Virus genome (UHGV): UHGV-0287696
DNA: 64,000 nt
Reading direction: 5' to 3' (one strand)
Origin: a virus
This document shows, piece by piece, positions 1 through 64,000 of the stretch. The notes beneath the pieces were generated by a model, which made no database searches, had not been told where the DNA came from, and saw nothing but the letters and a program-made list of their open reading frames with translations. How positions within the stretch are numbered: the first letter of the stretch is position 1; each line of letters opens with the position of its first letter. Position numbers and translations under genes: made by a program.

Positions 1-830
1 CAGAAACCATTCGCCGGTGTACGGTCCGTGAGTATTATTACGTCTCTGAACGTGCCTGGACGGGCGGTGATACGCTACTGACACCGAAAGAATACCGTGC
101 GTTTTTGAAGGTTGTTGATGCGATTGCGGATATTGAACAGACTTATGTAAAACGGTTTTACGATGGGGAAACGGCAACGTTGCTTTTCCCGCACGATCGA
201 CACAGCGATGGGTTGCGTAGTCGCGCGTACTACGATGTGTTCTTAGCACAGTTTGTACGTTCTGTAGGCTTACGCACCGTCGGTAAAGATATTCAAATCT
301 ATCCACACCCGCCAATGCGTGTGGAAGATATTGAAACGGTCTGGACAGCGTTGTTAAATCAATCGCCAACGTTCTTAGCGGATTATAAACGTGATTCTAG
401 TGTCTGGCAGGTAAAAACCTTCCGTACGATGCAGCATCGGAATTCTGTGACCTGGTCATTAATTTCGGATACCCGATTCTTTACCGATGAATTAAAACCG
501 GGATATGGGATGGCGCAACGTTTCCCTGGACAGTGGCCGAAGTGGACGGAGTTTGAACCGGTTGAAATGGAGAACTATCGGGGTAATGAAGGCGAATCAA
601 TCCCTGCATTTCTACCACTGACTTACGAACCGTATTTGTTAAGCCCAACGTTCTACGAGGGCTCGTACAGTTCGTTATTAGAATACGGTTTATATCTCTA
701 TCTGAATAAACGCCCACTGTCAACGGTAATTGCATTACGGTTGTTTGAAGAAGTTTACCGTTTGCCGAAGGATGCGCAGTTCTACTATATTCCGATGGTG
801 TATTTGTTGTTACGGTATGCGAGGGATTAA
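1..830 (+). CDS. hypothetical protein (5'-truncated at window edge)
   Basis: Frame is open from the first bases of the window to TAA at 828-830; the track ORF 105..830 starts at an internal TTG, so the gene begins upstream of the window. Confidence 0.5.
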   Translation, partial: ETIRRCTVREYYYVSERAWTGGDTLLTPKEYRAFLKVVDAIADIEQTYVKRFYDGETATLLFPHDRHSDGLRSRAYYDVFLAQFVRSVGLRTVGKDIQIYPHPPMRVEDIETVWTALLNQSPTFLADYKRDSSVWQVKTFRTMQHRNSVTWSLISDTRFFTDELKPGYGMAQRFPGQWPKWTEFEPVEMENYRGNEGESIPAFLPLTYEPYLLSPTFYEGSYSSLLEYGLYLYLNKRPLSTVIALRLFEEVYRLPKDAQFYYIPMVYLLLRYARD

Positions 831-1371
831 CGTGGCTGAAAAACGTAGCGCAGCATTTATGCTGTTTCACAAGTGGGTGGGGTGGCGTGTCCCTGAATGG
901 ACGACGATTTCAACGTACATGTCTCAGGAACATGGGTTGTTCTTACCGGAAGACGAGAAAAAAGCACGCGCGATACTGCTCAATAAAAAGACTGTATACA
1001 TGCGACCTTTCGAAGTTGCGGTTTATGCAGAATCAGGCGCAGCATTAGACGTCCACGACCCACATGACGGGATCATCGTGTACGGGTATATCATGGAACA
1101 CTTAGCCGATTGGCTAAATTACATGCAGACCCCACACCTGACAACACGTAAAGTCCCTATGGAGGGCTTGCGTCAGTTTAATGCGTTAGCGCGTAAACTG
1201 TTCCCGGTAGCGAACCGTTACGGTTACTTTAAGAAACCCGAAGTAACAATGGCGGTTTCCGTACAAGCGTTATTTGGCGAAGTCCGATTGGAAACAGAAC
1301 GGCATCAGTTCAACGATACGATTATGCACCGTATTGAACAGATATACCGTAGACGTGGAGGAATTCTGTAA
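817..1371 (+). CDS. hypothetical protein
   Basis: ORF in track frame 730..1371; first ATG at 817 overlaps the upstream stop (ATGCGAGGGATTAA), suggesting translational coupling; start uncertain (GTG at 832 also possible). Confidence 0.45.
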   Translation: MRGINVAEKRSAAFMLFHKWVGWRVPEWTTISTYMSQEHGLFLPEDEKKARAILLNKKTVYMRPFEVAVYAESGAALDVHDPHDGIIVYGYIMEHLADWLNYMQTPHLTTRKVPMEGLRQFNALARKLFPVANRYGYFKKPEVTMAVSVQALFGEVRLETERHQFNDTIMHRIEQIYRRRGGIL

Positions 1372-2690
1372 TGTCGTTTGGTCGGTTACAGAACATAGCA
1401 AACGTGCACATTGCACAAGCGGCGGGATTACCGGCCATCGACTACGTACCCCTTATCACGGTCCGTGGGGTGACGATTGACGTTTACAAAACCATGTCGA
1501 TAATCCATGCCAGTAATTTCGCTCAGGATTTAACGACCATCACGCACCTCAGTGTGGTGATTCCACTGAGCCAGCAACGTATTCTTACGTCGTCGGCAGA
1601 AGGGGATTTATCAGTTAAAATCCTGATGCGGACAATGAACAAGAAAACCATTGCGCAACTGAACTACCGAGGAATTGTGGTTAACAACCACGATCCTGAT
1701 ATGGAATCACCTACAATGTTTTTGGGTGAATCTGACCAAAAAGGGTTGGGCGTGGTGACGTTGGAACTGATGGACGAATCGATGTGGTTCCTTCGCTGTC
1801 GGCAGGTAGGAGGGATTTACCACGAAACAGACGGATTAAGTGTCGTTCGTGCATTGCTTGCTGACACATTACCTACTGGGGATGCACCAGAAGGTCAGTT
1901 GGTTGGTGTGGAATACGAGGAAGAAGAACAACAGCCTTATCGTGACATTTTGATTCCCGATTCGCAAAGTTTTCTTTCGGTTTTCGATTTCATTCAGAAC
2001 CGTTACGGTGTGTATAGCCAAGGATTAGGTGTCTTCTTGTATAAACACCGTTGGCATATCTTTCAACCGTGGGATTCTAAGAAATTCTCTACGGCAAAAA
2101 AGAAACTGGTGGTGATTAACCTTCCCAGAGAGAAAGTTGCCTATCTAGATAAAACGTGTCACATTGCAGGTGACGTCATTTATCTGATTTGTGGTGGCGA
2201 TGTTCACACCTTCGAAGACAAAGACGCCCTCGCGTTAAATCAGGGAACGGGTTACCGCGTGGGTTCAATCCGTGCCTTAGATGGACGTGCAAGTTCTTTC
2301 TCTCCAGGCGACGTTTCAGCAACGACGTCAGATTCGTTTGTTTCGGCAGCAGACCCTACACAGTACCCAGGTGGTGTTGTTAATGCACCTATTGATCCAA
2401 ACGAGCACTTCAGCGACACGGATAAGCCTCGTCGTTCTAAGTTGGCTGCCGCCAGAGGGACACTGACCGCAACGACCTGGAACCGTTCAGCGTACGGTTT
2501 ATTGCAGCCGGGTATGGCAGTAAAATATCTGTATGCGAATAATTACGGTGTATACACTCGTTATGGGACGTTGGTTGGTGAAGTTTTCCAAGCTGCCGTT
2601 GACGGTGGTTCGATGGCGTCCCCACAATTTAATACCATTAGTCAATTGACGTTGTGGTTGACTAATGAAAAATTTACAACCGCTACGTAA
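1371..2690 (+). CDS. hypothetical protein (possible virion protein)
   Basis: 439-aa ORF; ATG at 1371 immediately follows the upstream TAA (coupled operon). Confidence 0.55.
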   Translation: MSFGRLQNIANVHIAQAAGLPAIDYVPLITVRGVTIDVYKTMSIIHASNFAQDLTTITHLSVVIPLSQQRILTSSAEGDLSVKILMRTMNKKTIAQLNYRGIVVNNHDPDMESPTMFLGESDQKGLGVVTLELMDESMWFLRCRQVGGIYHETDGLSVVRALLADTLPTGDAPEGQLVGVEYEEEEQQPYRDILIPDSQSFLSVFDFIQNRYGVYSQGLGVFLYKHRWHIFQPWDSKKFSTAKKKLVVINLPREKVAYLDKTCHIAGDVIYLICGGDVHTFEDKDALALNQGTGYRVGSIRALDGRASSFSPGDVSATTSDSFVSAADPTQYPGGVVNAPIDPNEHFSDTDKPRRSKLAAARGTLTATTWNRSAYGLLQPGMAVKYLYANNYGVYTRYGTLVGEVFQAAVDGGSMASPQFNTISQLTLWLTNEKFTTAT

Positions 2691-2722
2691 ATTATGTCGT
2701 CCGTAACCTAAAGGATTTGTTA

Positions 2723-3523
2723 ATGAGTAATCTACTTACTTTCAGAATGTCTGGCCAAACGTTAATTCAAATCGACAAGTTCGAAGAAGAGAATTTTTCG
2801 AAACCGTCGAAGTTGTTAGAACGTTGCCTTAATGTTATTCCTGGTGGCGAACAACGCCAGTTGGACTACATCATGGCGTCCAGTGCTGACAAAACGATTT
2901 CTGTTATCTATACCGTAGACGGTGTACAGAATTGTCGCTTATTACCAATCGAAGAAAAAGGGACGTTAGGTCATTTGTTGTTCCTGCACGCGATCACAAC
3001 CGCCGTGGTGTCTGGTGCTTTAGAAGCGCAATACGGCTTTGCTTATTGTTACTTCTATGCTCAGAAATTAGCTGCAGCGGTTATTCCAGGGCAACAAGAA
3101 ACCTATCCTCAGTATATTGAACGTATTCTCCCCTCTCACTTTAGTGAGTCGGAAGACTACGACTTCAATGCGTTTCGTTTTACCGTGGTGGGTGAAGCCC
3201 GCGATCCTGAATACACAACAGCGGTTCGTGCGGTGGTGCGCTATTCTGTTATTTCTACAGACAGCGGTACATCAAATAACTTTAATGAAGTGTATCCGGT
3301 CTTGCAGTTAGGTCCTTATGTGACTTTCAACAGCTATGTGCCATTCAGTTGTCAGCTTGTGGGTCCGCAGGATAACGATTCTATTCTCCCTGTTGCGGAA
3401 GAAAAGTCATTGTTTATTCGCGAATCTGTAGAAGCTATTAGCGATAAGCGCTTTATGATTTCTTCGAAGACGGGCATTAACGATCCTGAAATCGCTGTAA
3501 TGGATAAGATGCAAGGTCTGTAA
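2723..3523 (+). CDS. hypothetical protein
   Basis: ORF with ATG at 2723 preceded by AAAGGA (2710-2715); track start 2717 is a TTG; followed by intrinsic terminator. Confidence 0.55.
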   Translation: MSNLLTFRMSGQTLIQIDKFEEENFSKPSKLLERCLNVIPGGEQRQLDYIMASSADKTISVIYTVDGVQNCRLLPIEEKGTLGHLLFLHAITTAVVSGALEAQYGFAYCYFYAQKLAAAVIPGQQETYPQYIERILPSHFSESEDYDFNAFRFTVVGEARDPEYTTAVRAVVRYSVISTDSGTSNNFNEVYPVLQLGPYVTFNSYVPFSCQLVGPQDNDSILPVAEEKSLFIRESVEAISDKRFMISSKTGINDPEIAVMDKMQGL

Positions 3524-3526
3524 AAA

Positions 3527-3570
3527 CTTCCCGTTACCTCTATGGGTAACGGGAATACCTTTTATTTATT
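3527..3570 (+). terminator. intrinsic terminator
   Basis: Hairpin cttcccgttacc/ggtaacgggaa followed by ttttatttatt. Confidence 0.6.
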
Positions 3571-3684
3571 CCTAAACGACACGCAGAAGTCATTTAACCG
3601 TTAAGACGACTAATTACCCTTTAAAAAGAAAATCGCGTCAGAATGCGTTTTAGAGCGTTCTAGAGGGTATATGGATTCAAAAAG

Positions 3685-3713
3685 ATTTCAGATATATATT
3701 ACCTAGGTGAGAG
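3685..3713 (+). promoter_or_regulatory. conserved early-type promoter motif (TCAGATATATATTACCTAGGTGAGAG)
   Basis: One of five near-identical copies in the window, each 40-70 bp upstream of an RBS+ATG; TATATTAC core is what I recall as the phiKZ early promoter consensus. Confidence 0.55.
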
Positions 3714-3758
3714 TTTACGTAATACTCATTTATCGAATACCTAATTAGGAGTTATATC

Positions 3759-3902
3759 ATGATTTCTGTAAAACACAAAAAAGCTATCTTCGGTGTTGTT
3801 ATCGCTGTTGTTCTGGGTTGCCTGTATCTGGACATCGACAAAGGCTACGACACTTGCATCGACAACGGTAATTCCGTTGCACAGTGCACTGGTCGTGGTT
3901 AA
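3759..3902 (+). CDS. small membrane protein (47 aa), likely highly expressed early gene
   Basis: ATG at 3759 with RBS TAGGAG; MISVKHKKAIFGVVIAVVLGCLYLDIDKGYDTCIDNGNSVAQCTGRG; optimal-codon rich; below the 60-aa track cutoff; flanked by promoter motif and terminator. Confidence 0.5.
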   Translation: MISVKHKKAIFGVVIAVVLGCLYLDIDKGYDTCIDNGNSVAQCTGRG

Positions 3903-3907
3903 TGTAT

Positions 3908-3940
3908 AAGGCACCTTCGGGTGCCCTTAATTTTTTTATT
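3908..3940 (+). terminator. intrinsic terminator
   Basis: ggcacc-ttcg-ggtgcc hairpin followed by ttaattttttt. Confidence 0.65.
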
Positions 3941-3956
3941 AATTGGAGCATAAAAG

Positions 3957-4772
3957 ATGATTACCATTAAAGATTATTTTCCGCGTGGACTGAGCAATGA
4001 AAACTTCGTTCCAACTGAAGACATTGCCATCGTAACAGAGTCTAGTGATAAGTCTTTTAAACTCTACTTGAGTACGGCAGCAGGAAAATCCACTCTTATC
4101 CTTCGCGAACCTGAGGTGATAAGCATCTGCTCGTTTGGGGGCGGTGTAGAAGGAACGATTAATTGGTTGAAATCCAGAATGCATCGTTTGCTTATCGTGA
4201 ACACCGATCCTGTGATTCGTTTACAGCAATTGAAATCGTTGAATGAAGTTATCGTCGGATTATTGGAACATGAAACGTTTGGTAATGTTGCGATTGCGGA
4301 AGAGATTAAATCTGTAGAACTAATCGAGTGGAGTGATATCGAATACGAACGTGCTGCGTTATTCGCAATGTACGGTGACGATAATCCTGTTGTGTTTGCA
4401 CAAACATTAGATAACGTTACAGTAACAGCGCGCGTATTGTTTGGCTTACAGCGTGTTGAGTTTGAACTGAAACACGTTTATGTAAGTAATGCTCCAGAGA
4501 TGGTGGAAACGTTGACTCGTGCGTTCGCTTACCCGTTAGACGGAGAATGGGAACAGCAGATTAATGAAGCGTTAGGTGCGATGCTGTTCTTAGCAGGCAC
4601 ACTAAGGAAAGAAGAGAAATTAAAAGGTCGTGTCTATCCAGAATACGATTTTGTTTGTGAAGAATGTGGAGCACAGTATCAAATACGTGTTCCTTTAACC
4701 GGCCTGACAATCCCGAAAGCCAACGTGCAATGTAAGGAATGTGGCCATGTTCAATACGTAGCGACTAAATAA
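3957..4772 (+). CDS. hypothetical protein with C-terminal zinc-ribbon (CxxC...CxxC)
   Basis: 271-aa ORF, RBS GGAGCA upstream; C-terminus FVCEECGAQ...CKECGH. Confidence 0.55.
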   Translation: MITIKDYFPRGLSNENFVPTEDIAIVTESSDKSFKLYLSTAAGKSTLILREPEVISICSFGGGVEGTINWLKSRMHRLLIVNTDPVIRLQQLKSLNEVIVGLLEHETFGNVAIAEEIKSVELIEWSDIEYERAALFAMYGDDNPVVFAQTLDNVTVTARVLFGLQRVEFELKHVYVSNAPEMVETLTRAFAYPLDGEWEQQINEALGAMLFLAGTLRKEEKLKGRVYPEYDFVCEECGAQYQIRVPLTGLTIPKANVQCKECGHVQYVATK

Positions 4773-4776
4773 AAGC

Positions 4777-4822
4777 AACCCCTAATCCTTTTCGGGATTA
4801 GGGGTACACTTTATTTATTTTC
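4777..4822 (+). terminator. intrinsic terminator
   Basis: acccctaatcc-ttttc-gggattaggggt hairpin plus T-rich tract. Confidence 0.6.
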
Positions 4823-4848
4823 GCAAATTCAACATAGGGGATAAGTTC

Positions 4849-4977
4849 ATGAAACATGAACTGTTGTTTCGACGGTTAAACGAGTTGTCCGTAAAACAGC
4901 TCGAATTTCAACGAAGGGTTAGTGAAATAGCGCAACCAACGTTAACACAGCCCAAGAAACACCCAGTCGGTAGTTGA
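4849..4977 (+). CDS. small protein, putative degenerate member 0 of tandem paralog array
   Basis: 42-aa ORF with RBS AGGGG; KQLEFQRRVSEI resembles KQIQFNQRMDEY of the ORF at 5860; rare codons present. Confidence 0.3.
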   Translation: MKHELLFRRLNELSVKQLEFQRRVSEIAQPTLTQPKKHPVGS

Positions 4978-5026
4978 GAGGGGGTAACAACCTAAAGGGG
5001 GAATGCGCCAACACTCCCCATAGGCG

Positions 5027-5082
5027 CTTTATCTTTTCGAAAGAGAAGTTAAAGCAGTAGGGACTGCCTATACAGTCCCTAC
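5027..5082 (+). promoter_or_regulatory. conserved palindromic leader element plus hairpin (array unit 1)
   Basis: cttttcgaaagagaagttaaagca followed by hairpin gtagggactg...cagtccctac; same architecture at 5345 and 5742. Confidence 0.45.
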
Positions 5083-5138
5083 TTGTCGCTATTACCGGTA
5101 CGTAATAGCTTAATCCCCAACTCGTGTGAGGTTTTAAC

Positions 5139-5309
5139 ATGACTAACAACAATACACGTATCTTTACTTCTATCTCAAACAGCTATGCAGAACAAGCGAG
5201 GTTTAATGAACGACTAAGAGAGGTTCAACAACTCGGATTAAATAAAAGGCTTAAAGCCTCTAACAATCCTCGAGTACAGATCTTCACCGAAAGGAGAAGT
5301 AACTACTAA
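5139..5309 (+). CDS. small basic protein, tandem paralog 1 (56 aa)
   Basis: RBS GAGGT; MTNNNTRIFTSISNSYAEQARFNERLREVQQLGLNKRLKASNNPRVQIFTERRSNY; shares QLG(L/M)(N/D)KRLK...QIFTE(R/K)RS with paralog 2. Confidence 0.45.
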   Translation: MTNNNTRIFTSISNSYAEQARFNERLREVQQLGLNKRLKASNNPRVQIFTERRSNY

Positions 5310-5316
5310 ATAAAAT

Positions 5317-5341
5317 AAAGGGGTGCTGTCACACCCCTTTT
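5317..5341 (+). terminator. hairpin (weak terminator) after paralog 1
   Basis: aaaggggtgctgtcacacccctttt. Confidence 0.4.
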
Positions 5342-5344
5342 CTT

Positions 5345-5403
5345 AGCTTTAACTTTTCGAAAAGAGAAGTTAAAGCAGGGTACGCTGGTGCTACAGCGTA
5401 CCC
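5345..5403 (+). promoter_or_regulatory. conserved palindromic leader element plus hairpin (array unit 2)
   Basis: agctttaacttttcgaaaagagaagttaaagca (arms ctttaactt / aagttaaag) followed by hairpin gggtacgctg...cagcgtaccc. Confidence 0.45.
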
Positions 5404-5465
5404 TTTACAGCACCACCACGTTTCCGTAGTGGATTTCTTTAATCACCCTACAAAGAGGGCTTACC

Positions 5466-5639
5466 ATGAACAATGGTTACTACTTTACTGACAAAATGCT
5501 TGCAGAACAGAGTGCAGCAAAGACCAATTTACAGCAACGTATCTACAAGTATAGTCAGCTCGGCATGGATAAACGGTTAAAACCGTCTACCAACCGTTTC
5601 ACGCAGATATTCACCGAAAAGAGGAGTGAACACTACTAA
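5466..5639 (+). CDS. small basic protein, tandem paralog 2 (57 aa)
   Basis: RBS AGAGGG; MNNGYYFTDKMLAEQSAAKTNLQQRIYKYSQLGMDKRLKPSTNRFTQIFTEKRSEHY; differences from paralog 1 are partly synonymous. Confidence 0.45.
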   Translation: MNNGYYFTDKMLAEQSAAKTNLQQRIYKYSQLGMDKRLKPSTNRFTQIFTEKRSEHY

Positions 5640-5712
5640 CAAATAAAGAGGAGGCGTGTCAGCGCCTCCCCTCCTCGTACAGTAACCTGCCGAGATGGTG
5701 GTCGTAGGTATA

Positions 5713-5741
5713 AAAAAGGGTGCTTCACCACCCCTTTTCTT
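5713..5741 (+). terminator. hairpin (weak terminator) after paralog 2
   Basis: aaaaagggtgcttcaccaccccttttc. Confidence 0.4.
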
Positions 5742-5799
5742 AGCTTTAACTTTTCCGAAGAGAAGTTAAAGCAGCAGAGACTGTTCCGCCAGTCTCTGC
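5742..5799 (+). promoter_or_regulatory. conserved palindromic leader element plus hairpin (array unit 3)
   Basis: agctttaacttttccgaagagaagttaaagca followed by hairpin gcagagactg...cagtctctgc. Confidence 0.45.
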
Positions 5800-5830
5800 T
5801 GTACGGTGTCAACACATAAAGTTGTTGACG

Positions 5831-5840
5831 TTTTTACAAC
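5831..5840 (+). promoter_or_regulatory. TTTTTACAAC motif (candidate second promoter class)
   Basis: Exact 10-mer also at 32079 and 37613, each 20-45 bp upstream of a start codon. Confidence 0.25.
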
Positions 5841-5859
5841 ATTACGAAAGGTAATGAAA

Positions 5860-6021
5860 ATGAACGAATATCAAATACAGATGTTCAATACCGCGATGCG
5901 AAATCGTGAGAAACAAATTCAGTTTAACCAACGCATGGACGAATATGTTCGTCTCGGCCTCGTTGCGGCACCGAAAACGGTTAACAACCACAATGTTCAC
6001 CAACCACCTGTAAGGAGATAA
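5860..6021 (+). CDS. small basic protein, tandem paralog 3 (53 aa)
   Basis: ATG at 5860 after GAAAGG; MNEYQIQMFNTAMRNREKQIQFNQRMDEYVRLGLVAAPKTVNNHNVHQPPVRR; track start 5806 is an upstream GTG. Confidence 0.4.
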   Translation: MNEYQIQMFNTAMRNREKQIQFNQRMDEYVRLGLVAAPKTVNNHNVHQPPVRR

Positions 6022-6163
6022 GTTACTAACTAATAAAGGGGGTGTTGCTACCACCCCCTGCTTAGTTCGGTAGTTGTTTTCCATTCATAATTAATAGTCT
6101 TCTGTTTTTTTTTGCTTTCCGAGACGCATAAGGGGTTATAGGGGGAGCCGAAGCTCCCCAGAC

Positions 6164-7726
6164 TCAAAAGAGTTCGTCACCCATGCCGCCGGTAAATACG
6201 TTAATCGACGAGGCTGTTACAGTTTCTTCTTTATCACAATCCCATGGCAAAATGCCAACATCACGGAAAGGTATTACAGTATAATGATAAGCTTCTTTGG
6301 TATCAATAATTGTACGGTGTTTACCGCGTTGTACTTCTAAATAGCTGTGTCCGCTGACGACACGTTTGTTAAAATACATCTCACCGTCAGCTTCGTTGTC
6401 TAAGCTAGAGCAGTTGTCGTAAAGACCACGACCAGGTAAGCTCTTACAGAAACTTGCTGGGTCGAGTGCTTTTAATTTTTTGCCTTCTGGTGAGATTTGG
6501 TGTGGTGCTAAGAGGAAACCACGATTACGTACCACTTGGATGTTTCGCGCGATACGATAAATTTCTTTAATGTCACTACCCGCAATACCGTTACCGTGCC
6601 CTGCTTTGCTGATAGTACCGAAATAGTCTCCGCGTATTCCAGCTACATGATAACCTCGACGTTTTAAATCTAAAATCAAATCATTCAAATAGTGAATTTT
6701 AAAATCGGAGTTTGTGTGTTTTTGGAAAATATACTCCCAACCGTTTGCCCGCATTTTACTACAGAGGTAATCTGACATTTGTGCATTGTGTAGCGCTTTT
6801 TCTTCGTCAGTTGCCGTTTCAGGTGCAACCATTACCGGAGCTGTACCTTCAAAGTGTCCGTAAAGTGCTTGATACGCGTAAGCCAAGTTAACATCTAATT
6901 CGTTTTCTAAACTTAAATCCAGAATAACCGGTTGTAAGTCACCTTTAACATTTGCCATCACCTTTTCTGGGGTGTTGAATACAGGAATGCTAATAGAGAG
7001 CAATAAACTGAATAATGACTTACAGTTAAAAGGAAGAGCAGGCATTAGCCAGAGTTCTTCGGTGATCCCTTTGTTACAACCGAGCATTTGGTTAATTGCT
7101 TTCCAGCCCGTACGTAACCCGTTCCCTGCTGCTTTCTTACTGATAGAGTCGAATACATGTACGAAGGGTGCTTTATTGTCAGTAATCAATTCCCCTACCA
7201 GAGAAGGAATCTTATTATGAGAGCGTTCACTGAACGTGGATAAGGTATCCTTAAGGTCGTTGAGCGCCGTTTGTAAATCAACACGCGTTTCAGTGCCGTT
7301 CAGTGCGCCTAACGTACGACCCAATTTTTGTTTCAGTTGTACGCCTTGAATAGCTTGACGTAACTGAAAGTAGTATTGTGCTACTTGGCGATTAAGATGC
7401 TCGATGCGTGCTTCTGGTTCTTCTGGAATATCATCTTCCAGGAATTTGGTAATCGTATCGTATAGAGGACGTATTTGCGTAGTGGCCAGTTTCAAACGTT
7501 TCATGACGTTTGTGTGGTCGTAAGGCATACCGCCGTCTATGATGGATGTGATGATATCCTTGATTTCGACGAGGGCGGCACGTTCGTCACCTTCTTCTGC
7601 GTAATCAGGAAGCTTAGCCTCTAACAGCACTTTTCTTATGATGTCGTGGTCCTTTTCAGGATCGGTCAGAAGACTTTCAGCGTATAATGTGGCTAAGGCG
7701 GTTATCAACATCATTTTGTTATTCAT
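6164..7726 (-). CDS. hypothetical protein (520 aa)
   Basis: Long - strand ORF; RBS AAGGA upstream of ATG at 7726; no motif recognised. Confidence 0.6.
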   Translation of the reverse strand: MNNKMMLITALATLYAESLLTDPEKDHDIIRKVLLEAKLPDYAEEGDERAALVEIKDIITSIIDGGMPYDHTNVMKRLKLATTQIRPLYDTITKFLEDDIPEEPEARIEHLNRQVAQYYFQLRQAIQGVQLKQKLGRTLGALNGTETRVDLQTALNDLKDTLSTFSERSHNKIPSLVGELITDNKAPFVHVFDSISKKAAGNGLRTGWKAINQMLGCNKGITEELWLMPALPFNCKSLFSLLLSISIPVFNTPEKVMANVKGDLQPVILDLSLENELDVNLAYAYQALYGHFEGTAPVMVAPETATDEEKALHNAQMSDYLCSKMRANGWEYIFQKHTNSDFKIHYLNDLILDLKRRGYHVAGIRGDYFGTISKAGHGNGIAGSDIKEIYRIARNIQVVRNRGFLLAPHQISPEGKKLKALDPASFCKSLPGRGLYDNCSSLDNEADGEMYFNKRVVSGHSYLEVQRGKHRTIIDTKEAYHYTVIPFRDVGILPWDCDKEETVTASSINVFTGGMGDELF

Positions 7727-7739
7727 GGAGCATCCTTAA

Positions 7740-8264
7740 ATGCAAATTCGTTTTAGTCCACCGTGGGAAGTTCAACCTAACATAGATAAAGGCGCTGCCG
7801 TTAAAAGTATAGAATTGCTCCAGGCAGGGTTCTTTAACTGGTTATATGACTGTCCGAATGGTTTCAGTTCTATTATCTTACCTGAAGTAAGTCGTTCTGC
7901 TATTTATAAAGCACTGATGGCTCCGCCTGTGCTTCCAGGTAAATATTATGATCAGGTGTTACGTCTGGTCGAATCAGGCGAAAAGGTTTCCCTTGACGAT
8001 TTATATGGGGAAACAATTCCTTGTCGCGTACGTTGGGTGTTTACTCAACGTGGTGATACGATTGTGGCGTCATTTGCAGAAGCGAAGTCCGGTTCGGGTT
8101 TTTCTTCGGGTGAAGACCACGCTGCGAAAAAGATGTTCTGCGCAGAACTTTTTAAATATATGCGTACCAAGACTCGCGTCGTGGATGACTGCTTCAGTAC
8201 CTCAACGCAGTTTGCCGCTAACGAAGTGCTGACGCAATTATACGCATGTCATTTATCTCATTAA
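7740..8264 (+). CDS. hypothetical protein
   Basis: ATG at 7740, 13 nt from the divergent start at 7726; GGAG upstream. Confidence 0.55.
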   Translation: MQIRFSPPWEVQPNIDKGAAVKSIELLQAGFFNWLYDCPNGFSSIILPEVSRSAIYKALMAPPVLPGKYYDQVLRLVESGEKVSLDDLYGETIPCRVRWVFTQRGDTIVASFAEAKSGSGFSSGEDHAAKKMFCAELFKYMRTKTRVVDDCFSTSTQFAANEVLTQLYACHLSH

Positions 8265-8276
8265 GGTATTAAACAA

Positions 8277-10571
8277 ATGAAAGATACCCGAATCTCTAAT
8301 CTGGAGAAACTCGTACAAGCTGGTAACTCGCTGGTACAAAGCGTCATTAGTAACAACAGTGCTGGCGAAATGTGGAACACCATCGTTGCTGGTGAGTCTG
8401 TACGTAGCAACACGAAAGTTTTTGGTACCCTGCGTGACGATGCTGCACAGCACTACGCAAACGCGTTTGCTGGCGGTAAGAAAATGTCCCACGCTGCGGA
8501 AGTTGCTTCTGCAATGATTCTGGGTGCTGCTGGCCACGGTATGGACCTGCAAGAAAAAGTAGCGCAAGAATACGCTAAGCCAGAATTCCATAGCCGTTTT
8601 AACCTGGACGTTGCGATTCCTGGTTCCCAAGCTGGTAACGGCGACTGGGGCAAAGAGCGTATGGTTGTTGCTCAGGAATACTACACCAACAAAGATTACG
8701 ACAAAAACCTGGGTCTGACCTGGACGCTGAACGTACGTGCTCTGGAAACTCAGTCTCGTTTCGCTGAGACTCTGTTCCCGACCATCACCGTTGACACCAA
8801 CGATGTTGGTATTACCGTACGTACCAAAGTGACCACCGTTTCTCGTGGTGTCATGCACGCGTTACTGACCAAAGACGTTGTTGAAGATCATCGTCGTAAC
8901 CTGCACGAAGCGCTGACCGACCACACCGTTCTCCAGGACGAAGCGATCAACATCGTTCCTTACGTAATGGAAACCGGTGAAAACGCTGAATACTTCGTAA
9001 GCGAAGAACTGGTACCGAACGAATCTGTTCGTCTGGGCCGCGTACCTCCGTACCCGACTAACTACCTGAGCTTTGCTAAAGACACTCTGAACCTGTTCCA
9101 GCTGTCTGCGCATCCGGGTATCGTTCAGGAAGGTTACGACGAAACTGATGAAATCGCACCGGGTTGTGCTCTGGGCAGCCTGCTGATTTCCGTACGTAAA
9201 CCGACCGAAGAAGCGAAAGCAGGTAAATTCATCAAACTGCACGTTCGTGACATGCAGTTCGCAACCTTCCAGCGTCCTGCTGAAGGTGATGGCCGTGAGC
9301 TGGTACTGCAATTCCGTCGTACTGCGTTCTCTCTGAATGCGAAAACCACCGACTGGAAAGGCGAAGCTATTCCGGCACTGAAATCACTGGAACAGAACTC
9401 CTACACCCTGCGTTATGTGATCACCATCAACATGTCTCTGTTCACTACCGGTCAGTTCGGTGGTAAAGTTGACATCGCTGGTCACAAACTGGAAATCGAA
9501 GGTCTGTACGACGCTACTGGTAACAAAGTTGATACCAAATCTGGTACCGGCAAAGTTATCCTGGACGGTCTGAAACTTGAACTGATGGGCTGGCGCTTCG
9601 ATGGTACTCGTACCAACGAAAACCGTCGTACCCAGGGTCTGCTGCTTGACCCAATCTGGGAACAAGAAAACTACAAACTGCAATACGGTTCTCCGATCCT
9701 GACCAAGTCTCCGGTTGGCGTTGAATACGACGATACCGAACGTCTGGACGACCTGATTTCCGCAGTTAACATCCGTAACGAACAGCTGGCTATCACTCAG
9801 ACGCTGTCTTACACCGAAGCGGTACGTAACGCTGCTGCAAGCATGATCACTCCGTGGGACAAACCGGCCATTCGTGGTCTGGGCCGTCACTGGGTTGCTC
9901 CGTGGTTCAAAGAGTCTGACTACAACGTTGATGAAGTTGTACAGTCCCTGGATACCAAAGATGCACTGATCAACGCTCGTCAGGGCCTGGTACAGCGTAT
10001 CGGTAATCAGGTAACTCAGGCTATCCAGGAATCTCGCTTCATTCCTGCGCTGCGTCTGTACACTGCCGATCCGGACATTCTGCCGAAAGTTGTTATTGCA
10101 ACTGACGAACCGACTGCATCTATGCTGCTGCTGGTACAGGGCGACCAACGTCTGCTGGGCGATCGCTACGAATACGAAGTGATCACCACCAACGATGACC
10201 GCTGGCGTATCTACAACGCAGCTGACGGTTCCTGGACTCGTCGTCTGCAATGGTTCCTGAAAGTTCCGACTGCGGACGATGGTTCCTACAACGTGCTGAA
10301 CTGGGGTAACCACTTCTGGTCTCCGATCATGGTTACCAACATCAACATTCAGCGTAACGGTTCTACCTCTAAAGAGCTGGCCGTACAGCCGCGTAACGCG
10401 CACATCTGTCACTGCCCGATCACCGGTCTGATCTGGGTTAAAGGCATCACCAAACTGGTTGAAGAAAAACTGGCTTACAATGTTTCTGTTGAACAGAACG
10501 GTCAGAAACAAACCGAAGGTGGTGTAGCAGGTAACGTTGCTGGCGAAGGCAAAGCTGCTGCTGGTAAGTAA
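8277..10571 (+). CDS. major virion structural protein, most likely major capsid protein (tail sheath not excluded)
   Basis: 764-aa ORF with strongly optimised codons (ctg, cgt, ggt, aaa), strong downstream terminator; size matches the ~750-aa capsid proteins of phiKZ-like phages; no search run. Confidence 0.5.
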   Translation: MKDTRISNLEKLVQAGNSLVQSVISNNSAGEMWNTIVAGESVRSNTKVFGTLRDDAAQHYANAFAGGKKMSHAAEVASAMILGAAGHGMDLQEKVAQEYAKPEFHSRFNLDVAIPGSQAGNGDWGKERMVVAQEYYTNKDYDKNLGLTWTLNVRALETQSRFAETLFPTITVDTNDVGITVRTKVTTVSRGVMHALLTKDVVEDHRRNLHEALTDHTVLQDEAINIVPYVMETGENAEYFVSEELVPNESVRLGRVPPYPTNYLSFAKDTLNLFQLSAHPGIVQEGYDETDEIAPGCALGSLLISVRKPTEEAKAGKFIKLHVRDMQFATFQRPAEGDGRELVLQFRRTAFSLNAKTTDWKGEAIPALKSLEQNSYTLRYVITINMSLFTTGQFGGKVDIAGHKLEIEGLYDATGNKVDTKSGTGKVILDGLKLELMGWRFDGTRTNENRRTQGLLLDPIWEQENYKLQYGSPILTKSPVGVEYDDTERLDDLISAVNIRNEQLAITQTLSYTEAVRNAAASMITPWDKPAIRGLGRHWVAPWFKESDYNVDEVVQSLDTKDALINARQGLVQRIGNQVTQAIQESRFIPALRLYTADPDILPKVVIATDEPTASMLLLVQGDQRLLGDRYEYEVITTNDDRWRIYNAADGSWTRRLQWFLKVPTADDGSYNVLNWGNHFWSPIMVTNINIQRNGSTSKELAVQPRNAHICHCPITGLIWVKGITKLVEEKLAYNVSVEQNGQKQTEGGVAGNVAGEGKAAAGK

Positions 10572-10584
10572 TCTTGCTTAAAAA

Positions 10585-10630
10585 GAGTCTAAGCCCTTCG
10601 GGGCTTAGACCTTTTATTTTTTTTTTCTTT
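10585..10630 (+). terminator. intrinsic terminator
   Basis: gtctaagccc-ttcg-gggcttagac hairpin followed by a ~19-nt T-rich tract. Confidence 0.75.
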
Positions 10631-10754
10631 CTATTATTTTTTGGATAGATATTATTAAAGGGAGACGGCCAGTTGGTTTTAAAGGAGTATGTATGGAAAA
10701 AATACAGTTTAAACTAAAGATATGTGTCATCATTAAAATTTAGCTTGGGTTCCC

Positions 10755-11765
10755 ATGAAACGTCTTGATATTGATGTGGTGCCCAGTATCTCTGAACGCT
10801 CGTTATGTCAAACGTCTGGATTGAGGAAACTTGTTACGTTTGAAAATAACACTGGCGTGCCTATCCACGTCACTGAAACCAGTGGCGGTAGCTTTATTTT
10901 AAATGCTTCGAAAAACCCCGCTGATGAGCATGGGGTTATCGTTTACGTGACGTATCAATCATACGGAAGATGCGCGAATCTCAATGGGTTTGCTGAACTG
11001 ATGCCGGGAAAACAGTTTTCTCGCTTTTGCGACCAATTGAAAGAAAAAGGGGAGGTAACGTTAGAGTATGCAGTAAACGACGTTGGTGCGTTGCTGCGAG
11101 GAGATTTGGTTGTACTAAAGCAGTTAGGCTTTGCTTTCTCAACAACACCGATACGCTTAGATAGTAAACCCCCAACTATGCGCCCTGGAGGTGAGCGCAC
11201 TGAATTTACATTGGGTGTTGTTGTTGTGCAACGCTACGACGAGCCTGACAATTATCGGTGGCTACGTTTCTACGGTACGAAAATGAAAATCGAACCAATA
11301 ACGTCACGCTATTATGAACCGGGCGTTTACATGATAATAGGAGGTGGAACGAGGGTGGAAGGGAGTCGAATGATTCATTTTGAATTTGACGACATTACTT
11401 CACCGTTTAGATTATTTAAGGATGAGGCAGCGGCGGACGCGTTTCGATGGCAAGAAGCAGTTCCCGGTCTCTTTGAGATTAAGCAACGTTTAGAGGAGCA
11501 GTACAAAGAAAAATTAGAAAGCTTGGATTCGGCAAAAGACAAGTTAGAATTGGAACACAAGAAACAACTACAGAGCATGGCTTTAGAAAAGGAGCGATTG
11601 ACTTTAGCATTCAAGCAACAGGAATTGGAAGCGAAGTCACGGGCTGAGGCGCGTAAAGAATTCTACGAGACGCGTTCTTACATTCGTAAGGACGGCTCAG
11701 ACCTATTTAAATCTGTCCCTGCGTATTTGGCGGCGGGTGTCGCTTTTATAGGGATGCTAACGTAA
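10755..11765 (+). CDS. hypothetical protein with C-terminal coiled-coil and hydrophobic tail
   Basis: 336-aa ORF; C-terminal heptad-like KEKLESLDSAKDKLELEHKKQLQSMALEKERL and terminal AYLAAGVAFIGML. Confidence 0.5.
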   Translation: MKRLDIDVVPSISERSLCQTSGLRKLVTFENNTGVPIHVTETSGGSFILNASKNPADEHGVIVYVTYQSYGRCANLNGFAELMPGKQFSRFCDQLKEKGEVTLEYAVNDVGALLRGDLVVLKQLGFAFSTTPIRLDSKPPTMRPGGERTEFTLGVVVVQRYDEPDNYRWLRFYGTKMKIEPITSRYYEPGVYMIIGGGTRVEGSRMIHFEFDDITSPFRLFKDEAAADAFRWQEAVPGLFEIKQRLEEQYKEKLESLDSAKDKLELEHKKQLQSMALEKERLTLAFKQQELEAKSRAEARKEFYETRSYIRKDGSDLFKSVPAYLAAGVAFIGMLT

Positions 11766-11775
11766 GGAGCATGGC

Positions 11776-13551
11776 GTGTTTAAAGATGCAATCAAAAAGC
11801 TTAAAGAGAGTGGTAAAATAGTACCCTTTAACCGTGCGATTGCGGAAGGAGTCGGTTATACACAAGCCAAAGATGGTATTCACGATCGTGTACATCGTAT
11901 CTTGAAACGTGAGCTAGATTACCATCCTGTAGAGAACCCTCGTGTTCCTGAAGGCTTGGCCGTGTTGGGTGTTCGTTTAATGTCGCCGTTCGAAACTTTT
12001 ATCTATAAGCTGTCTCGTTCAGAGAGCAGCAGGATGGATAAACGTCGTGGGGTGATGTCTATCGCGAATACCGATGCGTATATGGTCATGTCGTCGTTCC
12101 GTATTCCTGGAGACTCAAGACCAATCTCAAGACCGATTAACTTGCCTTTCATTCGTCGTGGTGGGTTGATGAACTATTACGGAACAACGTATCATGTTGC
12201 ACCTGTTATTCATCAGCCGGGTATCTGTCGTGAGCACGGTGGGGTGTTTGTTAATTTTGACTTTAAACGTAAAGCGTCATTAAAATTCTGTAAGCACCCG
12301 GTACGGATTTTAGTGAACGGGAAGAAAGAAGAATTGTTCTTGCCCGGAACAAACAATTTGTTTAAAGCCAAAAACGCCACACATCCTGACACGGACGAAA
12401 AGCCGTTAATGTACTGGCTATTCGGACGTTATGGATTTAAGGAAGCCATCAAACGTTATACTGGCGTGGATGTGGAGATATACCCTGCATTCAAAGTACC
12501 TGAAATCGATCTCGATAAAAAAGTAGTAATCAGTTCAGGTGAGCCTAAACATAATCGGACGATTATGTACGTAGTGACGGTTCCTGCAGAGGCTTTACCA
12601 AATCTCGATAAAGCGGGATGGGATCAAAACGAGCACTTATTACTCGTGGCGATTTCTGCATTCTTTAAAGCAGCGCACTATTATTGCGGAAAGCAAGCGA
12701 TTAAAAACGGCAACGTTGTTCCTTTACCGCCGTTGTTTACCGCGATTAACGAACTTGCAATGGAGGACGATGTTGTAAACCTGAATTCCTCCGCAATTTG
12801 GCGGGAGATTTTGGGGAGAAGTATTGTTGGACTTAAACCGTCCGATATTGAACTGGCACACAGCATGACGAAACACTATACGGAGTGCGAACGCTACGTT
12901 AACTCAACATTCCGTGGTGAGTTAATGATGTCAGATCCCGATATCCCGGACGATATGGATATGTTTGATTTCTTCTGGTACGCGACGAAGTTGATGGTGA
13001 GAACACGCCTTACGAAACAAGGCGATATTCCGTCAATGTATGGAAAACGTCTGACCGTAACAGATTACCTGTTATTGGGTGAGCGTGGCTTTACGCCTAC
13101 CATCGCTGCGATTCGTTTCCACTTGGGACAAACGGAGAATAGAACACCGGAGTCTTGTGCGAACATGATACGCAGTGCGTTGAATAAAGACATTGTAACT
13201 AGCCTGGTATTACGCAACATTACCGGCAATGGCGGTGTAAGTTATTTCAACGCTTCTACCGAGTCTATGGTGCTGGGGGTTTCAACCCATGCTATCAGCC
13301 AGACAGAAACAGAATCTAAACGTAACAGCAAGGGCGGTAAGACGGTTAACCTTAATGACCGGACAAAACATGCCTCTGCATCTCATCTGGAATGTGGTAA
13401 CGTGTATTACATTCCGAAATCATCACCGTTTAAATCGGGTATTCTCAATCCGTATATGAAGACGAACACCCAACTGGTGATGGTACGTAATCCAAAACTC
13501 AACGAGTTGATCCAAGCAACCGAAGAAGACATTGCGAAGATTGGCCGTTAA
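11776..13551 (+). CDS. hypothetical protein (591 aa)
   Basis: GTG start with AAGGAG 6 nt upstream. Confidence 0.55.
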   Translation: MFKDAIKKLKESGKIVPFNRAIAEGVGYTQAKDGIHDRVHRILKRELDYHPVENPRVPEGLAVLGVRLMSPFETFIYKLSRSESSRMDKRRGVMSIANTDAYMVMSSFRIPGDSRPISRPINLPFIRRGGLMNYYGTTYHVAPVIHQPGICREHGGVFVNFDFKRKASLKFCKHPVRILVNGKKEELFLPGTNNLFKAKNATHPDTDEKPLMYWLFGRYGFKEAIKRYTGVDVEIYPAFKVPEIDLDKKVVISSGEPKHNRTIMYVVTVPAEALPNLDKAGWDQNEHLLLVAISAFFKAAHYYCGKQAIKNGNVVPLPPLFTAINELAMEDDVVNLNSSAIWREILGRSIVGLKPSDIELAHSMTKHYTECERYVNSTFRGELMMSDPDIPDDMDMFDFFWYATKLMVRTRLTKQGDIPSMYGKRLTVTDYLLLGERGFTPTIAAIRFHLGQTENRTPESCANMIRSALNKDIVTSLVLRNITGNGGVSYFNASTESMVLGVSTHAISQTETESKRNSKGGKTVNLNDRTKHASASHLECGNVYYIPKSSPFKSGILNPYMKTNTQLVMVRNPKLNELIQATEEDIAKIGR

Positions 13552-13590
13552 CGAATTAAATTATAGAAAAGACGTAACAGGAGTATAATA

Positions 13591-15243
13591 ATGGCAACTG
13601 TCAATAAAGACGTAATTCGTAACCACATCTATAGCACGATCTCCAGTGGTCGTGATGAACTTTTATCGTATCTTTGTAATCAAGCACGTGTTGCTGGATT
13701 GAATGACGACAAATACATGGATAATGCCGTTACCGTCGCCACGTGGTTTGTATACAACCGTCGTCCAGATAACGAAACTGCATCGGCGATTCTGGCAACT
13801 TTTAAATCGACGCTGTATAGTGACTTACTGGGACGTGGTATGCAGCCACTGGACCCGCGTATTCACAGCCAGCTGGAACAGGAATTCCGTACGGCGAATC
13901 AGTATGCGGTACAAGCTAAACAGCTTATGGCGCAATCGAGCACTTTTGGTGGCCCAGCAATGGGTGGGTCTCCGAGCTTAGCGATGCCAGCGTCTGGCTT
14001 CCCAGGCAACGGCTATGGTAGTCCACAACCAGCACCAGCGGTACAAGGGGGTTCTATCCCAATGTCAACTTACGATCCGCGCACAGCGGCACAGAAGCAA
14101 TCACCGCAACCGCAAGGTAACTTCGGCCAGCCTGCACAACAACCTGCACAGCAACCCGTGCAACAGGCACAGCCTAAACCGACTGTTTCGCAGTCTATGG
14201 TGGAAGCTAACAAGCCGCGTGAGCTCGACGAGAAAACTATCGAAGAACTTGTCGAACGTTACAATAAACCTATCATCGATCATTTCCGGGTGGAAATTGT
14301 GGAAGACTATTTAGATCACGAACTTAGAGAACAGATTAAGAAAAATATTCTTACGCCGAAAGAACTCAATGAACGCATCAAAAATTCACCGTATTCTAGC
14401 CATCACAATTGGTCAGAAAAGGTTGACGAAATCATCGATAATGAAGACGTCGATTATTGCGTTTATGATGAAGCGGATGTGATGGTGAAAACCGAAAGCG
14501 AGTATAAATTGTTCCCGATGGTGAGTACGGATTCGAGCAAAACTTACCTTCAAGAATTTTATACTGCCACCCGCCAGGCAATCGATGGTATCGAAGATAT
14601 TCGCGATATTGACGATCCGGAAGAAATGCTGAAGCGTACGATCGATGAGGTGTTCCGCATCCGTAAAATGTCTGAGCGCCTACTGCAATATTTCAATACT
14701 CAGGCAGAGGAGCCGGATACACTGAAACAAAGCTGTGTGGAGTTTTGTCAGCAGTTTAACGCAACACTCACTGTTTTGGTTCATAACGCGATTGCTGTTG
14801 CGACAAACTACGGTAAAGGAATTCCAGGTACGAAATTTGTACAATTCGATTGTAACTTAAGCGATCTCGAATACTTCCGTGACACGCTGTTCCCGCGCAC
14901 TATCGGTGAAAATGGCGTAACTACGGCTGCGGATTTCTTCCGCGAACTGTGCTTGCTGGTTGCACGTTCTGTTCGTAAGCTGCACTTCCGTCTGAAATCT
15001 AACGATCGTGCTATTGAAATTTGCCGCGTAACTTACACTATCCAACTGCCTGCGGATTACCCGTCTGCAAAAGGTCGCAATATCGTAGAGATTTCCTCCT
15101 TCGGTAATGCGTTTGAACCTATTGTCGGTATCTATGAAGCAATTAACCAACGCGCACCTGAAGCTATTGTGAAGCTGGCTACCCCGTCGGCATCCTATAC
15201 ACTGCTTAGCAATGGTGAAATTACCGCACCGGTGCGTTACTAA
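13591..15243 (+). CDS. hypothetical protein with Q/P/G-rich low-complexity linker (scaffold-like?)
   Basis: 550-aa ORF, RBS AGGAG; internal GGPAMGGSPSLAMPASGFPGNGYGSPQPAPAVQGG...QPAQQPAQQPVQQAQP. Confidence 0.55.
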   Translation: MATVNKDVIRNHIYSTISSGRDELLSYLCNQARVAGLNDDKYMDNAVTVATWFVYNRRPDNETASAILATFKSTLYSDLLGRGMQPLDPRIHSQLEQEFRTANQYAVQAKQLMAQSSTFGGPAMGGSPSLAMPASGFPGNGYGSPQPAPAVQGGSIPMSTYDPRTAAQKQSPQPQGNFGQPAQQPAQQPVQQAQPKPTVSQSMVEANKPRELDEKTIEELVERYNKPIIDHFRVEIVEDYLDHELREQIKKNILTPKELNERIKNSPYSSHHNWSEKVDEIIDNEDVDYCVYDEADVMVKTESEYKLFPMVSTDSSKTYLQEFYTATRQAIDGIEDIRDIDDPEEMLKRTIDEVFRIRKMSERLLQYFNTQAEEPDTLKQSCVEFCQQFNATLTVLVHNAIAVATNYGKGIPGTKFVQFDCNLSDLEYFRDTLFPRTIGENGVTTAADFFRELCLLVARSVRKLHFRLKSNDRAIEICRVTYTIQLPADYPSAKGRNIVEISSFGNAFEPIVGIYEAINQRAPEAIVKLATPSASYTLLSNGEITAPVRY

Positions 15244-15287
15244 GGGGCTTCGTGCCCCCTAATCTATAGACACCACAGGACAGTATC

Positions 15288-15536
15288 ATGGCAGCCTATG
15301 TTGATTACAGTAATACAAAAATTGAGTTAAAGGAGATTGATACCGCCGCTCGTTTAAAGCAACAGCTTAATCTGGAGTTATACCAACTCCAAGTTCGGAT
15401 GCACGAACGCGAACAGTTCATTGAAAAACGCCCAATTTTCATTGACGATCGCCAAGTGAAACTGATCACTGCGGAACTGGAGGTAATGGCCGCAGAGAAG
15501 TTGTTGTTAGAAGAACGTATTGCCGCTATTGTCTAA
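15288..15536 (+). CDS. hypothetical coiled-coil protein (82 aa)
   Basis: ATG with CAGGA RBS; followed by terminator. Confidence 0.45.
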   Translation: MAAYVDYSNTKIELKEIDTAARLKQQLNLELYQLQVRMHEREQFIEKRPIFIDDRQVKLITAELEVMAAEKLLLEERIAAIV

Positions 15537-15545
15537 TCGCCCCAC

Positions 15546-15580
15546 AGGAGAGCTTCGGCTCTCCTCCTTTATTTTTATTC
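15546..15580 (+). terminator. intrinsic terminator
   Basis: aggagagc-ttcg-gctctcct followed by tttatttttatt. Confidence 0.65.
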
Positions 15581-15623
15581 CCCAATTTATTATAGCCGCC
15601 CACTATAGTGAGGGAATGAGGAA

Positions 15624-15923
15624 ATGATTAAATATGTCGTTATTAATGTAGACTACGAACGTAGCCCACGTTTTCGTTTTGAGTTACCTGAAACCAAAGC
15701 AACCATGGAGTTTAATCGCTACTTATTAGAGCATTCAAACACCAAAATCAATCACGGTAGATACTGGCTTATCTACTATAATGCCCGCAATGAGCTACTG
15801 AAAGCCGTCAAGAAATCAGGTCAGTCGGAACTGTTAGCGAAACTGACGGCGTACGATAACGATCCCTTAGCAATAGGAGTGATGCTAGACCTTGCTATTA
15901 AGAAAGACGAGATAGCGTGGTGA
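15624..15923 (+). CDS. hypothetical protein (99 aa)
   Basis: ATG with GAGGGAATGAGG upstream. Confidence 0.45.
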   Translation: MIKYVVINVDYERSPRFRFELPETKATMEFNRYLLEHSNTKINHGRYWLIYYNARNELLKAVKKSGQSELLAKLTAYDNDPLAIGVMLDLAIKKDEIAW

Positions 15924-15986
15924 AAAAAAGAAAAGCCACTCCGACCCCAGAAGGGTCGGAGTAAGCTCGAATTATTTTTTTTTGCT
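15923..15986. terminator. bidirectional intrinsic terminator between convergent genes
   Basis: A-run, hairpin actccgaccc-cagaa-gggtcggagt, T-run; lies between the + gene ending 15923 and the - gene ending 15989. Confidence 0.7.
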
Positions 15987-15988
15987 AT

Positions 15989-18706
15989 TTAGAGAGTTTC
16001 GTCGGCGTTGTCGTCTGTACCGGTATCCGTCTCGTCTGTGTCTTCAGCAGAAACGTCTTCTTCCGTTGTCGTATCGGTTTCCGTCGTTTCATCATCAGAC
16101 ATGTCCAAGTCTTCATCACCGCCCATATCGTCACCACCTAAGTCCTCATCGCCCCCTAAGCCACCGTCGTCTTCAGAGCCGCCACCGAAGTCGCTACCCC
16201 CGCCGAAGTTATTGGCGTCCTCAGGATTCAAATCAGCCGCTTTTGCTAAGGTTTCAACTTTACCTGTTGTGCGTTTAGCTAACTGAATCAGCGTCTTCGA
16301 TGCTGCTGCGATTTCATCAGAAATCATCTTGACGTTTTCACCACGTTTATCTTCGTCGTAGATCAAATCAAACAGATCGGTTTCGATGCCTTGATTACGC
16401 AGCCAGTTACGCGTATAGAACGATTTAATCATCGTCTTGAGATCATCATGCTGCATTTCGATACCTTCATTCTGAAGCATATTCGAAATATCGTCGGTAA
16501 CAACCAGATCCGCCAGTTTCTCAATGAACTCATAGCGTTTATCAAACAGATCCGCTTGTGAAGAAGAAGCTGATGTGTCTGGTGGTGGTAAAGTGACCTT
16601 CATACCGTTGATGAACTTCGCCAGATACTCCGACGTTTGTTTGGTCAAGTCTTCACCTGTTACATTAGGATTTTGATTGCGAATATATTCAACAATAATA
16701 CGAACCAACTCTGCTTGTAATTTAGGAGAGGCTTGCAAACTGTTTGTCACGTAGCGTGTTAACGGCGTAGACAGAATTTCTTGTTTCTTCACGATTTGTT
16801 GAGTCACCAGCAGTGACTTGGAATAAATCTGCGAAGCAAATTCCAGGTTTTCCGGCGTCAAAACAAGATCCGGGTCTACACACGCGATGTGACAAGTACG
16901 ACGGAGTAAGTTTTCATCGATTTGTTGATCGGGCACTTTATACTCAGGCGTTGTGTCCGAAACGGACACTTTATGACTGGCGTAGTATTCATTACCCGTC
17001 ACGTTAAATGCAATCCCGGCATTAGCCCCCATCGACCAAGCGTCATTGATATCACCCCACATCGGTAAACGACGGTTATAGGAGTTAAGGATATCCGATT
17101 TAACTTGGTCAACCGTTTTCTGACCGTTCATGTCATCTGGCGATAACTCAATGTCGTATTGCATGTGACGTGCTGAGTTCAACACTGAAGAGTTCATCGT
17201 TGCGAACAACAGCGCCATCCTGACCGTAGAGATGATAAAGGAACGTTCAGTGATAGACACCCCAATACCATCTTCGTTAAAGTCCGTTGCAAAGTAGCAC
17301 AAGTTATTAACCGGGATATAGACAACCTGTGTGTGACGTTTTGCGAGGTGACGTGCCAGCAGAATACGACCGAAAGTTTCGGTAATTTTCATGCTGATTT
17401 CAGCTCCACCCAATGCCTGGCTTAACGCACGGGTAAATTCGTTCTCAGCAATCTCGCTACAACGGGCACTTAAACGGTTGGCGATCTCTGGCGTTATACG
17501 AGAGGTATTACCCAAACCTAAATTAGAGCGGTTGATAATACTGTCCGTCATGCCGTCGTTATTAAGGTAGTTCATAAAGTTCGCGTCCCCGTAAAGTGAA
17601 GAACGTGAGTTGATGAAGTTACCCATATCGTCAATAATGGTCAGAAACCCAATAGGGTTACGAACGTCGTCGCCGATAACCAACGGTGCGGTAGACTCAG
17701 CAGGCAATAGGCATTCGAAATATTCGATTTGGTTGTTTTCATTCATCGAAATAATCGGAATATCGCCATAAGTCTGAGTTTTTGGTGTACCTTTGTACGC
17801 TTCGTTCAGATCACCTAAGTTAATGAAGCCTTTTTCAGCCGCGTCACGCTGACGATCGTTAAACTGTTGATTAACTTCATACGGCGTGGCACCTGTCGGT
17901 GTGGCAGGCTTTTCATATGCGGCTTGCTCTAATTGGCCGTAGAGACCAGTACGTGCGTTCTCATGCGCGATTCGACGATAAGCATGGGGTAGTAACGTGA
18001 TACGTGGGTTGTCGGTGATCGAGATGTCCATTTCGAACTTATCTGAGAACATCTTATCGTGGTTACTGAAATTGATTTTCAGTGATTGTGGTCCTTTAAC
18101 AGGCCCACGGACACGACTCAGAATAGATTCCACACCCACCCGTTGCCCGTCATCTTGCCCGTTGATTGGACCGAGAATACCGAGCTGTTCTTCGAAATAG
18201 GCAGCTTGAGAACGACGTACGGATTCGGTAGCGACTTTGGCGTCTAAACCGAACAACTGGTCAAATCCGTTGTCCGAGATTATCATCACTGGACTTGCGC
18301 CTTTTGTTTTTAACGCGTCGTAAATCCACTGATATAATTTCTTAGGTAATTGACGCACGTTATCATGATAATCACGCGTTGGTGTCAGTAGGTCATTACG
18401 TAAGTCAATTGGAATGTCTGCGATGTTGTCGTAAATCAACGTGGTGTTGATTAAGTCTTTTGTCGACAGCAAGCTCGAAGTTGCAATGGTAACAATCGTT
18501 TCGAGTTCAGGTAACGCATCAAAGATACGTTCCGCATTTTTGATAGTACGAATACGCGAACTTACAATTCCTGCAAGTTCCTGACGTGTTGGCGTAGAAC
18601 CACCCTCGCTACGCGTACCGCGTTGTTGCTGGGGTGCTGGGCCCGTAGTTTTACGAAGAATTGCAGCTACGGCGGGGTCGCCCGTTAATTTACTAATATC
18701 GTCCAT
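15989..18706 (-). CDS. large virion protein, putative portal protein
   Basis: 905-aa - strand ORF a few genes from the putative capsid gene; C-terminal ~80 aa extremely acidic (GGDEDLGGDDMGGDEDLDMSDDETTETD...); size consistent with the ~100-kDa portals of phiKZ-like phages as I recall them; no motif proof. Confidence 0.4.
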   Translation of the reverse strand: MDDISKLTGDPAVAAILRKTTGPAPQQQRGTRSEGGSTPTRQELAGIVSSRIRTIKNAERIFDALPELETIVTIATSSLLSTKDLINTTLIYDNIADIPIDLRNDLLTPTRDYHDNVRQLPKKLYQWIYDALKTKGASPVMIISDNGFDQLFGLDAKVATESVRRSQAAYFEEQLGILGPINGQDDGQRVGVESILSRVRGPVKGPQSLKINFSNHDKMFSDKFEMDISITDNPRITLLPHAYRRIAHENARTGLYGQLEQAAYEKPATPTGATPYEVNQQFNDRQRDAAEKGFINLGDLNEAYKGTPKTQTYGDIPIISMNENNQIEYFECLLPAESTAPLVIGDDVRNPIGFLTIIDDMGNFINSRSSLYGDANFMNYLNNDGMTDSIINRSNLGLGNTSRITPEIANRLSARCSEIAENEFTRALSQALGGAEISMKITETFGRILLARHLAKRHTQVVYIPVNNLCYFATDFNEDGIGVSITERSFIISTVRMALLFATMNSSVLNSARHMQYDIELSPDDMNGQKTVDQVKSDILNSYNRRLPMWGDINDAWSMGANAGIAFNVTGNEYYASHKVSVSDTTPEYKVPDQQIDENLLRRTCHIACVDPDLVLTPENLEFASQIYSKSLLVTQQIVKKQEILSTPLTRYVTNSLQASPKLQAELVRIIVEYIRNQNPNVTGEDLTKQTSEYLAKFINGMKVTLPPPDTSASSSQADLFDKRYEFIEKLADLVVTDDISNMLQNEGIEMQHDDLKTMIKSFYTRNWLRNQGIETDLFDLIYDEDKRGENVKMISDEIAAASKTLIQLAKRTTGKVETLAKAADLNPEDANNFGGGSDFGGGSEDDGGLGGDEDLGGDDMGGDEDLDMSDDETTETDTTTEEDVSAEDTDETDTGTDDNADETL

Positions 18707-18717
18707 TGGGGTCTCCG

Positions 18718-20901
18718 ATGCAGAGATTTAACATATTTCGTGATCAGAACATCGCGTTGGCGAAATCGCTGATTATTAAATCAGAATCAATCGCACAACA
18801 GATGAATCTGGCAATAACCGAGAACGGCGGTTTCGTTTCCGATAACCGTAGTACGTGGCGATACTACCTGCATTTAGCAGGACAACGTCACGAAATGGAT
18901 AAACCCATTTACATCACGTCGCTCGACACGCAAGAGCAGATAGAATTAACGACAGCCAACCTGTCCCGTCATAAAAAGACCTCTAACGTTTTTCGTTCGA
19001 ACGTTGAGTATATCGAGGCGTTGATCGCAACTTATCCTGAATACGCGATTTATATTCGCGGCGTCTTTACGCCAATCGATTTAAATTACGCGTTACGTGT
19101 AGACGATTGTTCTATTTTGTACTACGACAGTTCGTTAGTAGAATCACAAGAGACGTCATTGATTAGCCGACTGGAAGCGAGAATTCGTGCAGCCCACGTC
19201 CGGTACATGGCTGAGGGTTGGAAGGTCCACAACGATGCGTTTGTGTTAGCTTTCTATTGCATGTTGTTTCCGCAGCTACCGGGTATAATTGGTTATATTC
19301 GTTCTTCTTTACAGCATACGACAGAAACACACTCTTTCTTCGTTACCGAATTTTTAGCTTCGCACCAGGAACTGCATGAGTTTATGCCGTACCTGACTCA
19401 GAAACAAAAATTCATTCTTTATCGAAATATTCGATACTGGGAACGCAATTCAGGGAAAGAGGAGATCTTCGATTGGCAAATCGATGCGCTACTGACAGGC
19501 TGGGGAATGCCTGCGGTTGGGTATAATGTTGCGCAGCAGATTCACGAGCCGAAAGATGATGACGATTCAACCTTAACGCCGTTGCCTATCGGTTATCAGC
19601 AATCTTTAAACTACACAGAGAAAGACTCTGGACGCGATTTGGATATTGTTACCACTACGGACATAATCCAAAAAGAGGTGGGGTTAGCGTACAACAACCC
19701 GGCGTACGAACCAGAGTACCAAGAAGACTTAGACACGCGACTGAGTCTGACACAATACCCCAACTTAACGACGAAGCTCGTAGAAGTAACCGCCGTTGAC
19801 CCAGAAGCTATTGAGCGTTTTGAATACACACATAACCTCTTTAATGAATGGGTACATTTGGTAGCGAAGGGAAAATACAACATCTACCACGAGATTCTTA
19901 ACCCGACAAACGGCGATACATTAAAGTTAAGTTCGAAAGAACTGTTGGCGCTGTTTTTGTACGCGGCGTATAAAGGTTACTCCGATGTTGCCCTTGAAGA
20001 AATCCCCGTATTTAACGTTTTTGATGTGTTGATTAAACGTTGGGTGCCTTTCGATGAGATGGAACAACATCTTATCCCGAGTTGGGAGCACCGTTTCGAC
20101 GCGCTGATTAACTACTACACCGACACCCACACCGAGGTGGTCGGGACCATTCTCAGTGCCGACGAACTTTACGATACGATTAATGAAATTATCTTACAGA
20201 AGCGACGCCGTTGGCGTTACAGCCAAAACCGCCGTAAGATTCCCGATCGTGCTGCGGGCTTAATGCTGTTCGATTACCATTATCGTGATTATCGCTGTGA
20301 TTTAAAGTTAAAGTATCGTAACTACGACGAGTTCTTTAAGACCTTTGGGTTAGACTATACGTTGGTCTCTGCAGAGACGTGGCAAGATATTGCAGTCGAT
20401 GCATTGAACACCGCAACAAACCTTGAAACGCGTGCAACCATTTCGCAATCTGAAATACAGCGCGCGATGGTTCGATTAATGACCACGCTTTCGTCGTATA
20501 CCGTACATTTTGCTGCACGGATGGGGTCAGATTCTTACGACGTTATGGACCCGCTTTGTCCAATCTTAGGGGATATCCCTATGAGTGGGGAGGGTACAGT
20601 TACCATCATTGAACCTCTCTTAGGCGTACAGTCAGTTACGCGACACCAATACATGACGACGGACAAAGTGCTTCCCGCAGCGCCGGTGATTAAAGAGCTG
20701 TCCATGCCGCAACACATCAAACTACGGATGAACATTTACATGGGTATCCGTGTGAGAGTGAATCAGCAAGTCGTGGTGGATATTAATGAACCGACCACCG
20801 GGGTTGTTAAGGTCAAGTCTTCACTTGACGACTGGGCGTTAAACGAACAGGTGAAAATTAACGATCTCGAAGGGTTTACGTTAGACCAGCTACCTAAGTG
20901 A
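18718..20901 (+). CDS. hypothetical protein (virion-associated?)
   Basis: First ATG at 18718 (track start 18706 is TTG); divergent from the - strand gene with starts 11 nt apart. Confidence 0.55.
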   Translation: MQRFNIFRDQNIALAKSLIIKSESIAQQMNLAITENGGFVSDNRSTWRYYLHLAGQRHEMDKPIYITSLDTQEQIELTTANLSRHKKTSNVFRSNVEYIEALIATYPEYAIYIRGVFTPIDLNYALRVDDCSILYYDSSLVESQETSLISRLEARIRAAHVRYMAEGWKVHNDAFVLAFYCMLFPQLPGIIGYIRSSLQHTTETHSFFVTEFLASHQELHEFMPYLTQKQKFILYRNIRYWERNSGKEEIFDWQIDALLTGWGMPAVGYNVAQQIHEPKDDDDSTLTPLPIGYQQSLNYTEKDSGRDLDIVTTTDIIQKEVGLAYNNPAYEPEYQEDLDTRLSLTQYPNLTTKLVEVTAVDPEAIERFEYTHNLFNEWVHLVAKGKYNIYHEILNPTNGDTLKLSSKELLALFLYAAYKGYSDVALEEIPVFNVFDVLIKRWVPFDEMEQHLIPSWEHRFDALINYYTDTHTEVVGTILSADELYDTINEIILQKRRRWRYSQNRRKIPDRAAGLMLFDYHYRDYRCDLKLKYRNYDEFFKTFGLDYTLVSAETWQDIAVDALNTATNLETRATISQSEIQRAMVRLMTTLSSYTVHFAARMGSDSYDVMDPLCPILGDIPMSGEGTVTIIEPLLGVQSVTRHQYMTTDKVLPAAPVIKELSMPQHIKLRMNIYMGIRVRVNQQVVVDINEPTTGVVKVKSSLDDWALNEQVKINDLEGFTLDQLPK

Positions 20902-20908
20902 GAGAATC

Positions 20909-21436
20909 ATGGCATATCGTGTCGATTTAACGAAAGCACCTAAACAAATTTTAGTAGACCGGATTAACTACGTATTTAGTCTATCCTATACTGCTGATAA
21001 CATCGAGTTTAACGCAAACGGCGTTCAACCACTAACTTTAGCAGAACGTCAACGTTACGGACTAGAATCAAAGGTTGCTGCCGTCTTCCGTAACGGCGTT
21101 GTCGGAAACCAGGAATTCATTTTAACTCGCGTTGATTTGGCAACGTTCCTGGCCGATGAACCGGTGAGTGTACCGAAAGGCGCAGTAACGTCCAGCGAAG
21201 AGTTGGCTGATTATATCGTTGCACAAACAGGGATTGACCTGCGTGCTGACGACATTATGATTGAGCCGATTTCAGAGGAGCTGGATTCTTATGATGTTCG
21301 TCTCGTCCTGAATCATTTGTCTTTTAAAGGAACGATTCCGGTCGTATTTACTGATTCCACCCCACGCAAATTGGCGTCTCTTGTGACGAAATTGGCGTTG
21401 GATGGGTTCCGCCCAGGAGAATTAATCAATGTCTAA
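20909..21436 (+). CDS. hypothetical protein; possible distant member of recurrent domain family
   Basis: Contains ADYIVAQTGIDLRADDIMIE resembling the DLLxxINxxxGxNLxxxD motif. Confidence 0.45.
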   Translation: MAYRVDLTKAPKQILVDRINYVFSLSYTADNIEFNANGVQPLTLAERQRYGLESKVAAVFRNGVVGNQEFILTRVDLATFLADEPVSVPKGAVTSSEELADYIVAQTGIDLRADDIMIEPISEELDSYDVRLVLNHLSFKGTIPVVFTDSTPRKLASLVTKLALDGFRPGELINV

Positions 21437-22316
21437 TGTCAAAGTTTACGACGGTAAACTCTCGACGGTAACGCTTAATGCGATGCGCTTGGCTACCGCA
21501 TTAATTACCGGTGCTGACGTGCAATACCCGCAAAAATCCACACTGAATGAGTTTTATAAACTCATGCAAACACCAGTGCCGGACGGTAAAGCGCGTCCTC
21601 ATTTGCAGTACATGGCAATTGGCAACCGTGGCCATATGGTCGACACCTCTGATGTGGTGGCTGACGTTGTGCCTGTAGGTAAAGAACCTATTGCTTCCGG
21701 GATGTTTTCCCGCGTTCCGTTTGTCCTGCGTACAAAAGACAATGATCTGTCTGACGAACAACGTAAGAACTACGCTTTTCGTACTTTGGAAACGTTTAAC
21801 AAACGCGAATACTGGGCGTATTATTTAAAACGCATCGACATGCGCGCTGTAAAAACCACCGATTACGATATCAGGCGTGAGAACGGTGTTGAGACCGTCG
21901 AAGACTTTGTGTACACAGACACGGAATTAAACCCCGTACCGAAAGTATTGCCGGACTACGATTACGACGACGATGGCACCGTTGCAATCCCAGATGGTCG
22001 TTATGTGGAGTCAGGTGCTGACCTGGTTATTCCGTGGACAGACTTTGATGTTCAGGAATATATGAACGTAACGAGCATTATGCGTGGTAGCCCGCGTAGT
22101 TCAATTATCTCTGAACTGGCGCTCTGCTCAGGGTTAGACCAGGTCGCGTCCGGGGACTCTGCAACCGGGTCTAAATTTAGCTATAACGAGGCGATCGGTG
22201 TTCAGGCGTTGTACTACATTTCGATGTTTACCAACCTGGCACAGACGAATGACAAATTGTCTTTGACCATTCGTATCGGACAGCCTGCACCGTTCTTCCT
22301 GGGGACAGCTAACTGA
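21429..22316 (+). CDS. hypothetical protein
   Basis: 295-aa ORF overlapping the upstream stop by 8 nt. Confidence 0.5.
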   Translation: MSNVKVYDGKLSTVTLNAMRLATALITGADVQYPQKSTLNEFYKLMQTPVPDGKARPHLQYMAIGNRGHMVDTSDVVADVVPVGKEPIASGMFSRVPFVLRTKDNDLSDEQRKNYAFRTLETFNKREYWAYYLKRIDMRAVKTTDYDIRRENGVETVEDFVYTDTELNPVPKVLPDYDYDDDGTVAIPDGRYVESGADLVIPWTDFDVQEYMNVTSIMRGSPRSSIISELALCSGLDQVASGDSATGSKFSYNEAIGVQALYYISMFTNLAQTNDKLSLTIRIGQPAPFFLGTAN

Positions 22317-22960
22317 TGTTGATACCCGAGCCGAGACTTCCAGATAAGATGGTAAGAATCGCGGCAATAGACCCCGGTACGAGCCATCTTGGTATGGCAG
22401 TATTGGATTGGGAATACGGCAGCGATCAAGCCGAAGTGGTTTGGGCTGATACCATGCATGTATTAGACCCAACGCATCCAAATGCGTTTGCAGAGTGTGT
22501 CGGTAAGCGTGACGATCGTTTAGTTAAGCTCGAAGCTTGTTACCGTGAATTTCTTCGGATTGCCTGCCCAACTTTCGTTGCAACAGAGACACCGTTTATG
22601 CGGAGAGCAAAACTCTCCGCTTATGAATCTGGTGTCGAACTACAATTAATGCTGCGACGTACTTTGTGGGACGTTTACCCGGAGAAAATTTTACACGGCT
22701 TCAATCCTATCATTGTAAAATCATTCGTTGGGGTGGAAGCGAAGGGGACGGATAAAACCGATATGTTTCGGGCCGTGACCAAGCTCTACCGCGAACATGC
22801 TTTGTTTGATATTACAACGTTAGATGAGCACAGTATTGATGCTGTGGCGGTGGGAAATATTTTCGTCAGGGTAAATCTGTTAAACTTAAACAGCCTGCTA
22901 CCGCCTAAACAAAAGTCGACTAAGACCTCCAGGCGGAGAAGGCGTCGGAGAAAACGATAA
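22316..22960 (+). CDS. putative RuvC-like Holliday junction resolvase
   Basis: N-terminal RIAAIDPGTSHLGMAV matches the RuvC motif (I/L)GIDPG; later ...ETPFM... and DAVAVG acidic positions; C-terminal poly-Arg tail KTSRRRRRRRKR. Confidence 0.45.
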   Translation: MLIPEPRLPDKMVRIAAIDPGTSHLGMAVLDWEYGSDQAEVVWADTMHVLDPTHPNAFAECVGKRDDRLVKLEACYREFLRIACPTFVATETPFMRRAKLSAYESGVELQLMLRRTLWDVYPEKILHGFNPIIVKSFVGVEAKGTDKTDMFRAVTKLYREHALFDITTLDEHSIDAVAVGNIFVRVNLLNLNSLLPPKQKSTKTSRRRRRRRKR

Positions 22961-23538
22961 TGGAACCGAGCACACAAGCACTACCCACTGAAATACTTGA
23001 CTTATTGATCCAAGCTGGAAACAGAAAGTTAAGTAAAGAACAGTCTGAACAGTTAACGAAACTCTTGAAAGCGGCGTATGGGGATGACGTCAACGTCGAC
23101 GTCACCCGTTCTGGAACAAAGATTCTTTCCGACTTACGCCCTACGCTAATCGATAACTTAGGCAAACTGTCAGAACAATTCCATCAGCAGGCAACTGACG
23201 CTGTGGAATCTCTAGGGGATGAGATTAGCAAAGAAACCATGCTAACCTTATGGCCGAAATTATCCGCTCCCCAGAAGTTCATTATTGCCCTTCTGACGTT
23301 AGCGACGGTTGTTGTAACCGGTTTCCTGGGTTACGACACGCATCAACATTTTCCAGAAGACAGTTTAGATGTTCTGATTGTGACGTTGGTACCGTTCTTT
23401 GCGTTGGTTGTTTTTGCGACTTGGCCGATTAAAACGTTGGCTTATAAGTCTCTTGAGATAGCCACAAAAGTTGTTGAGAAGAAGCTTGAGAAATCAGGCC
23501 AGCTTAAGTCGAAGACAGAAAGCCCAACAACGAAATAA
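22960..23538 (+). CDS. hypothetical membrane protein
   Basis: Two hydrophobic segments (FIIALLTLATVVVTGFLGY, VLIVTLVPFFALVVFATWPI). Confidence 0.5.
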   Translation: MEPSTQALPTEILDLLIQAGNRKLSKEQSEQLTKLLKAAYGDDVNVDVTRSGTKILSDLRPTLIDNLGKLSEQFHQQATDAVESLGDEISKETMLTLWPKLSAPQKFIIALLTLATVVVTGFLGYDTHQHFPEDSLDVLIVTLVPFFALVVFATWPIKTLAYKSLEIATKVVEKKLEKSGQLKSKTESPTTK

Positions 23539-23541
23539 CAT

Positions 23542-23582
23542 TAACCTCTACCTTCGGGTAGAGGTTACTTCTTTTTATTTTT
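23542..23582 (+). terminator. intrinsic terminator
   Basis: taacctctacc-ttcg-ggtagaggtta followed by cttctttttattttt. Confidence 0.7.
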
Positions 23583-23627
23583 ACAATTTTTAAACATACT
23601 GTGAGACTTAAAAGAAGGAGTGCTATT

Positions 23628-24281
23628 GTGGAACCATTACGCTTAATGACCAGAACGTTACTGATACCTATTCAGGAGCTGAAGGTTGGACCGTTGGTCA
23701 CCTCTAATGGGGAAATTGTTGATTTCGTTAAAGAGGAAAAAATTCTTACGGCGGCTTTTCAAGAGACGCTCCATCGCTATTATCGTGCAGTACCTTTATC
23801 CGGCAGTCTAGATTGTCCGGGTGTAGAGGGGAGTACGTCTGCGTTAATAGCGGAGCATTTAGAAAAGAAAGGGTTTGGGGTCGGGAAAGGACAGGTTTTT
23901 GTAGACACTGCCACACTGAACAAATACCAAAACGACCTAATGTTACAGATAAGGAGATTACTTGCCAGTTATGGTCTTTTCTCGATTAATTGTAAGTTTG
24001 ACGACGTTCGGATGTTAGACCACGGTTTTACTACCAGCCTTAAAATCTGTCGTGGTAAAAGATTCATACAGTTTACCTGGTGGGTGCCGTCCCTACGTGG
24101 TGAGAGAAAAACGGTGGAAGGGCTGTATGGTTGGGCTTTATGGGCCGAAGTTCCAGTAACGAAACTCGATGCGATTATTCCACAGCATCGAAACGTTCCA
24201 CTTAGCAGTTTATTTACTTCTGGTGGGAACACCACGTGGGATGAATTTGTTAAAAACGTTTTATCGATAGGGGAACAATAA
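23628..24281 (+). CDS. hypothetical protein
   Basis: GTG at 23628 with AAGGAG 7 nt upstream (track start 23601 is an earlier GTG). Confidence 0.45.
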   Translation: MEPLRLMTRTLLIPIQELKVGPLVTSNGEIVDFVKEEKILTAAFQETLHRYYRAVPLSGSLDCPGVEGSTSALIAEHLEKKGFGVGKGQVFVDTATLNKYQNDLMLQIRRLLASYGLFSINCKFDDVRMLDHGFTTSLKICRGKRFIQFTWWVPSLRGERKTVEGLYGWALWAEVPVTKLDAIIPQHRNVPLSSLFTSGGNTTWDEFVKNVLSIGEQ

Positions 24282-24757
24282 TGCAGCAGTTAGATATTAC
24301 CGAAGACAAAATTTCCGCTAAATTTCCTGAATTACGTGAATACGTCAAAGACTTAAATTCGATTCGGGAAACGCCAGTTAGAATCACGTTGGCCGTTGAA
24401 GACGATATTACACATGGGGTTGCAATCTGGGAGCCGGGGAATCTTATCTATCTGGTAGTGGCCGAAGGTTCTCGTCGTAGCGGCGTAGGTTCCTTTTTAC
24501 TGAAATACGTTCAACTTAATTCAGATCGTCAAATGGTGATGTGTCGTGTCCATCCCTCAAACATAGACGGGCTGTGTTTCTTTTCCAAAAAAGGCTTCCA
24601 AATAGACCGATGGTTTATTGCCAGTGACTCCCGTCGGTATTTTCGTATGACGAACAGTAACGTTGATTCGTCATACGCCCCGCCGGAAGAAGGATATTTG
24701 GTGGATTTTATTGAAAACACCCCCATCTTTCTCTCTGTTGCGGATAAGATTTATTAG
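24281..24757 (+). CDS. GNAT-family N-acetyltransferase
   Basis: Acetyl-CoA-binding motif A (R-x-x-G-x-G/A): VVAEGSRRSGVGSFLLKYV. Confidence 0.5.
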   Translation: MQQLDITEDKISAKFPELREYVKDLNSIRETPVRITLAVEDDITHGVAIWEPGNLIYLVVAEGSRRSGVGSFLLKYVQLNSDRQMVMCRVHPSNIDGLCFFSKKGFQIDRWFIASDSRRYFRMTNSNVDSSYAPPEEGYLVDFIENTPIFLSVADKIY

Positions 24758-24776
24758 AAACAGTTGAGAGCCCAAA

Positions 24777-25256
24777 ATGATTCGTGTCGAATATGAGACG
24801 CGGTGCTTGGAAGGCAATAAAGCAAAAGTGTTACGTTGCGTTGAAGTTATCCCCGCACACGAGGTTGACTTACGTACAGGTCGTGTTCGGGGAGTTCCTG
24901 TAACGATACTACAACATAATCCTTGTTCGCAATTTAAAGAGAAGGCAACTCCAGCAGTACGTTCTCGTCGTCGAGAGGACTTTTCTGATCTCCGCAAATC
25001 TTTTACACGGCACTACCGACGCAGTAAATGGAAAGTGTTGGTATTAATTTTAGTGGACGATTTTATTAAAGACTTGGTTTGGGAGGAGGTGCTAAAAGAG
25101 CGCGGTTTTACACCCAAACCTTTCTCGTATCACTGGGAACGTTTCAAAAAGAAATATCGTGAAGCGCTATGGTTTTCGCCGAACACACGGAATATGATTC
25201 CGCGTTTAGAGTCGATGCCATGGCTACGCGATCATCTTGATGAGGTAGACCGATGA
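24777..25256 (+). CDS. hypothetical protein
   Basis: 159-aa ORF with ATG start. Confidence 0.45.
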   Translation: MIRVEYETRCLEGNKAKVLRCVEVIPAHEVDLRTGRVRGVPVTILQHNPCSQFKEKATPAVRSRRREDFSDLRKSFTRHYRRSKWKVLVLILVDDFIKDLVWEEVLKERGFTPKPFSYHWERFKKKYREALWFSPNTRNMIPRLESMPWLRDHLDEVDR

Positions 25257-25645
25257 AACGAACTGTCATTACCCTATTTCTAACGTTACTTTCATTTTCC
25301 GCGTTCGCGGAATTTAAACCGCACGATATTAGTCGTTTTGAACCTACAGTGCCGGGCGATAAACCCGTCGTTTTTAAATCTACCGACCAGCCAGTTGTTG
25401 CAGTTCAAAACGATGAGTTCGCCACGGTAAATTACGGTAAAACCGAATTGTGCCCGGCAGGCGGCTACTATTTGGTAAACATCAAACGGCGTACATATCA
25501 GTTTGTTGATCCGGGTAGTTGTTCTGCCAGTGTAAAGGTAACGTTAGAAACTGTGCCCTACGCAAATAAAAGTATTAATGTTCAACGTTTAACTTTCTAT
25601 GTTGGTGATGAGATCACCGCACGGTACCCATTATACGGGTATTAG
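25253..25645 (+). CDS. hypothetical exported protein (signal peptide)
   Basis: N-terminus MKRTVITLFLTLLSFSAFA-EF is a typical Sec signal with AxA cleavage site. Confidence 0.5.
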   Translation: MKRTVITLFLTLLSFSAFAEFKPHDISRFEPTVPGDKPVVFKSTDQPVVAVQNDEFATVNYGKTELCPAGGYYLVNIKRRTYQFVDPGSCSASVKVTLETVPYANKSINVQRLTFYVGDEITARYPLYGY

Positions 25646-25668
25646 TGATTAACCCCCGCGGAGTTTGT

Positions 25669-26307
25669 ATGTCTTTTGTAATTGATTTTGAAGTTGGTCA
25701 TAGACAGAACTTACTCAACCTCGTTAGTTACTGTAATAGCGGCAGTGTACGTAAAAAGCTTTCGGCTGAGAAAGTGGATGTTTCTTTAATAGGCGCACCC
25801 ACACCGGAAGGTCGGTATCGAGTAAAGTTAACTAACCGCAATGATATTAACGACGCGGTGATGATATCTTACACGAAACTTCAATTGAATGACTTTCTTG
25901 ATATTCCCGGTAAGTATCTGGATTGGTTCGATTTCGAAAACGGCCAACCTAAAAATTACGATAAATGGGCAGAGTCCGCGAAAGTGTCGGTGGAGAAGAT
26001 GTGTCAAGACCGTGGTATGGTTTTGTCACGTGCATGGGACACGGGCTCGCAGTGTCACGTTGAGTATGATGAGGATCTCGAGCGCTATGTGGTAATTTAC
26101 GAATGTGATTCGTTTATTTATAGCGCACGAAATCGATTTATTCTACCGCTTCATATTGGGCAAATTATTACGAATAAAACCCTTGACGGACTTAATTACA
26201 ACAACGAACTGAATAAACGTCCTTTAGGGGGCTTAGATGGTGAGTTGGACGTCTGGATGGGCAAAGCGTTACTCGAGACCGTCGTTTTAAGTGGTTTAGA
26301 AGCGTGA
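25669..26307 (+). CDS. hypothetical protein
   Basis: ATG at 25669 with GGAG upstream (track start 25645 is GTG). Confidence 0.45.
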   Translation: MSFVIDFEVGHRQNLLNLVSYCNSGSVRKKLSAEKVDVSLIGAPTPEGRYRVKLTNRNDINDAVMISYTKLQLNDFLDIPGKYLDWFDFENGQPKNYDKWAESAKVSVEKMCQDRGMVLSRAWDTGSQCHVEYDEDLERYVVIYECDSFIYSARNRFILPLHIGQIITNKTLDGLNYNNELNKRPLGGLDGELDVWMGKALLETVVLSGLEA

Positions 26308-26320
26308 TAACATCACCGAT

Positions 26321-26364
26321 AGGAGAGAACCTTTTCAGGGTTCTCTCCTGCTTTCTTTTTTTTC
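26321..26364 (+). terminator. intrinsic terminator
   Basis: aggagagaacc-ttttca-gggttctctcct followed by gctttctttttttt. Confidence 0.7.
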
Positions 26365-26393
26365 ACTTCACAACTTCAGTATGGAGGTGACAA

Positions 26394-26942
26394 ATGTATA
26401 AAATTGCTATTATTGGTTCTCGAGAAACGCCCGAAGACACGATGCATGAAATGTTGGATGTGTTGCAACGTGGGTTCAAAATTCTTCGTAGTAAACAGCA
26501 CAGTATCGAAACCCGGTCAGGGGGTTGTTACAAAGGGCCAGACCAATTACAGTTTATGTTAGCACGTACTGAACCAGGTCCACATATTTGTTATTTGCCT
26601 GACGAACGTAAGTTGTGGTTACGTAAGTTACATCCGAAAGTGGATTTTCGCGTTATTCCACAAGACGTCCGTTATCGTGGGATTGTGGCATCGCTTCACC
26701 CTAATCCTGATAAGCTATCGGAAATAGCTTGGGCGTTGCATGGACGAAACTTAAATATTGTATCCGGTGATTCTTTGGACGATCATGTAGACGCCGTCTA
26801 TTATTACGCCGAGCATGATAAAAAGGGAAATCCAAAAGGGGGTACGGCGATGGGTGTTCGCTACGCACAGTCACTGAACATCCCTTGCTATTATCATGTT
26901 ACGGATGCATCTAAGTGGTTAGAAGACCTACGCTTATTATGA
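26394..26942 (+). CDS. DprA/SLOG-like Rossmann-fold protein (putative)
   Basis: N-terminal MYKIAIIGSRETP resembles the (I/V)xGSR motif of DprA/Smf and SLOG/DUF2493 proteins; glycine-rich GNPKGGTAMGVRYA near the C-terminus; RBS GGAGGTGA. Confidence 0.35.
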   Translation: MYKIAIIGSRETPEDTMHEMLDVLQRGFKILRSKQHSIETRSGGCYKGPDQLQFMLARTEPGPHICYLPDERKLWLRKLHPKVDFRVIPQDVRYRGIVASLHPNPDKLSEIAWALHGRNLNIVSGDSLDDHVDAVYYYAEHDKKGNPKGGTAMGVRYAQSLNIPCYYHVTDASKWLEDLRLL

Positions 26943-26992
26943 AGTTAGTCAGGGCGGGCTTCTCCCCGCTTTAGCTTAAAATGGGGTAAAGG

Positions 26993-28126
26993 ATGTCAAC
27001 ATTAGATTCCGATTTAGAAGTCCTTTGCGATGACTACGATCGTTTGGTCGCGTTAGAATCGCTTAATGTTAAAGACAATTATCCGGCGGTTGTCGCTATT
27101 CGAAAACGGTGGGCTTTAGATGATGTCCACGTTGCGTTGGAGTCCGCAGCGATGATGGAACGCGCGCAATTTGTTGCAGACACCGAGCCTTACGCAGGGG
27201 TAGGTAAAGCGGTCGCACGCGCGACCGGCAGAGCGGTTAAGGGAGTTGGACGCGTTGCTGGAAAAGCAGCAGTGGCAGGAGCCAAAGCGTCTGGAAAATT
27301 CGCAGGTAAACATTCTAAGCAGCTGGCCTTACGGTTTATCGACTTCGCGGAAGCCGCCGGTAAAGAAGTTATTAATGAACTGAAAGAAGCGACGTCCAAA
27401 GCATCGTCGCTAGAGCGCAAGCTGCAGAAGTTAGAAGCACGTTTAAGTTTACTCGGTATCAAGGACACTTTAGAACCGGTTGACTGTGACACGGGAAGTT
27501 GGACAACCAAAGTTTGTTTAGAAGACAAGCCTAACGTAAAAGCATGTATTGAGTTCAGTAAGAACCTGAGTGCAATGGATGCGATGGTCAACGAGTATAC
27601 CGTTAAAACACGTACTTTAATCGGTAAGAGCAAGAAAGTTACCGAGAGCGGTTTGGAGAAAGTGGGCCGGTCAACGAACTGGGCGATTAAACGAAGCGCA
27701 GGGCTGTTCGGTATTATCGATCCGTTTAAAACGGTGAAGGCATATCCGTGGCCAGGTAACGTGGTGGTCGTTGAACACGACAGCGGTAAGATTGAGTGGG
27801 CGATTGCCCGCGATGGTGATTTTGGCCACACAATTAAATCTCTGAACTTGCATGAAATCGGTTCAGCGCTCGACGCCGTTAGAAACATTATCCGAGCGTT
27901 ACGTCAGCGTGGTGCGAAACGACGTAGTGTTGGGTATACAGGAATTTATGATGAAATTCAACGTATGCGTAAGGAACTTAAGTCGCTTGAAGGGCGGGAG
28001 TTACGCGACGCTACCGTACGTTATAAAAACGCACTGCGATTAGAAGATGCGTTTACTACCTCGTTAGTGCGCGTTGCGGAAGGGTTACTGGAATGGTGCA
28101 GGTTGTCACTGATTGAGGTTAAATAA
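26993..28126 (+). CDS. hypothetical protein with Gly/Ala/Lys-rich segment
   Basis: 377-aa ORF; VGKAVARATGRAVKGVGRVAGKAAVAGAKASGKFAGK. Confidence 0.5.
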   Translation: MSTLDSDLEVLCDDYDRLVALESLNVKDNYPAVVAIRKRWALDDVHVALESAAMMERAQFVADTEPYAGVGKAVARATGRAVKGVGRVAGKAAVAGAKASGKFAGKHSKQLALRFIDFAEAAGKEVINELKEATSKASSLERKLQKLEARLSLLGIKDTLEPVDCDTGSWTTKVCLEDKPNVKACIEFSKNLSAMDAMVNEYTVKTRTLIGKSKKVTESGLEKVGRSTNWAIKRSAGLFGIIDPFKTVKAYPWPGNVVVVEHDSGKIEWAIARDGDFGHTIKSLNLHEIGSALDAVRNIIRALRQRGAKRRSVGYTGIYDEIQRMRKELKSLEGRELRDATVRYKNALRLEDAFTTSLVRVAEGLLEWCRLSLIEVK

Positions 28127-28593
28127 TGCGTATCACTATTATTCTCAAACCCGACAGTAAATACGGAAAGTTATACGGTGACCAGGTACTCAAACTGCAC
28201 AACATGTTGTTCGCAGAAGAGAAAGTGCGTATTAGTCAGTTAACAGGACGTGACACGTTCAACCCAATTGAACACTTAGAAGAGATCTGGCCCCAAGATT
28301 ATCTCTGTGCGTGTGCCGTGGATGACAACGAACAACTTCTGGGAATTATGACCTTTTCAATGGGTTCTTGCTCGAAGGACACATTTGTTTATATTGGGAA
28401 CTACTACGTGATTCCCGAAGCGCGTTCTCAAGGGGTGGGTCGTGCGCTTATGGACAAAGTCCGTGAATATGGAAAGTCCAAAGGTTGTGGTTGGATGAGT
28501 TTGGATGTGTTAGACAACAACGTTAAAGCTATCTCCTTGTATGAGAAAATGGGATTCCGTACTGAATGCAGGGAAATGATAAAGGAAATCTAA
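28126..28593 (+). CDS. GNAT-family N-acetyltransferase
   Basis: Motif A YYVIPEARSQGVGRALMDKV and overall GNAT length (155 aa). Confidence 0.55.
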   Translation: MRITIILKPDSKYGKLYGDQVLKLHNMLFAEEKVRISQLTGRDTFNPIEHLEEIWPQDYLCACAVDDNEQLLGIMTFSMGSCSKDTFVYIGNYYVIPEARSQGVGRALMDKVREYGKSKGCGWMSLDVLDNNVKAISLYEKMGFRTECREMIKEI

Positions 28594-28594
28594 A

Positions 28595-29227
28595 ATGGCT
28601 GCAAGATTCGTACCGTTTCACGACGGGTCTAGATATACTTTTGGTGTAGAGCGTTACGCTGTGGGTTTTCGTCCTGGTTGGAGAGTGGTACGAATCGATA
28701 AGGCGTGTTGGTATTTACCGACGGGCATTTTTGATTACTTTACACCTGAAGCTTTAACGCGGTTTGTTTCTCTGGGTTCACCCACCCAACGTGCTGCGTG
28801 GGAAAAGAATATTCGCTGTCGTTACTTGGGTAAAACTCGAAACGCCACAGTACGCGGTGTTTATCATGTTGGGAGTCGTTGGTTACATGTCGAACCGACA
28901 CACCCACGATGTGCAGTGACGCCCTTTAATGGGGAGTATAAAGGTCAGGTATACACAGGGTTGCATTTTGCTTTTCCAGACAACCCCGATCTTAATTACT
29001 TTTTAGCCACCCCGAAAGACGTTACGTTGGCTACGTTCTATAAATACCTTTTGTTCTATCCTGCGTATGTCGTTGCAGAATTTGAACACAAAGCATTTCC
29101 TCTACCTTACGGTAGAGACAGGAGATTAGCAGGATGTTCTATCGAGAACTTCAGCAATACACCGACGCTCTCCGAAAGGCGACCATCGATGCAGACAACA
29201 ACCTCAGAGATGTCGTTAGCGTTATAG
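28595..29227 (+). CDS. hypothetical protein (3' end uncertain)
   Basis: ORF overlaps the next gene by 94 nt in another frame. Confidence 0.4.
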   Translation: MAARFVPFHDGSRYTFGVERYAVGFRPGWRVVRIDKACWYLPTGIFDYFTPEALTRFVSLGSPTQRAAWEKNIRCRYLGKTRNATVRGVYHVGSRWLHVEPTHPRCAVTPFNGEYKGQVYTGLHFAFPDNPDLNYFLATPKDVTLATFYKYLLFYPAYVVAEFEHKAFPLPYGRDRRLAGCSIENFSNTPTLSERRPSMQTTTSEMSLAL

Positions 29228-29505
29228 AACAGTGTTCGGATGTATTGTATGCGGAAACGATTGAATCACCAACCCACGACGGTGTGAAATCGCTCCAGCT
29301 ACACGTTTGTAGTAAACACGGGAGTCTGTCGTTAAACTTCCGTGTAGGTTTAGATTATTACATGGTTCGTAAGAGCTATTTAAGTTGTGACGGCGACCTC
29401 TATCCGGTTGTCTGGAACAACGATTATTCTAAGTTTGTTTATCCGCTTGAAGAACACCGACGCACGGTTTACGAATTTGTGAAAGCTGTTCTTGAGGGGT
29501 TCTAA
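29134..29505 (+). CDS. hypothetical protein
   Basis: ATG at 29134 with AGGAG upstream. Confidence 0.45.
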   Translation: MFYRELQQYTDALRKATIDADNNLRDVVSVIEQCSDVLYAETIESPTHDGVKSLQLHVCSKHGSLSLNFRVGLDYYMVRKSYLSCDGDLYPVVWNNDYSKFVYPLEEHRRTVYEFVKAVLEGF

Positions 29506-29519
29506 GAGAGGGCCTTGTA

Positions 29520-30125
29520 ATGTCAGAGATGATTCTCGATTCATTACTATTGATTACAGTATCGTATATCAACAAAACAGGCAAGTTGCCTAAACGTGGC
29601 GTTACTATCGAACGTGACGGGTTTAAACACCGCTATCCCTTAACGAAAATTTTGGATTTAGCTGCACGTTTAGCCAAGATGCGTCGACCGAATAGCGAAG
29701 CGGCTCCGAAATACGTATTGCTGGTTTTACAACGCGCGATTTCTGAGGTGCGACGTAAACGTCGCCGTGCTGCGTTTCGATTTTATCCAAACTCGACGCA
29801 ACAAGTGGTGGGGGAATACAGCAATATGGTCGTTGATCTTCGTGCAGGCCGGAGTAATGTAACTGGGTTGGCGTATAACCGCCTTAAACGCATTCTGGAC
29901 GACAGTGATGCCTTAACCACACCGCAAGAGGGTCAAGCGGCTCTAACGCTTCTACGTGGCGCTGAGCTCGTTATTGTGGACACCGCCGTGGAGGCAGCAA
30001 GAATGCAACACTATCTTGCTAAACAAGGGTTAGTCTTGCTGTGCGTAACGTCTGCACAGGCTGCTAACCTCACCGCGCCGGAAACGTCAGAAGTGTGGAG
30101 TGGTCCGATTGTTGACCACCAATAA
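29520..30125 (+). CDS. hypothetical protein
   Basis: 201-aa ORF followed by terminator. Confidence 0.5.
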   Translation: MSEMILDSLLLITVSYINKTGKLPKRGVTIERDGFKHRYPLTKILDLAARLAKMRRPNSEAAPKYVLLVLQRAISEVRRKRRRAAFRFYPNSTQQVVGEYSNMVVDLRAGRSNVTGLAYNRLKRILDDSDALTTPQEGQAALTLLRGAELVIVDTAVEAARMQHYLAKQGLVLLCVTSAQAANLTAPETSEVWSGPIVDHQ

Positions 30126-30131
30126 AACCTT

Positions 30132-30170
30132 ACCCCTACTTAACGGTAGGGGCGGGTTTCTTTTTTTATT
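30132..30170 (+). terminator. intrinsic terminator
   Basis: cccctac-ttaacg-gtagggg followed by cgggtttcttttttt. Confidence 0.65.
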
Positions 30171-30215
30171 GTAAATTATTACAACTGTTACCCTCATTGT
30201 GAGAGGTTTCACTTA
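30170..30215 (+). promoter_or_regulatory. degenerate promoter-like element (ATTATTACAAC...GTGAGAG...CACTTAAC)
   Basis: Partial match to both the early motif and the TTTTTACAAC motif, upstream of the kinase gene. Confidence 0.25.
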
Positions 30216-30240
30216 ACGTGCGTAAAAAGGTAAAACAATA

Positions 30241-30864
30241 ATGCTTAAGACAGTGTCTATTGATGGTCCTGACTTTTCTGGGAAATCAACGTTGTGTAAA
30301 ATGGTAAAAGCGATGTTGGAATCCGCAGGATTAAAAGTGTGTATTCGGAACCATCCGACGTCTGAAACTGAGGCGGGAATTCGTGCACGCAGTTTGGTTG
30401 TACAGTCTGCCTCGAAAACAAAAATTGCTGAAGCAATGTGTGATGACTTCCTTCACACGTTAGACCATGTTGTTGACGAGTACGATGTCGTTATTTTCGA
30501 TCGTTTTTGCCCTTCAACGATTGTTTATCAGGGGACAGATGGCAAGGACGTAGTTTTCCAACGTAAGCTAACTCGTCATTTCCATACACCAGACCTTTAT
30601 ATTTGGACAGATGTTGATTACCCAACAGCGTTAGCGCGATTTAAGAAACGTGTAGAAGAACAAGGTAAGAATTGGGACGATGAGGTACTTACGGTTAAGT
30701 ACCTAAAGGACAACCAATCTTGGGATGGCTTACGCGACCATTATCGTTTCGCGCATCACATCTTAACAGAAGGAGGTTGTCTTCACGCATTATTACCAGT
30801 AACGCAGAATGACGATTACCGTTTGAAAGCCGCTGAGATTGTTACGCACATTTTAGCAAACTAA
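30241..30864 (+). CDS. P-loop nucleotide kinase, thymidylate/dNMP kinase-like
   Basis: Walker A at the N-terminus: SIDGPDFSGKSTL (compare Tmk IEGxxGxGKST); size 207 aa. Confidence 0.45.
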   Translation: MLKTVSIDGPDFSGKSTLCKMVKAMLESAGLKVCIRNHPTSETEAGIRARSLVVQSASKTKIAEAMCDDFLHTLDHVVDEYDVVIFDRFCPSTIVYQGTDGKDVVFQRKLTRHFHTPDLYIWTDVDYPTALARFKKRVEEQGKNWDDEVLTVKYLKDNQSWDGLRDHYRFAHHILTEGGCLHALLPVTQNDDYRLKAAEIVTHILAN

Positions 30865-30870
30865 CCGCTC

Positions 30871-30909
30871 AGGTACCACCGTTGGGTGGTACCTATATTT
30901 TATTTTTTC
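30871..30909 (+). terminator. intrinsic terminator
   Basis: aggtaccacc-gttg-ggtggtacct followed by atattttatttttt. Confidence 0.7.
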
Positions 30910-30937
30910 TCAGATATATTTTACTTAGGTGAGAGTT
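30909..30937 (+). promoter_or_regulatory. conserved early-type promoter motif (variant CTCAGATATATTTTACTTAGGTGAGAG)
   Basis: Copy 2 of the motif, immediately after a terminator and ~50 bp upstream of the HTH gene. Confidence 0.5.
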
Positions 30938-30984
30938 ACAACTAACTCTTTACACCGACTTGTTAACCTAAAGGAGTATTTACA

Positions 30985-31344
30985 ATGGCTTACAATCACA
31001 ATTCCATCGTTCTGGCAAAACGTAAATTCGGTCTTCACTTGTCTTACGTAATTCGTCATTTGACCACAAAAGACATTACTCAGCGTGAACTTGCCCAGCT
31101 TGCGAAAGTTTCACAACCTGTTATCTCGTCTATTAAGAACGATCACTCAGAACGTTTAAGCTTGCCGATTATGATGAAAGTTGCTGATGCGATTCGTCTG
31201 AAATACCAGATTAGTTTTAATTCCGTTAAGGGTCGTTGCTCAGTAACCGTTCACGTAGAGTCCGCGTTGGACTACGTTGCAAACACGTCCATTAAACGCA
31301 CCACGAAGAATGTGTGTTTTATCACTAACGCCGCAACGCACTAA
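30985..31344 (+). CDS. helix-turn-helix DNA-binding protein (putative early regulator)
   Basis: ITQRELAQLAKVSQPVISSIKN fits the XRE-type HTH pattern; first gene after a promoter motif; RBS AAAGGAG. Confidence 0.45.
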   Translation: MAYNHNSIVLAKRKFGLHLSYVIRHLTTKDITQRELAQLAKVSQPVISSIKNDHSERLSLPIMMKVADAIRLKYQISFNSVKGRCSVTVHVESALDYVANTSIKRTTKNVCFITNAATH

Positions 31345-31365
31345 TCAACCTGAAGGAGTATTATC

Positions 31366-32037
31366 ATGCCACCGAAAATTGGTAAAACTGTAATTGAAGA
31401 AACTGTAAAGAACGAGACTAAAGTTAACGAAGCACAACCGCCTGTGAAAGTTGAGCTTTTACCCTGCGTTAATGAAATACTCGGGGTGAAATTCTTAACT
31501 TTTAGCCCGTATACTGACCTGGTTTTCGAACTTTATCAAGACCAGCCTTTCAACTTATTCACACTTGTCTGCACTTATAATGGTGATGTTTTGGCGGTTG
31601 CACCTGGTCTCAATAGAGACAAATTACTTACAGGCACGGTTATTACTGAAATTCTTCTGCGGTTAATGCATAAGTTTGAAGGGCCTGAACTTGACAAAAT
31701 CGCTGTTAAGTTAGCGGACTTGCTAATCAATGCCGCCACCTGGTTGTGTTTTAACCCTTCTATCTATTTCCATTTCAGTACAAATATTCTTCACGCCGTA
31801 ACAGACGACGGTAAAAAGTATCGCATCTTAATTAAGGGTGGGGTGCAACAACCTTTGTTCTCTAGACAAAACTGCCATATTAAGTTTTCGCCTGACTTGG
31901 TAGAAGTTTACGGCCAGCGAGCAGCGGCTGGCCACTACGACGCCCATCTCAGATTTTTCAATTACCTGTATGAAAAATTAGGGAAAGCTGGCTTGACACC
32001 CAATCTTGCTTTTACAAACTCTGCCCCTTCTGCATGA
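31366..32037 (+). CDS. hypothetical protein
   Basis: 223-aa ORF with RBS GAAGGAG. Confidence 0.5.
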   Translation: MPPKIGKTVIEETVKNETKVNEAQPPVKVELLPCVNEILGVKFLTFSPYTDLVFELYQDQPFNLFTLVCTYNGDVLAVAPGLNRDKLLTGTVITEILLRLMHKFEGPELDKIAVKLADLLINAATWLCFNPSIYFHFSTNILHAVTDDGKKYRILIKGGVQQPLFSRQNCHIKFSPDLVEVYGQRAAAGHYDAHLRFFNYLYEKLGKAGLTPNLAFTNSAPSA

Positions 32038-32049
32038 TGTTTAATAATT

Positions 32050-32083
32050 GGGGAACTTCGGTTCCCCTTTCTTTTTTGTTTTT
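32050..32083 (+). terminator. intrinsic terminator
   Basis: ggggaac-ttcg-gttcccc followed by tttcttttttgttttt. Confidence 0.7.
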
Positions 32084-32088
32084 ACAAC
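32079..32088 (+). promoter_or_regulatory. TTTTTACAAC motif
   Basis: Exact copy of the 10-mer, 44 bp upstream of ATG 32132. Confidence 0.25.
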
Positions 32089-32131
32089 TTTAGCGTATTG
32101 TTTTGAGACGACCTTTTAAGGAGTAATTAAC

Positions 32132-33130
32132 ATGGCTTTTATGAAGATTATAAAACATACCGCCACGGATTTAACAGTAGGTCGGTTAGCACGTAGAGAT
32201 ATTCGCAATCCTCAACTTCAGACATGTTTATCGGGCCCTAACGGTGCTGTGATTCGTGAGGCGTTGTGCAATAGTGAACTGAATACGTTCTCTTTACAAA
32301 AAGGAAAAACAATCCAAGGGTTTATCATCACAAAACACATTTACGGCGACCCAACGTTACACTGCTTGTATATGCATGAAATTGTACCGGGTTGTTTGAA
32401 CAAACTGAACCTGTTACTGGTACTCGACTATACCGGTTTTACGTATCTTAATCGAATCGCCAGTGGTGTAGAAGAAATCGCTGAGCTTAATGACTTAGGA
32501 TTTAGACACACCCACACTACGTATCGTTTAGGTACACGCTCGTTATTGGATATCGCTCTACCAACAAACGTGAAGAACATCTCCGGCGATTTTTATAAAG
32601 AGCTAACCGCTGCACAACGTGAACAGCTTATGTTGCTTTTGGGTACGAGTGTCGTTGAAAACATCAACGGTGACCCTGTAGGTCGCACACGACAAATCAT
32701 GCCACAAGTCGAAACGTTGGTGGAGTTAGTACGTCATGTCAACCACCACACCTACGTTTGGATGGATGGCAATGATATTGTGGGCGCGGTGCAAGTTAAA
32801 TTGCGTAATCTTAACGAGTGTGAATTAAAAGCCATTGCGGTAAGTGAGACACATCGGGGTCGTGGTATCGGACGGACTTTATTGTATCGTGCTCTACAAA
32901 TTGCATCGACAACAGCGGCACCATTAGAGATAGGGTGTTTCAATAACAACCCTGCATTCAGGCACCTGGCCGTCGAATTATTTAAATTTCGCCCCTACGA
33001 ATACGAACTTGTTTTAGTGCGTGACGAAAACGTCGTCAGTTGGGAGCGTCAGAAAAATCATGTCAGATTGGTGTTAGTCGACGAAGTGTCATCGTTACAA
33101 GGCGGATATAATGCGGAAACCGATAATTAA
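32132..33130 (+). CDS. protein with C-terminal GNAT acetyltransferase domain
   Basis: C-terminal motif A AVSETHRGRGIGRTLLYRAL; N-terminal ~200 aa unassigned. Confidence 0.5.
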   Translation: MAFMKIIKHTATDLTVGRLARRDIRNPQLQTCLSGPNGAVIREALCNSELNTFSLQKGKTIQGFIITKHIYGDPTLHCLYMHEIVPGCLNKLNLLLVLDYTGFTYLNRIASGVEEIAELNDLGFRHTHTTYRLGTRSLLDIALPTNVKNISGDFYKELTAAQREQLMLLLGTSVVENINGDPVGRTRQIMPQVETLVELVRHVNHHTYVWMDGNDIVGAVQVKLRNLNECELKAIAVSETHRGRGIGRTLLYRALQIASTTAAPLEIGCFNNNPAFRHLAVELFKFRPYEYELVLVRDENVVSWERQKNHVRLVLVDEVSSLQGGYNAETDN

Positions 33131-33926
33131 ATGGATGGGTGGGAAAACACGCGTTTTGGGTGAATTACAAAAGGTCTTACCTAAACGTACAACCTTTGTA
33201 GAACCGTTTGTGGGCGCAGGGTCTGTTTTCCTAAATACGAATTACAGCCGGTATATTCTATCGGATTCTAACCCCGATTTGATACGCTTACTTTGTGTTG
33301 CGCGTGAACAGCCTGAAGAACTGATCGCTGCGTCGCAACCGTTGTTCTTAGACGGTAATACCACTGTAAAGTATATGGAACGTCGTGAACTGTTTAATAG
33401 CGGTAAAACGATGTCCGAAGTTGAACGTGCTGCAATGTTTTTATACTTAATGCGTCACGGCTATAACGGGATGTGTCGCTATAACAGTAGTGGTGGATTC
33501 AATGTTCCGTTTGGACGTTACCCGAATGGCGTTTATTATCCATTAGAAGAAATTCGGGATTGGGCTAAACGTTGCGCAGAAGTTGAGTATCTGGAAATTG
33601 TTTGTGAGGACTTTCGTTCTGTATTAGCACGGACACCTGAAGATGCCGTGATTTATGCTGATCCTCCTTATATTCCGTTATCGGATACCGCGAAACACGC
33701 TCAATATCACCGTAAAGAATTCTCACAAACGGATCATCGGGAATTAGCCAAGTTACTACAGCAGCAGGTGGAACGTGGCAACAGCGTCGTGCTGTCAAAT
33801 GCAGACACCCTACTCACCCGAGAAATTTATTACGGTTTTGAGTGGCGCAGTATTGAGGTTGGTCGCTATATGGGTGCGTCTGGTGCCGCTCGGAAAACAG
33901 TGACTGAATTACTGGGAGTGCTCTAA
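33111..33926 (+). CDS. dam: DNA adenine methyltransferase (Dam family, N6-adenine)
   Basis: SAM-binding motif I FVEPFVGAGSV, catalytic DPPY (YADPPYIP), N-terminal IIKWMGGK typical of Dam; 271 aa. Confidence 0.8.
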   Translation: MRKPIIKWMGGKTRVLGELQKVLPKRTTFVEPFVGAGSVFLNTNYSRYILSDSNPDLIRLLCVAREQPEELIAASQPLFLDGNTTVKYMERRELFNSGKTMSEVERAAMFLYLMRHGYNGMCRYNSSGGFNVPFGRYPNGVYYPLEEIRDWAKRCAEVEYLEIVCEDFRSVLARTPEDAVIYADPPYIPLSDTAKHAQYHRKEFSQTDHRELAKLLQQQVERGNSVVLSNADTLLTREIYYGFEWRSIEVGRYMGASGAARKTVTELLGVL

Positions 33927-34699
33927 TGCGCATAGTGGATATCCACGATTATCGTAATGACCATTTAGCAATCGGTGTGGATGGCAAAATGGTTTCGCTA
34001 ACCCGTGTACGGAAAGGGTTACTGGAAAAGGACGTCATTCGCGAATCTGAAGATCCGACCTTTATCATTCTTTCGAACACGAATCAGCTACAAGGAATCT
34101 TCTCCGGCCGTACCGATGGTAAGTTTTTCTACATGTCGGCAATCGTTATGGTTGAGAAGAAGAAAATTAATTTCGCACAACTCAAACGGTTGTTAAATGT
34201 GGAGGTGTTTGATATCACCTACCCTGCCAACGACCTAAAACGTCGTGATCAGTTAATGATGTTTTTGGGTATGCAGCCGACGTCTATCGACTATGACCTG
34301 ACGTTTACTGAAGAACCCGAAGTTTGCACCGATTTACCTGATGTAGTTGACATTGAATCTCTAACGTTAGAAGAAACGTTTACGATTCCTAAGGTGGCTA
34401 ATGTCAGTTTGGATACGTACTGCCTGGGTTTGTTAGCGATTGGGGCTGCCGAAGGGCTGTGCTGCCGTAAAGATGGTAAAGTTGAAGGTATCTTAGTCTA
34501 TTCGAAAATCAACGAAAAGACGTTTGCCACCGAAGGTTTCTTCTATAACGATTGTACTTACGGGAATGCACTCTTAACCACATACTGCCGTATTGCGTAT
34601 TTAAAGGGGGCAACCGTGCGTCTTACTTTTCCATATTCAGCACCTCCAGCGATGTCTGGTGTTGAAGCAGAAGCATTAACTGGCCATTTTATCTTTTAA
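33926..34699 (+). CDS. hypothetical protein
   Basis: 257-aa ORF, ATG overlapping the upstream stop. Confidence 0.5.
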   Translation: MRIVDIHDYRNDHLAIGVDGKMVSLTRVRKGLLEKDVIRESEDPTFIILSNTNQLQGIFSGRTDGKFFYMSAIVMVEKKKINFAQLKRLLNVEVFDITYPANDLKRRDQLMMFLGMQPTSIDYDLTFTEEPEVCTDLPDVVDIESLTLEETFTIPKVANVSLDTYCLGLLAIGAAEGLCCRKDGKVEGILVYSKINEKTFATEGFFYNDCTYGNALLTTYCRIAYLKGATVRLTFPYSAPPAMSGVEAEALTGHFIF

Positions 34700-34708
34700 G
34701 GACATTGA

Positions 34709-34936
34709 ATGGAAATCAAACGTATTGTAACCAAAGACAAAAAGATTACTTACGTCGCAGGTGATAACGAATTCTCGGCGGTTATTAATACTGAGAACGT
34801 GCTGATTATCGGTTATCCAGGTAAAGTCATTACTCGTAGCCATCAGCGCGTGATTGACAAGCTCATCGCCAAAGCAAAAGCGCGTGACGGTGTTGGTTCA
34901 GTAGAAACCCATACCGGGTTAACGTTGGCACTCTAA
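34709..34936 (+). CDS. hypothetical protein (75 aa)
   Basis: ORF with AAGGA RBS. Confidence 0.4.
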   Translation: MEIKRIVTKDKKITYVAGDNEFSAVINTENVLIIGYPGKVITRSHQRVIDKLIAKAKARDGVGSVETHTGLTLAL

Positions 34937-34974
34937 CCAGCAGGTAATATGACCTCTTAACTGGAGACTTAGAG

Positions 34975-35481
34975 ATGAAAGAGACTCTGGATTTTAATCA
35001 GCTTGAGCAGCACGATTTTGATCTCGGTGTTCGCGACTTAGAAGCTGACTATGAAACGCGTTGTAAAGAATTCTTTAATCGCTACGGGCAATTGATTACC
35101 GGGGCATCTGAAGACACCGAATTCTCGTTAGACGATTTCGAAAAGATTCTATCTTGCTTTATCACCGACAGCTTAGCGAAACAGGCGTTGCTGGTAGAAC
35201 AGAACCTGCAAATGGTGGAGCCTACGGATGCTCACGCCGTGCTAAAAGAATCCATTATTCCGAACGACGAAATTATGGATGCGGTAGCAGGTATTCGTGG
35301 TACGTTCGACAGCGCTGTGGAAGACTATACCGAGCAGCTTCGTGAGTCTGGGCTAACGTTGTGTGCACCTGCGGGCGAACAGTTACCTTCTGAAGAAGAA
35401 ACGGAAGAAGCACGCAGTCGTTTAGCGCGTTATGTGATTACTTCGATTTTAGTAGACGATCGCGAAGAAAACGTACTGTAA
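34975..35481 (+). CDS. hypothetical acidic protein
   Basis: 168-aa ORF, RBS GGAGA. Confidence 0.5.
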   Translation: MKETLDFNQLEQHDFDLGVRDLEADYETRCKEFFNRYGQLITGASEDTEFSLDDFEKILSCFITDSLAKQALLVEQNLQMVEPTDAHAVLKESIIPNDEIMDAVAGIRGTFDSAVEDYTEQLRESGLTLCAPAGEQLPSEEETEEARSRLARYVITSILVDDREENVL

Positions 35482-35486
35482 ACTTA

Positions 35487-35525
35487 CCCTCTCTCCGTTT
35501 GGAGAGAGGGAGTATTTATTTTTAC
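35487..35525 (+). terminator. intrinsic terminator
   Basis: ccctctctcc-gttt-ggagagaggg followed by T-run; near-identical hairpin at 36551. Confidence 0.7.
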
Positions 35526-35579
35526 GCTTTCGTGTCTAATTATGCACACGTAAACAAAATTAATTGAGGAACAGCTTAA

Positions 35580-35915
35580 ATGTGGTTAAGTGCGATTCAC
35601 CGTGATTTACCAAAACAAGAAATGGTATTTACCGTTGGGGAACCAGCAACTGTAGTAGGTGTTGCTAAGTTCGAAAGGGTGGAAGAAGGTCAATTCGTCG
35701 TAGTAGACGACAACGAGAACGAATTCATGTTGTTCCACCCTGAGGTCGATACCTCTGAAATCTGTGAGGGTTCTCTTTTGTTGTCCTGGCAAGATCCTGA
35801 AACCGGTGCATGGAAGTGGCGTGTCGCTAAACCGACGCTTGAAACAGAATCTGCATACGTGACTGAACACGTATACGTGTTTGGGGAAACTTATGTCGAG
35901 CCAAAACCACACTAA
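35580..35915 (+). CDS. hypothetical protein
   Basis: 111-aa ORF with GAGGA RBS. Confidence 0.45.
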   Translation: MWLSAIHRDLPKQEMVFTVGEPATVVGVAKFERVEEGQFVVVDDNENEFMLFHPEVDTSEICEGSLLLSWQDPETGAWKWRVAKPTLETESAYVTEHVYVFGETYVEPKPH

Positions 35916-36201
35916 TACCGATGAAACGAATTTACAGCGCTTGCAACGGGCACTAACTGCACCGCTAGGCGGTGAGATTCACGAACGTTGGGTAATTGCG
36001 AGGGTGGTAGAAATTGACTATTCTCAGGATCAGTTACTGTTAAACAACTGCTCGACGAACGTGTCTTTCACGTTACCGCGCGCTGTATTCCGTCTTACGC
36101 CCAACGTTGATGAAATACTGACTATTGACAGGAAACTTCTGTCGATAGAACTACAGCATTTCCCGCTACCTGGTAAGTCGGTTAACATCGCGCTATACTG
36201 A
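35893..36201 (+). CDS. hypothetical protein
   Basis: ATG at 35893 (track start 35881 is TTG); overlaps the upstream gene end. Confidence 0.4.
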   Translation: MSSQNHTNTDETNLQRLQRALTAPLGGEIHERWVIARVVEIDYSQDQLLLNNCSTNVSFTLPRAVFRLTPNVDEILTIDRKLLSIELQHFPLPGKSVNIALY

Positions 36202-36218
36202 TAATTGTCTAAAAAATT

Positions 36219-36257
36219 TAAGATATATTTCATCTATGTGAGAATTCTCACTTAACT
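36219..36257 (+). promoter_or_regulatory. conserved early-type promoter motif (variant) with downstream palindrome GTGAGAATTCTCAC
   Basis: TTAAGATATATTTCATCTATGTGAGAATTCTCACTTAAC; copy 3, upstream of ATG 36275. Confidence 0.45.
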
Positions 36258-36274
36258 AAATGGAGTAATCTAAA

Positions 36275-36544
36275 ATGGGTAAGATTTATATTGTTGAAAA
36301 ACGTGCAGGTAATGTTCTTTCCTATTACGAAGAAGGTAAACCTGAAAAGGTTAAAACACTCAAACTCGACGGCTTCAATGTGAAGAGTTTACGTAAGGGT
36401 GTGAAGATTACCTTTAAAGGTCTGATTCGCGCAGGTAACTTGCAGATTGTTAAGGACGACGGCACGATGGTTGCGTTAGCACCGGCCAGTGCTGCGAAAA
36501 CGACAGCAGGTTGTGGCTGCTACGGTAGCAGTCGTAAGATTTAA
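36275..36544 (+). CDS. hypothetical early protein (89 aa)
   Basis: Strong RBS context; follows the promoter motif; followed by terminator. Confidence 0.5.
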   Translation: MGKIYIVEKRAGNVLSYYEEGKPEKVKTLKLDGFNVKSLRKGVKITFKGLIRAGNLQIVKDDGTMVALAPASAAKTTAGCGCYGSSRKI

Positions 36545-36550
36545 GCAGTG

Positions 36551-36590
36551 CCCCTCTCTCCGTCTGGAGAGAGGGTACTTTTATTTTTCT
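36551..36590 (+). terminator. intrinsic terminator
   Basis: cccctctctcc-gtct-ggagagaggg followed by tacttttatttttctt. Confidence 0.7.
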
Positions 36591-36602
36591 TCGAGGTGCG
36601 TG

Positions 36603-37091
36603 ATGACAACGGTATTAGTAACAAAGGATTACATTTTAGCTGACCGACTTGTGGATTATGCTGGTACGGTTAAAGAATTGCCCAAACTGCATAAACACAA
36701 AAACAAGTTTGTTTTCTACACGGGTGAACGTGTACTGGACACCGAGTTTTGGAAAATGTCGATTACCGCTGCTATAGAAAAATATTTAGACGAGGATAAA
36801 CGTAAGAAAGTTGAGCCCCTGTTTGCAGATCTTATCGAAAAAGAGCGAATATACGATCAAATCGTCATTTTTACGGCTAGAGAAACACATTGGTTGACGT
36901 TAGTAGCAGATAAGTTTAAAACGTTTGTAATAAATAAAAATGCGGTTTGGACAACGGGTTCTGGTGGCGGCTTTGCGCGGGCTGCTTGGGCAACTGGAAT
37001 ATCAGAAAAGAAAATTATGCCATTGGTAGGTTCTATTGATCCATCTAGCTCGACCACCTATGACTTATTTTACAGGAAGCACTTACGATGA
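36603..37091 (+). CDS. HslV/proteasome-like Ntn-hydrolase (putative)
   Basis: ATG 36603 (RBS GAGGTG); predicted N-terminus M-TTVLVTKDYILADRLV places Thr directly after Met as in HslV (TTIVSVRR...); GSGG motif (WTTGSGGGFARAAWATG) where HslV has GSGGxYAxAAARAL. Confidence 0.35.
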   Translation: MTTVLVTKDYILADRLVDYAGTVKELPKLHKHKNKFVFYTGERVLDTEFWKMSITAAIEKYLDEDKRKKVEPLFADLIEKERIYDQIVIFTARETHWLTLVADKFKTFVINKNAVWTTGSGGGFARAAWATGISEKKIMPLVGSIDPSSSTTYDLFYRKHLR

Positions 37092-37609
37092 AGATAAACG
37101 CTGTCTTAATTGGCGATGAAATATTCGTTAATACAAAAACACAATATCTGTATTACGAAGGTATTACTGTAATAGACGATTATTACGGTAAGTACGGTTG
37201 GTGGATTCCGTCCCCTAACTCCTTACGATTAGAAGAAGCATTAACTGCTGAAGAGAACAAACTAGAAGGAGAGTGGACTTATATTAGTTCTATAATTGAT
37301 GTTAGTGGACGTATTAAAGACGTCTACTGGGCTAAAGAGTCAGGGTGGCGTGTTACGCTACACCAACCAACACCAGTAAGATTGTTGTACGACCATTCGG
37401 ATAGTTCAGAGTTAGCGTTTACCATTGAGACGCTCTCGGTACGTAAGGATCTAGACAACGTAGGGAAAGGGAAGTGGTCTATTGAGCGCATTGAGGAGAT
37501 TCTCAGCCACTTTAAAGCTAACAACCAATTTAAACGTTGGTGCACATTACCTGAGTTAGTAGAGGAGTTGAAAAAGCGGGATTGCAAACCGCTACCTTTT
37601 AACCCGTAG
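37088..37609 (+). CDS. hypothetical protein
   Basis: 173-aa ORF overlapping the upstream stop (ATGA). Confidence 0.5.
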   Translation: MKINAVLIGDEIFVNTKTQYLYYEGITVIDDYYGKYGWWIPSPNSLRLEEALTAEENKLEGEWTYISSIIDVSGRIKDVYWAKESGWRVTLHQPTPVRLLYDHSDSSELAFTIETLSVRKDLDNVGKGKWSIERIEEILSHFKANNQFKRWCTLPELVEELKKRDCKPLPFNP

Positions 37610-37612
37610 TCT

Positions 37613-37622
37613 TTTTTACAAC
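37613..37622 (+). promoter_or_regulatory. TTTTTACAAC motif
   Basis: Exact copy, 34 bp upstream of ATG 37656. Confidence 0.25.
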
Positions 37623-37655
37623 TGCGGCTATTTTAATGATTAGGAGAATATAGAG

Positions 37656-38051
37656 ATGACCGCAATAATAGGTATAATGTCAAGAAAAGCTGATGTCATT
37701 AAGACATTTATCGACCAATATAACAACTCACCGTATACGCGTCTTAGATTGCGTAAACCCCAGAATAGCACCGAATGGGTTCGCTGGTTTAATATTTGGG
37801 ATAAAACAATAAGTAAAATCAATCCGTTATTCAGAATTAGGATTGAGCCTGCTTATTGGATTGTAATGGAAATATCGCTATTACGTATTCTCGAAAAACG
37901 TCCTATAGACGTAAAGACGATGTTTGGGGTAGATACGTATAAAATGTTGAACAATGGTTTTGTGGGTAATGGGGAACACACATTGTATCAAGCGATGTTG
38001 GAAATGTGTTTGTTCGATTTAGTTACTTACGAATTGGGGATTTCAAAATGA
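37656..38051 (+). CDS. hypothetical protein
   Basis: 131-aa ORF, RBS AGGAGAA. Confidence 0.45.
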   Translation: MTAIIGIMSRKADVIKTFIDQYNNSPYTRLRLRKPQNSTEWVRWFNIWDKTISKINPLFRIRIEPAYWIVMEISLLRILEKRPIDVKTMFGVDTYKMLNNGFVGNGEHTLYQAMLEMCLFDLVTYELGISK

Positions 38052-38512
38052 ATTACTTCGAATCTAAAGAAATTGTTGAGTTGTTTAAACAGCGTGAGAA
38101 AACTGCTTTCCGTGACTTGTACGATTCTGATTATCGCCCACTGTTTGCGGTATTAATGCGACTGGATAAAGAACCCGAAGTCGCGTTAGCAGAGGTACAG
38201 CACCACCACGTCAGTTTCGTATTAACCGAAAACATGAGTCGGTGGGTAGATGGTATGCTGATCCGTATTGGGCTCTTGGAAACGCCGCATCGTTGGGAAG
38301 TGGTTATTCAGAAATCACTATTCCCACGGGAAGACATTTTCAACAAATATCGTCCGAAGCAGTATTACAATCACGACGGGTCACCAAAACGTCCTTTCCT
38401 GGCACCCCAACATTTTGTAACCTACGTAACACTACGTTATAAAGACACTGTGGTGCCGTTTGACACCTATCTGGAAATGCGTGAGATAATTTTAGGGAAG
38501 AATCCAACATGA
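38048..38512 (+). CDS. hypothetical protein
   Basis: ATG 38048 overlaps the upstream stop (track start 38006 is an alternative codon). Confidence 0.45.
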   Translation: MNYFESKEIVELFKQREKTAFRDLYDSDYRPLFAVLMRLDKEPEVALAEVQHHHVSFVLTENMSRWVDGMLIRIGLLETPHRWEVVIQKSLFPREDIFNKYRPKQYYNHDGSPKRPFLAPQHFVTYVTLRYKDTVVPFDTYLEMREIILGKNPT

Positions 38513-38991
38513 ATCAATTTTCTGTTGATGCAGAAAGACTAGCGTCATTTAAAGAGCGTAGTCAGTTTGCAGTTAAAAACGGCTATATTGAAAAAGGTGT
38601 TCGTGACACCTGCAAGCTAATCAACGACCATCCACACTTGGCGACAATGTGGAGTTGTGAAGGTCACGGTATGTATTCTAAGTCACCTGGAAATCTGCAT
38701 ATCGTTTTTGCAACAGACGCTATTGGAAGTCAGATTCCAATGCAGGTTATGACTGAACTTGCAAAATCGGATTTACCGAATTTCTGGAATCTTAGTTTGT
38801 GTCGTCTTTATATACCAGATGCATACACGGATTTGGTATATCTTGAACCTGATTACGGGTTAAATACCGACGACACTTCTTACTGGTCTTGGAAAATTGG
38901 ATACATGTGCTTGATTAATCGTCCCGCGTTAATTGAGACACGTCAAGCTCTTTACAAAGCATTTCATACAGTATTAGTTGAGAATAAATAA
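38509..38991 (+). CDS. hypothetical protein
   Basis: 160-aa ORF, coupled start. Confidence 0.45.
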   Translation: MNQFSVDAERLASFKERSQFAVKNGYIEKGVRDTCKLINDHPHLATMWSCEGHGMYSKSPGNLHIVFATDAIGSQIPMQVMTELAKSDLPNFWNLSLCRLYIPDAYTDLVYLEPDYGLNTDDTSYWSWKIGYMCLINRPALIETRQALYKAFHTVLVENK

Positions 38992-39683
38992 TGGCTACCA
39001 AACAAAAGAAACCGCGTAACAAAAAGTATAATCCGAAAGCCGCTGCTAACCGTACTGCGCACACCATTGCTGAAAATGCGCTAAACCGCATTACTTTCGT
39101 TGGTAGCTCTATTCGTCCTATCGGTCCGTACGCGGGCCGTGGTTTCCAGTTTACAACGTCACCGCGTATGCGCATGGCGGCTACCGATATGTTAATCGGT
39201 GGTTTGTTTGACGAGCCACGTAACTGGAAACTGTGGGTTGCGCATCTGTACGAAACAGATAATGGTGTGCAAGCAGAAACCATCGTGGCAACGCTTGACG
39301 ACTACACGTTAAGTGATTTCTGTCAACACGGTGACAAGATCATCAAGTCGCTACGCGAGACGGAAGAAAACTACTTCGGTTATGCTTTCGTTGCTGCACC
39401 TAACGAACGTTATGATTTTGACCAGGGAGAAGAACGCTTACTGGAAAACTTCATGCATTCGGGTCTGTTAGACAAATCCTTACACTTACCTGAAGAAGAA
39501 CTGATGGTTACACGTAAGGACATGGTAACGTTGCTGTTAGCTGATCGTGGTCGTTTTGATATTACCGAATCACATGTACGTAAAGTACAGAAACTTGTGG
39601 ATAAGGTAGACGAAACTGACCTGGACACTAACGAAGTCGCAACCCGTATCCAATCGGTAGTGAATCAGGAAGAGGATTACTAA
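38991..39683 (+). CDS. hypothetical protein (basic N-terminus)
   Basis: 230-aa ORF; N-terminal KQKKPRNKKYNPKAAANR; fairly optimised codons. Confidence 0.5.
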   Translation: MATKQKKPRNKKYNPKAAANRTAHTIAENALNRITFVGSSIRPIGPYAGRGFQFTTSPRMRMAATDMLIGGLFDEPRNWKLWVAHLYETDNGVQAETIVATLDDYTLSDFCQHGDKIIKSLRETEENYFGYAFVAAPNERYDFDQGEERLLENFMHSGLLDKSLHLPEEELMVTRKDMVTLLLADRGRFDITESHVRKVQKLVDKVDETDLDTNEVATRIQSVVNQEEDY

Positions 39684-39685
39684 GC

Positions 39686-40207
39686 GTGATAGCGCGACTT
39701 GCGAGTTGGTTTAAGCAACGTCGGGCAAAGGCGGTCGAATGGCCGCCTATTACGCACGATGAAAAGGTGGTTGCTTTTCTGAATTATAACAAAGACTTGA
39801 AAAGATTAGGCGAGTTAATGCGCTTAACGGAACGTCAGGTTTTTGCTAAGATTTCAAGCAGCGCGTTACGTAAAGAAGTGTTCCCACACTTATCCTTTAT
39901 GGAACAAATCCATGCTGAAAGTGTGGAGAAATTTCTTTCGTTAGTAAATAATGAAACTCCACGTATACGGTACTCGGTTACGGATTCATCTGATGCTGTC
40001 GGTACGGTCAATTTCGGACGATTGTATCAGAGCATTAAAGACGTGGGCCATATACATGTTAAACGAGTATCAGAAACATCTGTAGTGATTTATCACCATA
40101 CTGAGCATGATTTGTTAGGGTGCGTTATAACACTAACAAATTTACATAGTTTTTACGTTGATTTACTTACAGGGTTTTATCCAGAACCATGGTGTTTTAT
40201 ACGATGA
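39686..40207 (+). CDS. hypothetical protein
   Basis: GTG start with GGAAGAGGA upstream. Confidence 0.4.
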   Translation: MIARLASWFKQRRAKAVEWPPITHDEKVVAFLNYNKDLKRLGELMRLTERQVFAKISSSALRKEVFPHLSFMEQIHAESVEKFLSLVNNETPRIRYSVTDSSDAVGTVNFGRLYQSIKDVGHIHVKRVSETSVVIYHHTEHDLLGCVITLTNLHSFYVDLLTGFYPEPWCFIR

Positions 40208-40413
40208 AAAGAGCTAATGGATACATCATCTCAGCGATTGTTTCAACCGTGCTGGTTGTGACGATGCTGATGTTTTATGTCCGTGTGTCAGATGACTCGC
40301 GCAAAGAAAGTCTTTATCGTGAGTGTATGTCAGGAAAGACCGTAGACGATCCGCGTTACGCCGAATTAGTAATGGCGTGTACGGAATACGCTAAACGAAT
40401 GGGAGATGGATGA
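40204..40413 (+). CDS. small membrane protein (69 aa)
   Basis: ATG 40204 (ATGA overlap); single TM segment GYIISAIVSTVLVVTMLMFYV; paralogous layout to the next ORF. Confidence 0.4.
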   Translation: MKRANGYIISAIVSTVLVVTMLMFYVRVSDDSRKESLYRECMSGKTVDDPRYAELVMACTEYAKRMGDG

Positions 40414-40610
40414 TGAAAATTTGGTTGCCGATTCTAGTTTTTATCCTTATCGCAGGTGCACTAGCAAGTGCTGAGTACGATAATCGTGTTCTAGAAACAA
40501 AACGTGAATTGTATCAGGATTGTATAAAGGATTACACACCCGGTACAGAGCTTCATGCACAGGCTGTGAAAAGTTGTGCGTTGATGGCTGAATCGCAGAC
40601 TCGTTCCTAA
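40410..40610 (+). CDS. small membrane or secreted protein (66 aa)
   Basis: MMKIWLPILVFILIAGALASA signal/TM, then a Cys-containing domain similar to the preceding ORF. Confidence 0.4.
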   Translation: MMKIWLPILVFILIAGALASAEYDNRVLETKRELYQDCIKDYTPGTELHAQAVKSCALMAESQTRS

Positions 40611-40984
40611 TGCGTATCTGGACGTTACAGCTCGCTAAGTGGCGGTTAGCTAAGCAGAAAGGGTTTCACGCAGTGGATATCACTGTGAAGTCAGGGCGAA
40701 AGGAACTCGCCCCCGATTGGGATTTCTTGATGGCGTATAAAAACTCTGCAAAGGATGCAGCTGCTGAACGCGAGTACACGCTAAAGTATTTGTACAAACT
40801 CGAACGACTGTTAGATACCGACGCCGAAACTTTAGTGTCGTTACTTAGGCACGAAGATTTGGTTTTGATGTGTTATTGTCCCGCAGGCAAGTTTTGCCAT
40901 CGTCATCTACTGGCGAGCAAGCTTCAAGAAGTGGGATTGATGTTCGGTATCGACGTTGAGTTGTGTGGAGAATTAATCGAATGA
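40610..40984 (+). CDS. DUF4326-like protein (putative)
   Basis: C-terminal LVLMCYCPAGKFCHRHLLA resembles the CxC...CH motif I associate with DUF4326 phage proteins. Confidence 0.3.
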   Translation: MRIWTLQLAKWRLAKQKGFHAVDITVKSGRKELAPDWDFLMAYKNSAKDAAAEREYTLKYLYKLERLLDTDAETLVSLLRHEDLVLMCYCPAGKFCHRHLLASKLQEVGLMFGIDVELCGELIE

Positions 40985-41415
40985 AAGTAAAAGCAGAAAT
41001 AACGGTGATACCTGAAAGACAGGATATTAAAGTTAAAGGGTTATTATTGACATTACCTCGTTCGGATTTCTACGATCCTGAAAATCCCGCCGCAGCGTTT
41101 GCGCGCCTACTAAGACATCACATGAGCGTTTGTGAGGCTATTAAAGATCCTACAGAATTCAATACTGACTTTCCAAAAACTGTCAGTATTGAATTTTCTG
41201 GTGGCCATCTTACTGACATCATGGTGACAGCGGACGATAATAACGTTGAAGTTTATGGTGAGTTTTGTCCGGGTGGTGTATACGGTGACGATGTTCGAAA
41301 CTTTATTATTGAGCATGGTTACGTAGATCTAAAACCACGCATAATGTATCGCAACGATAAAATTTTAGAAATCCGATTCTTTGATATCAATCTAGCAAAG
41401 TCCGTTAAAGCGTAG
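40981..41415 (+). CDS. hypothetical protein
   Basis: ATG 40981 overlapping the upstream stop. Confidence 0.45.
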   Translation: MKVKAEITVIPERQDIKVKGLLLTLPRSDFYDPENPAAAFARLLRHHMSVCEAIKDPTEFNTDFPKTVSIEFSGGHLTDIMVTADDNNVEVYGEFCPGGVYGDDVRNFIIEHGYVDLKPRIMYRNDKILEIRFFDINLAKSVKA

Positions 41416-41448
41416 TAACTACTTCGATTTTTAGCTGTAAAATGACTG

Positions 41449-41492
41449 CCTACCGCCCGATTCTATGGGCGGTAGGTGTTTTTATTTTTTTT
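41449..41492 (+). terminator. intrinsic terminator
   Basis: cctaccgccc-gattctat-gggcggtagg followed by tgtttttattttttttg. Confidence 0.75.
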
Positions 41493-41508
41493 GATCTGGG
41501 AGGTTTTA

Positions 41509-42069
41509 GTGACTACTTACGTACCTGATTTAAGTCTGGCCTCAGCCGAATTAGTGGTCGCTTTAATCAACCACGATAACGGTTCACGGTTGTCTCTAAA
41601 CGAAATCCGTATTAGCAACATTATGGCAAACCCGTCCCCGACCACTTCGCGTCGTAACACACTGACAGAGATTACAAAAATCAGGAAACCTGATGGTGCT
41701 TCTGTGGTTGTTTATTACGACCGTTTGGATGCGGACGAAGTGTTAGCGTCTGAACCTATTTTGATTTCGTTAGACGGTACCGAAGACAACCTTCGTGACA
41801 TTTTAGGTGTTGTAAATGAATTCTGCGGAACGAACTTACAACCCGAAGATTTACGTGCTGCAGATATCACCTTAGGTAACGAACCCATTGCTGTTAACGT
41901 TGCTGACGATTCTCCTGCGTGGATGAATGCGTTTATGGTAACGTTATTCGATACAACCGAACGAGCATTAGCAAACGAAGATGACGCGATCTTCTGTATT
42001 GGTGATGATGCTGTTCTTACTTTTGAGGTTCCAGATGACGACACAGCTGAAGAAAACCCGGCTACATGA
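41509..42069 (+). CDS. tail-associated protein carrying the recurrent anchor-like domain
   Basis: GTG 41509 with GGGAGG RBS; ~160 aa homologous to the C-terminal domain of ORF 47464 (VVALINHD..VVYYDRLDA..DILGVVNEFCGTNLQPEDL..VLTF). Confidence 0.45.
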   Translation: MTTYVPDLSLASAELVVALINHDNGSRLSLNEIRISNIMANPSPTTSRRNTLTEITKIRKPDGASVVVYYDRLDADEVLASEPILISLDGTEDNLRDILGVVNEFCGTNLQPEDLRAADITLGNEPIAVNVADDSPAWMNAFMVTLFDTTERALANEDDAIFCIGDDAVLTFEVPDDDTAEENPAT

Positions 42070-42271
42070 ACTTGACCGTTTTACCGGTAATGGAGGCCAA
42101 CGCAAACTTTTATCAAAACTTAACAATCCCAAATCATGAAGCGCGGAGTTGGGCATCACTTTCACGTTAGAAGATGATGGATTAAAACCAGTATAATAAT
42201 CCGCTTATAAAAATGTTGAGGGGTAAAACACTTCCTCAGATCTTTTAGCTCCCGATAGAGAATTAAATATC

Positions 42272-45200
42272 ATGGCTAAAGCGGTAAAGAAAATTCGTTT
42301 ACACGATTTACGTCCATACACCGGGGATATCGGTGAAGGCGTTTTACTTTTTTCGAAAGACGAAAGGGATTATCAGTTACCTGTCCGCGAGATTGTTGCG
42401 GATATTGACACCGTCAGAAACGCGGTTGCCGACGCACAAACGGCGGCGGCCAAATCGCAACAGTCTGCAACAGAAGCCACACAAGCAAAAGACTTAGCAG
42501 AAACCGCGAAGCAACAAACTGACACGTTAGCTTCCACCGTTAGCGAGCAAGCGGGAACCGTTGCCACTAAAACTGCTGAGGTTAGCAAAAAACACGCTGA
42601 AGTTTTAGCCGCGAAAACTGCCGTAGATACTGTATTACAGTCGGTAAATGAGAAAGCTCAAGCTGTCGCTACAAGCGAACAATCGGTGACGGCTGCAGCG
42701 GCTGATGTAACTAAGAAAGCAGAAACGGTTACGCAACAGGCCGGACAAGTTCAACAGACGGCTACCGGTGTCGAGAATACTGCGGCTTCAGTTGAGGCCA
42801 GTAAGGGCGCAGTGGAGAAGATTGCTGCACAGGTCGCGAAAGATAAAGAAAGTTCAGAAGGCGCAGCAACACGTTCGGAGTCAGCTGCCTTACGTGCGGA
42901 GAAAATCGCTGCGCAGGGCTTAATCGACGCTAGTACAACCGGTAAAGGTATCGTTAAACTTAACGATACACTGACTAGCGAATCCGTGACTGAGGCTGCC
43001 ACACCGTCCACGGTTAAACAGCTGAATGACGAATTACAGTTAAAAGCCAATAAACATTCGCCGAATTTTACGGGTAAACCGTCATCCCCAACACCCCCGA
43101 AAGATTCAAACGACACGAGTATTTCCACAACGGCCTGGGTGCGTGACGCGATTGCGGAACTGGTTGGTTCTTCACCCGAGACGTTAAATACCTTAGCGGA
43201 ATTAGCTGAGGCGTTAGGTAATGACCCTAACTTCGCAACAACGATTACTGGGGAACTTGCGCAGAAACAACCCCTCAGTCCGTTGCTCACCGCCATTGCC
43301 GCAGTCACCACAGCGGCAAACAAACTCATGTATTTCACTGGCAGTAATAAAGTCGGATTAACGGATTTTACAGAAACGGCTAGATCCTTGTTAGCGAAAG
43401 GGTCAACTGCGGATATCATCAATTTCTTGGGATTAAAAGCCACTGTAGATAAAGCGAATAGCGCGTTACAGAAAAACTCTAACGGCGCTGATATCCCAGA
43501 TAAAGAAATGTTTGCTCGCAATATCGGTCTGTCTCCTGACACCTATCTGCGTTTCCGTGGCGAAATGCCAGTAGATGCCGATATTAACACATTTGCTCCT
43601 GATGCCAATTACACAGGAACGTGGGCTAAGTCGACGTCAACCAATGCGTCGATGGCAAAACATTTCCCAGAAGACGGTGCAGTCGGTTATCTGGAAGTGT
43701 ATAAAGCCGGTAATTACAGTGGCGCACAGCGTTTTACCTGCCGTAATGGTAACGTGTACAACCGTATGCTGAGTGGCGCGTGGAATGGTGCCAATGGACC
43801 CTGGTCACCGTGGAGAATGGTAACTACTGGTGTACGTCCGTTATCTACCTCTATAGACTTGAACAGTTTGGGTGGCGCTGAGCATATGGGTAACTGGCGA
43901 AACTCGTCCAGTTCGCTGGCTGTTTTTAGCAGACATTACCCTGAAGAAGGTGGTGGCGCGCAAGGCGTACTAGAAGTAATGGAAGGTGGTCTTTTCGGAC
44001 GGTTGCAACGATACACCACACGTCGTGGTACAATGTATGTCCGTGGTTTGACCGCAACGTGGGATTCATCAAACCCGCAATGGGAAGATTGGATTCAGGT
44101 TGGTTATCAGACTGACGGTGCTTTCTTTAAAGCCAATTTTGACGATCTCGTTAAACCGGGACGTTTCAGTGTCACTGGTGAAGCAACTAATGGTCCACTT
44201 ACCGGTTCTTCTGGTGAAACCATATTAGGCGTTTGTGAAGTTACCTTACGCTTAGACGGTACAGGGGTCGAACAGAATTATACTACATACGGTACGGGTG
44301 TAGAAACTAAAGGTCGTAAATTCCAACGTATCCGTACGGGTAACGCTTGGAGCGATTGGCGCGAGATTTTCACATCATATTCGCTTCCGTTAGTATTAGG
44401 TATAGGCGGTGAACGCGCGAATGTTGATCCTTTAGACTGGCAAACCTATGACTTTAAACCGGGTGAGTTAATCTGTACACCACTTAACACCATGAAAAAC
44501 ATTCCTGCGGGAATGGATTGGGGTGTTATTGACGGTAACTTAGTTAGCATTCTGGTTGGTCCATCAGATGGCGCATCCTCAGGCCGGAGTATGTTGGTTT
44601 GGCGTAGTACGGTGTCTACTGCCAACTATCGATTCTTTGCAGTACGTATCGCCGGTGAGAAAGGTAGTCGTACGATTACACCACGACAGATGCCTGTATT
44701 GAATGCAGCACACACCTGGGCAGAAAAACAGACCTTTGCAAAAGGGTTAGCAGGTGAGTTAACAGGCAATGCTTCAACCGCAACGAAATTAAAGACCGCA
44801 CGTAGAATTGGTGGAGTCGCTTTCGACGGCAGTGGTGATATTAACCTCCCAGGTGTTAACCAACAGGGTAATCAAAACACCACGGGTAATGCCGGTACAG
44901 CCACTAAACTTCAAACCGCCAGAAATATTAACGGTGTGAGGTTCGATGGTTCTGCTGACATCAATATCAACACCCTGGTAGGTCGTGGTCGGGTTACTGC
45001 ACTAACCGGTTCAAACAAAGGTACGCCTGGTATTCAGATGTACGAAGTTTACAATAACGGTTATCCGACCGCTTATGGTAACTTGCTGCATTTGGGCGGT
45101 TCTACTGCATTAGGTGAAGGTGAACTGTTAATCGGTTGGTCGGGCACGAGTGGTGCGCACGCACCCGTTTATATTCGTAGTCGACGTGATACAGCGGATG

Positions 45201-46870
45201 CGCCGTGGTCAGATTGGGCACAAGTTTATACTGCCCGTGATAGTATTCCTGGTGTAAATACCACCGGTAATCAAGATACTACTGGTAACGCTGCTACCGC
45301 GACGAAACTGAAAACTGCTCGCAGAATCGGGGGCGTTACCTTTGACGGTACTGGGGATATCAATTTACCGGGGGTTAACCAGCAAGGTAACCAGAATACG
45401 ACAGGTAATGCAGCAACCGCTACTAAGTTACAAACAGCACGTAAGATCGGCGGTGTTAACTTTGACGGTTCGCAAGACATTAGTCTGCCCGGTGTGAACC
45501 AAACCGGTAACCAATCGACTACGGGGAATGCTGCGACAGCGACTAAGCTCCAGACTGCGCGAAATATAGGTGGCGTAGCTTTTGATGGTACTAAAGACAT
45601 CAACTTACCTGGCGTAAACCAAACGGGTAATCAGTCGACCACCGGAAACGCGGCCACTGCAACAAAATTGCAGACAGCGCGTACCATTAACGGTATCGCA
45701 TTTGACGGCACTAAAAACATCGAAATAACGGCTGAAAGTTTAAATCTTGGTCAAACTGTAGAATTGGCCGGTGGGTCATTGCAGAAGAAACAGAACGGTG
45801 CCGATATTCCAGATAAGAGAAAATTCTTACGAAATGTTGGTGCCGCGAACACAACAACTGTGTCTTTTAATGGTGGTGCCGGATGGTTCAAACTGGCAAC
45901 TGTAACGATGCCGCAAGCCAGTTCCGTGGTTTACATAAGCCTGATTGGTGGTGCAGGGTTTAACGTTGGTTCCCCGCATCAAGCAGGTATCTCTGAGCTG
46001 GTTCTGCGTGCAGGAAATGGGAATCCAAAAGGTATTACTGGTGCGTTATGGCGACTGACTTCAGTCGGCTTCGCTAATTTTGCATGGGTGAATACATCTG
46101 GTGACACTTACGATATTTATGTTGAAATAGGTAATTACGCCACCGGTGTTACTATTCAGTGGGATTACACTAGTAATGCCAACGTAACGATTCATACATC
46201 GCCAAGTTATACGGCTAATAAACCCGCAGGACTAACAGACGGTACCGTCTATCTGATTTACAGCACACACAACAAGCCTAACGCTGGTGACATCGGTGCG
46301 TTACCGTCAGGGGGCGGTACTATAGGTGGCGATTTAACCGTTAACGGTAAATTGGTCACTAAGTACCCTGATTTTCGAATCGCTTACGGCAACTACGGCT
46401 TTATGTTACGTAACGATGGTGCCAATACCTATTTCTTAGTAACCGACGCCGGTCAAGCTGCAACGGGTTCCTGGAACGGTCTACGTCCGTTGTATTTTAA
46501 TAATGCTAACGGTCAAGTAACCTTTGGTCATAACGTTACTGGCAGCGGTAACGGTTCGTTTAACGACGTACAGATTCGTTCTGACCGTCGTAACAAACGT
46601 AATCTGGTGAAACTAGATAAAGCTTTGGATCGGTTAGAGTTACTAACCGGTTATTTGTACGAAATTCAGCATCCTGACGACGGCTGGCAGACCTCTGTAG
46701 GTTTAATTGCCCAAGACGCATTAGAAGCGTTACCTGAACTTGTGTCTGAGGACGACGATGCCATTTCAGGCGAAAAACGTTTACGTCTAAACTACAATGG
46801 CGTTATTGCGCTGTTAGTAGAGGGGATGAAATCCCTTCGCCAAGAGCTTAAAGAGCTTAAGGAGAAATAA
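42272..46870 (+). CDS. tail fibre protein with Ala-rich N-terminal region, ~40-aa tandem repeats and C-terminal S74 intramolecular chaperone domain
   Basis: 1532 aa; repeats NxTGNAATATKLQTARxIGGVxFDGxxDINLPGV about seven times; C-terminus SDRRNKRNLVKLDKALDRLELLTGYLYE...GLIAQDALEALPELV is the classic S74 auto-cleaving chaperone signature. Confidence 0.8.
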   Translation: MAKAVKKIRLHDLRPYTGDIGEGVLLFSKDERDYQLPVREIVADIDTVRNAVADAQTAAAKSQQSATEATQAKDLAETAKQQTDTLASTVSEQAGTVATKTAEVSKKHAEVLAAKTAVDTVLQSVNEKAQAVATSEQSVTAAAADVTKKAETVTQQAGQVQQTATGVENTAASVEASKGAVEKIAAQVAKDKESSEGAATRSESAALRAEKIAAQGLIDASTTGKGIVKLNDTLTSESVTEAATPSTVKQLNDELQLKANKHSPNFTGKPSSPTPPKDSNDTSISTTAWVRDAIAELVGSSPETLNTLAELAEALGNDPNFATTITGELAQKQPLSPLLTAIAAVTTAANKLMYFTGSNKVGLTDFTETARSLLAKGSTADIINFLGLKATVDKANSALQKNSNGADIPDKEMFARNIGLSPDTYLRFRGEMPVDADINTFAPDANYTGTWAKSTSTNASMAKHFPEDGAVGYLEVYKAGNYSGAQRFTCRNGNVYNRMLSGAWNGANGPWSPWRMVTTGVRPLSTSIDLNSLGGAEHMGNWRNSSSSLAVFSRHYPEEGGGAQGVLEVMEGGLFGRLQRYTTRRGTMYVRGLTATWDSSNPQWEDWIQVGYQTDGAFFKANFDDLVKPGRFSVTGEATNGPLTGSSGETILGVCEVTLRLDGTGVEQNYTTYGTGVETKGRKFQRIRTGNAWSDWREIFTSYSLPLVLGIGGERANVDPLDWQTYDFKPGELICTPLNTMKNIPAGMDWGVIDGNLVSILVGPSDGASSGRSMLVWRSTVSTANYRFFAVRIAGEKGSRTITPRQMPVLNAAHTWAEKQTFAKGLAGELTGNASTATKLKTARRIGGVAFDGSGDINLPGVNQQGNQNTTGNAGTATKLQTARNINGVRFDGSADININTLVGRGRVTALTGSNKGTPGIQMYEVYNNGYPTAYGNLLHLGGSTALGEGELLIGWSGTSGAHAPVYIRSRRDTADAPWSDWAQVYTARDSIPGVNTTGNQDTTGNAATATKLKTARRIGGVTFDGTGDINLPGVNQQGNQNTTGNAATATKLQTARKIGGVNFDGSQDISLPGVNQTGNQSTTGNAATATKLQTARNIGGVAFDGTKDINLPGVNQTGNQSTTGNAATATKLQTARTINGIAFDGTKNIEITAESLNLGQTVELAGGSLQKKQNGADIPDKRKFLRNVGAANTTTVSFNGGAGWFKLATVTMPQASSVVYISLIGGAGFNVGSPHQAGISELVLRAGNGNPKGITGALWRLTSVGFANFAWVNTSGDTYDIYVEIGNYATGVTIQWDYTSNANVTIHTSPSYTANKPAGLTDGTVYLIYSTHNKPNAGDIGALPSGGGTIGGDLTVNGKLVTKYPDFRIAYGNYGFMLRNDGANTYFLVTDAGQAATGSWNGLRPLYFNNANGQVTFGHNVTGSGNGSFNDVQIRSDRRNKRNLVKLDKALDRLELLTGYLYEIQHPDDGWQTSVGLIAQDALEALPELVSEDDDAISGEKRLRLNYNGVIALLVEGMKSLRQELKELKEK
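44761..44990 (+). repeat. tandem coding repeats (block 1) within tail fibre gene
   Basis: Two ~120-bp units encoding GNASTATKLKTARRIGGVAFDG.. and GNAGTATKLQTARNINGVRFDG.. Confidence 0.6.
45250..45720 (+). repeat. tandem coding repeats (block 2, about four units of ~120 bp) within tail fibre gene
   Basis: Repeated ggtaa(c/t)ca..ac(c/t)acgggtaatgc.gc.ac.gc.ac.aa..t.ca.ac.gc encoding GNQxTTGNAATATKLQTAR. Confidence 0.65.
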
Positions 46871-46872
46871 AA

Positions 46873-47376
46873 ATGGGGGTAGCATCTGGATGGGTCGGTT
46901 CTTCGGCCAAGAACGAAACGGGCGAACAATGGATGAGCGCTGCTGGTAGTAAATTAGGATTGGGTAGACCTTTTATGATGAGTCAAATGGTGGGACGATC
47001 AATGGGCTGTAAAATTGCAACTGCTGCATATAGCGATTCTTTAGGTAAGAAATGGGGCGCGGTAGGGCCAAGCTGGCCGTTAAACCAGAAAAATCAGGGA
47101 ACCATTCAAAACGCGGGTAACTGCGGGGTGGGAACTTTAGTAGGTATCGAGTTACAGTTAACGACGATAGTTGCTAACGCAAAACCCACTTTAGCGGTTT
47201 ACTTACAAGGTGGGAGAGCCTCTAACATTACCGTAAATTTAGGTGGCAACACTTGTACGCTGACCTATCAGCAGGTTATTAACGGACAGCATTATTACTG
47301 GACTAATAACATCAGCGCTGCGTTCCAAAACGTGATGAAATCAACCGGTACACTGAGAGATTTCAAAATTAGTTAA
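46873..47376 (+). CDS. hypothetical protein downstream of tail fibre (fibre accessory?)
   Basis: 167-aa Gly/Ser-rich ORF starting 3 nt after the fibre stop. Confidence 0.45.
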   Translation: MGVASGWVGSSAKNETGEQWMSAAGSKLGLGRPFMMSQMVGRSMGCKIATAAYSDSLGKKWGAVGPSWPLNQKNQGTIQNAGNCGVGTLVGIELQLTTIVANAKPTLAVYLQGGRASNITVNLGGNTCTLTYQQVINGQHYYWTNNISAAFQNVMKSTGTLRDFKIS

Positions 47377-47463
47377 TTATTTTTCAAGTGGAAGCGCTTG
47401 AAATCGTAATCGGGGGGATGTTTTAAAAGACTTTCTACGTCCCCCTAAACTTAAAGGTGTGTT

Positions 47464-49398
47464 ATGATGTTGGTGCGCGATATTAAAGATTACACCGAAC
47501 TAGCAACATACGCGTTAAATTCGTTGTTAACGCTTGACAAACCAGAAATACTCGACGAATCCGTCACGATAACGGTAGATCAAGAAACGAACTATGATTA
47601 CGTTGGCCAAGTCACTGGTCGTGTTTCTGTAGCTAGTCCCACTGAATATAAAATTGCGATGTATACCTATACAACGGGAGAGTACGCGCAAGGTGAATCA
47701 GCATTAAACGAATCGGGTGAGTTTAATTTTAAACGAACATGGCCGGGGACAAAACAATTTCGTTTAATTAGAATTGCTGATGGCAAATGGATTTCTACGT
47801 TAGAGTTCCCATTGTGCATCCGTAGTTACCATATGCCAGAAAACGCGGACCCTGAAACGATCAGGATTATGAAAGATCGGTGTTATACTTACGATCAGGC
47901 TGTTGCTGCTCTCGCATTAATGGTATACGGTCATGAAAAGGTAGAACAGTTTGTAAAAGGTCTTTTAGCGCTGGTCAATGAAGACGGGGGCGTTAAATTC
48001 TACGTAAACCGACTTTCAGCTAAATCTTCGCGAAATTATTACCGTATGGGTAACGTCGCGTGGGTACTTTACGCTTTAGCTTTTTATCTTGAAAAATTTC
48101 CTGCCGGAAATCTAGCGGCACAGGTTCGTGAAAAATTAACACTTTCCTTAACCTGGCTGGAAACTTACAAGGTAACGCAGGAGACAGATCGCCGCAAAGG
48201 TTTATATCTTGGTGGAAAGGGTCGTTTTGTTACTACCGAATCAGGCGAACGTGTTTTTGAAGAAGACTACGTTGCACCTTTTGCGGCTTTAGAACATCAG
48301 GTAGATATTTGGTTCCTGTTCGAATTACTAGGGCGCGTCGGTTTTGATGCATACCAACAAAAAGCAGCGGACTTCGGTAATAGAATAGTAGAAGCTTTTT
48401 GGATGGAAGACGAAGGACGTTTTCGTCAGGGTGTGAGAGAAACAGAAGATGATAACGCAGCTGCGTTAGATCAGTCCAGTTGGGGTGGGCTATTTGCGGC
48501 CAAATTTAAACCAGAGTACGCCGAACGTTGTCACGCTTTTATGGAGAAATTTCGCTCGGAAACCTCTGAGTGTCGTGGCTACACACCATACAAAACCGAG
48601 TTTGGTTACCCTAATGCTAAAGAAGGGGTGTGGGTTGAAGGTGCCGCCGGTGTTGCATTATTCGAACGTCAGTTAGGAAATGATAAACGTGCTGTTGAGA
48701 TCATTAACGACTTAGATGTTCTTTTATCAGAATACGGTTATCGTGATTCTTGCGATGATCCTACCTATGATACGCTGCCGCCGTGGTGGTCAACCACAAA
48801 CACTGCATGGGTGCTTTTAGTCTGTAAGCCAAGTAATTTTTGGCTTGTAGATAAGTCTCCTTTAACGGAGAGATATAATCCGCAGAATAAATTTTTACCA
48901 GATATTTCATTAAACTCTTTAAATCTTGTAATTTCGTTAGTGAATCACGATTTAAAAACAGATTACACGGAGTCTGATGTTGAAATCAGCAAGATTTCAC
49001 TTAGCACGGAAGAAAATCGTGACACAACAGCGATAATGGAAATAAGACGTCCTAATAAACGGTCGTTACAGATCTATTACAATCGTTTAACCGCAGAGCG
49101 GTGGTTAAACCAGCAACCTATTCTGGTAAAGGTCACCGGTAATGGTTTTACTACTCGCGATCTGATCGACGGAATTAATGCGGTCTGTGGTAGTAATTTA
49201 CAAGCCGACGATCTTACCGATAAAACATTTACCGTAGGGAGGGACGCTGTAACATTACAAGTTTCACCCAACTCGCTAGGTTATAAAGGCCAATTCTCCG
49301 TTCTGGTTTTCGGTAACGATGAAGAAGCCGCAGTAACAAAAGACAACGATTTAATCGTTACTGCAGATAACCGTGTCTTAACATTCGGAGGTCACTAA
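47464..49398 (+). CDS. tail-associated protein with glycosidase-like central region and C-terminal recurrent domain (putative depolymerase-type protein)
   Basis: 644 aa; central TYDQAVAALALMVYG...WVLYALAFYLEKF...WGGLFAAKF suggests an alpha-helical toroid glycosidase fold (inference); C-terminal 160 aa homologous to ORF 41509. Confidence 0.4.
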   Translation: MMLVRDIKDYTELATYALNSLLTLDKPEILDESVTITVDQETNYDYVGQVTGRVSVASPTEYKIAMYTYTTGEYAQGESALNESGEFNFKRTWPGTKQFRLIRIADGKWISTLEFPLCIRSYHMPENADPETIRIMKDRCYTYDQAVAALALMVYGHEKVEQFVKGLLALVNEDGGVKFYVNRLSAKSSRNYYRMGNVAWVLYALAFYLEKFPAGNLAAQVREKLTLSLTWLETYKVTQETDRRKGLYLGGKGRFVTTESGERVFEEDYVAPFAALEHQVDIWFLFELLGRVGFDAYQQKAADFGNRIVEAFWMEDEGRFRQGVRETEDDNAAALDQSSWGGLFAAKFKPEYAERCHAFMEKFRSETSECRGYTPYKTEFGYPNAKEGVWVEGAAGVALFERQLGNDKRAVEIINDLDVLLSEYGYRDSCDDPTYDTLPPWWSTTNTAWVLLVCKPSNFWLVDKSPLTERYNPQNKFLPDISLNSLNLVISLVNHDLKTDYTESDVEISKISLSTEENRDTTAIMEIRRPNKRSLQIYYNRLTAERWLNQQPILVKVTGNGFTTRDLIDGINAVCGSNLQADDLTDKTFTVGRDAVTLQVSPNSLGYKGQFSVLVFGNDEEAAVTKDNDLIVTADNRVLTFGGH

Positions 49399-50018
49399 TG
49401 GCTGAACTGGTAGGAAAGGTACGCGTTCACGAACTGCCGACACTTTCAGAAGACGTCACAGGTGTAGTCGTCTTAGCGTCTAAAGAACAAACTGAATACC
49501 AACTCCCGATTGAAAAATTAGGGGGTGGTGAGGTTACAGTGAGTCCGTCGGCGAATAACATCCTTAAGTCTAACAGTGATGGGTTGTTTGTTAATGGTGC
49601 GCACCCGATTGTACCAAAAATAGATGCAAAAACCGTATCGGGAAATATGGTAGTAGAAAAAACGTTGACGGGTGGTGCGGTAATCTGCAAAACAACGGTT
49701 GACGTTAATAACAGGCTGGGTGTTACGCAATTATCAGGGGTATCAATTTATAGCCAGTGTCTGTTGGAAAATAAATTGGTTTACCTGGCAGCAGATGGTG
49801 GTATTATTGATGCGTACTTCTACGTTAGTGGTACAAAAACCACAGCGAGTACAATAACCCACACCATTCGTGTTGTTTTAGCGAAGGTACCCTCTAAAGT
49901 TGTCGATATCACCGATTTGTCTGAAACCGAAGTACAATACGAGAATAGTAATTTACCTGTTAAGATCGTTATTAAACATCTTGCAGGGACAACACTTTCT
50001 CAGAACGGAATGAAATAA
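49398..50018 (+). CDS. tail fibre-related protein sharing the N-terminal domain of the large fibre
   Basis: MAELVGKVRVHELPTLSEDVTGVVVLASKEQTEYQLPIEKL aligns with fibre N-terminus MAKAVKKIRLHDLRPYTGDIGEGVLLFSKDERDYQLPVREI. Confidence 0.5.
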   Translation: MAELVGKVRVHELPTLSEDVTGVVVLASKEQTEYQLPIEKLGGGEVTVSPSANNILKSNSDGLFVNGAHPIVPKIDAKTVSGNMVVEKTLTGGAVICKTTVDVNNRLGVTQLSGVSIYSQCLLENKLVYLAADGGIIDAYFYVSGTKTTASTITHTIRVVLAKVPSKVVDITDLSETEVQYENSNLPVKIVIKHLAGTTLSQNGMK

Positions 50019-50024
50019 ATTTTA

Positions 50025-50069
50025 GGTAGTAGGGGCTAAGCCCCTACTACCTTTCTTTTTTTATTTTTT
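50025..50069 (+). terminator. intrinsic terminator
   Basis: ggtagtaggggc-taa-gcccctactacc followed by a ~18-nt T-rich tract. Confidence 0.75.
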
Positions 50070-50098
50070 CTCAGATATATATTACCTAGAGGAGAGCG
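50070..50098 (+). promoter_or_regulatory. conserved early-type promoter motif (CTCAGATATATATTACCTAGAGGAGAG)
   Basis: Copy 4, immediately after a terminator and 46 bp upstream of ATG 50144. Confidence 0.55.
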
Positions 50099-50143
50099 AA
50101 ATTTACGTTCACTCCATTAGTTATAGCCGAAAAGGAGGATTAG

Positions 50144-50995
50144 ATGCATCACCCGTATTATCTCCCGCACATTCTAGCAAATAGGGACCCCGCTTATTAT
50201 TACGGACAAACAGAAGGATCTTTTAATCGACTTTACATTCGTGAATTTAATACCGATGAAATGACGGACGACCAGTATCTGGAGTATCTAAAAGACCTTT
50301 ACGGTTTTTCAAAATCGAATAAAGATGGCTTTGGACGCCTCTCAGTCATTAGCGATGGTGAATATCGTCATTTAGCTAAGCCTGTTACGTACCCTATTAT
50401 TACACGCGCTTATACATCAGATAGGCAATATCTTGCTGAACTAAAAATTCCTCTACGGATAGACGGGCCCCAAATTAGCTGTATGGAGGTAGAAATTCAA
50501 CCGATTGCTGAAGACTATATTGAGGACTACTTCAAGAAAGCTAAAGACGTACTCGACGAGGGTTTAAGTTACTCTGAAGAAGGTACGATTTGTCTTCTCT
50601 CGCTACTCTCGAAGACTTATGTCACAGCAAATTTCCGTGTCTCTGATTCCAGTAACTACAATACACTTACTCCCTCTAAGACAAAACCGGTCTATTGGGA
50701 CGATCGGTTAGTCGACAGACACCGTTGGCTTACTATCTTAGATAAAGTAAAATTCGAACCCCCTAAACACACCGAAGACAATTTTACTTTATTACACAAC
50801 TTCGAACCGATCTATATCCCGACACATTTTGAACAAGCCTTACGTCATCGGTTGAAGTATGTGTTGGAATTACGGTACGGGAAGATAAATGGGCTAACCT
50901 GTTCTGGTGAATTGGGTGAAGAAGAACGCGAGAAAATAAAAATCGTGTTTGATAAGTTGGTTGAAGATTACATTAAGAAGGAAGGGCAATTATGA
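50144..50995 (+). CDS. hypothetical early protein
   Basis: 283-aa ORF, strong RBS AAAGGAGGA. Confidence 0.5.
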   Translation: MHHPYYLPHILANRDPAYYYGQTEGSFNRLYIREFNTDEMTDDQYLEYLKDLYGFSKSNKDGFGRLSVISDGEYRHLAKPVTYPIITRAYTSDRQYLAELKIPLRIDGPQISCMEVEIQPIAEDYIEDYFKKAKDVLDEGLSYSEEGTICLLSLLSKTYVTANFRVSDSSNYNTLTPSKTKPVYWDDRLVDRHRWLTILDKVKFEPPKHTEDNFTLLHNFEPIYIPTHFEQALRHRLKYVLELRYGKINGLTCSGELGEEEREKIKIVFDKLVEDYIKKEGQL

Positions 50996-51435
50996 AACCA
51001 AATACTACTAATGGCATTATGCTACTTTGTGATTCTGAAACGTTAGCAAACCGTATTCGTGGTTTGATGCAAGTACGTTGGCAGCAAAAAGTTCTCGTCG
51101 ACTATGCTGCCCCATTTGTTCACATTACCTGGTTGCCAGAAGCCAGCGATTTCAAAGAACGTATAACCACAAGAAGAATTAAAGAATGGTTATCGGCGAT
51201 CATTAATAAACAGATTACCGTCATCAATTTTCAACTTTTCGGTACCGCTGAAGAACATGAAATCTTGAAACAGTGTTTAAGAGCGTTGGCTGTTTCCTTT
51301 TCTGTTCGTGGTAGCTGCTATACGGCTTACTTTATCGGTTCGCTTGAACTGTTTAAGAATACGCTAATGCTTCAGCTAAAAGATGACTACAAACTTTTAG
51401 ATAAAATCGATTTCGAATTCCCAGGTATGATTTAA
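50992..51435 (+). CDS. hypothetical protein
   Basis: 147-aa ORF with ATGA overlap. Confidence 0.45.
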   Translation: MKPNTTNGIMLLCDSETLANRIRGLMQVRWQQKVLVDYAAPFVHITWLPEASDFKERITTRRIKEWLSAIINKQITVINFQLFGTAEEHEILKQCLRALAVSFSVRGSCYTAYFIGSLELFKNTLMLQLKDDYKLLDKIDFEFPGMI

Positions 51436-51481
51436 GGAACCGTAGCTTAATTACCCCACCATTTACCTAAAGGAGCATTAA

Positions 51482-51997
51482 ATGTCAGTAAATATTAACA
51501 TGAATCTTTATACTAAACGTGAACGTCAGATCCTGGCGAATCAACCTGGCGTTACGACCATCGACGGTAAGCCTATTGACCGTTTAAAAGTTATCGTTGC
51601 GCGAAATTGCCATGAACGCGATTGGGATATCACCTACTTCCGTTGCTGTTCGGTCGCAAACGCGCTTACCCAACTCTCCAACTATCACCCAGGACCGCTA
51701 TTAAAAGACTGGGTTTGGTTAGTCCCTAAAACTCCCTCAGCAATTGAGTATCCCGCTGGGTTAGTCTATATTCGACCTGTCGCTTACCCAGAACGTCTGA
51801 AAGAGTATCTTGAAGTTATCTGGAACCGTCCTCGTAAAGAGCTGGCGACGATTATTAATTTACTGCAACAGATCGATATCCCCGGTGTTTTGAATTTGAA
51901 ACTCACGTCTCGCGATATTAACCAGGCTTACTGGGAACTGGAGTGGACAGAACCGAAATTCGAAAACACTAACCGTATTTTCTTGCACCGGGGGTAA
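51482..51997 (+). CDS. hypothetical protein
   Basis: 171-aa ORF, RBS AAAGGAG. Confidence 0.45.
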   Translation: MSVNINMNLYTKRERQILANQPGVTTIDGKPIDRLKVIVARNCHERDWDITYFRCCSVANALTQLSNYHPGPLLKDWVWLVPKTPSAIEYPAGLVYIRPVAYPERLKEYLEVIWNRPRKELATIINLLQQIDIPGVLNLKLTSRDINQAYWELEWTEPKFENTNRIFLHRG

Positions 51998-51999
51998 AA

Positions 52000-52281
52000 A
52001 TGTTAGATTGGTTGTTGGGATTAATTAACTCACGTCAACAGGAGCTTTATAAAGAAAACACGCGATTACGGCAGGAGCTTAGTAACAATCGTCAAACCAA
52101 ACGACAATTAATTCGGATGGTAAAACAACAGGCGCGTTGTATACGTGATATCGATTATCAGTATCACCGTCTGAATACCTTAGACCCAACAACAAAAGCT
52201 TTAGGTAGTACGATTGGACACGCACGTAAAGTCAGTCACGATGCGTTAGTTCGAATCGATACAGTAGAAGAGAAACTGTGA
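52000..52281 (+). CDS. hypothetical protein (93 aa)
   Basis: ORF 3 nt after the upstream stop. Confidence 0.4.
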   Translation: MLDWLLGLINSRQQELYKENTRLRQELSNNRQTKRQLIRMVKQQARCIRDIDYQYHRLNTLDPTTKALGSTIGHARKVSHDALVRIDTVEEKL

Positions 52282-52324
52282 TATAACCCCTCTCAGGAAC
52301 TCCTGAGAGGGAGGAGAAAGAAAG

Positions 52325-52633
52325 ATGCACGGTATTTTGATTATTCTTAAAGCCAAACTATACAAAATTGCCTTTTCTTTGTTTTACGGCCGTATTGTAG
52401 AAGAGGTTGTATCGGAATCCGAACCCCATGAAGAAACAGTGATTCGTTTTGGAAAGGAATACACAGTCATGGTTCGAGATGTTGTGATAGACGTTTACTC
52501 TACCGGGGGAATCTTAAAAGGAAAACCTAAGCGTAGATTGTACGGTAAAAGACTTCCTTACATGAGAGATCATTTAATTCTGGGCTCGTTACAAGAATTT
52601 TTTAATTTAAGAGATAATGTAAGAAGTAAATGA
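52325..52633 (+). CDS. hypothetical protein
   Basis: 102-aa ORF, RBS GGGAGGAGAAAG. Confidence 0.4.
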   Translation: MHGILIILKAKLYKIAFSLFYGRIVEEVVSESEPHEETVIRFGKEYTVMVRDVVIDVYSTGGILKGKPKRRLYGKRLPYMRDHLILGSLQEFFNLRDNVRSK

Positions 52634-52636
52634 AAT

Positions 52637-53002
52637 ATGCTGAACAAAATTAAATATTGGTTAAACGATTCGTTTAAAACCTGGGCTTGTGGTGCGAATG
52701 TCAAAACAGTAGTTAAATCGGGCGACTGGTATACAGAGATTATTACGTTAGCAAACGGAGGATTGCAAAACATACAAGTTCGTAACGTTGTTGTTAGAAT
52801 AGGGCGCGAGGGAGGAGCAATCTTCAACTCTGAATACTATCTAGTTTCTGCCTTGGAATTGAAAAACGGCCCGATTCTATTTAATGCTACAGCACAGAAT
52901 CTTTACGACACGATGGTTAAGTTTGGTGAAAGAGTAAAACGTTTAAATGATTCGCTCAGTAAGTTTATTAAAGAAACTGAACGAACCACGGTGGAGATTT
53001 AA
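52637..53002 (+). CDS. hypothetical protein
   Basis: 121-aa ORF. Confidence 0.4.
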   Translation: MLNKIKYWLNDSFKTWACGANVKTVVKSGDWYTEIITLANGGLQNIQVRNVVVRIGREGGAIFNSEYYLVSALELKNGPILFNATAQNLYDTMVKFGERVKRLNDSLSKFIKETERTTVEI

Positions 53003-53005
53003 AAG

Positions 53006-53314
53006 ATGGAAAACAAAATCACAAACACATCGGTACCTGAGAACATCGTCAACTATATTCTCCGCGGTGGGTTGTTAGAAGACAATAAAGAAACGTGCGA
53101 TAAACTCGTTTCTCAACTACTGCCTATTCGTTCAGAATACTGCGAAATCGTTATCTTAGGTTCCGAGTATTGCGTACGCTCTTACTGCCGTCGTTTCGAA
53201 GCCTTACGCGTACCTCGTACGTTAGGCGGTGTGATCTTGCTGATTTCGTCTTTTCAAGACGCTCATGTGCGTGTGGCGACCTGGATTGCCAAAGGAGGCG
53301 ATAGTGGTTTTTAA
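53006..53314 (+). CDS. hypothetical protein
   Basis: 102-aa ORF. Confidence 0.4.
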   Translation: MENKITNTSVPENIVNYILRGGLLEDNKETCDKLVSQLLPIRSEYCEIVILGSEYCVRSYCRRFEALRVPRTLGGVILLISSFQDAHVRVATWIAKGGDSGF

Positions 53315-53591
53315 TTTATTTAAACGTAAGGAATGTCCTGTCTGCGAAACCAACGATAAAATTATCTCTACGCAAGATGAGCTAATAAAACAACAAGATA
53401 AGATGCTCACTGAAATGGGCGAACTTTATTTTAAACTTTGTGCTATTACCGAACTGATTAGTGAAGGTAAGTTATCGAAAGATGGTGGGTTAGAGTTGGT
53501 CAAGAAGGCAACGATTCACTGTCGTCCAGAAGTAGAAAAATATAAACTTGAAGTGAAACGTGAACTATGGGAGGTTATTAATGAAGCGTGA
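53304..53591 (+). CDS. hypothetical protein with CxxC motif
   Basis: GTG 53304 with AAAGGAGG 5 nt upstream (track start 53265 lies inside the upstream gene); KECPVCETN. Confidence 0.35.
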   Translation: MVFNLFKRKECPVCETNDKIISTQDELIKQQDKMLTEMGELYFKLCAITELISEGKLSKDGGLELVKKATIHCRPEVEKYKLEVKRELWEVINEA

Positions 53592-53862
53592 AACAGTTGT
53601 ATTTCGTAGTAATGGTGATGTGGTTTTGTATCGTGGTAAGAAACGTATTCGTACGTTAGAATACCGAGAAGCAAAACGTTTCGTTGAAGAGTGTGCCTGG
53701 TTAATGCATTACGAAGGGAACTATCGTGCCATCTTAGAAGCGCCGCGTTTAGAACGTGCAGTTGCGCAGATGGCAATAGGTAATCCTAAGAACTGTTACC
53801 TGGCACGTAAGCCAAAATACCTACAACGTGTCTCGCTAGGCAGTTTTATTGCGGGATTTTAA
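53581..53862 (+). CDS. hypothetical protein
   Basis: ATG 53581 with GGGAGG upstream (track start 53560 is an alternative codon). Confidence 0.4.
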   Translation: MKRETVVFRSNGDVVLYRGKKRIRTLEYREAKRFVEECAWLMHYEGNYRAILEAPRLERAVAQMAIGNPKNCYLARKPKYLQRVSLGSFIAGF

Positions 53863-53873
53863 TAAAAATAATT

Positions 53874-53912
53874 TCAGATATATATTACTTAGGTGAGAGT
53901 ACAAAAGCTCTC
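53874..53912 (+). promoter_or_regulatory. conserved early-type promoter motif with downstream palindrome (GTGAGAGTACAAAAGCTCTCAC)
   Basis: TTCAGATATATATTACTTAGGTGAGAG; copy 5, 44 bp upstream of ATG 53944. Confidence 0.55.
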
Positions 53913-53943
53913 ACTTAACTAAACCATTTTAGGAGAATATACC

Positions 53944-54210
53944 ATGAACTTCACTAAAGCTGATTATGCTAAAGAATTCGTTTCTAAAGAAGATTACAAG
54001 TTTACTGTTGAACTAGACTACGTATTAACCGAAGATGAAAAAGATGCGCTGTATAAAGCGTTCCGCAAACACTTCGGTGCGTTGTTCTTTATGGGTTTCC
54101 GTAAAGACTCTATCGATATTGGCTATACTGTCGCAGTACGTACCGATGAGGAAATGTTCAATATGGTGTGCGAAATCGTCAGTACCATTACTGCTAAACG
54201 TGCGATTTAA
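53944..54210 (+). CDS. hypothetical early protein (88 aa)
   Basis: RBS TAGGAGAA; follows the promoter motif. Confidence 0.5.
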   Translation: MNFTKADYAKEFVSKEDYKFTVELDYVLTEDEKDALYKAFRKHFGALFFMGFRKDSIDIGYTVAVRTDEEMFNMVCEIVSTITAKRAI

Positions 54211-54291
54211 CTTCAGCGTTTAATTACACTACAGGGTAAGGGAATCCCTTACCCTATTATTTCGATATGTAAAACTAAAAGGAAAATAAAA

Positions 54292-55068
54292 ATGAAAACT
54301 GTTGAGTTTAAAAATAGCAGTCTTTGGGCATACTCGCACATCATTACGAGTTTCCTGAAAAACGTTACTTCGCACCTCGCTTATCAGTTTTGTGGAAATG
54401 AGCTCACTATCGGTGGTTTTAACGAGGAAGAATTAAAACGTGCAAAAGAGTTCATTGTCGATGTTCTTCATGGTGATGCGACGTGTTTAGTTGTGAGTTA
54501 CGTTGCTAAAGACAAAGGAAGATTAAACATCATGGGAATCTTCAGGACACTCTCCGAAAAAGTATACGAAGTTGAGAAGGTTAGTCATGGCGTTTATATT
54601 GTTTACTTTAAACGTTCGGCGGAGAAAAACGCTGATAAACTTCTGGAGTATTTCGACTGTAACCCAGGGGAAGGTATGGATGTTTATACGCTCGGTTATG
54701 ATGGGGTACCTCACCGGAATAACCTTATTCGTATTGACGAACCTTTTTCAGTCAATGATAACTCCACGCCTATAGAGTTGGTTCTGGTACACAAAGATCG
54801 ATTCGCGCATTACGATTCCGATACTATTCAACGTGTCCTGAACAACGTTAATATACAGTTTTCACAAACCGAGCACCTGGTACGTGCTTGTGTTAGGTCT
54901 AACGGCACAACATCTTTTTTCCTCGAACGTCAAATCGTTTGGCAGACTTATCTGGCTTTGATGGAAGAACTCGATAGGATCGAACCAGTTCAGGTTGGTA
55001 CAAATTGCTTATATTGGATAAAAACAAAGGGGTTCATGAATGAAAACACTCAATTCAGATTTGCGTGA
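54292..55068 (+). CDS. hypothetical protein
   Basis: 258-aa ORF, RBS AAAGGAAAA. Confidence 0.5.
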   Translation: MKTVEFKNSSLWAYSHIITSFLKNVTSHLAYQFCGNELTIGGFNEEELKRAKEFIVDVLHGDATCLVVSYVAKDKGRLNIMGIFRTLSEKVYEVEKVSHGVYIVYFKRSAEKNADKLLEYFDCNPGEGMDVYTLGYDGVPHRNNLIRIDEPFSVNDNSTPIELVLVHKDRFAHYDSDTIQRVLNNVNIQFSQTEHLVRACVRSNGTTSFFLERQIVWQTYLALMEELDRIEPVQVGTNCLYWIKTKGFMNENTQFRFA

Positions 55069-55468
55069 TTATATCCGTAAGTATCCAGCCAGTATTCCTG
55101 TACTGGCTTCACTTACGCTTTCAGGTACTGACGTTAACGTCTTAACTGTGGAACAATTTCACGAGATAATAAAAACCGCATATAACTCCATTACCGCAAC
55201 GTCAGTACGTAAACGTTGCGATTATCCCGACGGTCCTTTCGGCACAGAGATGTTTACCGATTACGCGGTTGCGTTTCTGTTAGGCCGACACTGTCTCGAT
55301 AAACTTAACACTGCTGTAGAAGGGGAAACAGTGACGGAAATAGTCAATGCTTGGCAGCAACGTATTCTGAATGACCCTTACTGCCGCCAAGCGTTAAAAC
55401 GTATGTCCACAACGGCGATTACAAACGACCAGCGTGCTTTAGAGTTCTTTAAGCACAACTACAGCTAA
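55040..55468 (+). CDS. hypothetical protein, paralog of ORF 56721
   Basis: LRDYIRKYPASIPVLASL / ILNDPYCRQALKRMSTTAITNDQRALEFFKHN aligns with IRNYIRNNPIALGVLAGF / VYNDPTASALLSQMSQTSRDIDTRTLMYLAHN. Confidence 0.5.
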   Translation: MKTLNSDLRDYIRKYPASIPVLASLTLSGTDVNVLTVEQFHEIIKTAYNSITATSVRKRCDYPDGPFGTEMFTDYAVAFLLGRHCLDKLNTAVEGETVTEIVNAWQQRILNDPYCRQALKRMSTTAITNDQRALEFFKHNYS

Positions 55469-55490
55469 TTTACCAAAAAGGAAAAAAGAC

Positions 55491-56651
55491 ATGTTTAATA
55501 TCGAAATTACCCCGCTCGTTAAAACTGAAATCCGTCCGGTTCCCGAAGCACAATTACTCGATCAACTTTATCGCATATTCCTGGATAAAGGTGTACATTT
55601 CCGTGTAGAACAAGTCAATGATGAAAGCATCGTGTTCTACTGGACTCACAGCAATGATTACCTTTGTGACACTATTGCGGCGGAAATCGGTGAGTTGCTC
55701 AACCCGGTAGCCGAGAACGCCAAGGTAAAAGCGACCGAGGCTGAGCAACCGAATGCCGAGGTTGAAAAACAACAGTGGGCTGAAACCAGCGCCGACAAAC
55801 CGCTCGTCTATCGGTATGATGCCGAAACGAACGAGAAAATTAAAGAAGCGTTAGAAGCTCTCTATCCTGATTATTTAACCGTCGGTCAACAATGCGACAC
55901 GTTAATTGTCTGGATGAATGATTTCGAACCTAAGCTCATTAAAGCCATACGCATCACTGTTGCACTGATCGTCAAAGACGCCGTTCGCCTTATTTCGTTT
56001 GGAGGTATCGGTCGACGTGACGCGGATGATTTCATGCGTGATGCCGTTCACGAACACAAGGAGAATATTCTTCGGTCTAATTATGTTGGTGACACTCTAA
56101 CTGTACTTGTTGTTAATGACCCTGTTGTTATTAATCAGCTACGCACCCGTATGGATGGGTTAGTAAAGAAAAATTCACGTAAATGCGCCGAAAGACAGGA
56201 TGACGTTAATTATACTGGCCCAAAGGCCAAGGTGATTAATGATACCTTGACAGCATTCTACTCTAGCAGGGTAGAAACTAAACTCGAGACCGAACGACTC
56301 ACCATTAAGTTCCAGTTAGACGACATTTCCCTGCAAGATGAAATTCATAGCCTCATTGATGGGTTTGTTAACAAGCGCCTACGTCTTCTAACGATCAATA
56401 CTATCGGGGAAGAAGATGCTGATCTGTTTATGGGTGAGATTCTTCACACGTTTCCTGAGAAAGTCCGTCAGTGGACTTACACAGACAATACACTTACCAT
56501 TCTACTCAACTATGAGCCTGGTCTTATTAAAAATTTAGAACGCCGTCTAGAGGATTTGTCGCTCAAACGTTTTCTTAAGGATGGCGCACGTTCAGTCCTT
56601 AAAGGATTATTTTCTGATTGCAACTGCCCTATTTGTCAGAAGCATCGCTAA
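55491..56651 (+). CDS. hypothetical protein with internal domain duplication
   Basis: Two copies of a ~70-aa unit (ISFGGIGRRDADDFMRDAVHEHKENILRSNYVGDTLTVLVVN vs LTINTIGEEDADLFMGEILHTFPEKVRQWTYTDNTLTILLNY). Confidence 0.5.
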   Translation: MFNIEITPLVKTEIRPVPEAQLLDQLYRIFLDKGVHFRVEQVNDESIVFYWTHSNDYLCDTIAAEIGELLNPVAENAKVKATEAEQPNAEVEKQQWAETSADKPLVYRYDAETNEKIKEALEALYPDYLTVGQQCDTLIVWMNDFEPKLIKAIRITVALIVKDAVRLISFGGIGRRDADDFMRDAVHEHKENILRSNYVGDTLTVLVVNDPVVINQLRTRMDGLVKKNSRKCAERQDDVNYTGPKAKVINDTLTAFYSSRVETKLETERLTIKFQLDDISLQDEIHSLIDGFVNKRLRLLTINTIGEEDADLFMGEILHTFPEKVRQWTYTDNTLTILLNYEPGLIKNLERRLEDLSLKRFLKDGARSVLKGLFSDCNCPICQKHR

Positions 56652-56720
56652 TTAACTAAATTCATCTAAGGGGTGGTAATCCGCCCCTCTATTATTGTAT
56701 TTACCTAAAGGAGTATTAAA

Positions 56721-57152
56721 ATGTTTTTCGTACTAAAAGATGAAATCCGTAACTACATTCGTAACAACCCGATTGCTCTGGGCGTTTTAGCAGGTTTCTG
56801 TCGTCCAAATACTGATTTCGATTTAGTTAAGTTAGAAGAATATCAGGAAATTGTGAATACTAACTACTTGCACATCTGTAGCTGGGGTAAACGTCCTCGC
56901 GAAGAGTACCCTGTAGGTGAGTTAGGTGACACTATGCACCGTGACCAGAATCTGATGCACGAATTCGTTGAATACACACTGGAAAATCTTAACTATCCGC
57001 TTCTGGTCGACACTGTACCAGAAATGGTTGACGAGTGGTTAAGTCGTGTTTACAATGACCCTACTGCCAGCGCTCTACTGAGCCAGATGTCACAAACTTC
57101 TCGTGATATCGACACCCGTACCCTGATGTACTTAGCACACAACGTTCGTTAA
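56721..57152 (+). CDS. hypothetical protein, paralog of ORF 55040
   Basis: RBS AAAGGAG; paralogy as above; codon usage fairly optimised. Confidence 0.5.
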   Translation: MFFVLKDEIRNYIRNNPIALGVLAGFCRPNTDFDLVKLEEYQEIVNTNYLHICSWGKRPREEYPVGELGDTMHRDQNLMHEFVEYTLENLNYPLLVDTVPEMVDEWLSRVYNDPTASALLSQMSQTSRDIDTRTLMYLAHNVR

Positions 57153-57159
57153 TCTCGCT

Positions 57160-57216
57160 CCGCTATAGGCTTCGGTCTATAGCGGAATTAATTTTCTTTC
57201 CCTTTTCTTTTTTGTT
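57160..57216 (+). terminator. intrinsic terminator
   Basis: ccgctatag-gcttcggt-ctatagcgg followed by a long T-rich tract. Confidence 0.7.
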
Positions 57217-57318
57217 ATTTTGACACTACTTTGCTTACTCTCTACTCGACTATTCCTATGCTGGCTGAGGGATGTAAAACGACCTCTTAAACCTTTTTAC
57301 TTATTGTGAGTTAACGCG

Positions 57319-58167
57319 ATGTCTCTTACGTCAAAACAGAAACTGCTAAAACTCATCAACACTGAAAACAATATTGTTCCGCCATTGACCTTCAGTGATG
57401 TTGATATCGGCGAACCTACTGGTACTGGGGTTGATACCCAGGTGGTTCTGACTTCTAAACTCAAAGGCGATGAGTCTACTACTTTAACTGTGACTTATCA
57501 TCGTCGTAATTTGCCCGAATACCTAACAGGTGAGTTGGTATTCGGTAACGATGGTGTTGTAACCGCTACAGATTTGCTTAATGCAATCAACGCAAAATAC
57601 GATTTAAATATCCTGCCGTCGGATATCGTTGATGCGAAAGTTGAAGGTGAAACCCATCAGCTTACCGCTAACGAGAAATCCTACGAATGGTGTGGCGAGG
57701 TGACACTTACGCTACGCGACCCTATTGATTTGGCTAAACTGTTACCTGTTACTCAATTAGAAAACCTGGTAGAGTATCCGTCCACTAAGAAAGGTAACGC
57801 AGCGGTTTATTCTTATCCAATTGACTTCACCGCAGAAAAAGATTACCTCGATCCGATTACCATTAACGACACTGTCGACCTGGCTGAGTTAGCCACTAAA
57901 CTGGTCAACGTCGTTGATGAGAAATGGGTAAGTGTACCTAAAAACGCTGCTAATAACCTCTACGGTGCTAAGGTTATCTACGATGGCCCTACCGCAGGTT
58001 ACGAAGGCGCAAATACGAAGTACACGCGTGTGCTGGTACTCGCACTCAGTGGACTGTGTGCTAACCTGACCGGTAATCTGTTAATCCACTTTAACGGTAC
58101 CGATCGTCCGAAGTCGAAGATTGAATTAGCTAAAACTAATTCGGTCTTACCGGGATTCTTAGATTAA
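57319..58167 (+). CDS. virion-type protein, member of recurrent domain family
   Basis: N-terminal LLKLINTENNIVPPLTFSDVDIGEP..VDTQVVLTSK..TVTYHRRNL..DLLNAINAKYDLNILPSDIVD matches the family signature. Confidence 0.5.
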   Translation: MSLTSKQKLLKLINTENNIVPPLTFSDVDIGEPTGTGVDTQVVLTSKLKGDESTTLTVTYHRRNLPEYLTGELVFGNDGVVTATDLLNAINAKYDLNILPSDIVDAKVEGETHQLTANEKSYEWCGEVTLTLRDPIDLAKLLPVTQLENLVEYPSTKKGNAAVYSYPIDFTAEKDYLDPITINDTVDLAELATKLVNVVDEKWVSVPKNAANNLYGAKVIYDGPTAGYEGANTKYTRVLVLALSGLCANLTGNLLIHFNGTDRPKSKIELAKTNSVLPGFLD

Positions 58168-58180
58168 GAGGATTACAGTA

Positions 58181-58657
58181 ATGACCAGTCAAGAAACTAT
58201 CTTCGACCTTATTAAAAAGGCTAACCCAGACGCTGAGCTCGACACCGCCAAAGTTACATTGGGTGAGCCCGTCGTAAGTACCGGTGCGTACAACACCGAA
58301 GTTACGGTTGCGTCAATTAAGAATCTCGGTTATGCTAATAAGCAAACGTTCCAGTATAACCGCATTGATGCAGGTTTGTATTTCCTCAACGTATTGCCGA
58401 AACTGTTAGTTGAATCAGCAACTACGACTGCGGACCTGTTGCCTGTAATTAACGAACAATATGGCTTAACCCTTACTGAAGACGACGTATGGGTAGAGCA
58501 GGTTGGTGAGTTACCGCTGGACGGCAGTACAATCGAGCACGGCATTTTCTTCCGTCCTGAGTGCCTAACCTGGGTCGGTGGTTTTACAGTGCGCGTTGCG
58601 CGTAAGCCGACTGTTGAAACACCGCCAGCTAATCCATCGCGCGCTAAGAAGAAATAA
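58181..58657 (+). CDS. virion-type protein, member of recurrent domain family
   Basis: IFDLIKKANPDAELDTAKVTLGEP..NTEVTVASIK..FQYNRIDAG..DLLPVINEQYGLTLTEDDVWV. Confidence 0.5.
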   Translation: MTSQETIFDLIKKANPDAELDTAKVTLGEPVVSTGAYNTEVTVASIKNLGYANKQTFQYNRIDAGLYFLNVLPKLLVESATTTADLLPVINEQYGLTLTEDDVWVEQVGELPLDGSTIEHGIFFRPECLTWVGGFTVRVARKPTVETPPANPSRAKKK

Positions 58658-58661
58658 CGAC

Positions 58662-58697
58662 AGGGTGGGGTAATCCCACCCTCTTTTCTTTTTTTGT
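58662..58697 (+). terminator. intrinsic terminator
   Basis: agggtggg-gtaat-cccaccct followed by cttttctttttttg. Confidence 0.7.
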
Positions 58698-58718
58698 GTA
58701 AAAGAGGAGTTAAACAAA

Positions 58719-59309
58719 ATGGCCGAACGTTGGACTAAAGAAGGTATTATTGCTTCGAAAACAGATTTAGAAGGCGGGTACGTAAACGACCCTGACGATA
58801 AAGGTGGGGAAACCTGTCACGGTGTAACACTAACAACTGCGCGCGAATACGGGTATAAAGGAAGAATGAAGGATCTGACCCGTGCGCAAGCGTTTGATAT
58901 TTACGATCGCGGTTGGTGGAAGAAACTTAAACTCGATGAGATTTTAGCTATCTCACCCTTACTCGCAGACCGGATGTTTGATTTTGCTATTAACTCTGGC
59001 CGCGTTAACTGCGTGAAATCGTTACAACGTATTCTCAACGTTTTAAATAACGAAGGGAAACTTTACGCAGATATTGACACCGACGGCGGTATGGGACCTA
59101 AAACGCTAGGTGCCCTGAATGCTTATCTGAATTACCGTAAAGACGAAGGATTAGGCATCTTAATCTTTGCCTTAATCTCACACCAGGTAACTTACTACAC
59201 AGAAATCTCCGAAAAGCGTAAGAAGAATGAAAAATTCGCTTACGGCTGGTACGCACGTGTGTTCAGGGAAATGCCGGATTATGTGGCGAAGGCGGGGTTA
59301 GTAAAATGA
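58719..59309 (+). CDS. endolysin, GH108-type N-terminal domain plus peptidoglycan-binding domain
   Basis: EGGYVNDPDDKGGETCHGVT is the GH108 signature (catalytic Glu in EGGY); C-terminal ...DTDGGMGPKTLGALNAYL resembles PG_binding_3; RBS AGAGGAG. Confidence 0.8.
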   Translation: MAERWTKEGIIASKTDLEGGYVNDPDDKGGETCHGVTLTTAREYGYKGRMKDLTRAQAFDIYDRGWWKKLKLDEILAISPLLADRMFDFAINSGRVNCVKSLQRILNVLNNEGKLYADIDTDGGMGPKTLGALNAYLNYRKDEGLGILIFALISHQVTYYTEISEKRKKNEKFAYGWYARVFREMPDYVAKAGLVK

Positions 59310-59410
59310 ACTGGTTTGCTAAACTCTTAGCGTTATTGTGGAAAGCGTTAACGTCTGGGCGGAAACGTAAAGACGAAAAGCGTGGATACGAATTTTTCTG
59401 GTTTCTATAA
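59306..59410 (+). CDS. small amphipathic peptide (34 aa) overlapping endolysin stop
   Basis: ATGA overlap; MNWFAKLLALLWKALTSGRKRKDEKRGYEFFWFL; below the track size cutoff. Confidence 0.3.
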   Translation: MNWFAKLLALLWKALTSGRKRKDEKRGYEFFWFL

Positions 59411-59425
59411 GGGAAGGTGTGGGTA

Positions 59426-60091
59426 ATGGAGAAGCTTCAATATAAACGTTTAGACAATAAGTGGTTTGTATTAACGGAGGATTACCATTATCCGTTTACG
59501 TTACGTGAAATTTATCACGACCACGTACACTTAGACCGTGCGGTTTATTTAACGGGTGTATTGCCTGACACACAACTGTGGTTAACGGCACCGAAAGGGT
59601 TCGTTACCGATTTAGCGTCGATTCCTGAACACCTCCAGGGAATCTTCCATCCTGACGGACCGTGGGCACCTGCGGCCTGCATTCACGACCTACTTTATCA
59701 AAAATGTAGTACGGAACGGAGCTATCCCATGACACCGGGTGGTAACGTTTCGCGTTTTATCGATAAAGAGTTCTCTGATTTAACGTTCCTGCGTATTATG
59801 CAGTCGTTGGAAATCTCGCCTTATATCTGCCAAACATTTTATAAGGCCGTCGTTGAATTCGGCTGGGATTCCTACGTAGATCCTAATGCAATGCCATCCT
59901 ACAACACTAACGCGTTTCGTACGTTAGATTACAATCGAAACTATTTATTCGTTCGCGAGTTTAAGGAACCTGCAATCCCTGACCACGAACGTATTGATAT
60001 CACCACAGATCAGCCCGTTAATGTCAAATACCTGAACATCAAACGTGCTTTTCTGTCTGGGAGGGAAGATGTTTCATCCAAATCCGAGTAA
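59426..60091 (+). CDS. DUF1353-like protein
   Basis: ATG 59426 (RBS GGGAAGG); PKGFVTDLASIP and AACIHDLLY match DUF1353 motifs as I recall them. Confidence 0.45.
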   Translation: MEKLQYKRLDNKWFVLTEDYHYPFTLREIYHDHVHLDRAVYLTGVLPDTQLWLTAPKGFVTDLASIPEHLQGIFHPDGPWAPAACIHDLLYQKCSTERSYPMTPGGNVSRFIDKEFSDLTFLRIMQSLEISPYICQTFYKAVVEFGWDSYVDPNAMPSYNTNAFRTLDYNRNYLFVREFKEPAIPDHERIDITTDQPVNVKYLNIKRAFLSGREDVSSKSE

Positions 60092-60584
60092 CTTTAAACT
60101 CAAAGAGTTAGTACCACAGTCTTATATTGCCAAATACGGCGATTCTGCAATTCGGTTTATGAATCCGCTGTTAATGATTTCGCTACAACAGATTCGTAAC
60201 CGTTTCGGTAGAATGGTCATTAACTCAACCGCTGCGCAACAGCGTGGCCTAAGAACCTTAGACTTCTTTATTAATCAAGAAAAGCCTAAAGGCGGTAACT
60301 ATAAACAACGTGCTTTACAACTCTACTCTGATTCAGGAAGTCAACACAAATTCGGTAACGCAATTGACGCAACGTTGTTGGACAGTACCGTAAAGCAGGT
60401 TCACGACTACATCGCTGCTAACCCTGATGAGTTTCCGTTCATTCACTTTATTGAATGTGACATCAGTTGGTTACACATCGACGTTCGTAACCAACCTAAC
60501 ATTACTTTCTGGTCACCGAATCGCGGTACTGTGAAAGTGGTTAAGCAAAAACCAATCGACTGGAGCGCCTTAGTCGAGATTTAA
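60069..60584 (+). CDS. peptidase M15-like (zinc D-Ala-D-Ala carboxypeptidase/endopeptidase fold), putative second peptidoglycan hydrolase
   Basis: ATG 60069; SQHKFGNAIDA fits SxHxxGxAxD and WLHIDVR fits the C-terminal H-x-D zinc ligand motif of M15 peptidases. Confidence 0.45.
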   Translation: MFHPNPSNFKLKELVPQSYIAKYGDSAIRFMNPLLMISLQQIRNRFGRMVINSTAAQQRGLRTLDFFINQEKPKGGNYKQRALQLYSDSGSQHKFGNAIDATLLDSTVKQVHDYIAANPDEFPFIHFIECDISWLHIDVRNQPNITFWSPNRGTVKVVKQKPIDWSALVEI

Positions 60585-60669
60585 CTATTTCTAAGGTGTT
60601 TATACCTTATTTCGTATAAAGACGCTTAGAATGCGTTCTACGCACGATTTGGCGGTTAAAATGAATATA

Positions 60670-60706
60670 CCCTACTCCTTAACGGGAGTAGGGTAGTTTT
60701 TATTAT
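60670..60706. terminator. hairpin terminator shared by convergent genes
   Basis: ccctactcc-ttaac-gggagtaggg followed by tagtttttatt; abuts the stop of the - strand lipoprotein gene. Confidence 0.6.
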
Positions 60707-61182
60707 TCCGCAGGATGGAGCATTGTTCCGGTGTCAGGAGCTACGCCTTCCTTACAGTGGAAGAAAGTAATGCCTTTACCATCACCCGTTTTATATTCTA
60801 AAGTAGAATACGCAAACGTTGGCGTTTTTGAAAGTAACCCATTTACACGGTAGTAACGTTGCCCCGTGATAGGATCGATATTTCCATTAACTTTACCTAA
60901 TAAATCTTTATAAAGTTGGGGTGACTCAATCTTACCATTTGGCCAAGTGGCTACCCAGTTAGCGCCAGTATCGATTACAGTTACTGAACCTAACATTAGG
61001 TTAGTCGAACTGACGACAGGTTTGTAATTTACAAAATCCTGCTCTACACCCATACAGGTGTAAATAACCATGTCGTGTGGCTCTACGGGTACAGTTGAGA
61101 ATTGGCCATTACTATTCGGTTGTAAAGCACATCCTGCTAATGAAAAAACACCAACCATAGCGATAAGAAAACGTTTTAGCAT
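60703..61182 (-). CDS. putative lipoprotein (moron; possible superinfection exclusion factor)
   Basis: Start at internal ATG (MLKRFLIAMVGVFSLAGC, lipobox LAGC) with RBS AAGGTG; only - strand gene inside a + strand block. Confidence 0.5.
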   Translation of the reverse strand: MLKRFLIAMVGVFSLAGCALQPNSNGQFSTVPVEPHDMVIYTCMGVEQDFVNYKPVVSSTNLMLGSVTVIDTGANWVATWPNGKIESPQLYKDLLGKVNGNIDPITGQRYYRVNGLLSKTPTFAYSTLEYKTGDGKGITFFHCKEGVAPDTGTMLHPAE

Positions 61183-61320
61183 GTTTTCACCTTTTATAAA
61201 AAAGTTAAAAATAATAATTTTACAGACGACCCTTACTGCCATCTGTCATAACTATTAAAACCACTTCTATAATCCGAACAATACTATGCAATCCACCCTG
61301 CCACACACGAGGTAAAAACG

Positions 61321-61866
61321 ATGGCTAAAGCTTTCAATCTGCAGCTCATTGAAGCTGTTAAAGCTAAAAACCCTGAAACTGCTTCTAAACTGACCGTAAA
61401 TGATGTCGATTTCGGGGCCGTAGAAGCTTACACCCCGACCGGTAAAAGCGACGCCCGTAACACTAAAGTTGTCCTGACAGCGAAGAGCACGAGTGCTAAC
61501 TTCACCGGTAATAAAGAATTTCATTACATCCGTCTGGCATCCGCTAACCTGATTGGGGCCAAAGCTTACCAGCAGGAAGGTAGCCTCGACCTGGAAAATG
61601 ACGCCATCGTAACCAAACTCAATCAAGAAATGGTTACTAAAGGTTATGCCGATGACGCGTTCGCTGTAGGTGAACTCACTATTGAGAAAACTAATGGCGA
61701 GAGCGGTGCTAAGGTTTACACTATCAAAGTAAACGAAGGTCACATCAAATTCTTAGCCGGTACCATTGCTACCTTCACCTATACCAACCCGGTTCCTCCG
61801 AAGGTAGCTCTGAGCGGCCTGGAAGGTGAACTGGATGGTTTCACCGCACCGTCTCCTAAAGAGTAA
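61321..61866 (+). CDS. abundant virion-type protein, member of recurrent domain family
   Basis: Strongly optimised codons; QLIEAVKAKNPETASKLTVNDVDFGA..NTKVVLTAK..FHYIRLA..GELDGFTAPS. Confidence 0.55.
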   Translation: MAKAFNLQLIEAVKAKNPETASKLTVNDVDFGAVEAYTPTGKSDARNTKVVLTAKSTSANFTGNKEFHYIRLASANLIGAKAYQQEGSLDLENDAIVTKLNQEMVTKGYADDAFAVGELTIEKTNGESGAKVYTIKVNEGHIKFLAGTIATFTYTNPVPPKVALSGLEGELDGFTAPSPKE

Positions 61867-61869
61867 TTA

Positions 61870-61904
61870 AATCGGGGAGGGGGTAACCTCCCCGATATTT
61901 CTTT
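61870..61904 (+). terminator. intrinsic terminator
   Basis: atcggggagg-gggtaa-cctccccgat followed by atttcttt. Confidence 0.6.
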
Positions 61905-61931
61905 AACTCGTACTATTAAGGATTTAAGATA

Positions 61932-62462
61932 ATGGCAGCTACTAACCAGATGATGTTGGTCGCGCTTTACAATGCTGCTAACACCGAGCTACCACATCAG
62001 GTAACTGATAAAGAAGTGTCCTTTGGTCTCCCTACTGCGCTGGAAGGCGAAGGTAAGAATACCAAAGTTACCATGACTGCACTACCAGGTTCTGAGAATT
62101 TCAAAGGCGCAATCGAACTGAAATACGATCGTCTGGAACCGGGTGTTGTAGGGCGTATTGAACTAACTGACGATCTGTCTCGTTGGGAAGATCAAAACGA
62201 ATTGCGCGCATGGTTACAATATTACATCAATAAAGTTAAACCGGACGATGCTATTCATCCAGCGGACGTTTCTTATTCTACCGAAGACCAGAAAGACGAA
62301 CATGAAAACGTCACTCTGCGTACGGTAACGTGCACCGTTACTGAAAAGAACCTCCGTTATAAACCAGGTGTAATGGCAACTTTCGTAATTACGCCGAAAG
62401 TTGTTGATAATCGTATTGACCTGGCCACCACCAACGGTGAGCTGGACGGCTTTACGTCCTAA
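61932..62462 (+). CDS. abundant virion-type protein, member of recurrent domain family
   Basis: Optimised codons; MLVALYNAANTELPHQVTDKEVSFGLP..NTKVTMTAL..LKYDRLE..GELDGFTS. Confidence 0.55.
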   Translation: MAATNQMMLVALYNAANTELPHQVTDKEVSFGLPTALEGEGKNTKVTMTALPGSENFKGAIELKYDRLEPGVVGRIELTDDLSRWEDQNELRAWLQYYINKVKPDDAIHPADVSYSTEDQKDEHENVTLRTVTCTVTEKNLRYKPGVMATFVITPKVVDNRIDLATTNGELDGFTS

Positions 62463-62521
62463 GAAAAAAATAAAAAATACCTACCTCCTATTACGGGAGG
62501 TAGGTATACTATTTTTTTTTT
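62463..62521. terminator. bidirectional intrinsic terminator
   Basis: A-run, hairpin atacctacctcc-tattac-gggaggtaggtat, T-run; between convergent genes. Confidence 0.75.
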
Positions 62522-62530
62522 CGCTGTCGA

Positions 62531-63202
62531 TTACAGCCCTTGCTCTAACGCAAACGCTTTAATTGAATCGTAATCACGTGCTTCAGCCCAAGCCCTGACT
62601 TCTCTTTTCTGCTCAGACATTGCGTGGTGTAGTCTTTGATCGCGCTCAACGATTGCTGCCAGCAACGTCTTGCACTGTTCTAACGTAAACGGTTCGATAC
62701 GGGTGTTGTTAGCCGTTAACCAATACGCAGGCGCAGTTTCTGACTGGATATAACGACTCAGTGCTACCTGTGACTTCTCATCTGCCTGGAAAGTGAAATC
62801 ACCTACCTGAATCTCAGCATAGCGTGCATCTTGATAACGGAATTCCAAAGCGCTTAGAATTTTCTGAACATCGGTAAAGATGTACCGCACCGTGGAACGT
62901 AAACCTGTACGAATTTCTTCCAGGTCAATCCCCAACGTGTCGTTAACAAAGTCTTTCGCTTTCTGTAGCGTAAACCGTGCTTCGATTTCAGACATGTCGT
63001 AGTTACGCATTTGTTCCAATGCTTCGCGATCAGACATCCCATCAATCAACTTATAGTGCAGTAACGCACAAAACCCTGTACGGCCGTGATCTTCGCTACC
63101 GATTTTCTCCATGTAGTTACCATGGCGGTCAATCGGTAAATCGTGCGCAAAATAACGGCGACGGATTTCTTCTTTCGTTAAGCCTTCACCAGTAGCAGAC
63201 AT
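62531..63202 (-). CDS. hypothetical protein
   Basis: 223-aa - strand ORF with strong RBS AAAGGAG upstream of ATG 63202. Confidence 0.5.
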   Translation of the reverse strand: MSATGEGLTKEEIRRRYFAHDLPIDRHGNYMEKIGSEDHGRTGFCALLHYKLIDGMSDREALEQMRNYDMSEIEARFTLQKAKDFVNDTLGIDLEEIRTGLRSTVRYIFTDVQKILSALEFRYQDARYAEIQVGDFTFQADEKSQVALSRYIQSETAPAYWLTANNTRIEPFTLEQCKTLLAAIVERDQRLHHAMSEQKREVRAWAEARDYDSIKAFALEQGL

Positions 63203-63750
63203 TCATCGTCTCCTTTAATCAACCCTAATTCGATTAACAGTTCAAAATCGATATGACGGAATCTTGTGTCGAAGTCCGATTCCCAATCGATACGGATACC
63301 CTGGCATTCTTCTGGCGTTAGCTCAGGAAAAATCACGCTATTAAATTTCTCCCGCTCATCGTAAAACCCATCAATCGGTGAGTTCGGGTTACGTGTTGCG
63401 AAGATAGTAATGCCGGGGAAGGACAATGCCAACACAGTGATAGATTCTGCGCTGGGTTCGCTTAAAGAGCGGCGTAGAAACGCAATTTTGTGACGTGGGA
63501 AATCCAATACCCGTTCTTCAAACCCTGGGTTACGTTTTTCAATTTCCGCGACCGACAGGTCAGTAAGTTCGGTGCAGTACATTGGGATGATTACAGTCAC
63601 ACCGTGACGTATCAGCAAGCGTTTTACGTCATCGGTAAAATCTTCACCGTTAATCACCACATAACAACCGAATAGCTTACTGTTTTCCAGAAACTTATCC
63701 AGAAGTCGAATTCTACGCTTCGTAATATTGTTGATCAGAATTGGTTTCAT
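63178..63750 (-). CDS. hypothetical protein
   Basis: 190-aa - strand ORF overlapping the downstream gene start by 25 nt. Confidence 0.5.
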   Translation of the reverse strand: MKPILINNITKRRIRLLDKFLENSKLFGCYVVINGEDFTDDVKRLLIRHGVTVIIPMYCTELTDLSVAEIEKRNPGFEERVLDFPRHKIAFLRRSLSEPSAESITVLALSFPGITIFATRNPNSPIDGFYDEREKFNSVIFPELTPEECQGIRIDWESDFDTRFRHIDFELLIELGLIKGDDECLLLVKA

Positions 63751-64000
63751 CTTTGGCTTCTCTTAATAATTTTTCCTTTTGGGCACGTTCACGAACACAG
63801 CGTGGGCAATAACACATGCTCGTGTCGTGGAACGCTTTTGCTGACGTCGTACCCATCTTCTGTTTCCAGTATTCCGCCACCATCAGTTTCGCTGTCGTCC
63901 AGCCACACTGACGTCGTTCAGCGTGATACGCTTTACGGTCTTCTAACGTTCCTTCCCCGTTCTCGTAAGAAGCCGCCGCGCAGCTACCACAAGCGTGTTT
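63713..64000 (-). CDS. hypothetical protein with Cys-rich motifs (3' part only; gene starts beyond window)
   Basis: - strand frame open from the window edge to TAG at 63713-63715; contains HACGSC and CYCPRC; not in the ORF track because no start codon lies in the window. Confidence 0.4.
   Translation of the reverse strand, partial: KHACGSCAAASYENGEGTLEDRKAYHAERRQCGWTTAKLMVAEYWKQKMGTTSAKAFHDTSMCYCPRCVRERAQKEKLLREAKDETNSDQQYYEA

Follow-up and report, generated by a model that had tools for sequence, protein, structure and literature searches.

A bipartite TAC-N15-T(G/A)TG motif, often joined to transcription terminators, as a probable middle promoter class in an SPN3US-like jumbo phage

The 10-mer TTTTTACAAC, which recurs in the window (the whole analysed stretch of 64,000 nucleotides), probably forms the upstream box of a two-part promoter from which the phage transcribes with its own multisubunit non-virion RNA polymerase (nvRNAP). 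In the SPN3US group this promoter would correspond to the middle promoters of phiKZ. The signal consists of a T4–T6 tract adjoining an invariant TAC, followed after exactly 15 nt by T(G/A)TG, and in the lineage of the window phage TAC is usually extended to TACAAC/T. By analogy with T(-3)ATG(+1) of phiKZ the final G of T(G/A)TG should be +1, which would place TAC at -21 to -19. The start at this G, the nvRNAP as the polymerase and the middle timing are what we infer. The first-pass annotation had suggested either another promoter class, middle or late, or part of a terminator-restart signal, and both suggestions are supported by comparison. TAC-N15-T(G/A)TG is fixed at orthologous loci in eight related phages, the coupling is specific to spacing and coding strand throughout the SPN3US genome, the geometry of the phiKZ promoter P78M is reproduced, and most sites lie directly 3' of an intrinsic terminator.

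Judged by its sequence the window belongs to an SPN3US/Asesino-like chimallivirus jumbo phage, with a major capsid protein that is about 80% identical and a gene order that is syntenic with SPN3US and Asesino. The split-subunit nvRNAP is represented in the window by a match to PHIKZ123:

11776..13551, + strand, gene homologous to PHIKZ123 (phiKZ non-virion RNA polymerase subunit)

Its product matches PDB 7OGP chain E with E = 8.8e-18 and phrog_2943 'polymerase' with E = 3.7e-171, and the syntenic SPN3US carries multiple genes for RNAP beta-like subunits. An enzyme of this class is the expected user of the promoters described here. A literature search found no transcript 5' ends or expression kinetics for any SPN3US-like phage.

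The exact 10-mer is present at 5831, 32079 and 37613, in all three cases on the + strand. Two close variants that had been reported at 23577 and 30175 do exist, but both start one nucleotide later:

23578, + strand, variant 10-mer TTTTTACAAT, from sequence search of the window
30176, + strand, variant 10-mer TTATTACAAC, from sequence search of the window

These five sites are all intergenic and 5' of + strand ORFs. The gap from the end of the 10-mer to the start codon is 19 nt (5831), 40 nt (23578), 55 nt (30176), 43 nt (32079) and 33 nt (37613), so the 20–45 bp given earlier is only approximately right. The 10-mer by itself is barely enriched, as three exact copies compare with 0.60 on average in dinucleotide shuffles, of which 2 of 100 reached at least three, and allowing one mismatch gives no excess in the window (11 against 13.1 expected). 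Nor is the 7-mer TTTTTAC over-represented (18 in the window against 24.9 expected); six of its ten + strand copies fall in intergenic DNA, which makes up 7% of the window. On the sequences compared, the 10-mer is not itself the functional unit and its AAC part is lineage-specific. The downstream half of the signal, and a further site at 35519, were absent from the first-pass annotation.

The sites at 23578, 30176 and 35519 are regarded as strong members, 32079 as a derived variant, 37613 as plausible and 5831 as doubtful. Their components are as follows.

23542..23604, + strand, terminator-promoter unit 5' of gene 23628–24281 (hypothetical, phrog_8034): hairpin 23542–23567, T-tract with TAC 23568–23584, variant 10-mer 23578–23587, 15-nt spacer, TGTGA 23600–23604, predicted +1 G23603, leader of 25 nt
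30133..30202, + strand, terminator-promoter unit 5' of the thymidylate kinase gene 30241–30864: hairpin 30133–30152, box TTATTAC 30176–30182 (within the variant 10-mer), 15-nt spacer, TGTGA 30198–30202, predicted +1 G30201, leader of 40 nt
32050..32106, + strand, terminator-promoter unit 5' of the GNAT-like gene 32132–33130: hairpin 32050–32067, T-tract with TAC 32069–32085, exact 10-mer 32079–32088, 16-nt spacer, derived core TTTGA 32102–32106, predicted +1 G32105
35487..35545, + strand, terminator-promoter unit 5' of gene 35580–35915 (hypothetical): hairpin 35487–35510, T-tract with TAC 35513–35525, TTTTTACGCT at 35519 including TTTTTAC 35519–35525, 15-nt spacer, TATGC 35541–35545, predicted +1 G35544, leader of 36 nt
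37610..37639, + strand, candidate promoter 5' of gene 37656–38051 (no known family): TCTTTTTTAC 37610–37619, exact 10-mer 37613–37622, 15-nt spacer, AATGA 37635–37639, predicted +1 G37638, leader of 18 nt including a ribosome-binding site
5831..5857, + strand, doubtful member: TTTTTAC 5831–5837, exact 10-mer 5831–5840, 15-nt spacer, AATGA 5853–5857, matrix score 9.2 (rank 8)

The leaders of 18–40 nt would include the ribosome-binding site. At 5831 and 37613 AATG replaces T(G/A)TG. The downstream genes are non-structural and encode thymidylate kinase, an acetyltransferase/methyltransferase, an exoribonuclease and an SMC-like protein, and the box was not found in the regions upstream of structural genes.

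Up to eight genomes could be compared, namely the window, SPN3US, Asesino, Stratton and four IMG/VR relatives, and at orthologous loci the signal is bipartite, with a T-tract and TAC, 15 nt and then T(G/A)TG. In pairwise comparisons over four orthologous loci, TAC is identical in 63/63 and the 4-base core in 84/84 cases with the spacing fixed, while identity drops to 0.43 for the spacer and to 0.30 for the downstream sequence. Each locus retains its own TATG or TGTG form across genera. At 23578 TAC-N15-TGTG is kept in L038–L040, Asesino, Stratton and SPN3US with a diverged spacer, and at 35519 TAC-N15-TATG is kept in L041–L044 and the same three phages. The unit at 30176 is conserved in L018, L019, Asesino, Stratton and SPN3US, and has been lost by insertion in L017 and L020. 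The canonical TAC-N15-TGTGA is found at the 32079 locus in L014, L015, SPN3US, Asesino and Stratton, and the window shares with L013 and L016 a variant with a G-to-T change and one additional nucleotide. Gene 37656–38051 has no orthologue in SPN3US, Asesino or Stratton; in L012 (86% identity) TTTTTAC-N15-AATGA is kept at this locus, with AAC changed to GAA and an indel upstream of TAC. Site 5831 belongs to a repeated small-ORF module, of which it occupies the third copy, and a start at G5856 would give a leader of just 4 nt and leave the ribosome-binding site 5' of that start. The relatives at hand for this site are all at least 97% identical and carry an extra A, and the first ATG of the locus is therefore not the start codon.

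In the whole SPN3US genome T[AG]TG occurs 12 times at offset 15 from T-rich + TAC against a background of 0.49 (P = 3e-13), with all 12 on the coding strand. The sequence T-rich + TAC + N15 + TGTG[AT] is present five times, whereas none of the other spacings between 8 and 23 gives more than one occurrence, and the combination with 15 nt is absent from the minus strand of SPN3US. The predicted +1 G residues in SPN3US include 85619, 93484, 95818, 100159, 168867 and 181038; the match at 173076, where TATG overlaps a start codon, may be a chance match. In 50 kb of Asesino there are six T[AG]TG at offset 15 against 0.09 (P = 5e-10), and in the window alone the signal is weak, with 2–4 against 0.3–0.75 (P = 0.04–0.007). 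A weight matrix built from SPN3US sites only and applied to 128,000 window positions ranked 35523 first, 23582 second, 37617 third and 30180 fifth, all of them intergenic and on the + strand, but the scores by themselves are not above those in Markov-simulated sequence, which attains similar maxima. Conserved TATG-only sites also exist separately, for example at 26377.

A G+C-rich hairpin followed by a T-run, that is an intrinsic terminator, is located directly 5' of 23578 (-17.6 kcal/mol, z -7.0), 30176 (-17.2 kcal/mol, z -2.8, with 8 nt between T-run and box), 32079 (-12.9 kcal/mol, z -3.0) and 35519 (-20.8 kcal/mol, z -5.6). The fusion to a terminator T-run proposed earlier holds at 23578, 30176 and 32079, is weak at 5831 (hairpin z -2.1) and is not found at 37613, where folding gave no terminator hairpin (z -0.4). 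It could be argued that the sites are terminators only, with TTTTT as the U-tract and ACAAC and the distal TGTG/TATG due to chance or composition. The window terminators have a common tail TTTATTTTT, and the marginal enrichment of the 10-mer, the ordinary frequency of TTTTTAC and the matrix null would agree with this. The explanation is nevertheless very unlikely considering the invariance of TAC and T(G/A)TG at 15 nt across genera with a diverging spacer, the spacing-specific peak in SPN3US, and the absence of TAC after most other terminators of the window. Furthermore, no hairpin accompanies the T-tract at 5/13 SPN3US sites or at window site 37613, and the SPN3US cases indicate that the tract is part of the promoter signal. 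The terminator accounts for the T-run at the four sites, but not for TAC or the distal T(G/A)TG.

Alternatively, an endoribonuclease of host or phage origin, guided by UUUUUAC, might cut read-through transcripts at U(G/A)U|G and create the 'middle' 5' ends. In favour of this, a processing origin of the phiKZ middle transcripts has explicitly been left open (PMC10612078), initiation at middle promoters is not seen in vitro with purified phiKZ nvRNAP (PMC4666361), copies of the motif are confined to the transcribed strand, and SPN3US encodes ribonucleases, one of them downstream of such a site. We nevertheless consider it improbable. In phiKZ the TACT motif precedes primary TSSs that are TEX-enriched (PMC8244752), little substrate would remain at most sites, which are just 3' of strong intrinsic terminators, and a strict 15-nt spacing with an unconserved spacer seems typical of polymerase or DNA recognition rather than of known RNase sites.

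Host σ70 promoters with TTTACA/TTTACG as the -35 element are extremely improbable. TTTACA does correspond to the -35 hexamer with one mismatch, and TG before a hexamer whose second base is A (TGTGAnnnn) bears a superficial resemblance to an extended -10 region, but GAnnnn, the hexamer found 17 nt downstream, has no T at either position 1 or position 6. A σ70 scan of 22–40 kb gave 22 sites against 30.9 in shuffles, with none at these + strand positions, and phiKZ-type phages transcribe without the host RNAP, which ignores the phiKZ nvRNAP promoters (PMC4666361, PMC7598289).

The blocks could also be operators, binding a phage regulator such as an HTH protein, and not a core promoter. One such gene lies between two of the sites:

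30985–31344, HTH DNA-binding protein gene, between sites 30176 and 32079

For middle promoters, the work on phiKZ predicts a factor that binds either DNA or the nvRNAP (PMC10612078), and this explanation would overlap with the promoter reading if such a factor acts as an activator through the TTAC box. As a separate explanation it is unlikely, since the two conserved blocks form neither a dyad nor a direct repeat, the downstream block is the known start-site motif of nvRNAP promoters, and the sites are placed and oriented relative to genes strictly as promoters would be.

The preferred reading as a middle promoter agrees with what is known for phiKZ, a phage of the same family with two multisubunit RNAPs, where the sites are likewise intergenic and on the coding strand. 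The phiKZ middle motif has been given as 5'-AAanTTACc-3' at about -24 (PMC4666361) and as TACT with its centre 22 nt 5' of primary TSSs (PMC8244752), and the mapped promoter P78M reads AAAATTAC-N15-TATG(+1). The TTAC-to-TATG distance in the present sites is that of P78M, among phiKZ middle promoters such as P78M and P62M. A TTAC box about 19–24 nt 5' of the inferred start is found here, with TAC invariant and mostly TTAC, and the leaders of about 20–40 nt compare with 31–40 nt typical in phiKZ (PMC8244752). The A-rich tract (AAan) upstream of TTAC in phiKZ was not found in the window, SPN3US, Asesino or Stratton, which have T4–T6 instead, and TAC is followed by a purine (AAC in the window lineage) where phiKZ has C/T. 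TATG is present in only some phiKZ middle promoters, and 50 kb of phiKZ shows no TTAC/start-motif spacing peak, whereas here the TTAC box is tightly coupled to the start motif and the class is therefore predictable from sequence. Most units here are also fused to a terminator, unlike the phiKZ middle promoters.

The downstream half, TATG/TGTG at the inferred start, resembles the phiKZ late promoters T(-3)ATG(+1) of the five-subunit nvRNAP, which have no conserved upstream element in contrast to the box found here. Every substitution in the phiKZ TATG impairs transcription in vitro (PMC4666361), yet G at -2 is the commoner form here, with AATG or TTTG in weaker candidates. The late promoters of the AR9 nvRNAP, AACA-(6N)-TA/G, belong to a related polymerase family and have a short motif near the start, the recognition of which depends on uracil-containing DNA (PMC5449584, PMC9209446). 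No AACA at -11 to -8 is conserved in the spacers of the present sites, whose conserved box is at about -20.

The T4 middle promoters, which control replication and nucleotide-metabolism genes, have a similar bipartite logic with an upstream box, a fixed distance, a phage factor and a start-proximal element; they are activator-dependent, the MotA box near -30 replacing the -35 element. T4 uses the host RNAP with appropriation of σ70, and its sequences and enzymes are unrelated to the promoters described here.

In most units the terminator U-tract would serve also as the promoter T-tract, and upstream transcription would therefore be stopped and then restarted under separate control. The TTAC box is probably read by a middle-specific factor that joins the nvRNAP. 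Such a factor has been proposed for phiKZ, whose purified nvRNAP fails to use its middle promoters in vitro (PMC4666361). More tentatively, and with slightly less than even confidence, we propose that the SPN3US-like middle promoter is a compact cassette predictable from sequence, in which terminator and promoter share one T-tract and a rigid 15 nt separate the TTAC box (-22 to -19) from the T(G/A)TG initiator, and that one protein assembly contacts both blocks, as the rigid spacing would imply. The nvRNAP with a gp68-like subunit, or another middle factor, may constitute this assembly.

For the early-to-middle switch of phiKZ-type phages RNA processing is still considered in the literature (PMC4666361, PMC10612078), and the middle and late promoters have been reviewed as not predictable bioinformatically (PMC7598289). 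The cassette reading, if true, would contradict that view, and given the rigid spacing and a single assembly on both blocks the cassette would be a clean bait for the missing middle-transcription factor. Compared with phiKZ, the SPN3US/Erwinia-phage branch has a sharper signal, in which TAC is invariant, the spacer is fixed at 15 nt and the start motif is conserved, and each genome has about a dozen sites. The compact and conserved element is suited to pull-down and in vitro work. The terminator-promoter cassettes could be reused as insulated expression parts. The motif extends the known middle-promoter system of phiKZ and is not a new system, which makes it useful rather than surprising, and it offers a way to annotate transcription units in related genomes.

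Genes are tightly packed in the window and nearly all of them lie on the plus strand. By homology the phage can be assigned to the chimallivirus-type jumbo phages, since 8277–10571 codes for a 764-aa major head protein of phiKZ type, which shares about 80% identity (tblastn) with the capsids of the Erwinia phages Asesino and phiEaH2/Stratton and of Salmonella phage SPN3US, the gene order is syntenic with Asesino, Stratton and SPN3US, and the product of 11776–13551 is a homologue of the PHIKZ123 subunit of the phiKZ non-virion RNA polymerase (nvRNAP), whose structure is solved. Other large proteins have matches in virion, helicase and 'polymerase' families of jumbo phages, and Rfam and tRNA scans of the window gave no matches. 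Phages of this type have two multisubunit RNA polymerases of their own, and their early, middle and late promoters differ (PMC7598289). Repeated stretches of the 1532-aa ORF at 42272–46870 have matches in dozens of tail-fibre families, suggesting a mosaic, repeat-rich fibre; in Asesino and SPN3US the tail protein in the syntenic position is much shorter.

The 10-mer TTTTTACAAC, which the first-pass annotation had put forward as a second upstream signal, is present in three exact copies at 5831, 32079 and 37613, as reported there, and all are on the plus strand; its two variants also exist, but each is shifted one base downstream of the position given, to 23578 and 30176. All five sites are intergenic and located upstream of plus strand ORFs. 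Three exact copies in the window compare with a mean of 0.60 in dinucleotide shuffles, where three or more were reached in 2 of 100, but if one mismatch is tolerated the count is 11, both variants included, against 13.1 expected. The 10-mer is therefore real with marginal statistical support, the expected excess over shuffled sequence being found for exact copies and not for one-mismatch copies.

TGTGA is found exactly 15 nt downstream of TAC at 23578 and 30176, and the layout of terminator hairpin, T-tract, TAC, 15 nt and TGTGA recurs in the orthologous intergenic DNA of Asesino, Stratton and SPN3US, with GTC, GTT or GCT in SPN3US at the place of AAC in the 10-mer. A further site at 35519 (TTTTTACGC...TATGC), overlooked in the first pass, belongs to the same class and is kept in all relatives. 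At four loci compared in up to eight genomes, including four closer IMG/VR relatives, pairwise identity is complete for TAC (63/63) and for the four-base core T(G/A)TG (84/84), and is 0.43 in the spacer and 0.30 in the 10 nt downstream. The core type is locus-specific across genera, with TGTG upstream of the phrog_8034, thymidylate kinase and GNAT-like genes, and TATG upstream of gene 35580 in every genus compared. This pattern of conservation points to a bipartite functional unit, a box (T-tract and TAC) and a core, and not to the 10-mer, which is rejected as the unit since one-mismatch enrichment is absent and AAC is unconserved beyond this lineage. Five of the six sites in the lineage of this phage read TACAAC or TACAAT, and the 10-mer is therefore a lineage-specific extension of the box and not noise. 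The five sites first proposed differ in status as follows.

Status of the proposed sites (start position in the window)
23578, plus strand: full, conserved member, TAC-N15-TGTGA, kept in all relatives
30176, plus strand: full, conserved member, TAC-N15-TGTGA, conserved
32079, plus strand: derived variant, box kept, core TTTGA one base further off
37613, plus strand: plausible member, TTTTTAC-N15-AATGA, no terminator
5831, plus strand: doubtful member, AATGA at N15

The variant core at 32079 is common to two close relatives, and more distant relatives are canonical. At 37613 one relative of 86% identity keeps box, spacing and core while AAC changes. With a start at the 5831 site the leader would be 4 nt long and the ribosome-binding site would lie upstream of the start, and the comparison at this site covers near-identical relatives only, the IMG/VR relatives being too close to decide. 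No orthologues of 5831 and 37613 were found in SPN3US, Asesino and Stratton. In the two close IMG/VR relatives L017 and L020, the end of a different upstream gene and a hairpin with TTTTTTAC in its loop take the place of the promoter unit ahead of the thymidylate kinase gene (115 nt upstream), showing that the putative promoter cassettes can turn over through gene insertion. A module in three copies (starts near 5043, 5364 and 5760) occupies 4990–5870, each copy upstream of a tiny ORF and consisting of a terminator, a 9-bp inverted repeat (CTTTAACTT...AAGTTAAAG), GCAG and a second hairpin, whose sequence varies among the copies and in the relatives L021/L022 while pairing stays among the copies; it has no Rfam match and may represent either a structured RNA or a small-gene cassette that has been duplicated.

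Strong hairpins are located directly upstream of 23578, 30176, 32079 and 35519; the T-run had been described as often fused to a terminator, and this holds at the first three of these sites, weakly at 5831, where the hairpin is weak, and not at 37613, where it is absent. In SPN3US 8 of 13 sites are behind a strong hairpin and five are without, and since a T4–T6 tract adjoins TAC in all 13, the T-tract belongs to the signal. At sites with a terminator the U-tract also serves as the T-tract of the putative promoter, which agrees with the earlier idea of a terminator-restart signal. The terminators at 3524, 4773, 10600, 15560, 23542, 30871, 35487, 36552 and 50030 have a common stereotyped tail, TTTATTTTT(T), often with a GNRA/UUCG-like loop CTTCGG, and the stems of those at 35487 and 36552 are near-identical (CCCTCTCTCC...GGAGAGAGGG).

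For a genome-wide test the whole SPN3US genome was built from six pieces. The pattern T-rich + TAC + N + TGTG[AT] gave five matches at N = 15, none or one at each other spacing from 8 to 23, and no match to the minus strand. Given a T-rich + TAC anchor, T[AG]TG was then counted at offset 15, with a Poisson P against background.

T[AG]TG at offset 15 from the anchor
SPN3US, whole genome: 12 observed, background 0.49, P 3e-13
Asesino, 50 kb: 6 observed, background 0.09, P 5e-10
Window: 2 observed (4 with AATG), background 0.31 (0.75), P 0.04 (0.007)

These statistics are weak in the window alone, and it is by the relatives and by orthology that the putative promoter class is established. Conservation that is specific to spacing and strand and extends across genera excludes the reading of the sites as terminator tails followed by chance matches. 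With a matrix made from SPN3US sites only, window positions 35523, 23582, 37617 and 30180 rank 1, 2, 3 and 5 of 128,000, and all are intergenic and on the plus strand; Markov-simulated sequence reaches similar maxima, so that the score alone is not evidence and the information is limited to position, strand and the conditional spacing test. The minimal pattern TAC-N15-TGTGA without the T-tract holds too little information and is unenriched in every genome tested.

A strong 23-nt motif, AGATATATwTTACyTAGGTGAGA(G), is also found in intergenic regions.

Probable early-type motif in the window
3690–3712, plus strand: 23-nt motif
30912–30934, plus strand: 23-nt motif
36221–36243, plus strand: 23-nt motif
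50073–50095, plus strand: 23-nt motif
53876–53898, plus strand: 23-nt motif
10644–10669, plus strand: weaker variant

Upstream of the HTH-protein gene it is kept in Asesino, Stratton and SPN3US. Its AT-rich box, 6 nt and G match the architecture of the early consensus of phage AR9, AAATATATATTAT-(6N)-G (PMC5312081), and these are therefore probably early promoters of the virion RNA polymerase. TTAC and GTG are common to both motifs, with a TAC–GTG gap of 4 nt in the early type versus 16 nt in the second. At 57294–57311, just upstream of gene 57319, TGTGAG comes only 4 nt behind TTTTTAC, like the 3' half of the early motif, and TATGCTGGC at 57262–57275, further upstream, also occurs ahead of a gene for a virion structural protein of SPN3US (gp128). 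The DprA-like gene is preceded by a terminator and then by a conserved (C/G)TATGGAGG without a TTAC box (26377–26387; orthologous regions in the relatives L001 27280–27347, L002 26368–26452 and L003 26718–26790, with TATAGGAGG instead in SPN3US); a conserved TATGA precedes the neighbouring gene in relatives too, and these TATG sites may be phiKZ-late-type promoters. On the minus strand at 7807–7781, 56 nt upstream of the DnaB-like helicase start, CTTTTAAC-N15-TATG has AAC in place of TAC and is a possible variant promoter of that gene; it is kept in all four phages, which is uninformative alone because it is inside the plus strand gene 7740–8264.

The middle promoters of phiKZ have the motif 5'-AAanTTACc-3' centred at about -24, and P62M and P78M have in addition a correctly placed TATG, at the G of which transcription from late promoters starts (PMC4666361); in dRNA-seq data the middle class is marked by TACT, with its centre 22 nt ahead of primary TSSs (PMC8244752). 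P78M reads AAAATTAC-CAAATGTGTTAAATA-TATG in the phiKZ sequence, that is TTAC, 15 nt and TATG, the geometry of the second motif. The upstream tract is A-rich in phiKZ but T-rich in the window and the SPN3US group, where G is also common at -2 and box and start motif are far more tightly coupled; 50 kb of phiKZ gave no spacing peak, P78M alone fitting. The AR9-type AACA motif is absent from the sites.

By analogy with phiKZ, the G of T(G/A)TG would be +1, placing TAC at -21 to -19 and giving leaders of 18–40 nt including the ribosome-binding site. The starts predicted in this way are 23603, 30201, 32105, 35544 and 37638 in the window and 85619, 93484, 95818, 100159, 168867, 181038 and 222627 in SPN3US. 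The sites are unlikely to be operators only, the downstream block being the known start motif, and the promoter model allows for an activator that reads the box. Host σ70 promoters are not supported, as a σ70 scan of 22–40 kb had no match at the sites on the plus strand and host RNA polymerase is unused by this phage family. An RNA processing signal, also considered for phiKZ, is disfavoured by the position of the sites just behind terminators and by the TEX enrichment of the phiKZ starts.

The genes downstream of the putative promoter sites are non-structural: in the window thymidylate kinase, a hypothetical gene at the head of an acetyltransferase cluster, and a GNAT-like gene with a DNA methyltransferase behind it, and in SPN3US also an exoribonuclease and an SMC-like protein. 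The box is absent upstream of SPN3US structural genes, where TATG often coincides with start codons so that a late class is undefinable in that phage. Non-structural targets and the missing box fit a middle class that would be read by the nvRNAP, probably with an additional factor recognizing the TTAC box; purified phiKZ nvRNAP did not use middle promoters, and an extra factor has been proposed (PMC4666361, PMC10612078). A literature search found no transcript data on SPN3US-like phages, and we infer start site, enzyme and timing alike. The second motif is a real regulatory signal and, from conserved spacing, orthology and P78M geometry, the best reading of the proposed second (middle or late) promoter class is a phiKZ-type middle promoter in its SPN3US-group form, in most cases joined to a terminator. 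The finding builds on a known system; its practical value is moderate and the surprise low.

Follow-up and report, generated by a model that had tools for sequence, protein, structure and literature searches.

The window analysed here is a stretch of 64,000 nucleotides from the UHGV virus genome UHGV-0287696, and it derives from an SPN3US-like jumbo phage of the nucleus-forming kind. When the 6 kb surrounding the gene of interest were compared with GenBank phages by megablast, no near relative at the DNA level was found. The order of the genes around this ORF is that of Salmonella phage SPN3US: an acetyltransferase gene is followed by three small genes, the DprA-like ORF, the gene of an internal head protein, a second acetyltransferase gene and, further downstream, thymidylate kinase. 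The features at and near the locus are as follows.

22316-22960, plus strand: RuvC-like Holliday-junction resolvase (PHROG 159, E=4e-37), 3.4 kb upstream of the DprA-like gene
26320-26364, plus strand: terminator-like hairpin with a 14-bp stem (GGAGAGAACC...GGTTCTCTCC), a 3-nt loop and a T-rich tail, located after the end of the upstream gene (26307) and before the DprA-like gene
26383-26387, plus strand: Shine-Dalgarno sequence GGAGG, seen in the sequence itself 6 nt ahead of the ATG
26394-26942, plus strand: CDS of 182 aa plus stop, encoding a predicted single-domain DprA-clade SLOG Rossmann protein, the orthologue of SPN3US gp92 (SPN3US_0092 / ACQ60_gp174)

Read from the sequence, the ORF extends from an ATG start to a stop codon, and its 182-aa product begins with MYKIAIIGSRETP. 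It is a real gene, far beyond chance, since between 248 and 605 phage records match its product in tblastn (248 at E<=1e-5 and 605 at E<=1e-3) and a 99%-identical protein is encoded, with matching gene order, on a 191-kb metagenomic contig. A lookup of the exact sequence found no record of the window protein, and the representative of its 99% cluster stood in for it. The hairpin at 26320-26364 is the only terminator-like site in 25600-27400. The count of such sites is not above that of shuffled sequences, so its function as a terminator is putative. With the hairpin and its T-run directly upstream, followed on the 3' side by a TATG sequence and the GGAGG ribosome-binding site, the DprA-like gene may begin a separate transcription unit of its own at this point.

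The surroundings show some further differences from, and likenesses to, SPN3US. In SPN3US, gp93 (273 nt; L004:3622-3894) separates the DprA-like gene from the gene of the internal head protein; it is absent in the window, which has a gap of 50 nt (26943-26992). ORFs with acetyltransferase or acetyltransferase-related matches are found at 24281-24757, 28126-28593 and 32132-33130, all on the plus strand. Two of them are GNAT genes that flank the locus, a duplication also kept in SPN3US, and the third has a weak acetyltransferase-related match (PHROG 8663/3810). A DNA methyltransferase gene (33111-33926, plus strand; PHROG 56, E=2.8e-85) follows a few kb downstream of the DprA-like gene. Far beyond these, PHROGs yields nothing at E<=1e-3 for three ORFs on the plus strand at 50144-50995, 54292-55068 and 55491-56651 (283, 258 and 386 aa). 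They sit among tail-fibre and virion structural genes and may be lineage-specific host-range or accessory genes.

Judged by its sequence, the window protein is clearly a direct member of the phage family PHROG 768 ('DprA-like DNA recombination-mediator protein'), whose profile it matches at E=1.7e-43 over residues 1-172 (profile positions 3-170 of 191). The top tblastn match comes from Erwinia phage Asesino, with 61.5% identity and E=1e-72; overall, the identity of the window protein to its orthologues in SPN3US and Asesino, with which it shares the gene order, is 57-61%. An insertion that the orthologues of the SPN3US group carry after helix 2 is missing from it, which makes it shorter than they are by about 15 residues (alignment A1). 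The phage family is large, comprising about 1,900 cluster representatives and more than 600 phage records. According to tblastn, it is carried by many phages of the large virulent kind, among them SPN3US-like jumbo phages, T4-like Acinetobacter phages and Krischvirus, and rV5/Phi92-like Vequintavirinae; a Thermus phage, a cyanophage, the N4-like roseophage DSS3phi2 and Pseudomonas phages of the Otagovirus type carry it as well. The relatives in PHROG 768 that can be named are SPN3US gp92, Phi92 gp047 and the homologues from Acinetobacter phages, Krischvirus, Vequintavirinae, Otagovirus and DSS3phi2. A literature search on SPN3US gp92 found nothing relevant.

An earlier note on this DNA had proposed a DprA/SLOG-like Rossmann protein from motifs and had named Pfam among the ways to check the call. 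That particular check gave no support: the window protein matches no DprA or SLOG family model in Pfam, where it gives only a chance match to FOG1 (E=0.048) and no match to PF02481 even at E<=10. NCBIfam and a single-sequence search of the PDB likewise returned chance matches only (ETV6 and SEL1), and PADLOC returned zero families at E<=10. A profile of 16 sequences searched against the PDB also missed DprA, whose detection there required a profile of 45 homologues. With this larger profile, the only PDB sequences matched were DprA chains, at E from 3e-4 to 5e-4, and the next match was at 0.29. When the alignment of the 45 homologues (A2) was compared with E. coli Smf by hhalign, the result was a probability of 80.6% with E=1.3e-5 over 144 columns, with four motifs in register. 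A set of enterobacterial DprA proteins, which had low diversity, gained nothing beyond the single Smf sequence. Sequence homology of the phage family to bona fide DprA thus appears supported, at a moderate and not an overwhelming level. The gathering threshold of PF02481 (DNA_processg_A) is 29.6 bits, and the best score among the relatives, 22.3 bits, lies below it. For this reason the window protein is filed as 'DprA-like', or DprA-clade, and not as Pfam DprA.

Structure prediction, another check that the note had suggested, was more favourable. An AlphaFold2 model based on 16 homologues reached a mean pLDDT of 93.3 and a pTM of 0.89, and in this model one Rossmann-type domain of alternating strands and helices fills all 182 aa. 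The fold is Rossmann-like and three-layered, as in the SLOG superfamily, and the closest structural matches are members of that superfamily with DprA at the top; the first Foldseek match is H. pylori DprA, at E=2.6e-4. Among the BFVD models, those of family proteins (Phi92_gp047-type) align structurally with the window model at TM 0.7-0.8, and YspA/DUF2493 proteins come next at TM 0.4-0.5. We consider it very likely that the window protein is a DprA-clade SLOG domain. The original call on the fold is supported by PHROG 768, the 45-sequence profile, the hhalign comparison with Smf and the predicted fold, and it can be sharpened to the DprA branch.

Within this branch, the window protein differs considerably from its cellular counterparts. 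Its identity to bacterial DprA/Smf proteins (PF02481; 3MAJ, 3UQZ, 4LJK/4LJR) is only 13-20%. It also lacks the N-terminal SAM domain and the C-terminal winged-helix/DML1 domain of most DprA/Smf proteins, accessory domains that are common and not universal. Single-domain DprA proteins exist (Wang et al., PMC3950713), so the missing accessory domains do not by themselves disqualify it. The region from strand 3 to the RN helix differs as well. Here the window family has an LHPxP motif and conserved H102 and H116, which, together with a YLP(D/W) strand, make up its family-specific features. The two histidines are near-invariant and have no counterpart in DprA, which counts against a DprA-type reading.

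A second group of small viral SLOG domains with GSR, SGxxxGxD and xxRN motifs is formed by the YAcAr/YspA proteins (DUF2493, PF10686) of phages and giant viruses. This group is a sister family of the window family and not identical with it. In Erwinia phage RAY, a chimallivirus, the phage nucleus contains both UvsX and a SLOG protein that bears the annotation 'DprA' (PMC10299810). We rejected this protein, gp153, as an orthologue of the window protein, because it scores as YAcAr, carries an extra N-terminal domain of about 150 aa and aligns only weakly with the window family in hhalign (9%, E=3.5e-3, 34 columns). The YAcAr/DUF2493-type SLOG domain of gp153 (L014:8630-9511) occupies residues ~160-290. 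The N-terminal ~150 aa (…LSNMSYYDF…GVFASLEGFWYWL…) look NADAR-like by eye and have no Pfam match.

The motifs speak more directly to the ligand. According to Wang et al. (PMC3950713), DprA domains that bind ssDNA are marked by 'G-S/T/A-R' (G50-R52 in H. pylori DprA) and by 'F/L/Y-x-x-R-N/D' (F140-N144), two motifs that these authors contrast with the LOG motif 'PGGxGTxxE'. Counterparts of the DprA motifs are found in the window protein at the following positions.

26415-26423, plus strand: signature motif 1, G8-S9-R10, of the form 'G-S/T/A-R', aligned to the GSR of DprA
26517-26543, plus strand: glycine-rich loop after strand 2, S42-G-G-C-Y-K-G-P-D50, counterpart of DprA SGLARGID
26736-26750, plus strand: signature motif 2, L115-H116-G117-R118-N119, of the form 'F/L/Y-x-x-R-N/D', corresponding to F140-N144 of H. 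pylori DprA and F208-N212 of E. coli Smf
26835-26867, plus strand: second glycine-rich loop and helix, K148-GGTAMGVRY-A158, counterpart of DprA SGSxxxAR and lacking the LOG-type Glu

These positions are highly conserved in A2. In motif 1, G8 and R10 are present in 45/45 sequences and S9 in 44/45. The first glycine-rich loop aligns with SGLAxGID, and its G43, G48 and D50 are each invariant (45/45). In motif 2, R118 and N119 occur in 45/45, L115 in 40/45 and H116 in 44/45. The second loop aligns to KSGSMSSARLA of H. pylori DprA, with G149, G150, T151 and A158 each at 45/45. The earlier note had drawn attention to an N-terminal motif and to GGTAMGVRYA; both are present and lie in columns that are invariant across the 45 homologues (G8, R10, G149, G150, T151 and A158). 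The mapping of motif 2 is transitive, from the window protein to Smf by hhalign and from Smf to H. pylori DprA by phmmer, and an offset of +4 in the numbering of the PDB chain was allowed for.

By this alignment, R10 corresponds to Arg52 of H. pylori DprA, which acts as the switch that opens the ssDNA pocket, R156 corresponds to R170, and G150 corresponds to Gly164, which contacts the inserted base (PMC3950713). The aligned residues R10, L115/R118/N119 and G150 are thus those shown to form a small basic pocket for one base of ssDNA in H. pylori DprA and ShosA. In H. pylori DprA, the R52E mutation lowers ssDNA binding ~315-fold and R143E ~173-fold, and the double mutant R52E/R143E abolishes it (PMC3950713). 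In ShosA, the equivalent double mutant R139E/R234E has also lost ssDNA binding. From the conservation of these residues, the window protein probably binds ssDNA; the family median pI of only 7.85 counts against this reading.

Our best explanation for the gene, to which we assign a probability of about 0.5, is that it encodes a minimal DprA-type module that binds phage ssDNA and most likely delivers it to the UvsX-like recombinase of the phage. The ssDNA would be held in the GSR/LxxRN pocket of a protein that is probably dimeric, as other DprA domains are. It would act in replication, recombination or repair, where the ssDNA would be protected and then passed to a recombinase, the likeliest partner being the phage's own UvsX-like RecA homologue. 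Both dimerisation and RecA loading of the DprA type are putative for the window protein. Iyer et al. (2021, PMC7824862) reported that a DprA/Smf protein is conserved in group 1 and group 2 jumbo phages, proposed it as an additional ssDNA-binding protein, and described jumbo phages of the SPN3US-like group as lacking UvsY. As the SPN3US-type group lacks this T4 mediator, the DprA-like protein would fill the mediator role, which Iyer et al. had put forward for the DprA/Smf proteins of jumbo phages. T4-like phages that already have UvsY carry the DprA-like gene too, so the protein cannot simply replace UvsY. The specific role of recombinase mediator is accordingly more tentative than ssDNA binding, and we regard it as possible and no better than that.

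The neighbourhoods of the gene count against a role in recombination, as there is no conserved synteny with recombination genes. One point of context speaks for such a role: the RuvC-like resolvase, the sole recombination gene near the DprA-like gene, lies on the same strand. None of the 20 ORFs of the window that were scanned against PHROGs is a RecA/UvsX, and a tblastn search with RAY UvsX showed that the SPN3US-like relatives do encode this proposed partner, at ~100 kb from the DprA-like gene, a distance that counts against the role. The joint presence of UvsX and the 'DprA' of RAY in the phage nucleus fits the partnership, though this 'DprA' is of the YAcAr family. The neighbourhoods in five other phage lineages have no recombination gene in common. 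The neighbours that recur in those five phages are early or nucleotide-metabolism genes, namely RNR, MazG/NTP-PPase and PhoH. Metagenomic contigs that encode distant family members showed no conserved functional partner gene.

Other members of the family carry additional domains. Among 49 multidomain members, Pfam identified a RecD/Pif1-type SF1 helicase in 5, NADAR in 5, an AlkB-like 2OG-Fe(II) oxygenase in 3, DUF4326 in 2, DUF7831 in 2, and Macro and ORF6N in 1 each. The metagenomic protein P0090 combines AlkB-like, DprA-like and NADAR domains. Two more metagenomic proteins, P0092 (L011:6001-7089) and P0136, join the DprA-like domain to NADAR, and P0094, P0101 and P0065 join it to a helicase; the metagenomic P0169 has a weak Macro match. 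NADAR and Macro domains undo the ADP-ribosylation of ssDNA by DarT. The fusion partners (helicases, AlkB and NADAR/Macro) act on single-stranded nucleic acid, and the DprA-like domain therefore fits a module for ssDNA recognition. This suggests that the module has been put to further use in bringing enzymes of DNA repair or anti-defence to ssDNA. In the papers on NADAR and DarT that were consulted, we found no description of architectures that combine NADAR, AlkB or Macro with a DprA-like domain.

A second kind of large relative was also found: 11 of the 150 best representatives are giants of 2,500-5,200 aa, with the domain near the C-terminus in most. One giant of 4,146 aa (L003:8001-20441), on the crAss-like metagenomic contig Ga0496408_001495, matches the DprA-like profile with its last ~150 residues and has no Pfam domains. 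Its gene lies 3.8 kb and four genes downstream of the crAss-like muzzle gene.

The evidence assembled above also bears on what the protein might do apart from recombination. It could be a counter-defence guard that protects the ssDNA or the replication intermediates of the phage against toxins with which the host modifies or senses ssDNA, or that aids the repair of damage. The threats meant are DarT-type ADP-ribosyltransferases, alkylation and ShosTA, and the guard might mimic ShosA, the DprA-like antitoxin of the anti-phage system ShosTA (8ZVA, 9VZO). We regard this reading, at which the earlier note had hinted, as a minority possibility and unlikely. The window protein stands alone, with no NADAR, Macro or AlkB gene adjacent, and has no PADLOC match. 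ShosA is encoded by the host, carries a SAM domain at its N-terminus and an additional helix at its C-terminus, and forms a pair with the PRTase toxin ShosT. For the window protein there is neither a comparable partner nor a nearby toxin gene, and it is missing the SAM domain that ShosA needs for its stability. The DNA of nucleus-forming phages is, in addition, already screened from most cytoplasmic effectors. The fusions show only that the family works on DNA, which is equally expected if the module serves a recombinase.

It is rather doubtful that the protein is a small-molecule SLOG protein, which would bind or hydrolyse a free nucleotide or an ADP-ribose derivative in the manner of LOG enzymes or the ThsA sensor and would not bind DNA. 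In its variants, it could soak up or hydrolyse a defence signal, or be an enzyme of nucleotide metabolism. The LOG phosphoribohydrolases ('lysine decarboxylase-like', PF03641) are marked by PGGxGTxxE; the window protein lacks this motif, having KGGTAMGVRY without the Glu, and has no sequence-level match to them. Compared with the ThsA SLOG sensor of the Thoeris type, it has no SIR2, TIR or other effector fused or adjacent, and PADLOC gave no match of this kind. By fold and by profile its nearest neighbour is DprA, not LOG or ThsA, and its conserved residues are exactly the ssDNA contacts of H. pylori DprA. The helicase fusions, too, suit a DNA ligand more than a free nucleotide.

The family as a whole could instead be a base-flipping ssDNA module that acts in conflict with the host and is not a recombination mediator. 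Alone, such a module would shield ssDNA from base-modifying toxins or ShosTA, would sense them, or would act as a glycohydrolase on ADP-ribosylated bases via H102, H116 and D50. In fusions with NADAR, Macro, AlkB or helicases, the module would serve as the subunit that targets polyvalent anti-defence proteins, the cargo-like crAss-like giants among them. We hold this to be improbable. Finally, a spurious ORF or a decayed, functionless pseudogene, for which the sole support is the missing Pfam/NCBIfam match, is already refuted by the conservation data and deserves virtually no credence, as the ORF is full-length, has a ribosome-binding site, is syntenic and is kept in hundreds of phages; its motif residues are invariant, and its model reaches a pLDDT of 93.

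The preferred reading, a minimal DprA-type ssDNA module that serves the phage recombinase, has to be placed in the context of what was known about the family. RefSeq phage genomes already carry annotations of the family, and Iyer et al. (2021) discussed it, so the window gene adds a member to a recognised family; its product is one more, moderately divergent (61% identity) member. What is only mildly new are the NADAR, AlkB, Macro and helicase fusions and the crAss-like giants, and this novelty belongs to the family and not to the locus. The wider significance is likewise that of the family, with none particular to 26394-26942. The appeal of the family is that it is widespread and keeps the exact ssDNA pocket of DprA in a form stripped down to 180 aa. 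If it serves nucleus-forming phages as the mediator of their UvsX-like recombinase, this would account for the nucleation of recombinase filaments in these phages without UvsY.

Follow-up and report, generated by a model that had tools for sequence, protein, structure and literature searches.

A predicted HslV-type threonine peptidase in a conserved three-gene module of a phiKZ-like jumbo phage

The DNA analysed here, a stretch of 64,000 nucleotides of the virus genome UHGV-0287696 (the window), carries a gene whose 162-aa product is supported by profile searches and a structure model as an HslV/proteasome-like Ntn hydrolase, as originally predicted from two short motifs. The best explanation of the evidence, and in our judgement a probable one, is that a phiKZ-like jumbo phage here encodes a catalytically competent peptidase subunit of the HslV type, with threonine at its N-terminus. 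The protein adds a hitherto unlabelled member to a phage family of HslV-like proteins that is already known and annotated, proteins of the window's lineage being annotated only as 'hypothetical protein'. The gene and the features surrounding it are as follows.

36603..37091, plus strand: predicted HslV-like (proteasome-like, Ntn-hydrolase) peptidase gene, 162 aa, with sequence, profile and model evidence
36275..36544, plus strand: gene for an 89-aa protein (phrog_12339), the conserved upstream neighbour
36552..36590, plus strand: terminator-like hairpin (CCCTCTCTCC-GTCT-GGAGAGAGGG) and T-run directly 5' of the HslV-like gene, followed by the GAGG ribosome-binding site (RBS)
37088..37609, plus strand: gene for a 173-aa protein (phrog_25529), the conserved downstream partner, whose ATG overlaps the stop codon of the HslV-like gene (ATGA)
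8277-10571: PhiKZ-type major capsid protein
6164-7726: divergent DnaB helicase

Besides the capsid protein and the helicase, the window contains further phiKZ-like PHROGs, among them phiKZ internal head proteins, and it forms part of a phiKZ-like jumbo phage of ~222 kb seen in Salmonella and Enterobacter assemblies. Around the HslV-like gene, small non-structural genes form a block that separates the head genes from the tail-fibre genes. A megablast search of the GenBank phage collection returned no close DNA relative; over most of its length, the window is 84% identical to NZ_CP134650.1, a complete genome of 222,441 bp from Enterobacter ludwigii, and close protein homologues are found on contigs of 221-226 kb, several of which come from Salmonella enterica isolate assemblies. 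NZ_CP134650.1, itself a phiKZ-like jumbo phage, is labelled in its record as a non-mobilizable circular 'plasmid' from an E. ludwigii isolate; this deposit and the related contigs of ~224 kb in several S. enterica isolate assemblies suggest a carrier or pseudolysogenic state of the jumbo phage in cultured isolates.

The open reading frame runs on the plus strand from an ATG at 36603 to a TGA at 37089-37091, with a GAGGTG Shine-Dalgarno sequence 6 nt 5' of the ATG. Its product begins MTTVLVTKDYILADRLV, with M-TT (Met-Thr-Thr) as the N-terminus, contains WTTGSGGGFARAAWATG and ends YRKHLR. In the mechanical list of open reading frames, the same frame is carried back to a GTG at 36489, but this extension runs into both the hairpin and the gene before it. 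The equivalent ATG-ACx-ACx start of other lineages has an in-frame stop 3-19 codons 5' of it, and the close homologues (>40) are all called at 162 aa. On these three grounds the ATG at 36603 is the start codon and the protein has no propeptide; a propeptide or longer reading frame from GTG 36489 was considered and is ruled out by the upstream in-frame stops of the other lineages. The order of T-run, RBS and ATG-ACx-ACx is kept in every lineage checked. The RBS-supported ATG, with threonine placed straight after the initiator methionine, had been proposed from the sequence, and its coordinates, start codon and motifs all prove to be correct.

The hairpin in front of the gene combines a 10-bp GC-rich stem with a T-run. 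A perfect hairpin with the same 10-bp stem (CCCTCTCTCC-GTYT-GGAGAGAGGG) occurs twice, at 35487-35510 and at 36552-36575, each copy being followed by a T-run, and the pair brackets a three-gene unit at 35580-36544. In 100 shuffles, 0 chance matches to this pair were obtained, and none are expected; the two copies are probably reused intrinsic terminators.

Searches starting from the single sequence gave little. No Pfam match was obtained for the 162-aa protein or for 12 homologues, the NCBIfam search of the 162-aa protein gave only noise and nothing relevant, and a phmmer search of the PDB returned only a spurious methyltransferase match. The Pfam Proteasome profile PF00227 was reached by just one distant family member, with an E-value of 0.007, which is under the cut-off, and the HslV-like protein falls short of the curated thresholds of both PF00227 and the NCBIfam HslV models. 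The PHROG profile phrog_1040 ('peptidase HslV family'), on the other hand, matched the single sequence over residues 1-159 with an E-value of 1.1e-5. With tblastn, 19 jumbo-phage records (Erwinia, Cronobacter and Salmonella phages of Machinavirus and Derbicusvirus) proved to contain full-length homologues with 25-30% identity. Several of these already bear the annotation 'peptidase HslV family' or 'HslV-like protease', and members under the former name are 26-30% identical across their full length. When 1.84 billion representatives were searched exhaustively with a profile, the family grew to at least 67 clusters, nearly all aligned from residue 1, and 53 sequences drawn from these clusters make up the family alignment used below.

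Searched against the PDB, the profile of this alignment matched HslV of T. brucei (4hnz) with an E-value of 7.9e-10, followed by 13 more HslV entries and then by proteasome beta subunits. The two motifs on which the call had first rested are therefore not due to chance, given this match to solved HslV and the fact that the motif residues are the most conserved columns of the alignment. An hhalign comparison with E. coli HslV (taken from NC_000913.3; E=7e-6) places the two proteins in register: M-T-T is aligned with M-T-T, Asp14 with HslV Asp17, Lys28 with Lys33 and GSGG with GSGG, with Gly119-Ser120-Gly121 (numbering from Met = 1) corresponding to the GSG motif of HslV. Overall identity to bacterial HslV is about 15-18%.

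The predicted structure agrees with these alignments. AlphaFold2 given a shallow alignment of 20 sequences reached a pLDDT of 41, and with the 53-sequence family alignment it reached a pLDDT of 94.2 and a pTM of 0.88. The latter model is a proteasome-type Ntn alpha-beta-beta-alpha sandwich in which helices H1-H4 are all present (H1 predicted at residues 48-62 and H2 at residues 67-80) and the pore loop is short. When the model was compared with the PDB using Foldseek, the top matches were solely HslV and proteasome beta subunits. A search of BFVD returned at least 40 viral proteins with the same fold, most of them labelled 'uncharacterized'. The HslV-like assignment would have been hard to maintain with no proteasome or HslV match and a fold other than that of an Ntn hydrolase; the profile finds HslV, and the model is an Ntn sandwich.

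Among solved structures, bacterial HslV (ClpQ, peptidase family T1B; E. coli, and T. maritima 1m4y) is the closest by sequence profile and predicted fold. The two share the alpha-beta-beta-alpha Ntn fold with H1-H4, an M-T-T start with no propeptide, and Thr1, Asp17, Lys33 and the GSGG-x-x-A-x-AA motif in register; the mature proteins measure 175 residues in HslV and 161 in the phage, and both have a short pore loop. They differ in their genomic setting, the phage gene being part not of an hslVU operon but of a phage-specific three-gene module in a lineage without HslU. True homologues are found in the phages represented in PHROG 1040, namely gp123 of Erwinia phage EarlPhillipIV, CR5_121 of a Cronobacter phage, gp125 of Erwinia phage pEa_SNUABM_43 and ORF116 of Salmonella phage pSal-SNUABM-04, which begin with the same M-T-T and align from end to end with 25-30% identity. 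In these phages the gene order is shared (GNAT, Dam, ..., small protein, HslV-like, ~175-aa protein), but they carry an HslU-like AAA+ gene ~2.5 kb downstream, which the window's lineage does not.

Other proteasome-like proteins are more distant. The catalogue of proteasome-like homologues by Fuchs et al. 2021 includes the phage-borne PPH, AAH and CPH (PMC8665760). PPH, a group-I homologue with a conserved catalytic triad, is likewise a phage-borne proteasome-like protein, but it is described as ~140 aa long and lacking helix H2 (PMC8665760), and by this description it is set apart from the 162-aa protein of the window with its predicted H2. BPH and Anbu are unfoldase-independent bacterial proteasome homologues; BPH has a long acidic pore loop, in contrast to the short loop of the window protein, and assembles into heptameric rings; the rings of Anbu are split. 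HslV was present among the sequence-profile matches, and BPH and Anbu were not.

The residues expected to carry out catalysis are strictly conserved across the 53 sequences of the family alignment, in which Asp154 was counted as well (numbering from Met = 1).

Thr2, the predicted nucleophile: Thr in 43 and Ser in 9 of 53; Thr or Ser in 52/53
Asp14: 53/53
Lys28: 50/53
Gly119 and Gly121: 53/53 each
Ser/Thr120: 51/53
Asp154: 49/53

Compared with the Enterobacter orthologue, the gene has a dN/dS of 0.13, indicating purifying selection. Together, the conserved catalytic columns and this ratio form the pattern that an active threonine peptidase predicts. In such an enzyme, the host methionine aminopeptidase would strip Met1 and expose Thr1 as the nucleophile. 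Methionine aminopeptidase accepts threonine at P1', and E. coli HslV is produced in the same manner, so that removal of the methionine is to be expected. The subunits would then form stacked rings around the active sites, as in HslV, and the complex may degrade unfolded proteins or peptides during infection.

The HslV-like gene forms a triad with its two neighbours (small protein, HslV-like gene, ~173-aa protein) that is kept in eight divergent phiKZ-like contexts; these neighbours recur in every context examined. The upstream gene encodes ~90-105 aa, or ~195-200 aa in Machinavirus through an internal duplication, and is separated from the HslV-like gene by a spacer of ~60 nt with a T-run and an RBS. 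The downstream gene encodes ~170-183 aa and overlaps or abuts the stop codon of the HslV-like gene. In one metagenomic phage (L015), the triad is located in the major-capsid block rather than in the GNAT-Dam block, which indicates that the three genes move together. The downstream partner can be shown to be homologous in Machina-type and Derbicus-type phages and in three further contexts (L014, L015 and L105); in the two most distant ones, L106 and L107, no homology of the partners could be established. Neither neighbour has a recognisable domain, and the profile of the 173-aa partner has no match in Pfam or the PDB. The idea that this partner is an inactive paralogue of the peptidase, comparable to an alpha-like subunit, was also considered and rejected, with an hhalign probability of 0.2% and no sequence support.

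Judging from synteny, the ~90-aa and ~173-aa neighbours are the likeliest candidates for its regulators or adaptors, with host HslU as the second candidate for a partner. It is conceivable, though we would not expect it, that the peptidase and these two proteins travel together as a proteolytic module peculiar to phiKZ-like jumbo phages, complete in itself and independent of HslU. The partners would then serve the proteasome-like protease as a gate or adaptor of a new kind, for example in the destruction of host defence or stress proteins.

The absence of an adjacent HslU ATPase, noted from the sequence, extends well beyond the immediate neighbourhood. No HslU-like gene is present in the 64-kb window, and none was detected in the complete 222-kb NZ_CP134650.1 by tblastn or with a profile of five phage HslU-like proteins. 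A scan of that genome for open reading frames of at least 150 aa with a Walker A motif found only two, encoding a dTMP-kinase-like and an SMC/Rad50-like protein. None of the lineage's four IMG/VR contigs is among the best 80 of 289 HslU-like matches in IMG/VR, a result that is consistent with HslU absence and supports it without deciding it. Five further divergent contexts of the family also have no HslU-like gene within 8-10 kb. From the 84%-identical complete genome, we infer that HslU is absent from this exact phage as well, and as far as that relative shows in its sequence, the HslV-like peptidase is an orphan with regard to phage-encoded unfoldases in the window's lineage.

The situation is different in the Machinavirus and Derbicusvirus relatives, where the AAA+ protein located ~2.5 kb downstream of the HslV-like gene belongs to phrog_4339 and is 578-684 aa long. 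Its Walker A motif lies near residue 55, and the remainder of the AAA_2 module follows after an insertion of ~350 residues, a split layout like that of HslU. The genes encoding it were located in four of the contexts.

L001:7596-9650, phrog_4339 HslU-like AAA+ protein
L002:7965-9701, phrog_4339 HslU-like AAA+ protein
L010:8808-10871, phrog_4339 HslU-like AAA+ protein
L011:8965-10698, phrog_4339 HslU-like AAA+ protein

In pSal-SNUABM-04 the phrog_4339 gene is annotated as 'putative DnaA', and the paper describing this phage counts two genes for HslV and none for HslU (PMC7823757). That an HslU-like gene lies nearby in some phages may not mean that the two are obligatorily paired.

Since the window's lineage encodes no HslU, as judged from its complete relative, substrates of the putative peptidase would be delivered independently of a phage-encoded HslU, either through the two conserved neighbours or through a host unfoldase. 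In the second case, the phage peptidase would dock on host HslU or another host AAA+ unfoldase and steer ATP-dependent degradation towards whatever targets are of use to the phage. The lineage has no unfoldase of its own in the Walker A scan of the related genome, the closest solved relative of the peptidase is HslV, and the peptidase shares with HslU-gated HslV a short pore loop, unlike the long acidic one of the unfoldase-free BPH (PMC8665760). Enterobacterial hosts also possess hslVU. Identity to E. coli HslV is, however, just ~17%. Moreover, Lys28 of HslV, which reportedly binds the C-terminus of HslU, corresponds to a position that varies in the family alignment. On balance, we regard such recruitment of a host unfoldase as a doubtful account of how the HslV-type peptidase is supplied with substrate.

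A non-proteolytic role is considerably less probable. The protein could serve as a decoy, as had been suggested, that titrates host HslU, or as a connectase-like ligase/transpeptidase or another amidase built on the same fold, and some proteasome-like homologues are indeed not proteases (PMC8665760). A catalytically irrelevant decoy, though, would have no need of an invariant Asp, Lys, G-S/T-G and Thr/Ser nucleophile over 53 divergent members, and this strict conservation disfavours that part of the original prediction. Connectase, a monomeric ligase, lacks helices H1 and H2 (PMC8665760), both of which are present in the model of the window protein, and in structure comparison HslV and catalytic beta subunits score above it. 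A dedicated phage HslU-like ATPase, either lost, leaving the peptidase as a remnant, or encoded in an unseen part of the genome, is suggested by the split AAA_2 module of phrog_4339 in Machinavirus and Derbicusvirus but is very unlikely given the absences from the complete lineage genome, from the best IMG/VR matches and from the five other contexts, given also that in Erwinia phage RAY the HslU-like protein is located within the phage nucleus and has a function described in that work as unclear (bioRxiv 10.1101/2023.02.24.529968), and because purifying selection on the peptidase gene argues against a remnant.

The preferred reading, that of an active HslV-type peptidase, leaves knowledge of the fold and of the family unchanged, and the fold itself will not surprise specialists. 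Proteasome-like peptidases are widespread in large phages, as judged from the 67 clusters, the structural relatives in BFVD and a paralogue family described below. The literature on phage HslV-like proteins consists of annotation-level mentions and one bioinformatic classification, and functional or biochemical work on them was not found. The window's lineage is a clean natural case of a peptidase without a phage unfoldase, and it occurs in cultivable Salmonella and Enterobacter isolates; it therefore offers a convenient test system in which the peptidase can be assayed alone, with its two neighbours or with borrowed host HslU. With the peptidase an orphan, its triad conserved and its hosts cultivable, the role of phage proteasome-like peptidases becomes directly testable.

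A second HslV-type gene is located at 88426-88926 of NZ_CP134650.1 (L006:38426-38926), outside the region matching the window. Its product reads MTTIVFDGKTLACDGQ... and contains GSG. The family of this gene is more widespread among jumbo phages and is represented in 67 phage records, those of SPN3US, phiEaH2 and EL among them, often as gene 1 and annotated as 'peptidase HslV family'.

Two further loci of this phage lineage were noted. At 42272-46870, the window encodes a 1532-aa tail-fibre protein with ~5 tandem repeats of ~40 aa (TATKLxTARxIGGVxFDGxxDIxLPGVNQxGNQxTTGNA). In L003, genes for gp38-like adhesins come after the orthologue, which has Peptidase_S74 and T4 gp34-like domains. The fibre region is the part of the window least conserved relative to the Enterobacter genome. 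Just past the window-matching part of NZ_CP134650.1, two adjacent radical SAM genes are found on the minus strand at 209652-211893 (L009:9652-11893).

Follow-up and report, generated by a model that had tools for sequence, protein, structure and literature searches.

It has been known since 2016 that SPN3US carries a set of abundant virion proteins designated paralog family B (PMC5105663, PMC5694885), which comprises gp83, gp138-154, gp160/161 and gp237. All were identified as virion proteins by mass spectrometry, gp141 and gp160 being highly abundant, and because the family is kept at wild-type or higher levels in the CsCl-purified tailless heads of two mutants, it has been assigned to the head (PMC5105663, PMC5694885, PMC10052503). 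In phiKZ, gp127 was modelled in 2026 in the outer baseplate (PDB 9xqd; PMC13250141), by docking an AlphaFold model into a map of ~4.4 Å, and gp139, the baseplate spoke or band, ends at gp127 (PMC13250141). In the Goslar virion, gp22 is present in about 580 copies and gp23 in about 2140; purified gp22 forms filaments, AF3 predicts that the linker docks head-to-tail on the N-terminal domain, and some members of DUF7941, the family concerned, are fused to CBM, GH or LRR domains (bioRxiv 10.64898/2026.04.21.720040). The flexible head-to-tail filaments with carbohydrate-active domains described for Goslar, a filament cloud, are the proposal of this 2026 preprint (bioRxiv 10.64898/2026.04.21.720040). 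DUF7941 has been reported to be specific to chimalliviruses. Few paralogue families of phages have expanded as far, and some of the proteins most abundant in the virions of nucleus-forming jumbo phages belong to it. The link between family B and DUF7941 is absent from the cited SPN3US, phiKZ and Goslar papers, and SPN3US is unmentioned in the Goslar preprint. Here we show that SPN3US gp138-154 and gp160 are DUF7941 proteins, and that a family HMM scores SPLA1a genes 143-150, 153, 156, 159 and 160 at 63-147 bits. The literature is divided on the site of DUF7941 proteins, with SPN3US proteomics pointing to the head and the phiKZ and Goslar work to baseplate filaments. If both sets of data are right, the polymer would coat at least two parts of the virion or emanate from them.

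The window analysed here, a 64-kb stretch of DNA, appears from its gene content to belong to a new ~222-kb Chimalliviridae-type jumbo phage of enterobacteria. Its homologues of the capsid gene, gp35, gp36, gp32, gp48 and the endolysin gene are syntenic with Goslar (the syntenic genes include capsid, wedge, spoke, spike-cap and endolysin), Seoulvirus and Erwinia jumbo phages are most closely related to it, and complete relatives have a size of ~222 kb and an S80 prohead protease. A search for tRNA genes in the 64-kb window found none. Seven ORFs in the window carry a DUF7941 domain, and the whole genome of one relative has eight copies:

20909..21436, + strand: free-standing DUF7941 protein, 175 aa (Pfam 46.1 bits; phrog_2935 E 3.7e-47; family HMM 99 bits)
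41509..42069, + strand: free-standing DUF7941 protein, 186 aa, first in the tail-fibre cluster (Pfam 69.9 bits)
47536..48858, + strand: N-terminal cargo of ORF 47464 (aa ~25-465), a beta-sandwich plus (alpha/alpha)6 six-hairpin glycosidase-like domain
48901..49398, + strand: C-terminal DUF7941 module of ORF 47464 (aa 480-644), with a DNDLIVTADNRVLTF tail (Pfam 51.9 bits, aa 482-616)
57319..58167, + strand: full-length DUF7941 protein, 282 aa (Pfam 182.8 bits over profile positions 5-275 of 276)
58181..58657, + strand: short DUF7941 protein, 158 aa (Pfam 104 bits; family HMM 133 bits)
61321..61866, + strand: short DUF7941 protein, 181 aa, with a GELDGF C-terminal tail, homologue of SPN3US gp160 and Goslar gp23 (Pfam 32.0 bits)
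61932..62462, + strand: short DUF7941 protein, 176 aa, paralogue of 61321, with a GELDGF C-terminal tail (Pfam 41.0 bits)

All seven exceed the 27-bit whole-protein gathering score of Pfam PF25613 (DUF7941), and all match PHROGs 1037, 2935, 3589 or 4862, annotated as virion structural protein. A family HMM derived from 66 free-standing representatives, run against the 227 ORFs of the window and 20 shuffled ORF sets, picked out exactly these seven at 82-133 bits, against 7.8 bits for the top shuffled ORF. The initial annotation had seen one domain in at least six ORFs; the domain is real and clears the shuffled controls, and the count was slightly too low, ORF 20909 being a full member and not the weaker, partial copy for which it was taken. 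In BLASTP, ORF 41509 and the C-terminus of 47464 align over 169 aa with 34% identity (E 2.6e-29), in agreement with the ~160 aa originally described, and 61321 and 61932 match at E 5e-12; the remaining within-window pairs are weak (E 3e-4 to 0.3). Profile alignment joins the 61321 subfamily to the 41509 subfamily (hhalign, 97% probability, E 1.1e-10), and structure comparison shows that the N-terminal globular domain has the fold of phiKZ gp127 aa 1-150, the only clear neighbour of the module in the PDB. The view that the common signature is a chance likeness of unrelated small ORFs could draw on the weak within-window BLAST pairs, several of which lie at E 0.007 to 0.3, but with the curated Pfam threshold passed by all seven ORFs, the separation from shuffled sequences, the profile alignment and the shared fold, it is already refuted and its probability is negligible. 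On sequence grounds, we conclude that the seven ORFs are paralogues belonging to DUF7941, that is, to SPN3US paralog family B. The domain had been thought to appear uncharacterised; since it is already catalogued as Pfam DUF7941, described as family B (PMC5105663, PMC5694885) and represented by phiKZ gp127 in PDB 9xqd, the claim of a new domain falls.

A word-indexed homologue search with the seven-copy alignment gave close relatives only, and the diversity of the family was obtained from an exhaustive search of representatives. Two further ORFs were considered. ORF 25645-26307 reaches 13.6 bits against the family HMM, more than any shuffled ORF, and was left out of the count because it has no Pfam DUF7941 match and belongs to another PHROG; the weak BLAST likeness of ORF 29520-30125 to 58181 is unsupported by the HMM.

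The first copy lies among baseplate genes:

18706-20901: baseplate wedge gene, 5' of 20909
21429..22316, + strand: DUF7208 protein (Pfam PF23838, 334.5 bits; Goslar gp32, E 3.1e-37), homologue of phiKZ gp139

ORF 20909 sits between the wedge gene and the spoke gene, in the position of Goslar gp34/gp33, and ends in an ALDGF motif. With regard to a baseplate root, its 3' end overlaps the start of the DUF7208 gene, and it is at gp127 that the band formed by the phiKZ homologue of DUF7208 terminates. ORF 41509 is the orthologue of SPLA1a gene 129 (E 1.2e-41) and is 83% identical to gene 54264-54827 of the E. coli 98232 element. The protein has a tail of the DDAIFCIGDDAVLTF type. Its correct start is the GTG at 41509, the longer 41476 ORF starting within a terminator hairpin. 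The tail-fibre cluster that it opens also contains two fibre genes:

42272..46870, + strand: mosaic long tail fibre, 1532 aa (PHROG tail-fibre matches; Pfam Gp34_trimer, Phage_fiber_2, Peptidase_S74)
49398..50018, + strand: fibre-like protein, 206 aa

The first 41 aa of the long fibre recur at the start of ORF 49398 (E 1e-5), which begins at the stop codon of the 47464 module and is missing from a close relative.

ORF 47464 is a fusion of reversed polarity. Its aa 1-464 are 55-60% identical to the distal 460 aa of ~608-aa E. coli prophage tail-fibre proteins, and its cargo matches phrog_13714 (E 2.8e-181). The prophage fibres begin with the virion anchor, PF08400, and have the toroid at the C-terminus (phrog_13714), whereas 47464 lacks this anchor and has a DUF7941 module behind the toroid. 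In the relative NZ_CP173450.1, a free-standing gene of 170 aa (44085-44597) shares 77% identity with this module. By sequence comparison, a glycosidase-like domain acquired horizontally from enterobacterial prophage tail fibres has in 47464 been joined N-terminally to a DUF7941 gene which a close relative carries in free-standing form; the fusion is of recent origin. A cluster look-up found the fused form as 52 sequence variants on many ~222-kb contigs; a look-up of the exact 47464 product gave no contigs. In the AF2 model, pLDDT exceeds 90 for aa 10-470 and is 35-55 for the DUF7941 part, so that the model of the latter is unusable for a fold test. All 73 Foldseek matches of the cargo in the PDB at E<=1e-3 are toroid enzymes, led by the K. 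oxytoca rhamnosidase 4xhc (E 4.7e-8) and followed by GH63, invertase and epimerase toroids. The earlier label 'glycosidase-like' therefore holds at the level of fold, the cargo having the (alpha/alpha)6 toroid of the six-hairpin glycosidase superfamily, and not at the level of family: the cargo matches no Pfam family at E<=0.1, including any glycoside hydrolase family, and a PDB sequence search gave no match. Identity to the structural neighbours is 9-14%, and because these include isomerases and epimerases, the toroid is no more than a putative hydrolase.

The 57319 and 58181 genes, 13 nt apart, form a pair flanked by terminator hairpins (57159-57186 and 58662-58682). The 57319 product consists of an N-terminal domain (aa 1-134), a linker motif PIDLAKLLPVTQLENLVEYP (aa 135-156) that holds the degenerate LDGF-type form LENL(VEYP), and a C-terminal domain (aa 157-282). 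It is of the same type as phiKZ gp127 (PDB 9xqd; E 7.4e-7) and Goslar gp22, shares 44-47% identity with virion proteins of Seoulvirus and Erwinia jumbo phages, and matches SPLA1a gene 143 (gp138) at E 6.7e-64. The 58181 product has the N-terminal domain only, followed by a basic tail (RAKKK) in which a motif scan found no LDGF, and matches SPLA1a gene 146 (gp141) at E 3.1e-28. ORF 61321, which has its own terminator (61871-61896), is 46.5% identical to SPN3US YP_009153454 (E 1e-37), equated by position with gp160, gp168 being recognised by its 5.2-kb gene. The best Goslar match of 61932 is gp23 (E 1.5e-8), and a bidirectional terminator lies beside it (62477-62507). With the capsid gene as reference, 61321 and 61932 rank 1 and 3 among 72 genes in codon index, the most capsid-like usage of the window, as had been proposed; 57319 and 58181 rank 11 and 18, and hence only the former of the 'two highly expressed pairs' stands. 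No excess of sigma-70-like promoters was found in 54-64 kb. A candidate common promoter motif, RACGACCYYTWA, upstream of 57319, 61321 and 32132, has 12 matches against 5.4 expected; the majority are not upstream of genes, and the signal is too weak for a claim.

A conserved LDGF-type tail motif is a new finding for the DUF7941 family. L[DN]G[FL] is present within the final 35 aa of 26 of 70 free-standing representatives, compared with 0.4 expected from shuffles, and also at the domain boundaries of tandem arrays, and degenerate forms are found in the linkers of Goslar gp22, gp31, gp33 and gp34. In the window, copies 20909, 61321 and 61932 have it, whereas the tails of 41509 and 47464 carry, in its place, a repeated (D/N)(D/G)xx(V/L)LTF; as 58181 has no tail motif and these two a different one, the copies need not all behave alike. 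Candidate classes of tail peptide are the LDGF type, the repeated DDxVLTF type and none. Covalent tandem arrays, with 2 to 8 or more copies, make up 40 of the best 150 representatives, and 33 of the 150 bear cargo at the C-terminus, for example a lectin, beta-propeller, Ig or SPRY domain. The tandem arrays and the motif at domain boundaries count as indirect support for head-to-tail assembly.

We consider it probable that the seven paralogues are self-associating subunits of flexible head-to-tail chains outside the virion, rooted at the outer baseplate. The unit consists of a globular alpha/beta domain, about 140 aa long, and a short conserved peptide, the tail or linker, behind it; this peptide would dock on the globular domain of the next subunit, so that flexible chains form on the virion exterior, rooted beside the DUF7208 spoke protein. 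The abundant bulk subunits may be 61321/61932, and probably also 57319/58181; 20909 would be the copy linked to baseplate genes, and 41509 and 47464 part of a tail-fibre cassette, the module of 47464 mounting its glycosidase-like domain on the particle, possibly for recognition or degradation of the host surface. Docking via the tail motif and these individual roles are what we infer; homology, fold, gene context, codon bias and the recent origin of the fusion are direct observations of this work, and virion abundance, gp22-type filaments and a baseplate site like that of gp127 would carry over from published work on homologues. The initial annotation envisaged a module reused for anchoring or attachment, free or enzyme-fused and abundant in virions, and this agrees with reports on the DUF7941 family (bioRxiv 10.64898/2026.04.21.720040).

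The SPN3US data suggest a different location, in which the proteins are head components, either external decoration or fibres on the capsid or internal, ejected proteins. The DUF7941 proteins gp138-154 and gp160, the latter 46.5% identical to 61321, are kept in tailless heads of mutants 64_112(am27) and 255(am107), in the latter after two CsCl gradients, with normalised spectral counts at or above wild type, and few SPN3US virion proteins are as abundant as gp141 and gp160. A model rooted in the baseplate alone is at odds with these data unless free filaments are purified along with the heads, and such co-sedimentation of self-assembling filaments is possible. Moreover, in view of the fusions to glycosidase-like, lectin, beta-propeller and Ig domains, the proteins are unlikely to be internal or ejected; phiKZ gp127 is modelled at the outer baseplate, the window copies adjoin baseplate, tail-fibre and endolysin genes, and the SPN3US family member gp237 has been re-assigned to the tail. 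We regard a head location as rather unlikely, while external attachment to the head keeps some plausibility; so does decoration, also suggested initially, because the SPN3US homologues remain with tailless heads.

A separate question is whether the phrog_2935-type copies (41509, the 47464 C-terminus and perhaps 20909) are dedicated adaptors that join a fibre N-terminus to the baseplate and not filament subunits. Four times, a DUF7941 gene is followed, at or near its stop codon, by a fibre gene with the common 41-aa N-terminus: 47464 then 49398, SPLA1a gene 129 then gene 130, 54264-54827 then 53837-54298 in the E. coli 98232 element, and 41509 then a relic, LKKTRLHELDRFTGNGG, at 42047-42097. 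In addition, the subfamily is marked by a tail motif of its own. Gene adjacency is the sole evidence, however; the globular domain is the same as in the other copies, which suggests a common basic activity, and the 47464-type gene of the close relative has no fibre gene after it. An adaptor role is doubtful in our judgement, with an appreciable chance of being right. That the module itself recognises carbohydrates on the host surface, the last of the functions suggested initially, would fit its being co-encoded or fused with host-recognition proteins. It was found unsupported: PDB comparison reveals no structural likeness to any lectin or CBM, binding or hydrolase functions reside in separate cargo domains, and hundreds to thousands of copies together with filament formation fit a structural polymer, making carbohydrate binding by the module highly improbable.

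Returning to the baseplate-rooted chains, one may speculate, with low confidence, that DUF7941 is a two-ended plug-and-socket system in which tail-peptide classes set the docking partner, cargo can be mounted on either end, the fusion is very recent, and the module flanks are insertion hot spots for host-range genes. The gene that is free-standing in one strain and lies behind a foreign glycosidase-like domain in another is a natural experiment, and such strains could be used to probe how cargo is mounted and whether it alters host range. The set is compact, with seven or eight members, and sequencing data from Salmonella, E. coli and Shigella commonly contain the phage lineage. Through clear orthologues, the window ties the SPN3US literature to that on phiKZ and Goslar.

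The closest experimentally studied homologues are those of SPN3US, with 44-47% identity: gp138 corresponds to 57319, gp141 to 58181/57319, gp160 to 61321 and, by position, gp124 to 41509. The 20-21 members of SPN3US, which form a long tandem run, far outnumber those of this phage. In phiKZ, which has about three members, identity (gp127, gp126) is 15-26%, and the N-terminal domain of gp127 alone is modelled, in one copy per star lobe at the end of the gp139 band. Goslar has ten members (gp22, gp23, gp31, gp33, gp34, gp86, gp91-93 and gp161) and resembles this phage in having full-length forms (57319 and gp22) as well as short ones (61321/61932 and gp23), one copy between a wedge gene (gp35) and a spoke gene (gp32), and several paralogues per genome, some with fused carbohydrate-active domains; the gp22 linker carries the degenerate motif TNLGNLTYV. 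On the other hand, identity to Goslar is 23% or less, filaments and copy number were measured in Goslar while this phage is known from sequence, and cargo there follows an N-terminal DUF7941 domain, whereas in 47464 it precedes a C-terminal one, a cargo-first polarity that is rare in the family.

Seven ORFs of the window, named here by their start coordinates and lying in a tightly packed gene block on the plus strand, carry the domain described in Pfam as DUF7941 (PF25613, gathering threshold 27 bits). The initial annotation had proposed, from sequence alone, that a domain of about 90-160 aa recurs in at least six ORFs, and all the ORFs that it named are present as described. In an all-against-all BLASTP comparison of window ORFs with 50 aa or more (227 in all), ORF 41509 matched the last 165 aa of ORF 47464 (E 2.6e-29, 34% identity, 169 aa aligned), and ORFs 61321 and 61932 matched each other over their full length (E 5e-12). 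These two pairs and ORFs 57319, 58181 and 20909 are joined by weak links (E 3e-4 to 0.3), and therefore pairwise comparison alone left the six-way claim undecided. Profile searches confirmed it: all six regions score above the PF25613 threshold, and a family profile built from 66 free-standing DUF7941 representatives gave 82-133 bits for exactly seven window ORFs, versus 13.6 for the next real ORF and 7.8 for the best ORF among 20 shuffled sets. As a positive control, this profile recovered the Goslar proteins listed in the literature as DUF7941. The seventh copy is ORF 20909, a full member that had initially been credited with a weaker copy of the last motif of the domain.

DUF7941 ORFs of the window, with PF25613 scores and tail or linker peptides
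20909, plus strand; 46.1 bits; C-terminal ALDGF
41509, plus strand; 69.9 bits; C-terminal (D/N)(D/G)xx(V/L)LTF peptide, repeated twice
47464 (C-terminus), plus strand; 51.9 bits; the same twice-repeated LTF peptide, common to the subfamily of 41509 and 47464
57319, plus strand; 182.8 bits; degenerate linker form QLENLVEYP
58181, plus strand; 104 bits; basic tail without an LDGF-type or LTF-type motif
61321, plus strand; 32.0 bits; C-terminal GELDGF
61932, plus strand; 41.0 bits; C-terminal GELDGF

Even the most distant subgroups, the 61321/61932 and 41509/47464 types, match in a profile-to-profile comparison (97% probability, E 1.1e-10, 130 columns). Asn17 and Arg62 (57319 numbering) are invariant in all seven copies, in agreement with the ordered signature noted initially, and all seven fall in the linked PHROGs 1037/2935/3589/4862, labelled mostly "virion structural protein". 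For ORF 41509, the GTG at 41509 is the credible start, preceded by a GGGAGG ribosome-binding site and with a terminator hairpin upstream; the longer ORF 41476 was rejected, as it would read through this hairpin. A candidate eighth copy, 25645-26307, was not counted, since it lacks a Pfam match and its PHROG is another one.

The AlphaFold2 model of ORF 61321, made from a 46-sequence alignment, predicts a compact alpha/beta domain of two helices and seven strands (mean pLDDT 94), with a tail of lower confidence from about residue 165. The sequence alignment of ORF 57319 with phiKZ gp127 also spans the linker and the C-terminal domain (E 7.4e-7), and ORF 57319 is therefore a full-length member, in which a linker joins an N-terminal and a C-terminal domain; the short members are ORFs 58181, 61321, 61932, 20909 and 41509. 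When 1.84 billion cluster representatives were searched exhaustively with a profile, 2191 DUF7941 clusters emerged at E<=1e-3 (497 at E<=1e-10). Among the best 150 of the 2191, 73 are free-standing proteins of 150-230 aa, 40 are tandem arrays in which 2 to 8 or more domains are joined covalently, 33 have an N-terminal module followed by other sequence, three have an internal module, and a single 212-aa protein has the module C-terminal to other sequence. In a Pfam scan of eight larger representatives, six have identifiable cargo following an N-terminal module (beta-propeller/BNR, Ig, SPRY or concanavalin-like lectin domains), and the other two gave DUF7941 only.

The nearest protein relatives of ORF 57319 are found in Seoulvirus (SPN3US-like) and Erwinia jumbo phages (44-47% identity), with remoter matches in Goslar (23%) and phiKZ gp127 (26%); Seoulvirus and Goslarvirus are both placed in Chimalliviridae. 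No DNA-level similarity of the window to INPHARED phages was found beyond short mosaic patches. The window is syntenic with Goslar:

8277, major capsid protein, corresponding to Goslar gp41 (E 6.6e-53)
15989 (minus strand), annotated as a virion structural protein, corresponding to gp36
18706, wedge, corresponding to gp35
21429, spoke, corresponding to gp32 (Pfam DUF7208, 334 bits)
58719, endolysin, corresponding to gp24

ORF 20909 comes after the wedge gene and runs into the start of the spoke gene (DUF7208), the same position as Goslar gp34 and gp33. Among complete assemblies, those of E. coli 98232 (NZ_CP173450.1, 221,873 bp) and Enterobacter ludwigii (NZ_CP134650.1, 222,441 bp) each contain a close relative (about 86% nucleotide identity) deposited as a circular "plasmid", and homologues occur on many contigs of 220-227 kb from the sequencing of Salmonella, E. 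coli and Shigella isolates. This suggests a jumbo phage that often accompanies isolates in culture, perhaps by pseudolysogeny or in a carrier state. Outside the window-equivalent region, the E. coli element has an eighth DUF7941 gene (189719-190282, 187 aa; 39719-40282 of the piece L006) adjoining a 2377-aa, tape-measure-like SLT-domain protein. It may be the counterpart of SPN3US gp237, the one member of the SPN3US "paralog family B" that has been re-assigned to the tail.

Terminator hairpins bracket the pair 57319/58181, and ORFs 61321 and 61932 have one terminator each. With the capsid gene as reference, ORFs 61321 and 61932 rank first and third of 72 genes in codon usage, and only the capsid gene has a lower effective codon number than ORF 61321. 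Of the two highly expressed pairs proposed initially, this supports one; ORFs 57319 and 58181 rank 11th and 18th. The codon usage of ORFs 61321 and 61932 agrees with their being the counterparts of Goslar gp23 and SPN3US gp160, both very abundant. In SPN3US, the protein homologous to ORF 61321 (46.5% identity) is number 160 of the record, with the numbering anchored on the 5.2-kb gene 168.

Several other features of the window were observed:

55040-55468 and 56721-57152, plus strand: second paralogue pair (142 and 143 aa; E 1.6e-25, 33% identity over 138 aa) flanking ORF 55491; both phrog_8484 (unknown function), without a Pfam hit; in capsid-like codon usage, ORF 56721 ranks fifth in the window
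3691-3702, 50074-50085 and 53877-53888, plus strand: exact 12-mer GATATATATTAC, with near matches at 30913 and 10644
57278-57289, 61225-61236 and 32107-32118, plus strand: (A/G)ACGACC(C/T)(C/T)T(T/A)A, preceding ORFs 57319, 61321 and 32132 by 15-100 nt
5139-5309, 5466-5639 and 5806-6021, plus strand: three tandem small ORFs (56-71 aa), mutually similar (E 4e-9, 0.03), with matching similarity on the opposite strand too

At least the copies of GATATATATTAC at 50074 and 53877 are intergenic, with ORFs 50144 and 53944 beginning about 60-70 bp downstream, and the 38 nt around the latter copy (53863-53900) are 100% identical in Erwinia phages phiEaH2 and Stratton. This 12-mer may be a phage promoter; it presumably resembles the AT-rich early promoters of phiKZ-like phages. 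The degenerate element is a weak candidate for a late promoter, with 12 window matches versus 5.4 expected, mostly not upstream of genes. The three tandem ORFs may represent a short repeated gene or a repeat element.

The domain was initially thought to be uncharacterised, which is wrong: besides its Pfam entry, it corresponds to family B of SPN3US, since the family profile gives 63-147 bits for the equivalent genes of SPLA1a, a phage nearly identical to SPN3US. This connection is not drawn in the SPN3US, phiKZ or Goslar papers cited here. Mass spectrometry of virions detected the 17-21 members of family B (gp138-154 and others), and gp141 and gp160 ranked with the most abundant virion proteins (PMC5105663, PMC5694885, PMC10052503). 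In the phiKZ atlas (2026), one gp127 per star lobe lies in the outer baseplate, at the end of the gp139 band (PMC13250141). A 2026 preprint on Goslar, which makes no mention of SPN3US, named the DUF7941 family, counted ten members and estimated about 580 copies of gp22 and about 2140 of gp23 per virion; purified gp22 formed filaments, and AlphaFold 3 predicted the linker of one subunit docked on the N-terminal domain of the next (bioRxiv 10.64898/2026.04.21.720040). Its authors proposed a baseplate-anchored "fiber cloud", with members carrying carbohydrate-binding, glycoside-hydrolase or LRR domains (bioRxiv 10.64898/2026.04.21.720040).

Free-standing DUF7941 proteins share a conserved C-terminal peptide, roughly (D)L..(I/V)..T.L(D/N)G(F/L).Y(P). 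Its strict core, L[DN]G[FL], occurs within the last 35 residues of 26 of 70 proteins, versus 0.4 expected from shuffles (maximum 4), and lies 5-14 residues before the C-terminus and also at the domain boundaries of tandem arrays. Goslar gp22 (TNLGNLTYV), gp31, gp33 and gp34 have degenerate forms in their linkers, and gp23 a related VADGF near its C-terminus. We infer that docking in the head-to-tail model is mediated by these tail and linker peptides, and that the choice of partner may depend on the class of peptide. This motif-level observation could guide experiments.

The best-supported reading is that the DUF7941 ORFs encode subunits and adaptors of an external, self-associating virion polymer, in which globular domains would be chained via their tail or linker peptides, the chain would be anchored to the outer baseplate close to the DUF7208 band, and host-recognition cargo, in this phage for instance ORF 47464, would be borne on it. 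We consider this model, as stated, moderately probable. Homology, fold, context, codon bias and fusion history were established for the window itself; copy number, filament formation and baseplate position would carry over from the homologues. Of the initial interpretation, the notion of an attachment module with some abundant members is retained. The main contrary evidence comes from SPN3US, where family B was assigned to the head because it is retained in tailless particles of two mutants (PMC5105663, PMC5694885, PMC10052503), and where doubly CsCl-purified tailless heads keep these proteins at wild-type levels. These data favour a mainly head-associated role of DUF7941 proteins, which we regard as unlikely; either the polymer would be partly attached to the head, or free filaments would be purified along with the heads. 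The presence of cargo domains speaks against an internal or ejected role and has no bearing on external attachment to the head.

It is also conceivable, if rather doubtful, that the 41509-type copies are dedicated fibre adaptors, a sub-hypothesis compatible with the filament model. ORF 41509 is the first gene of the tail-fibre cluster, as are its orthologues in SPLA1a and the E. coli element. In these two relatives, a small fibre gene lies at the stop codon of the orthologue, and its N-terminus is common to window ORFs 42272 (the 1532-aa long tail fibre) and 49398 (a 206-aa fibre-like protein), with E of about 1e-5 to 1e-8. This gene and a 1001-aa tail protein are missing downstream of ORF 41509 in the window; both are there in the E. 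coli 98232 relative, and thus about 3.4 kb were apparently lost or replaced. At 42047-42097 (plus strand, frame of 41951), overlapping the 3' end of ORF 41509, lies an out-of-frame relic of the conserved fibre N-terminus, LKKTRLHELDRFTGNGG, whose counterpart in ORF 42272 is VKKIRLHDLRPYTGDIGEG. In the region 42272-47376 (plus strand), the long tail fibre of this chimallivirus-like phage is itself a mosaic with T-even-type modules (Gp34 trimerisation domain, fibre repeat, Peptidase_S74 chaperone), in which 45780-46264 has 85-88% DNA identity to Yersinia phage vB_YpM_39 and Escherichia phage CMS-2020a; a Gp38-type adhesin gene follows at 46873-47376 (Pfam Gp38_N, 72 bits).

The domain is already known; the window extends the initial observation to seven copies and has one unusual architecture, that of ORF 47464. 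Over residues 1-464, this protein shares 55-60% identity with the distal portion of prophage tail-fibre proteins (608 aa) from E. coli, Citrobacter, Salmonella and Yersinia, whose N-terminus is a PF08400 anchor. AlphaFold2 predicts for these residues a beta-sandwich and an (alpha/alpha)6 toroid (pLDDT >90), and Foldseek matches this part to a Klebsiella rhamnosidase (E 4.7e-8), to hydrolases of the GH63 and invertase types, and to sugar epimerases/isomerases, at 9-14% identity. The description "glycosidase-like" therefore suits the predicted fold; any such activity is putative, and this part matched no Pfam family. Residues 480-644 form the DUF7941 module, whose counterpart in the fully sequenced E. 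coli 98232 relative, 77% identical, stands alone as a gene of 170 aa. In the nucleotide alignment with this relative, two window insertions flank the module: one of about 2 kb upstream, which adds the toroid domain in frame, and one of about 0.6 kb downstream, which adds ORF 49398 directly 3'. An assembly artefact was rejected, the 90% cluster comprising 52 sequence variants, on many contigs of about 222 kb. A gene that is fused in the window and free-standing in a relative offers a useful natural comparison. With cargo first and module last, ORF 47464 reverses the order described for Goslar, and its polarity is opposite to that of nearly all of the best 150 of the 2191 representatives.
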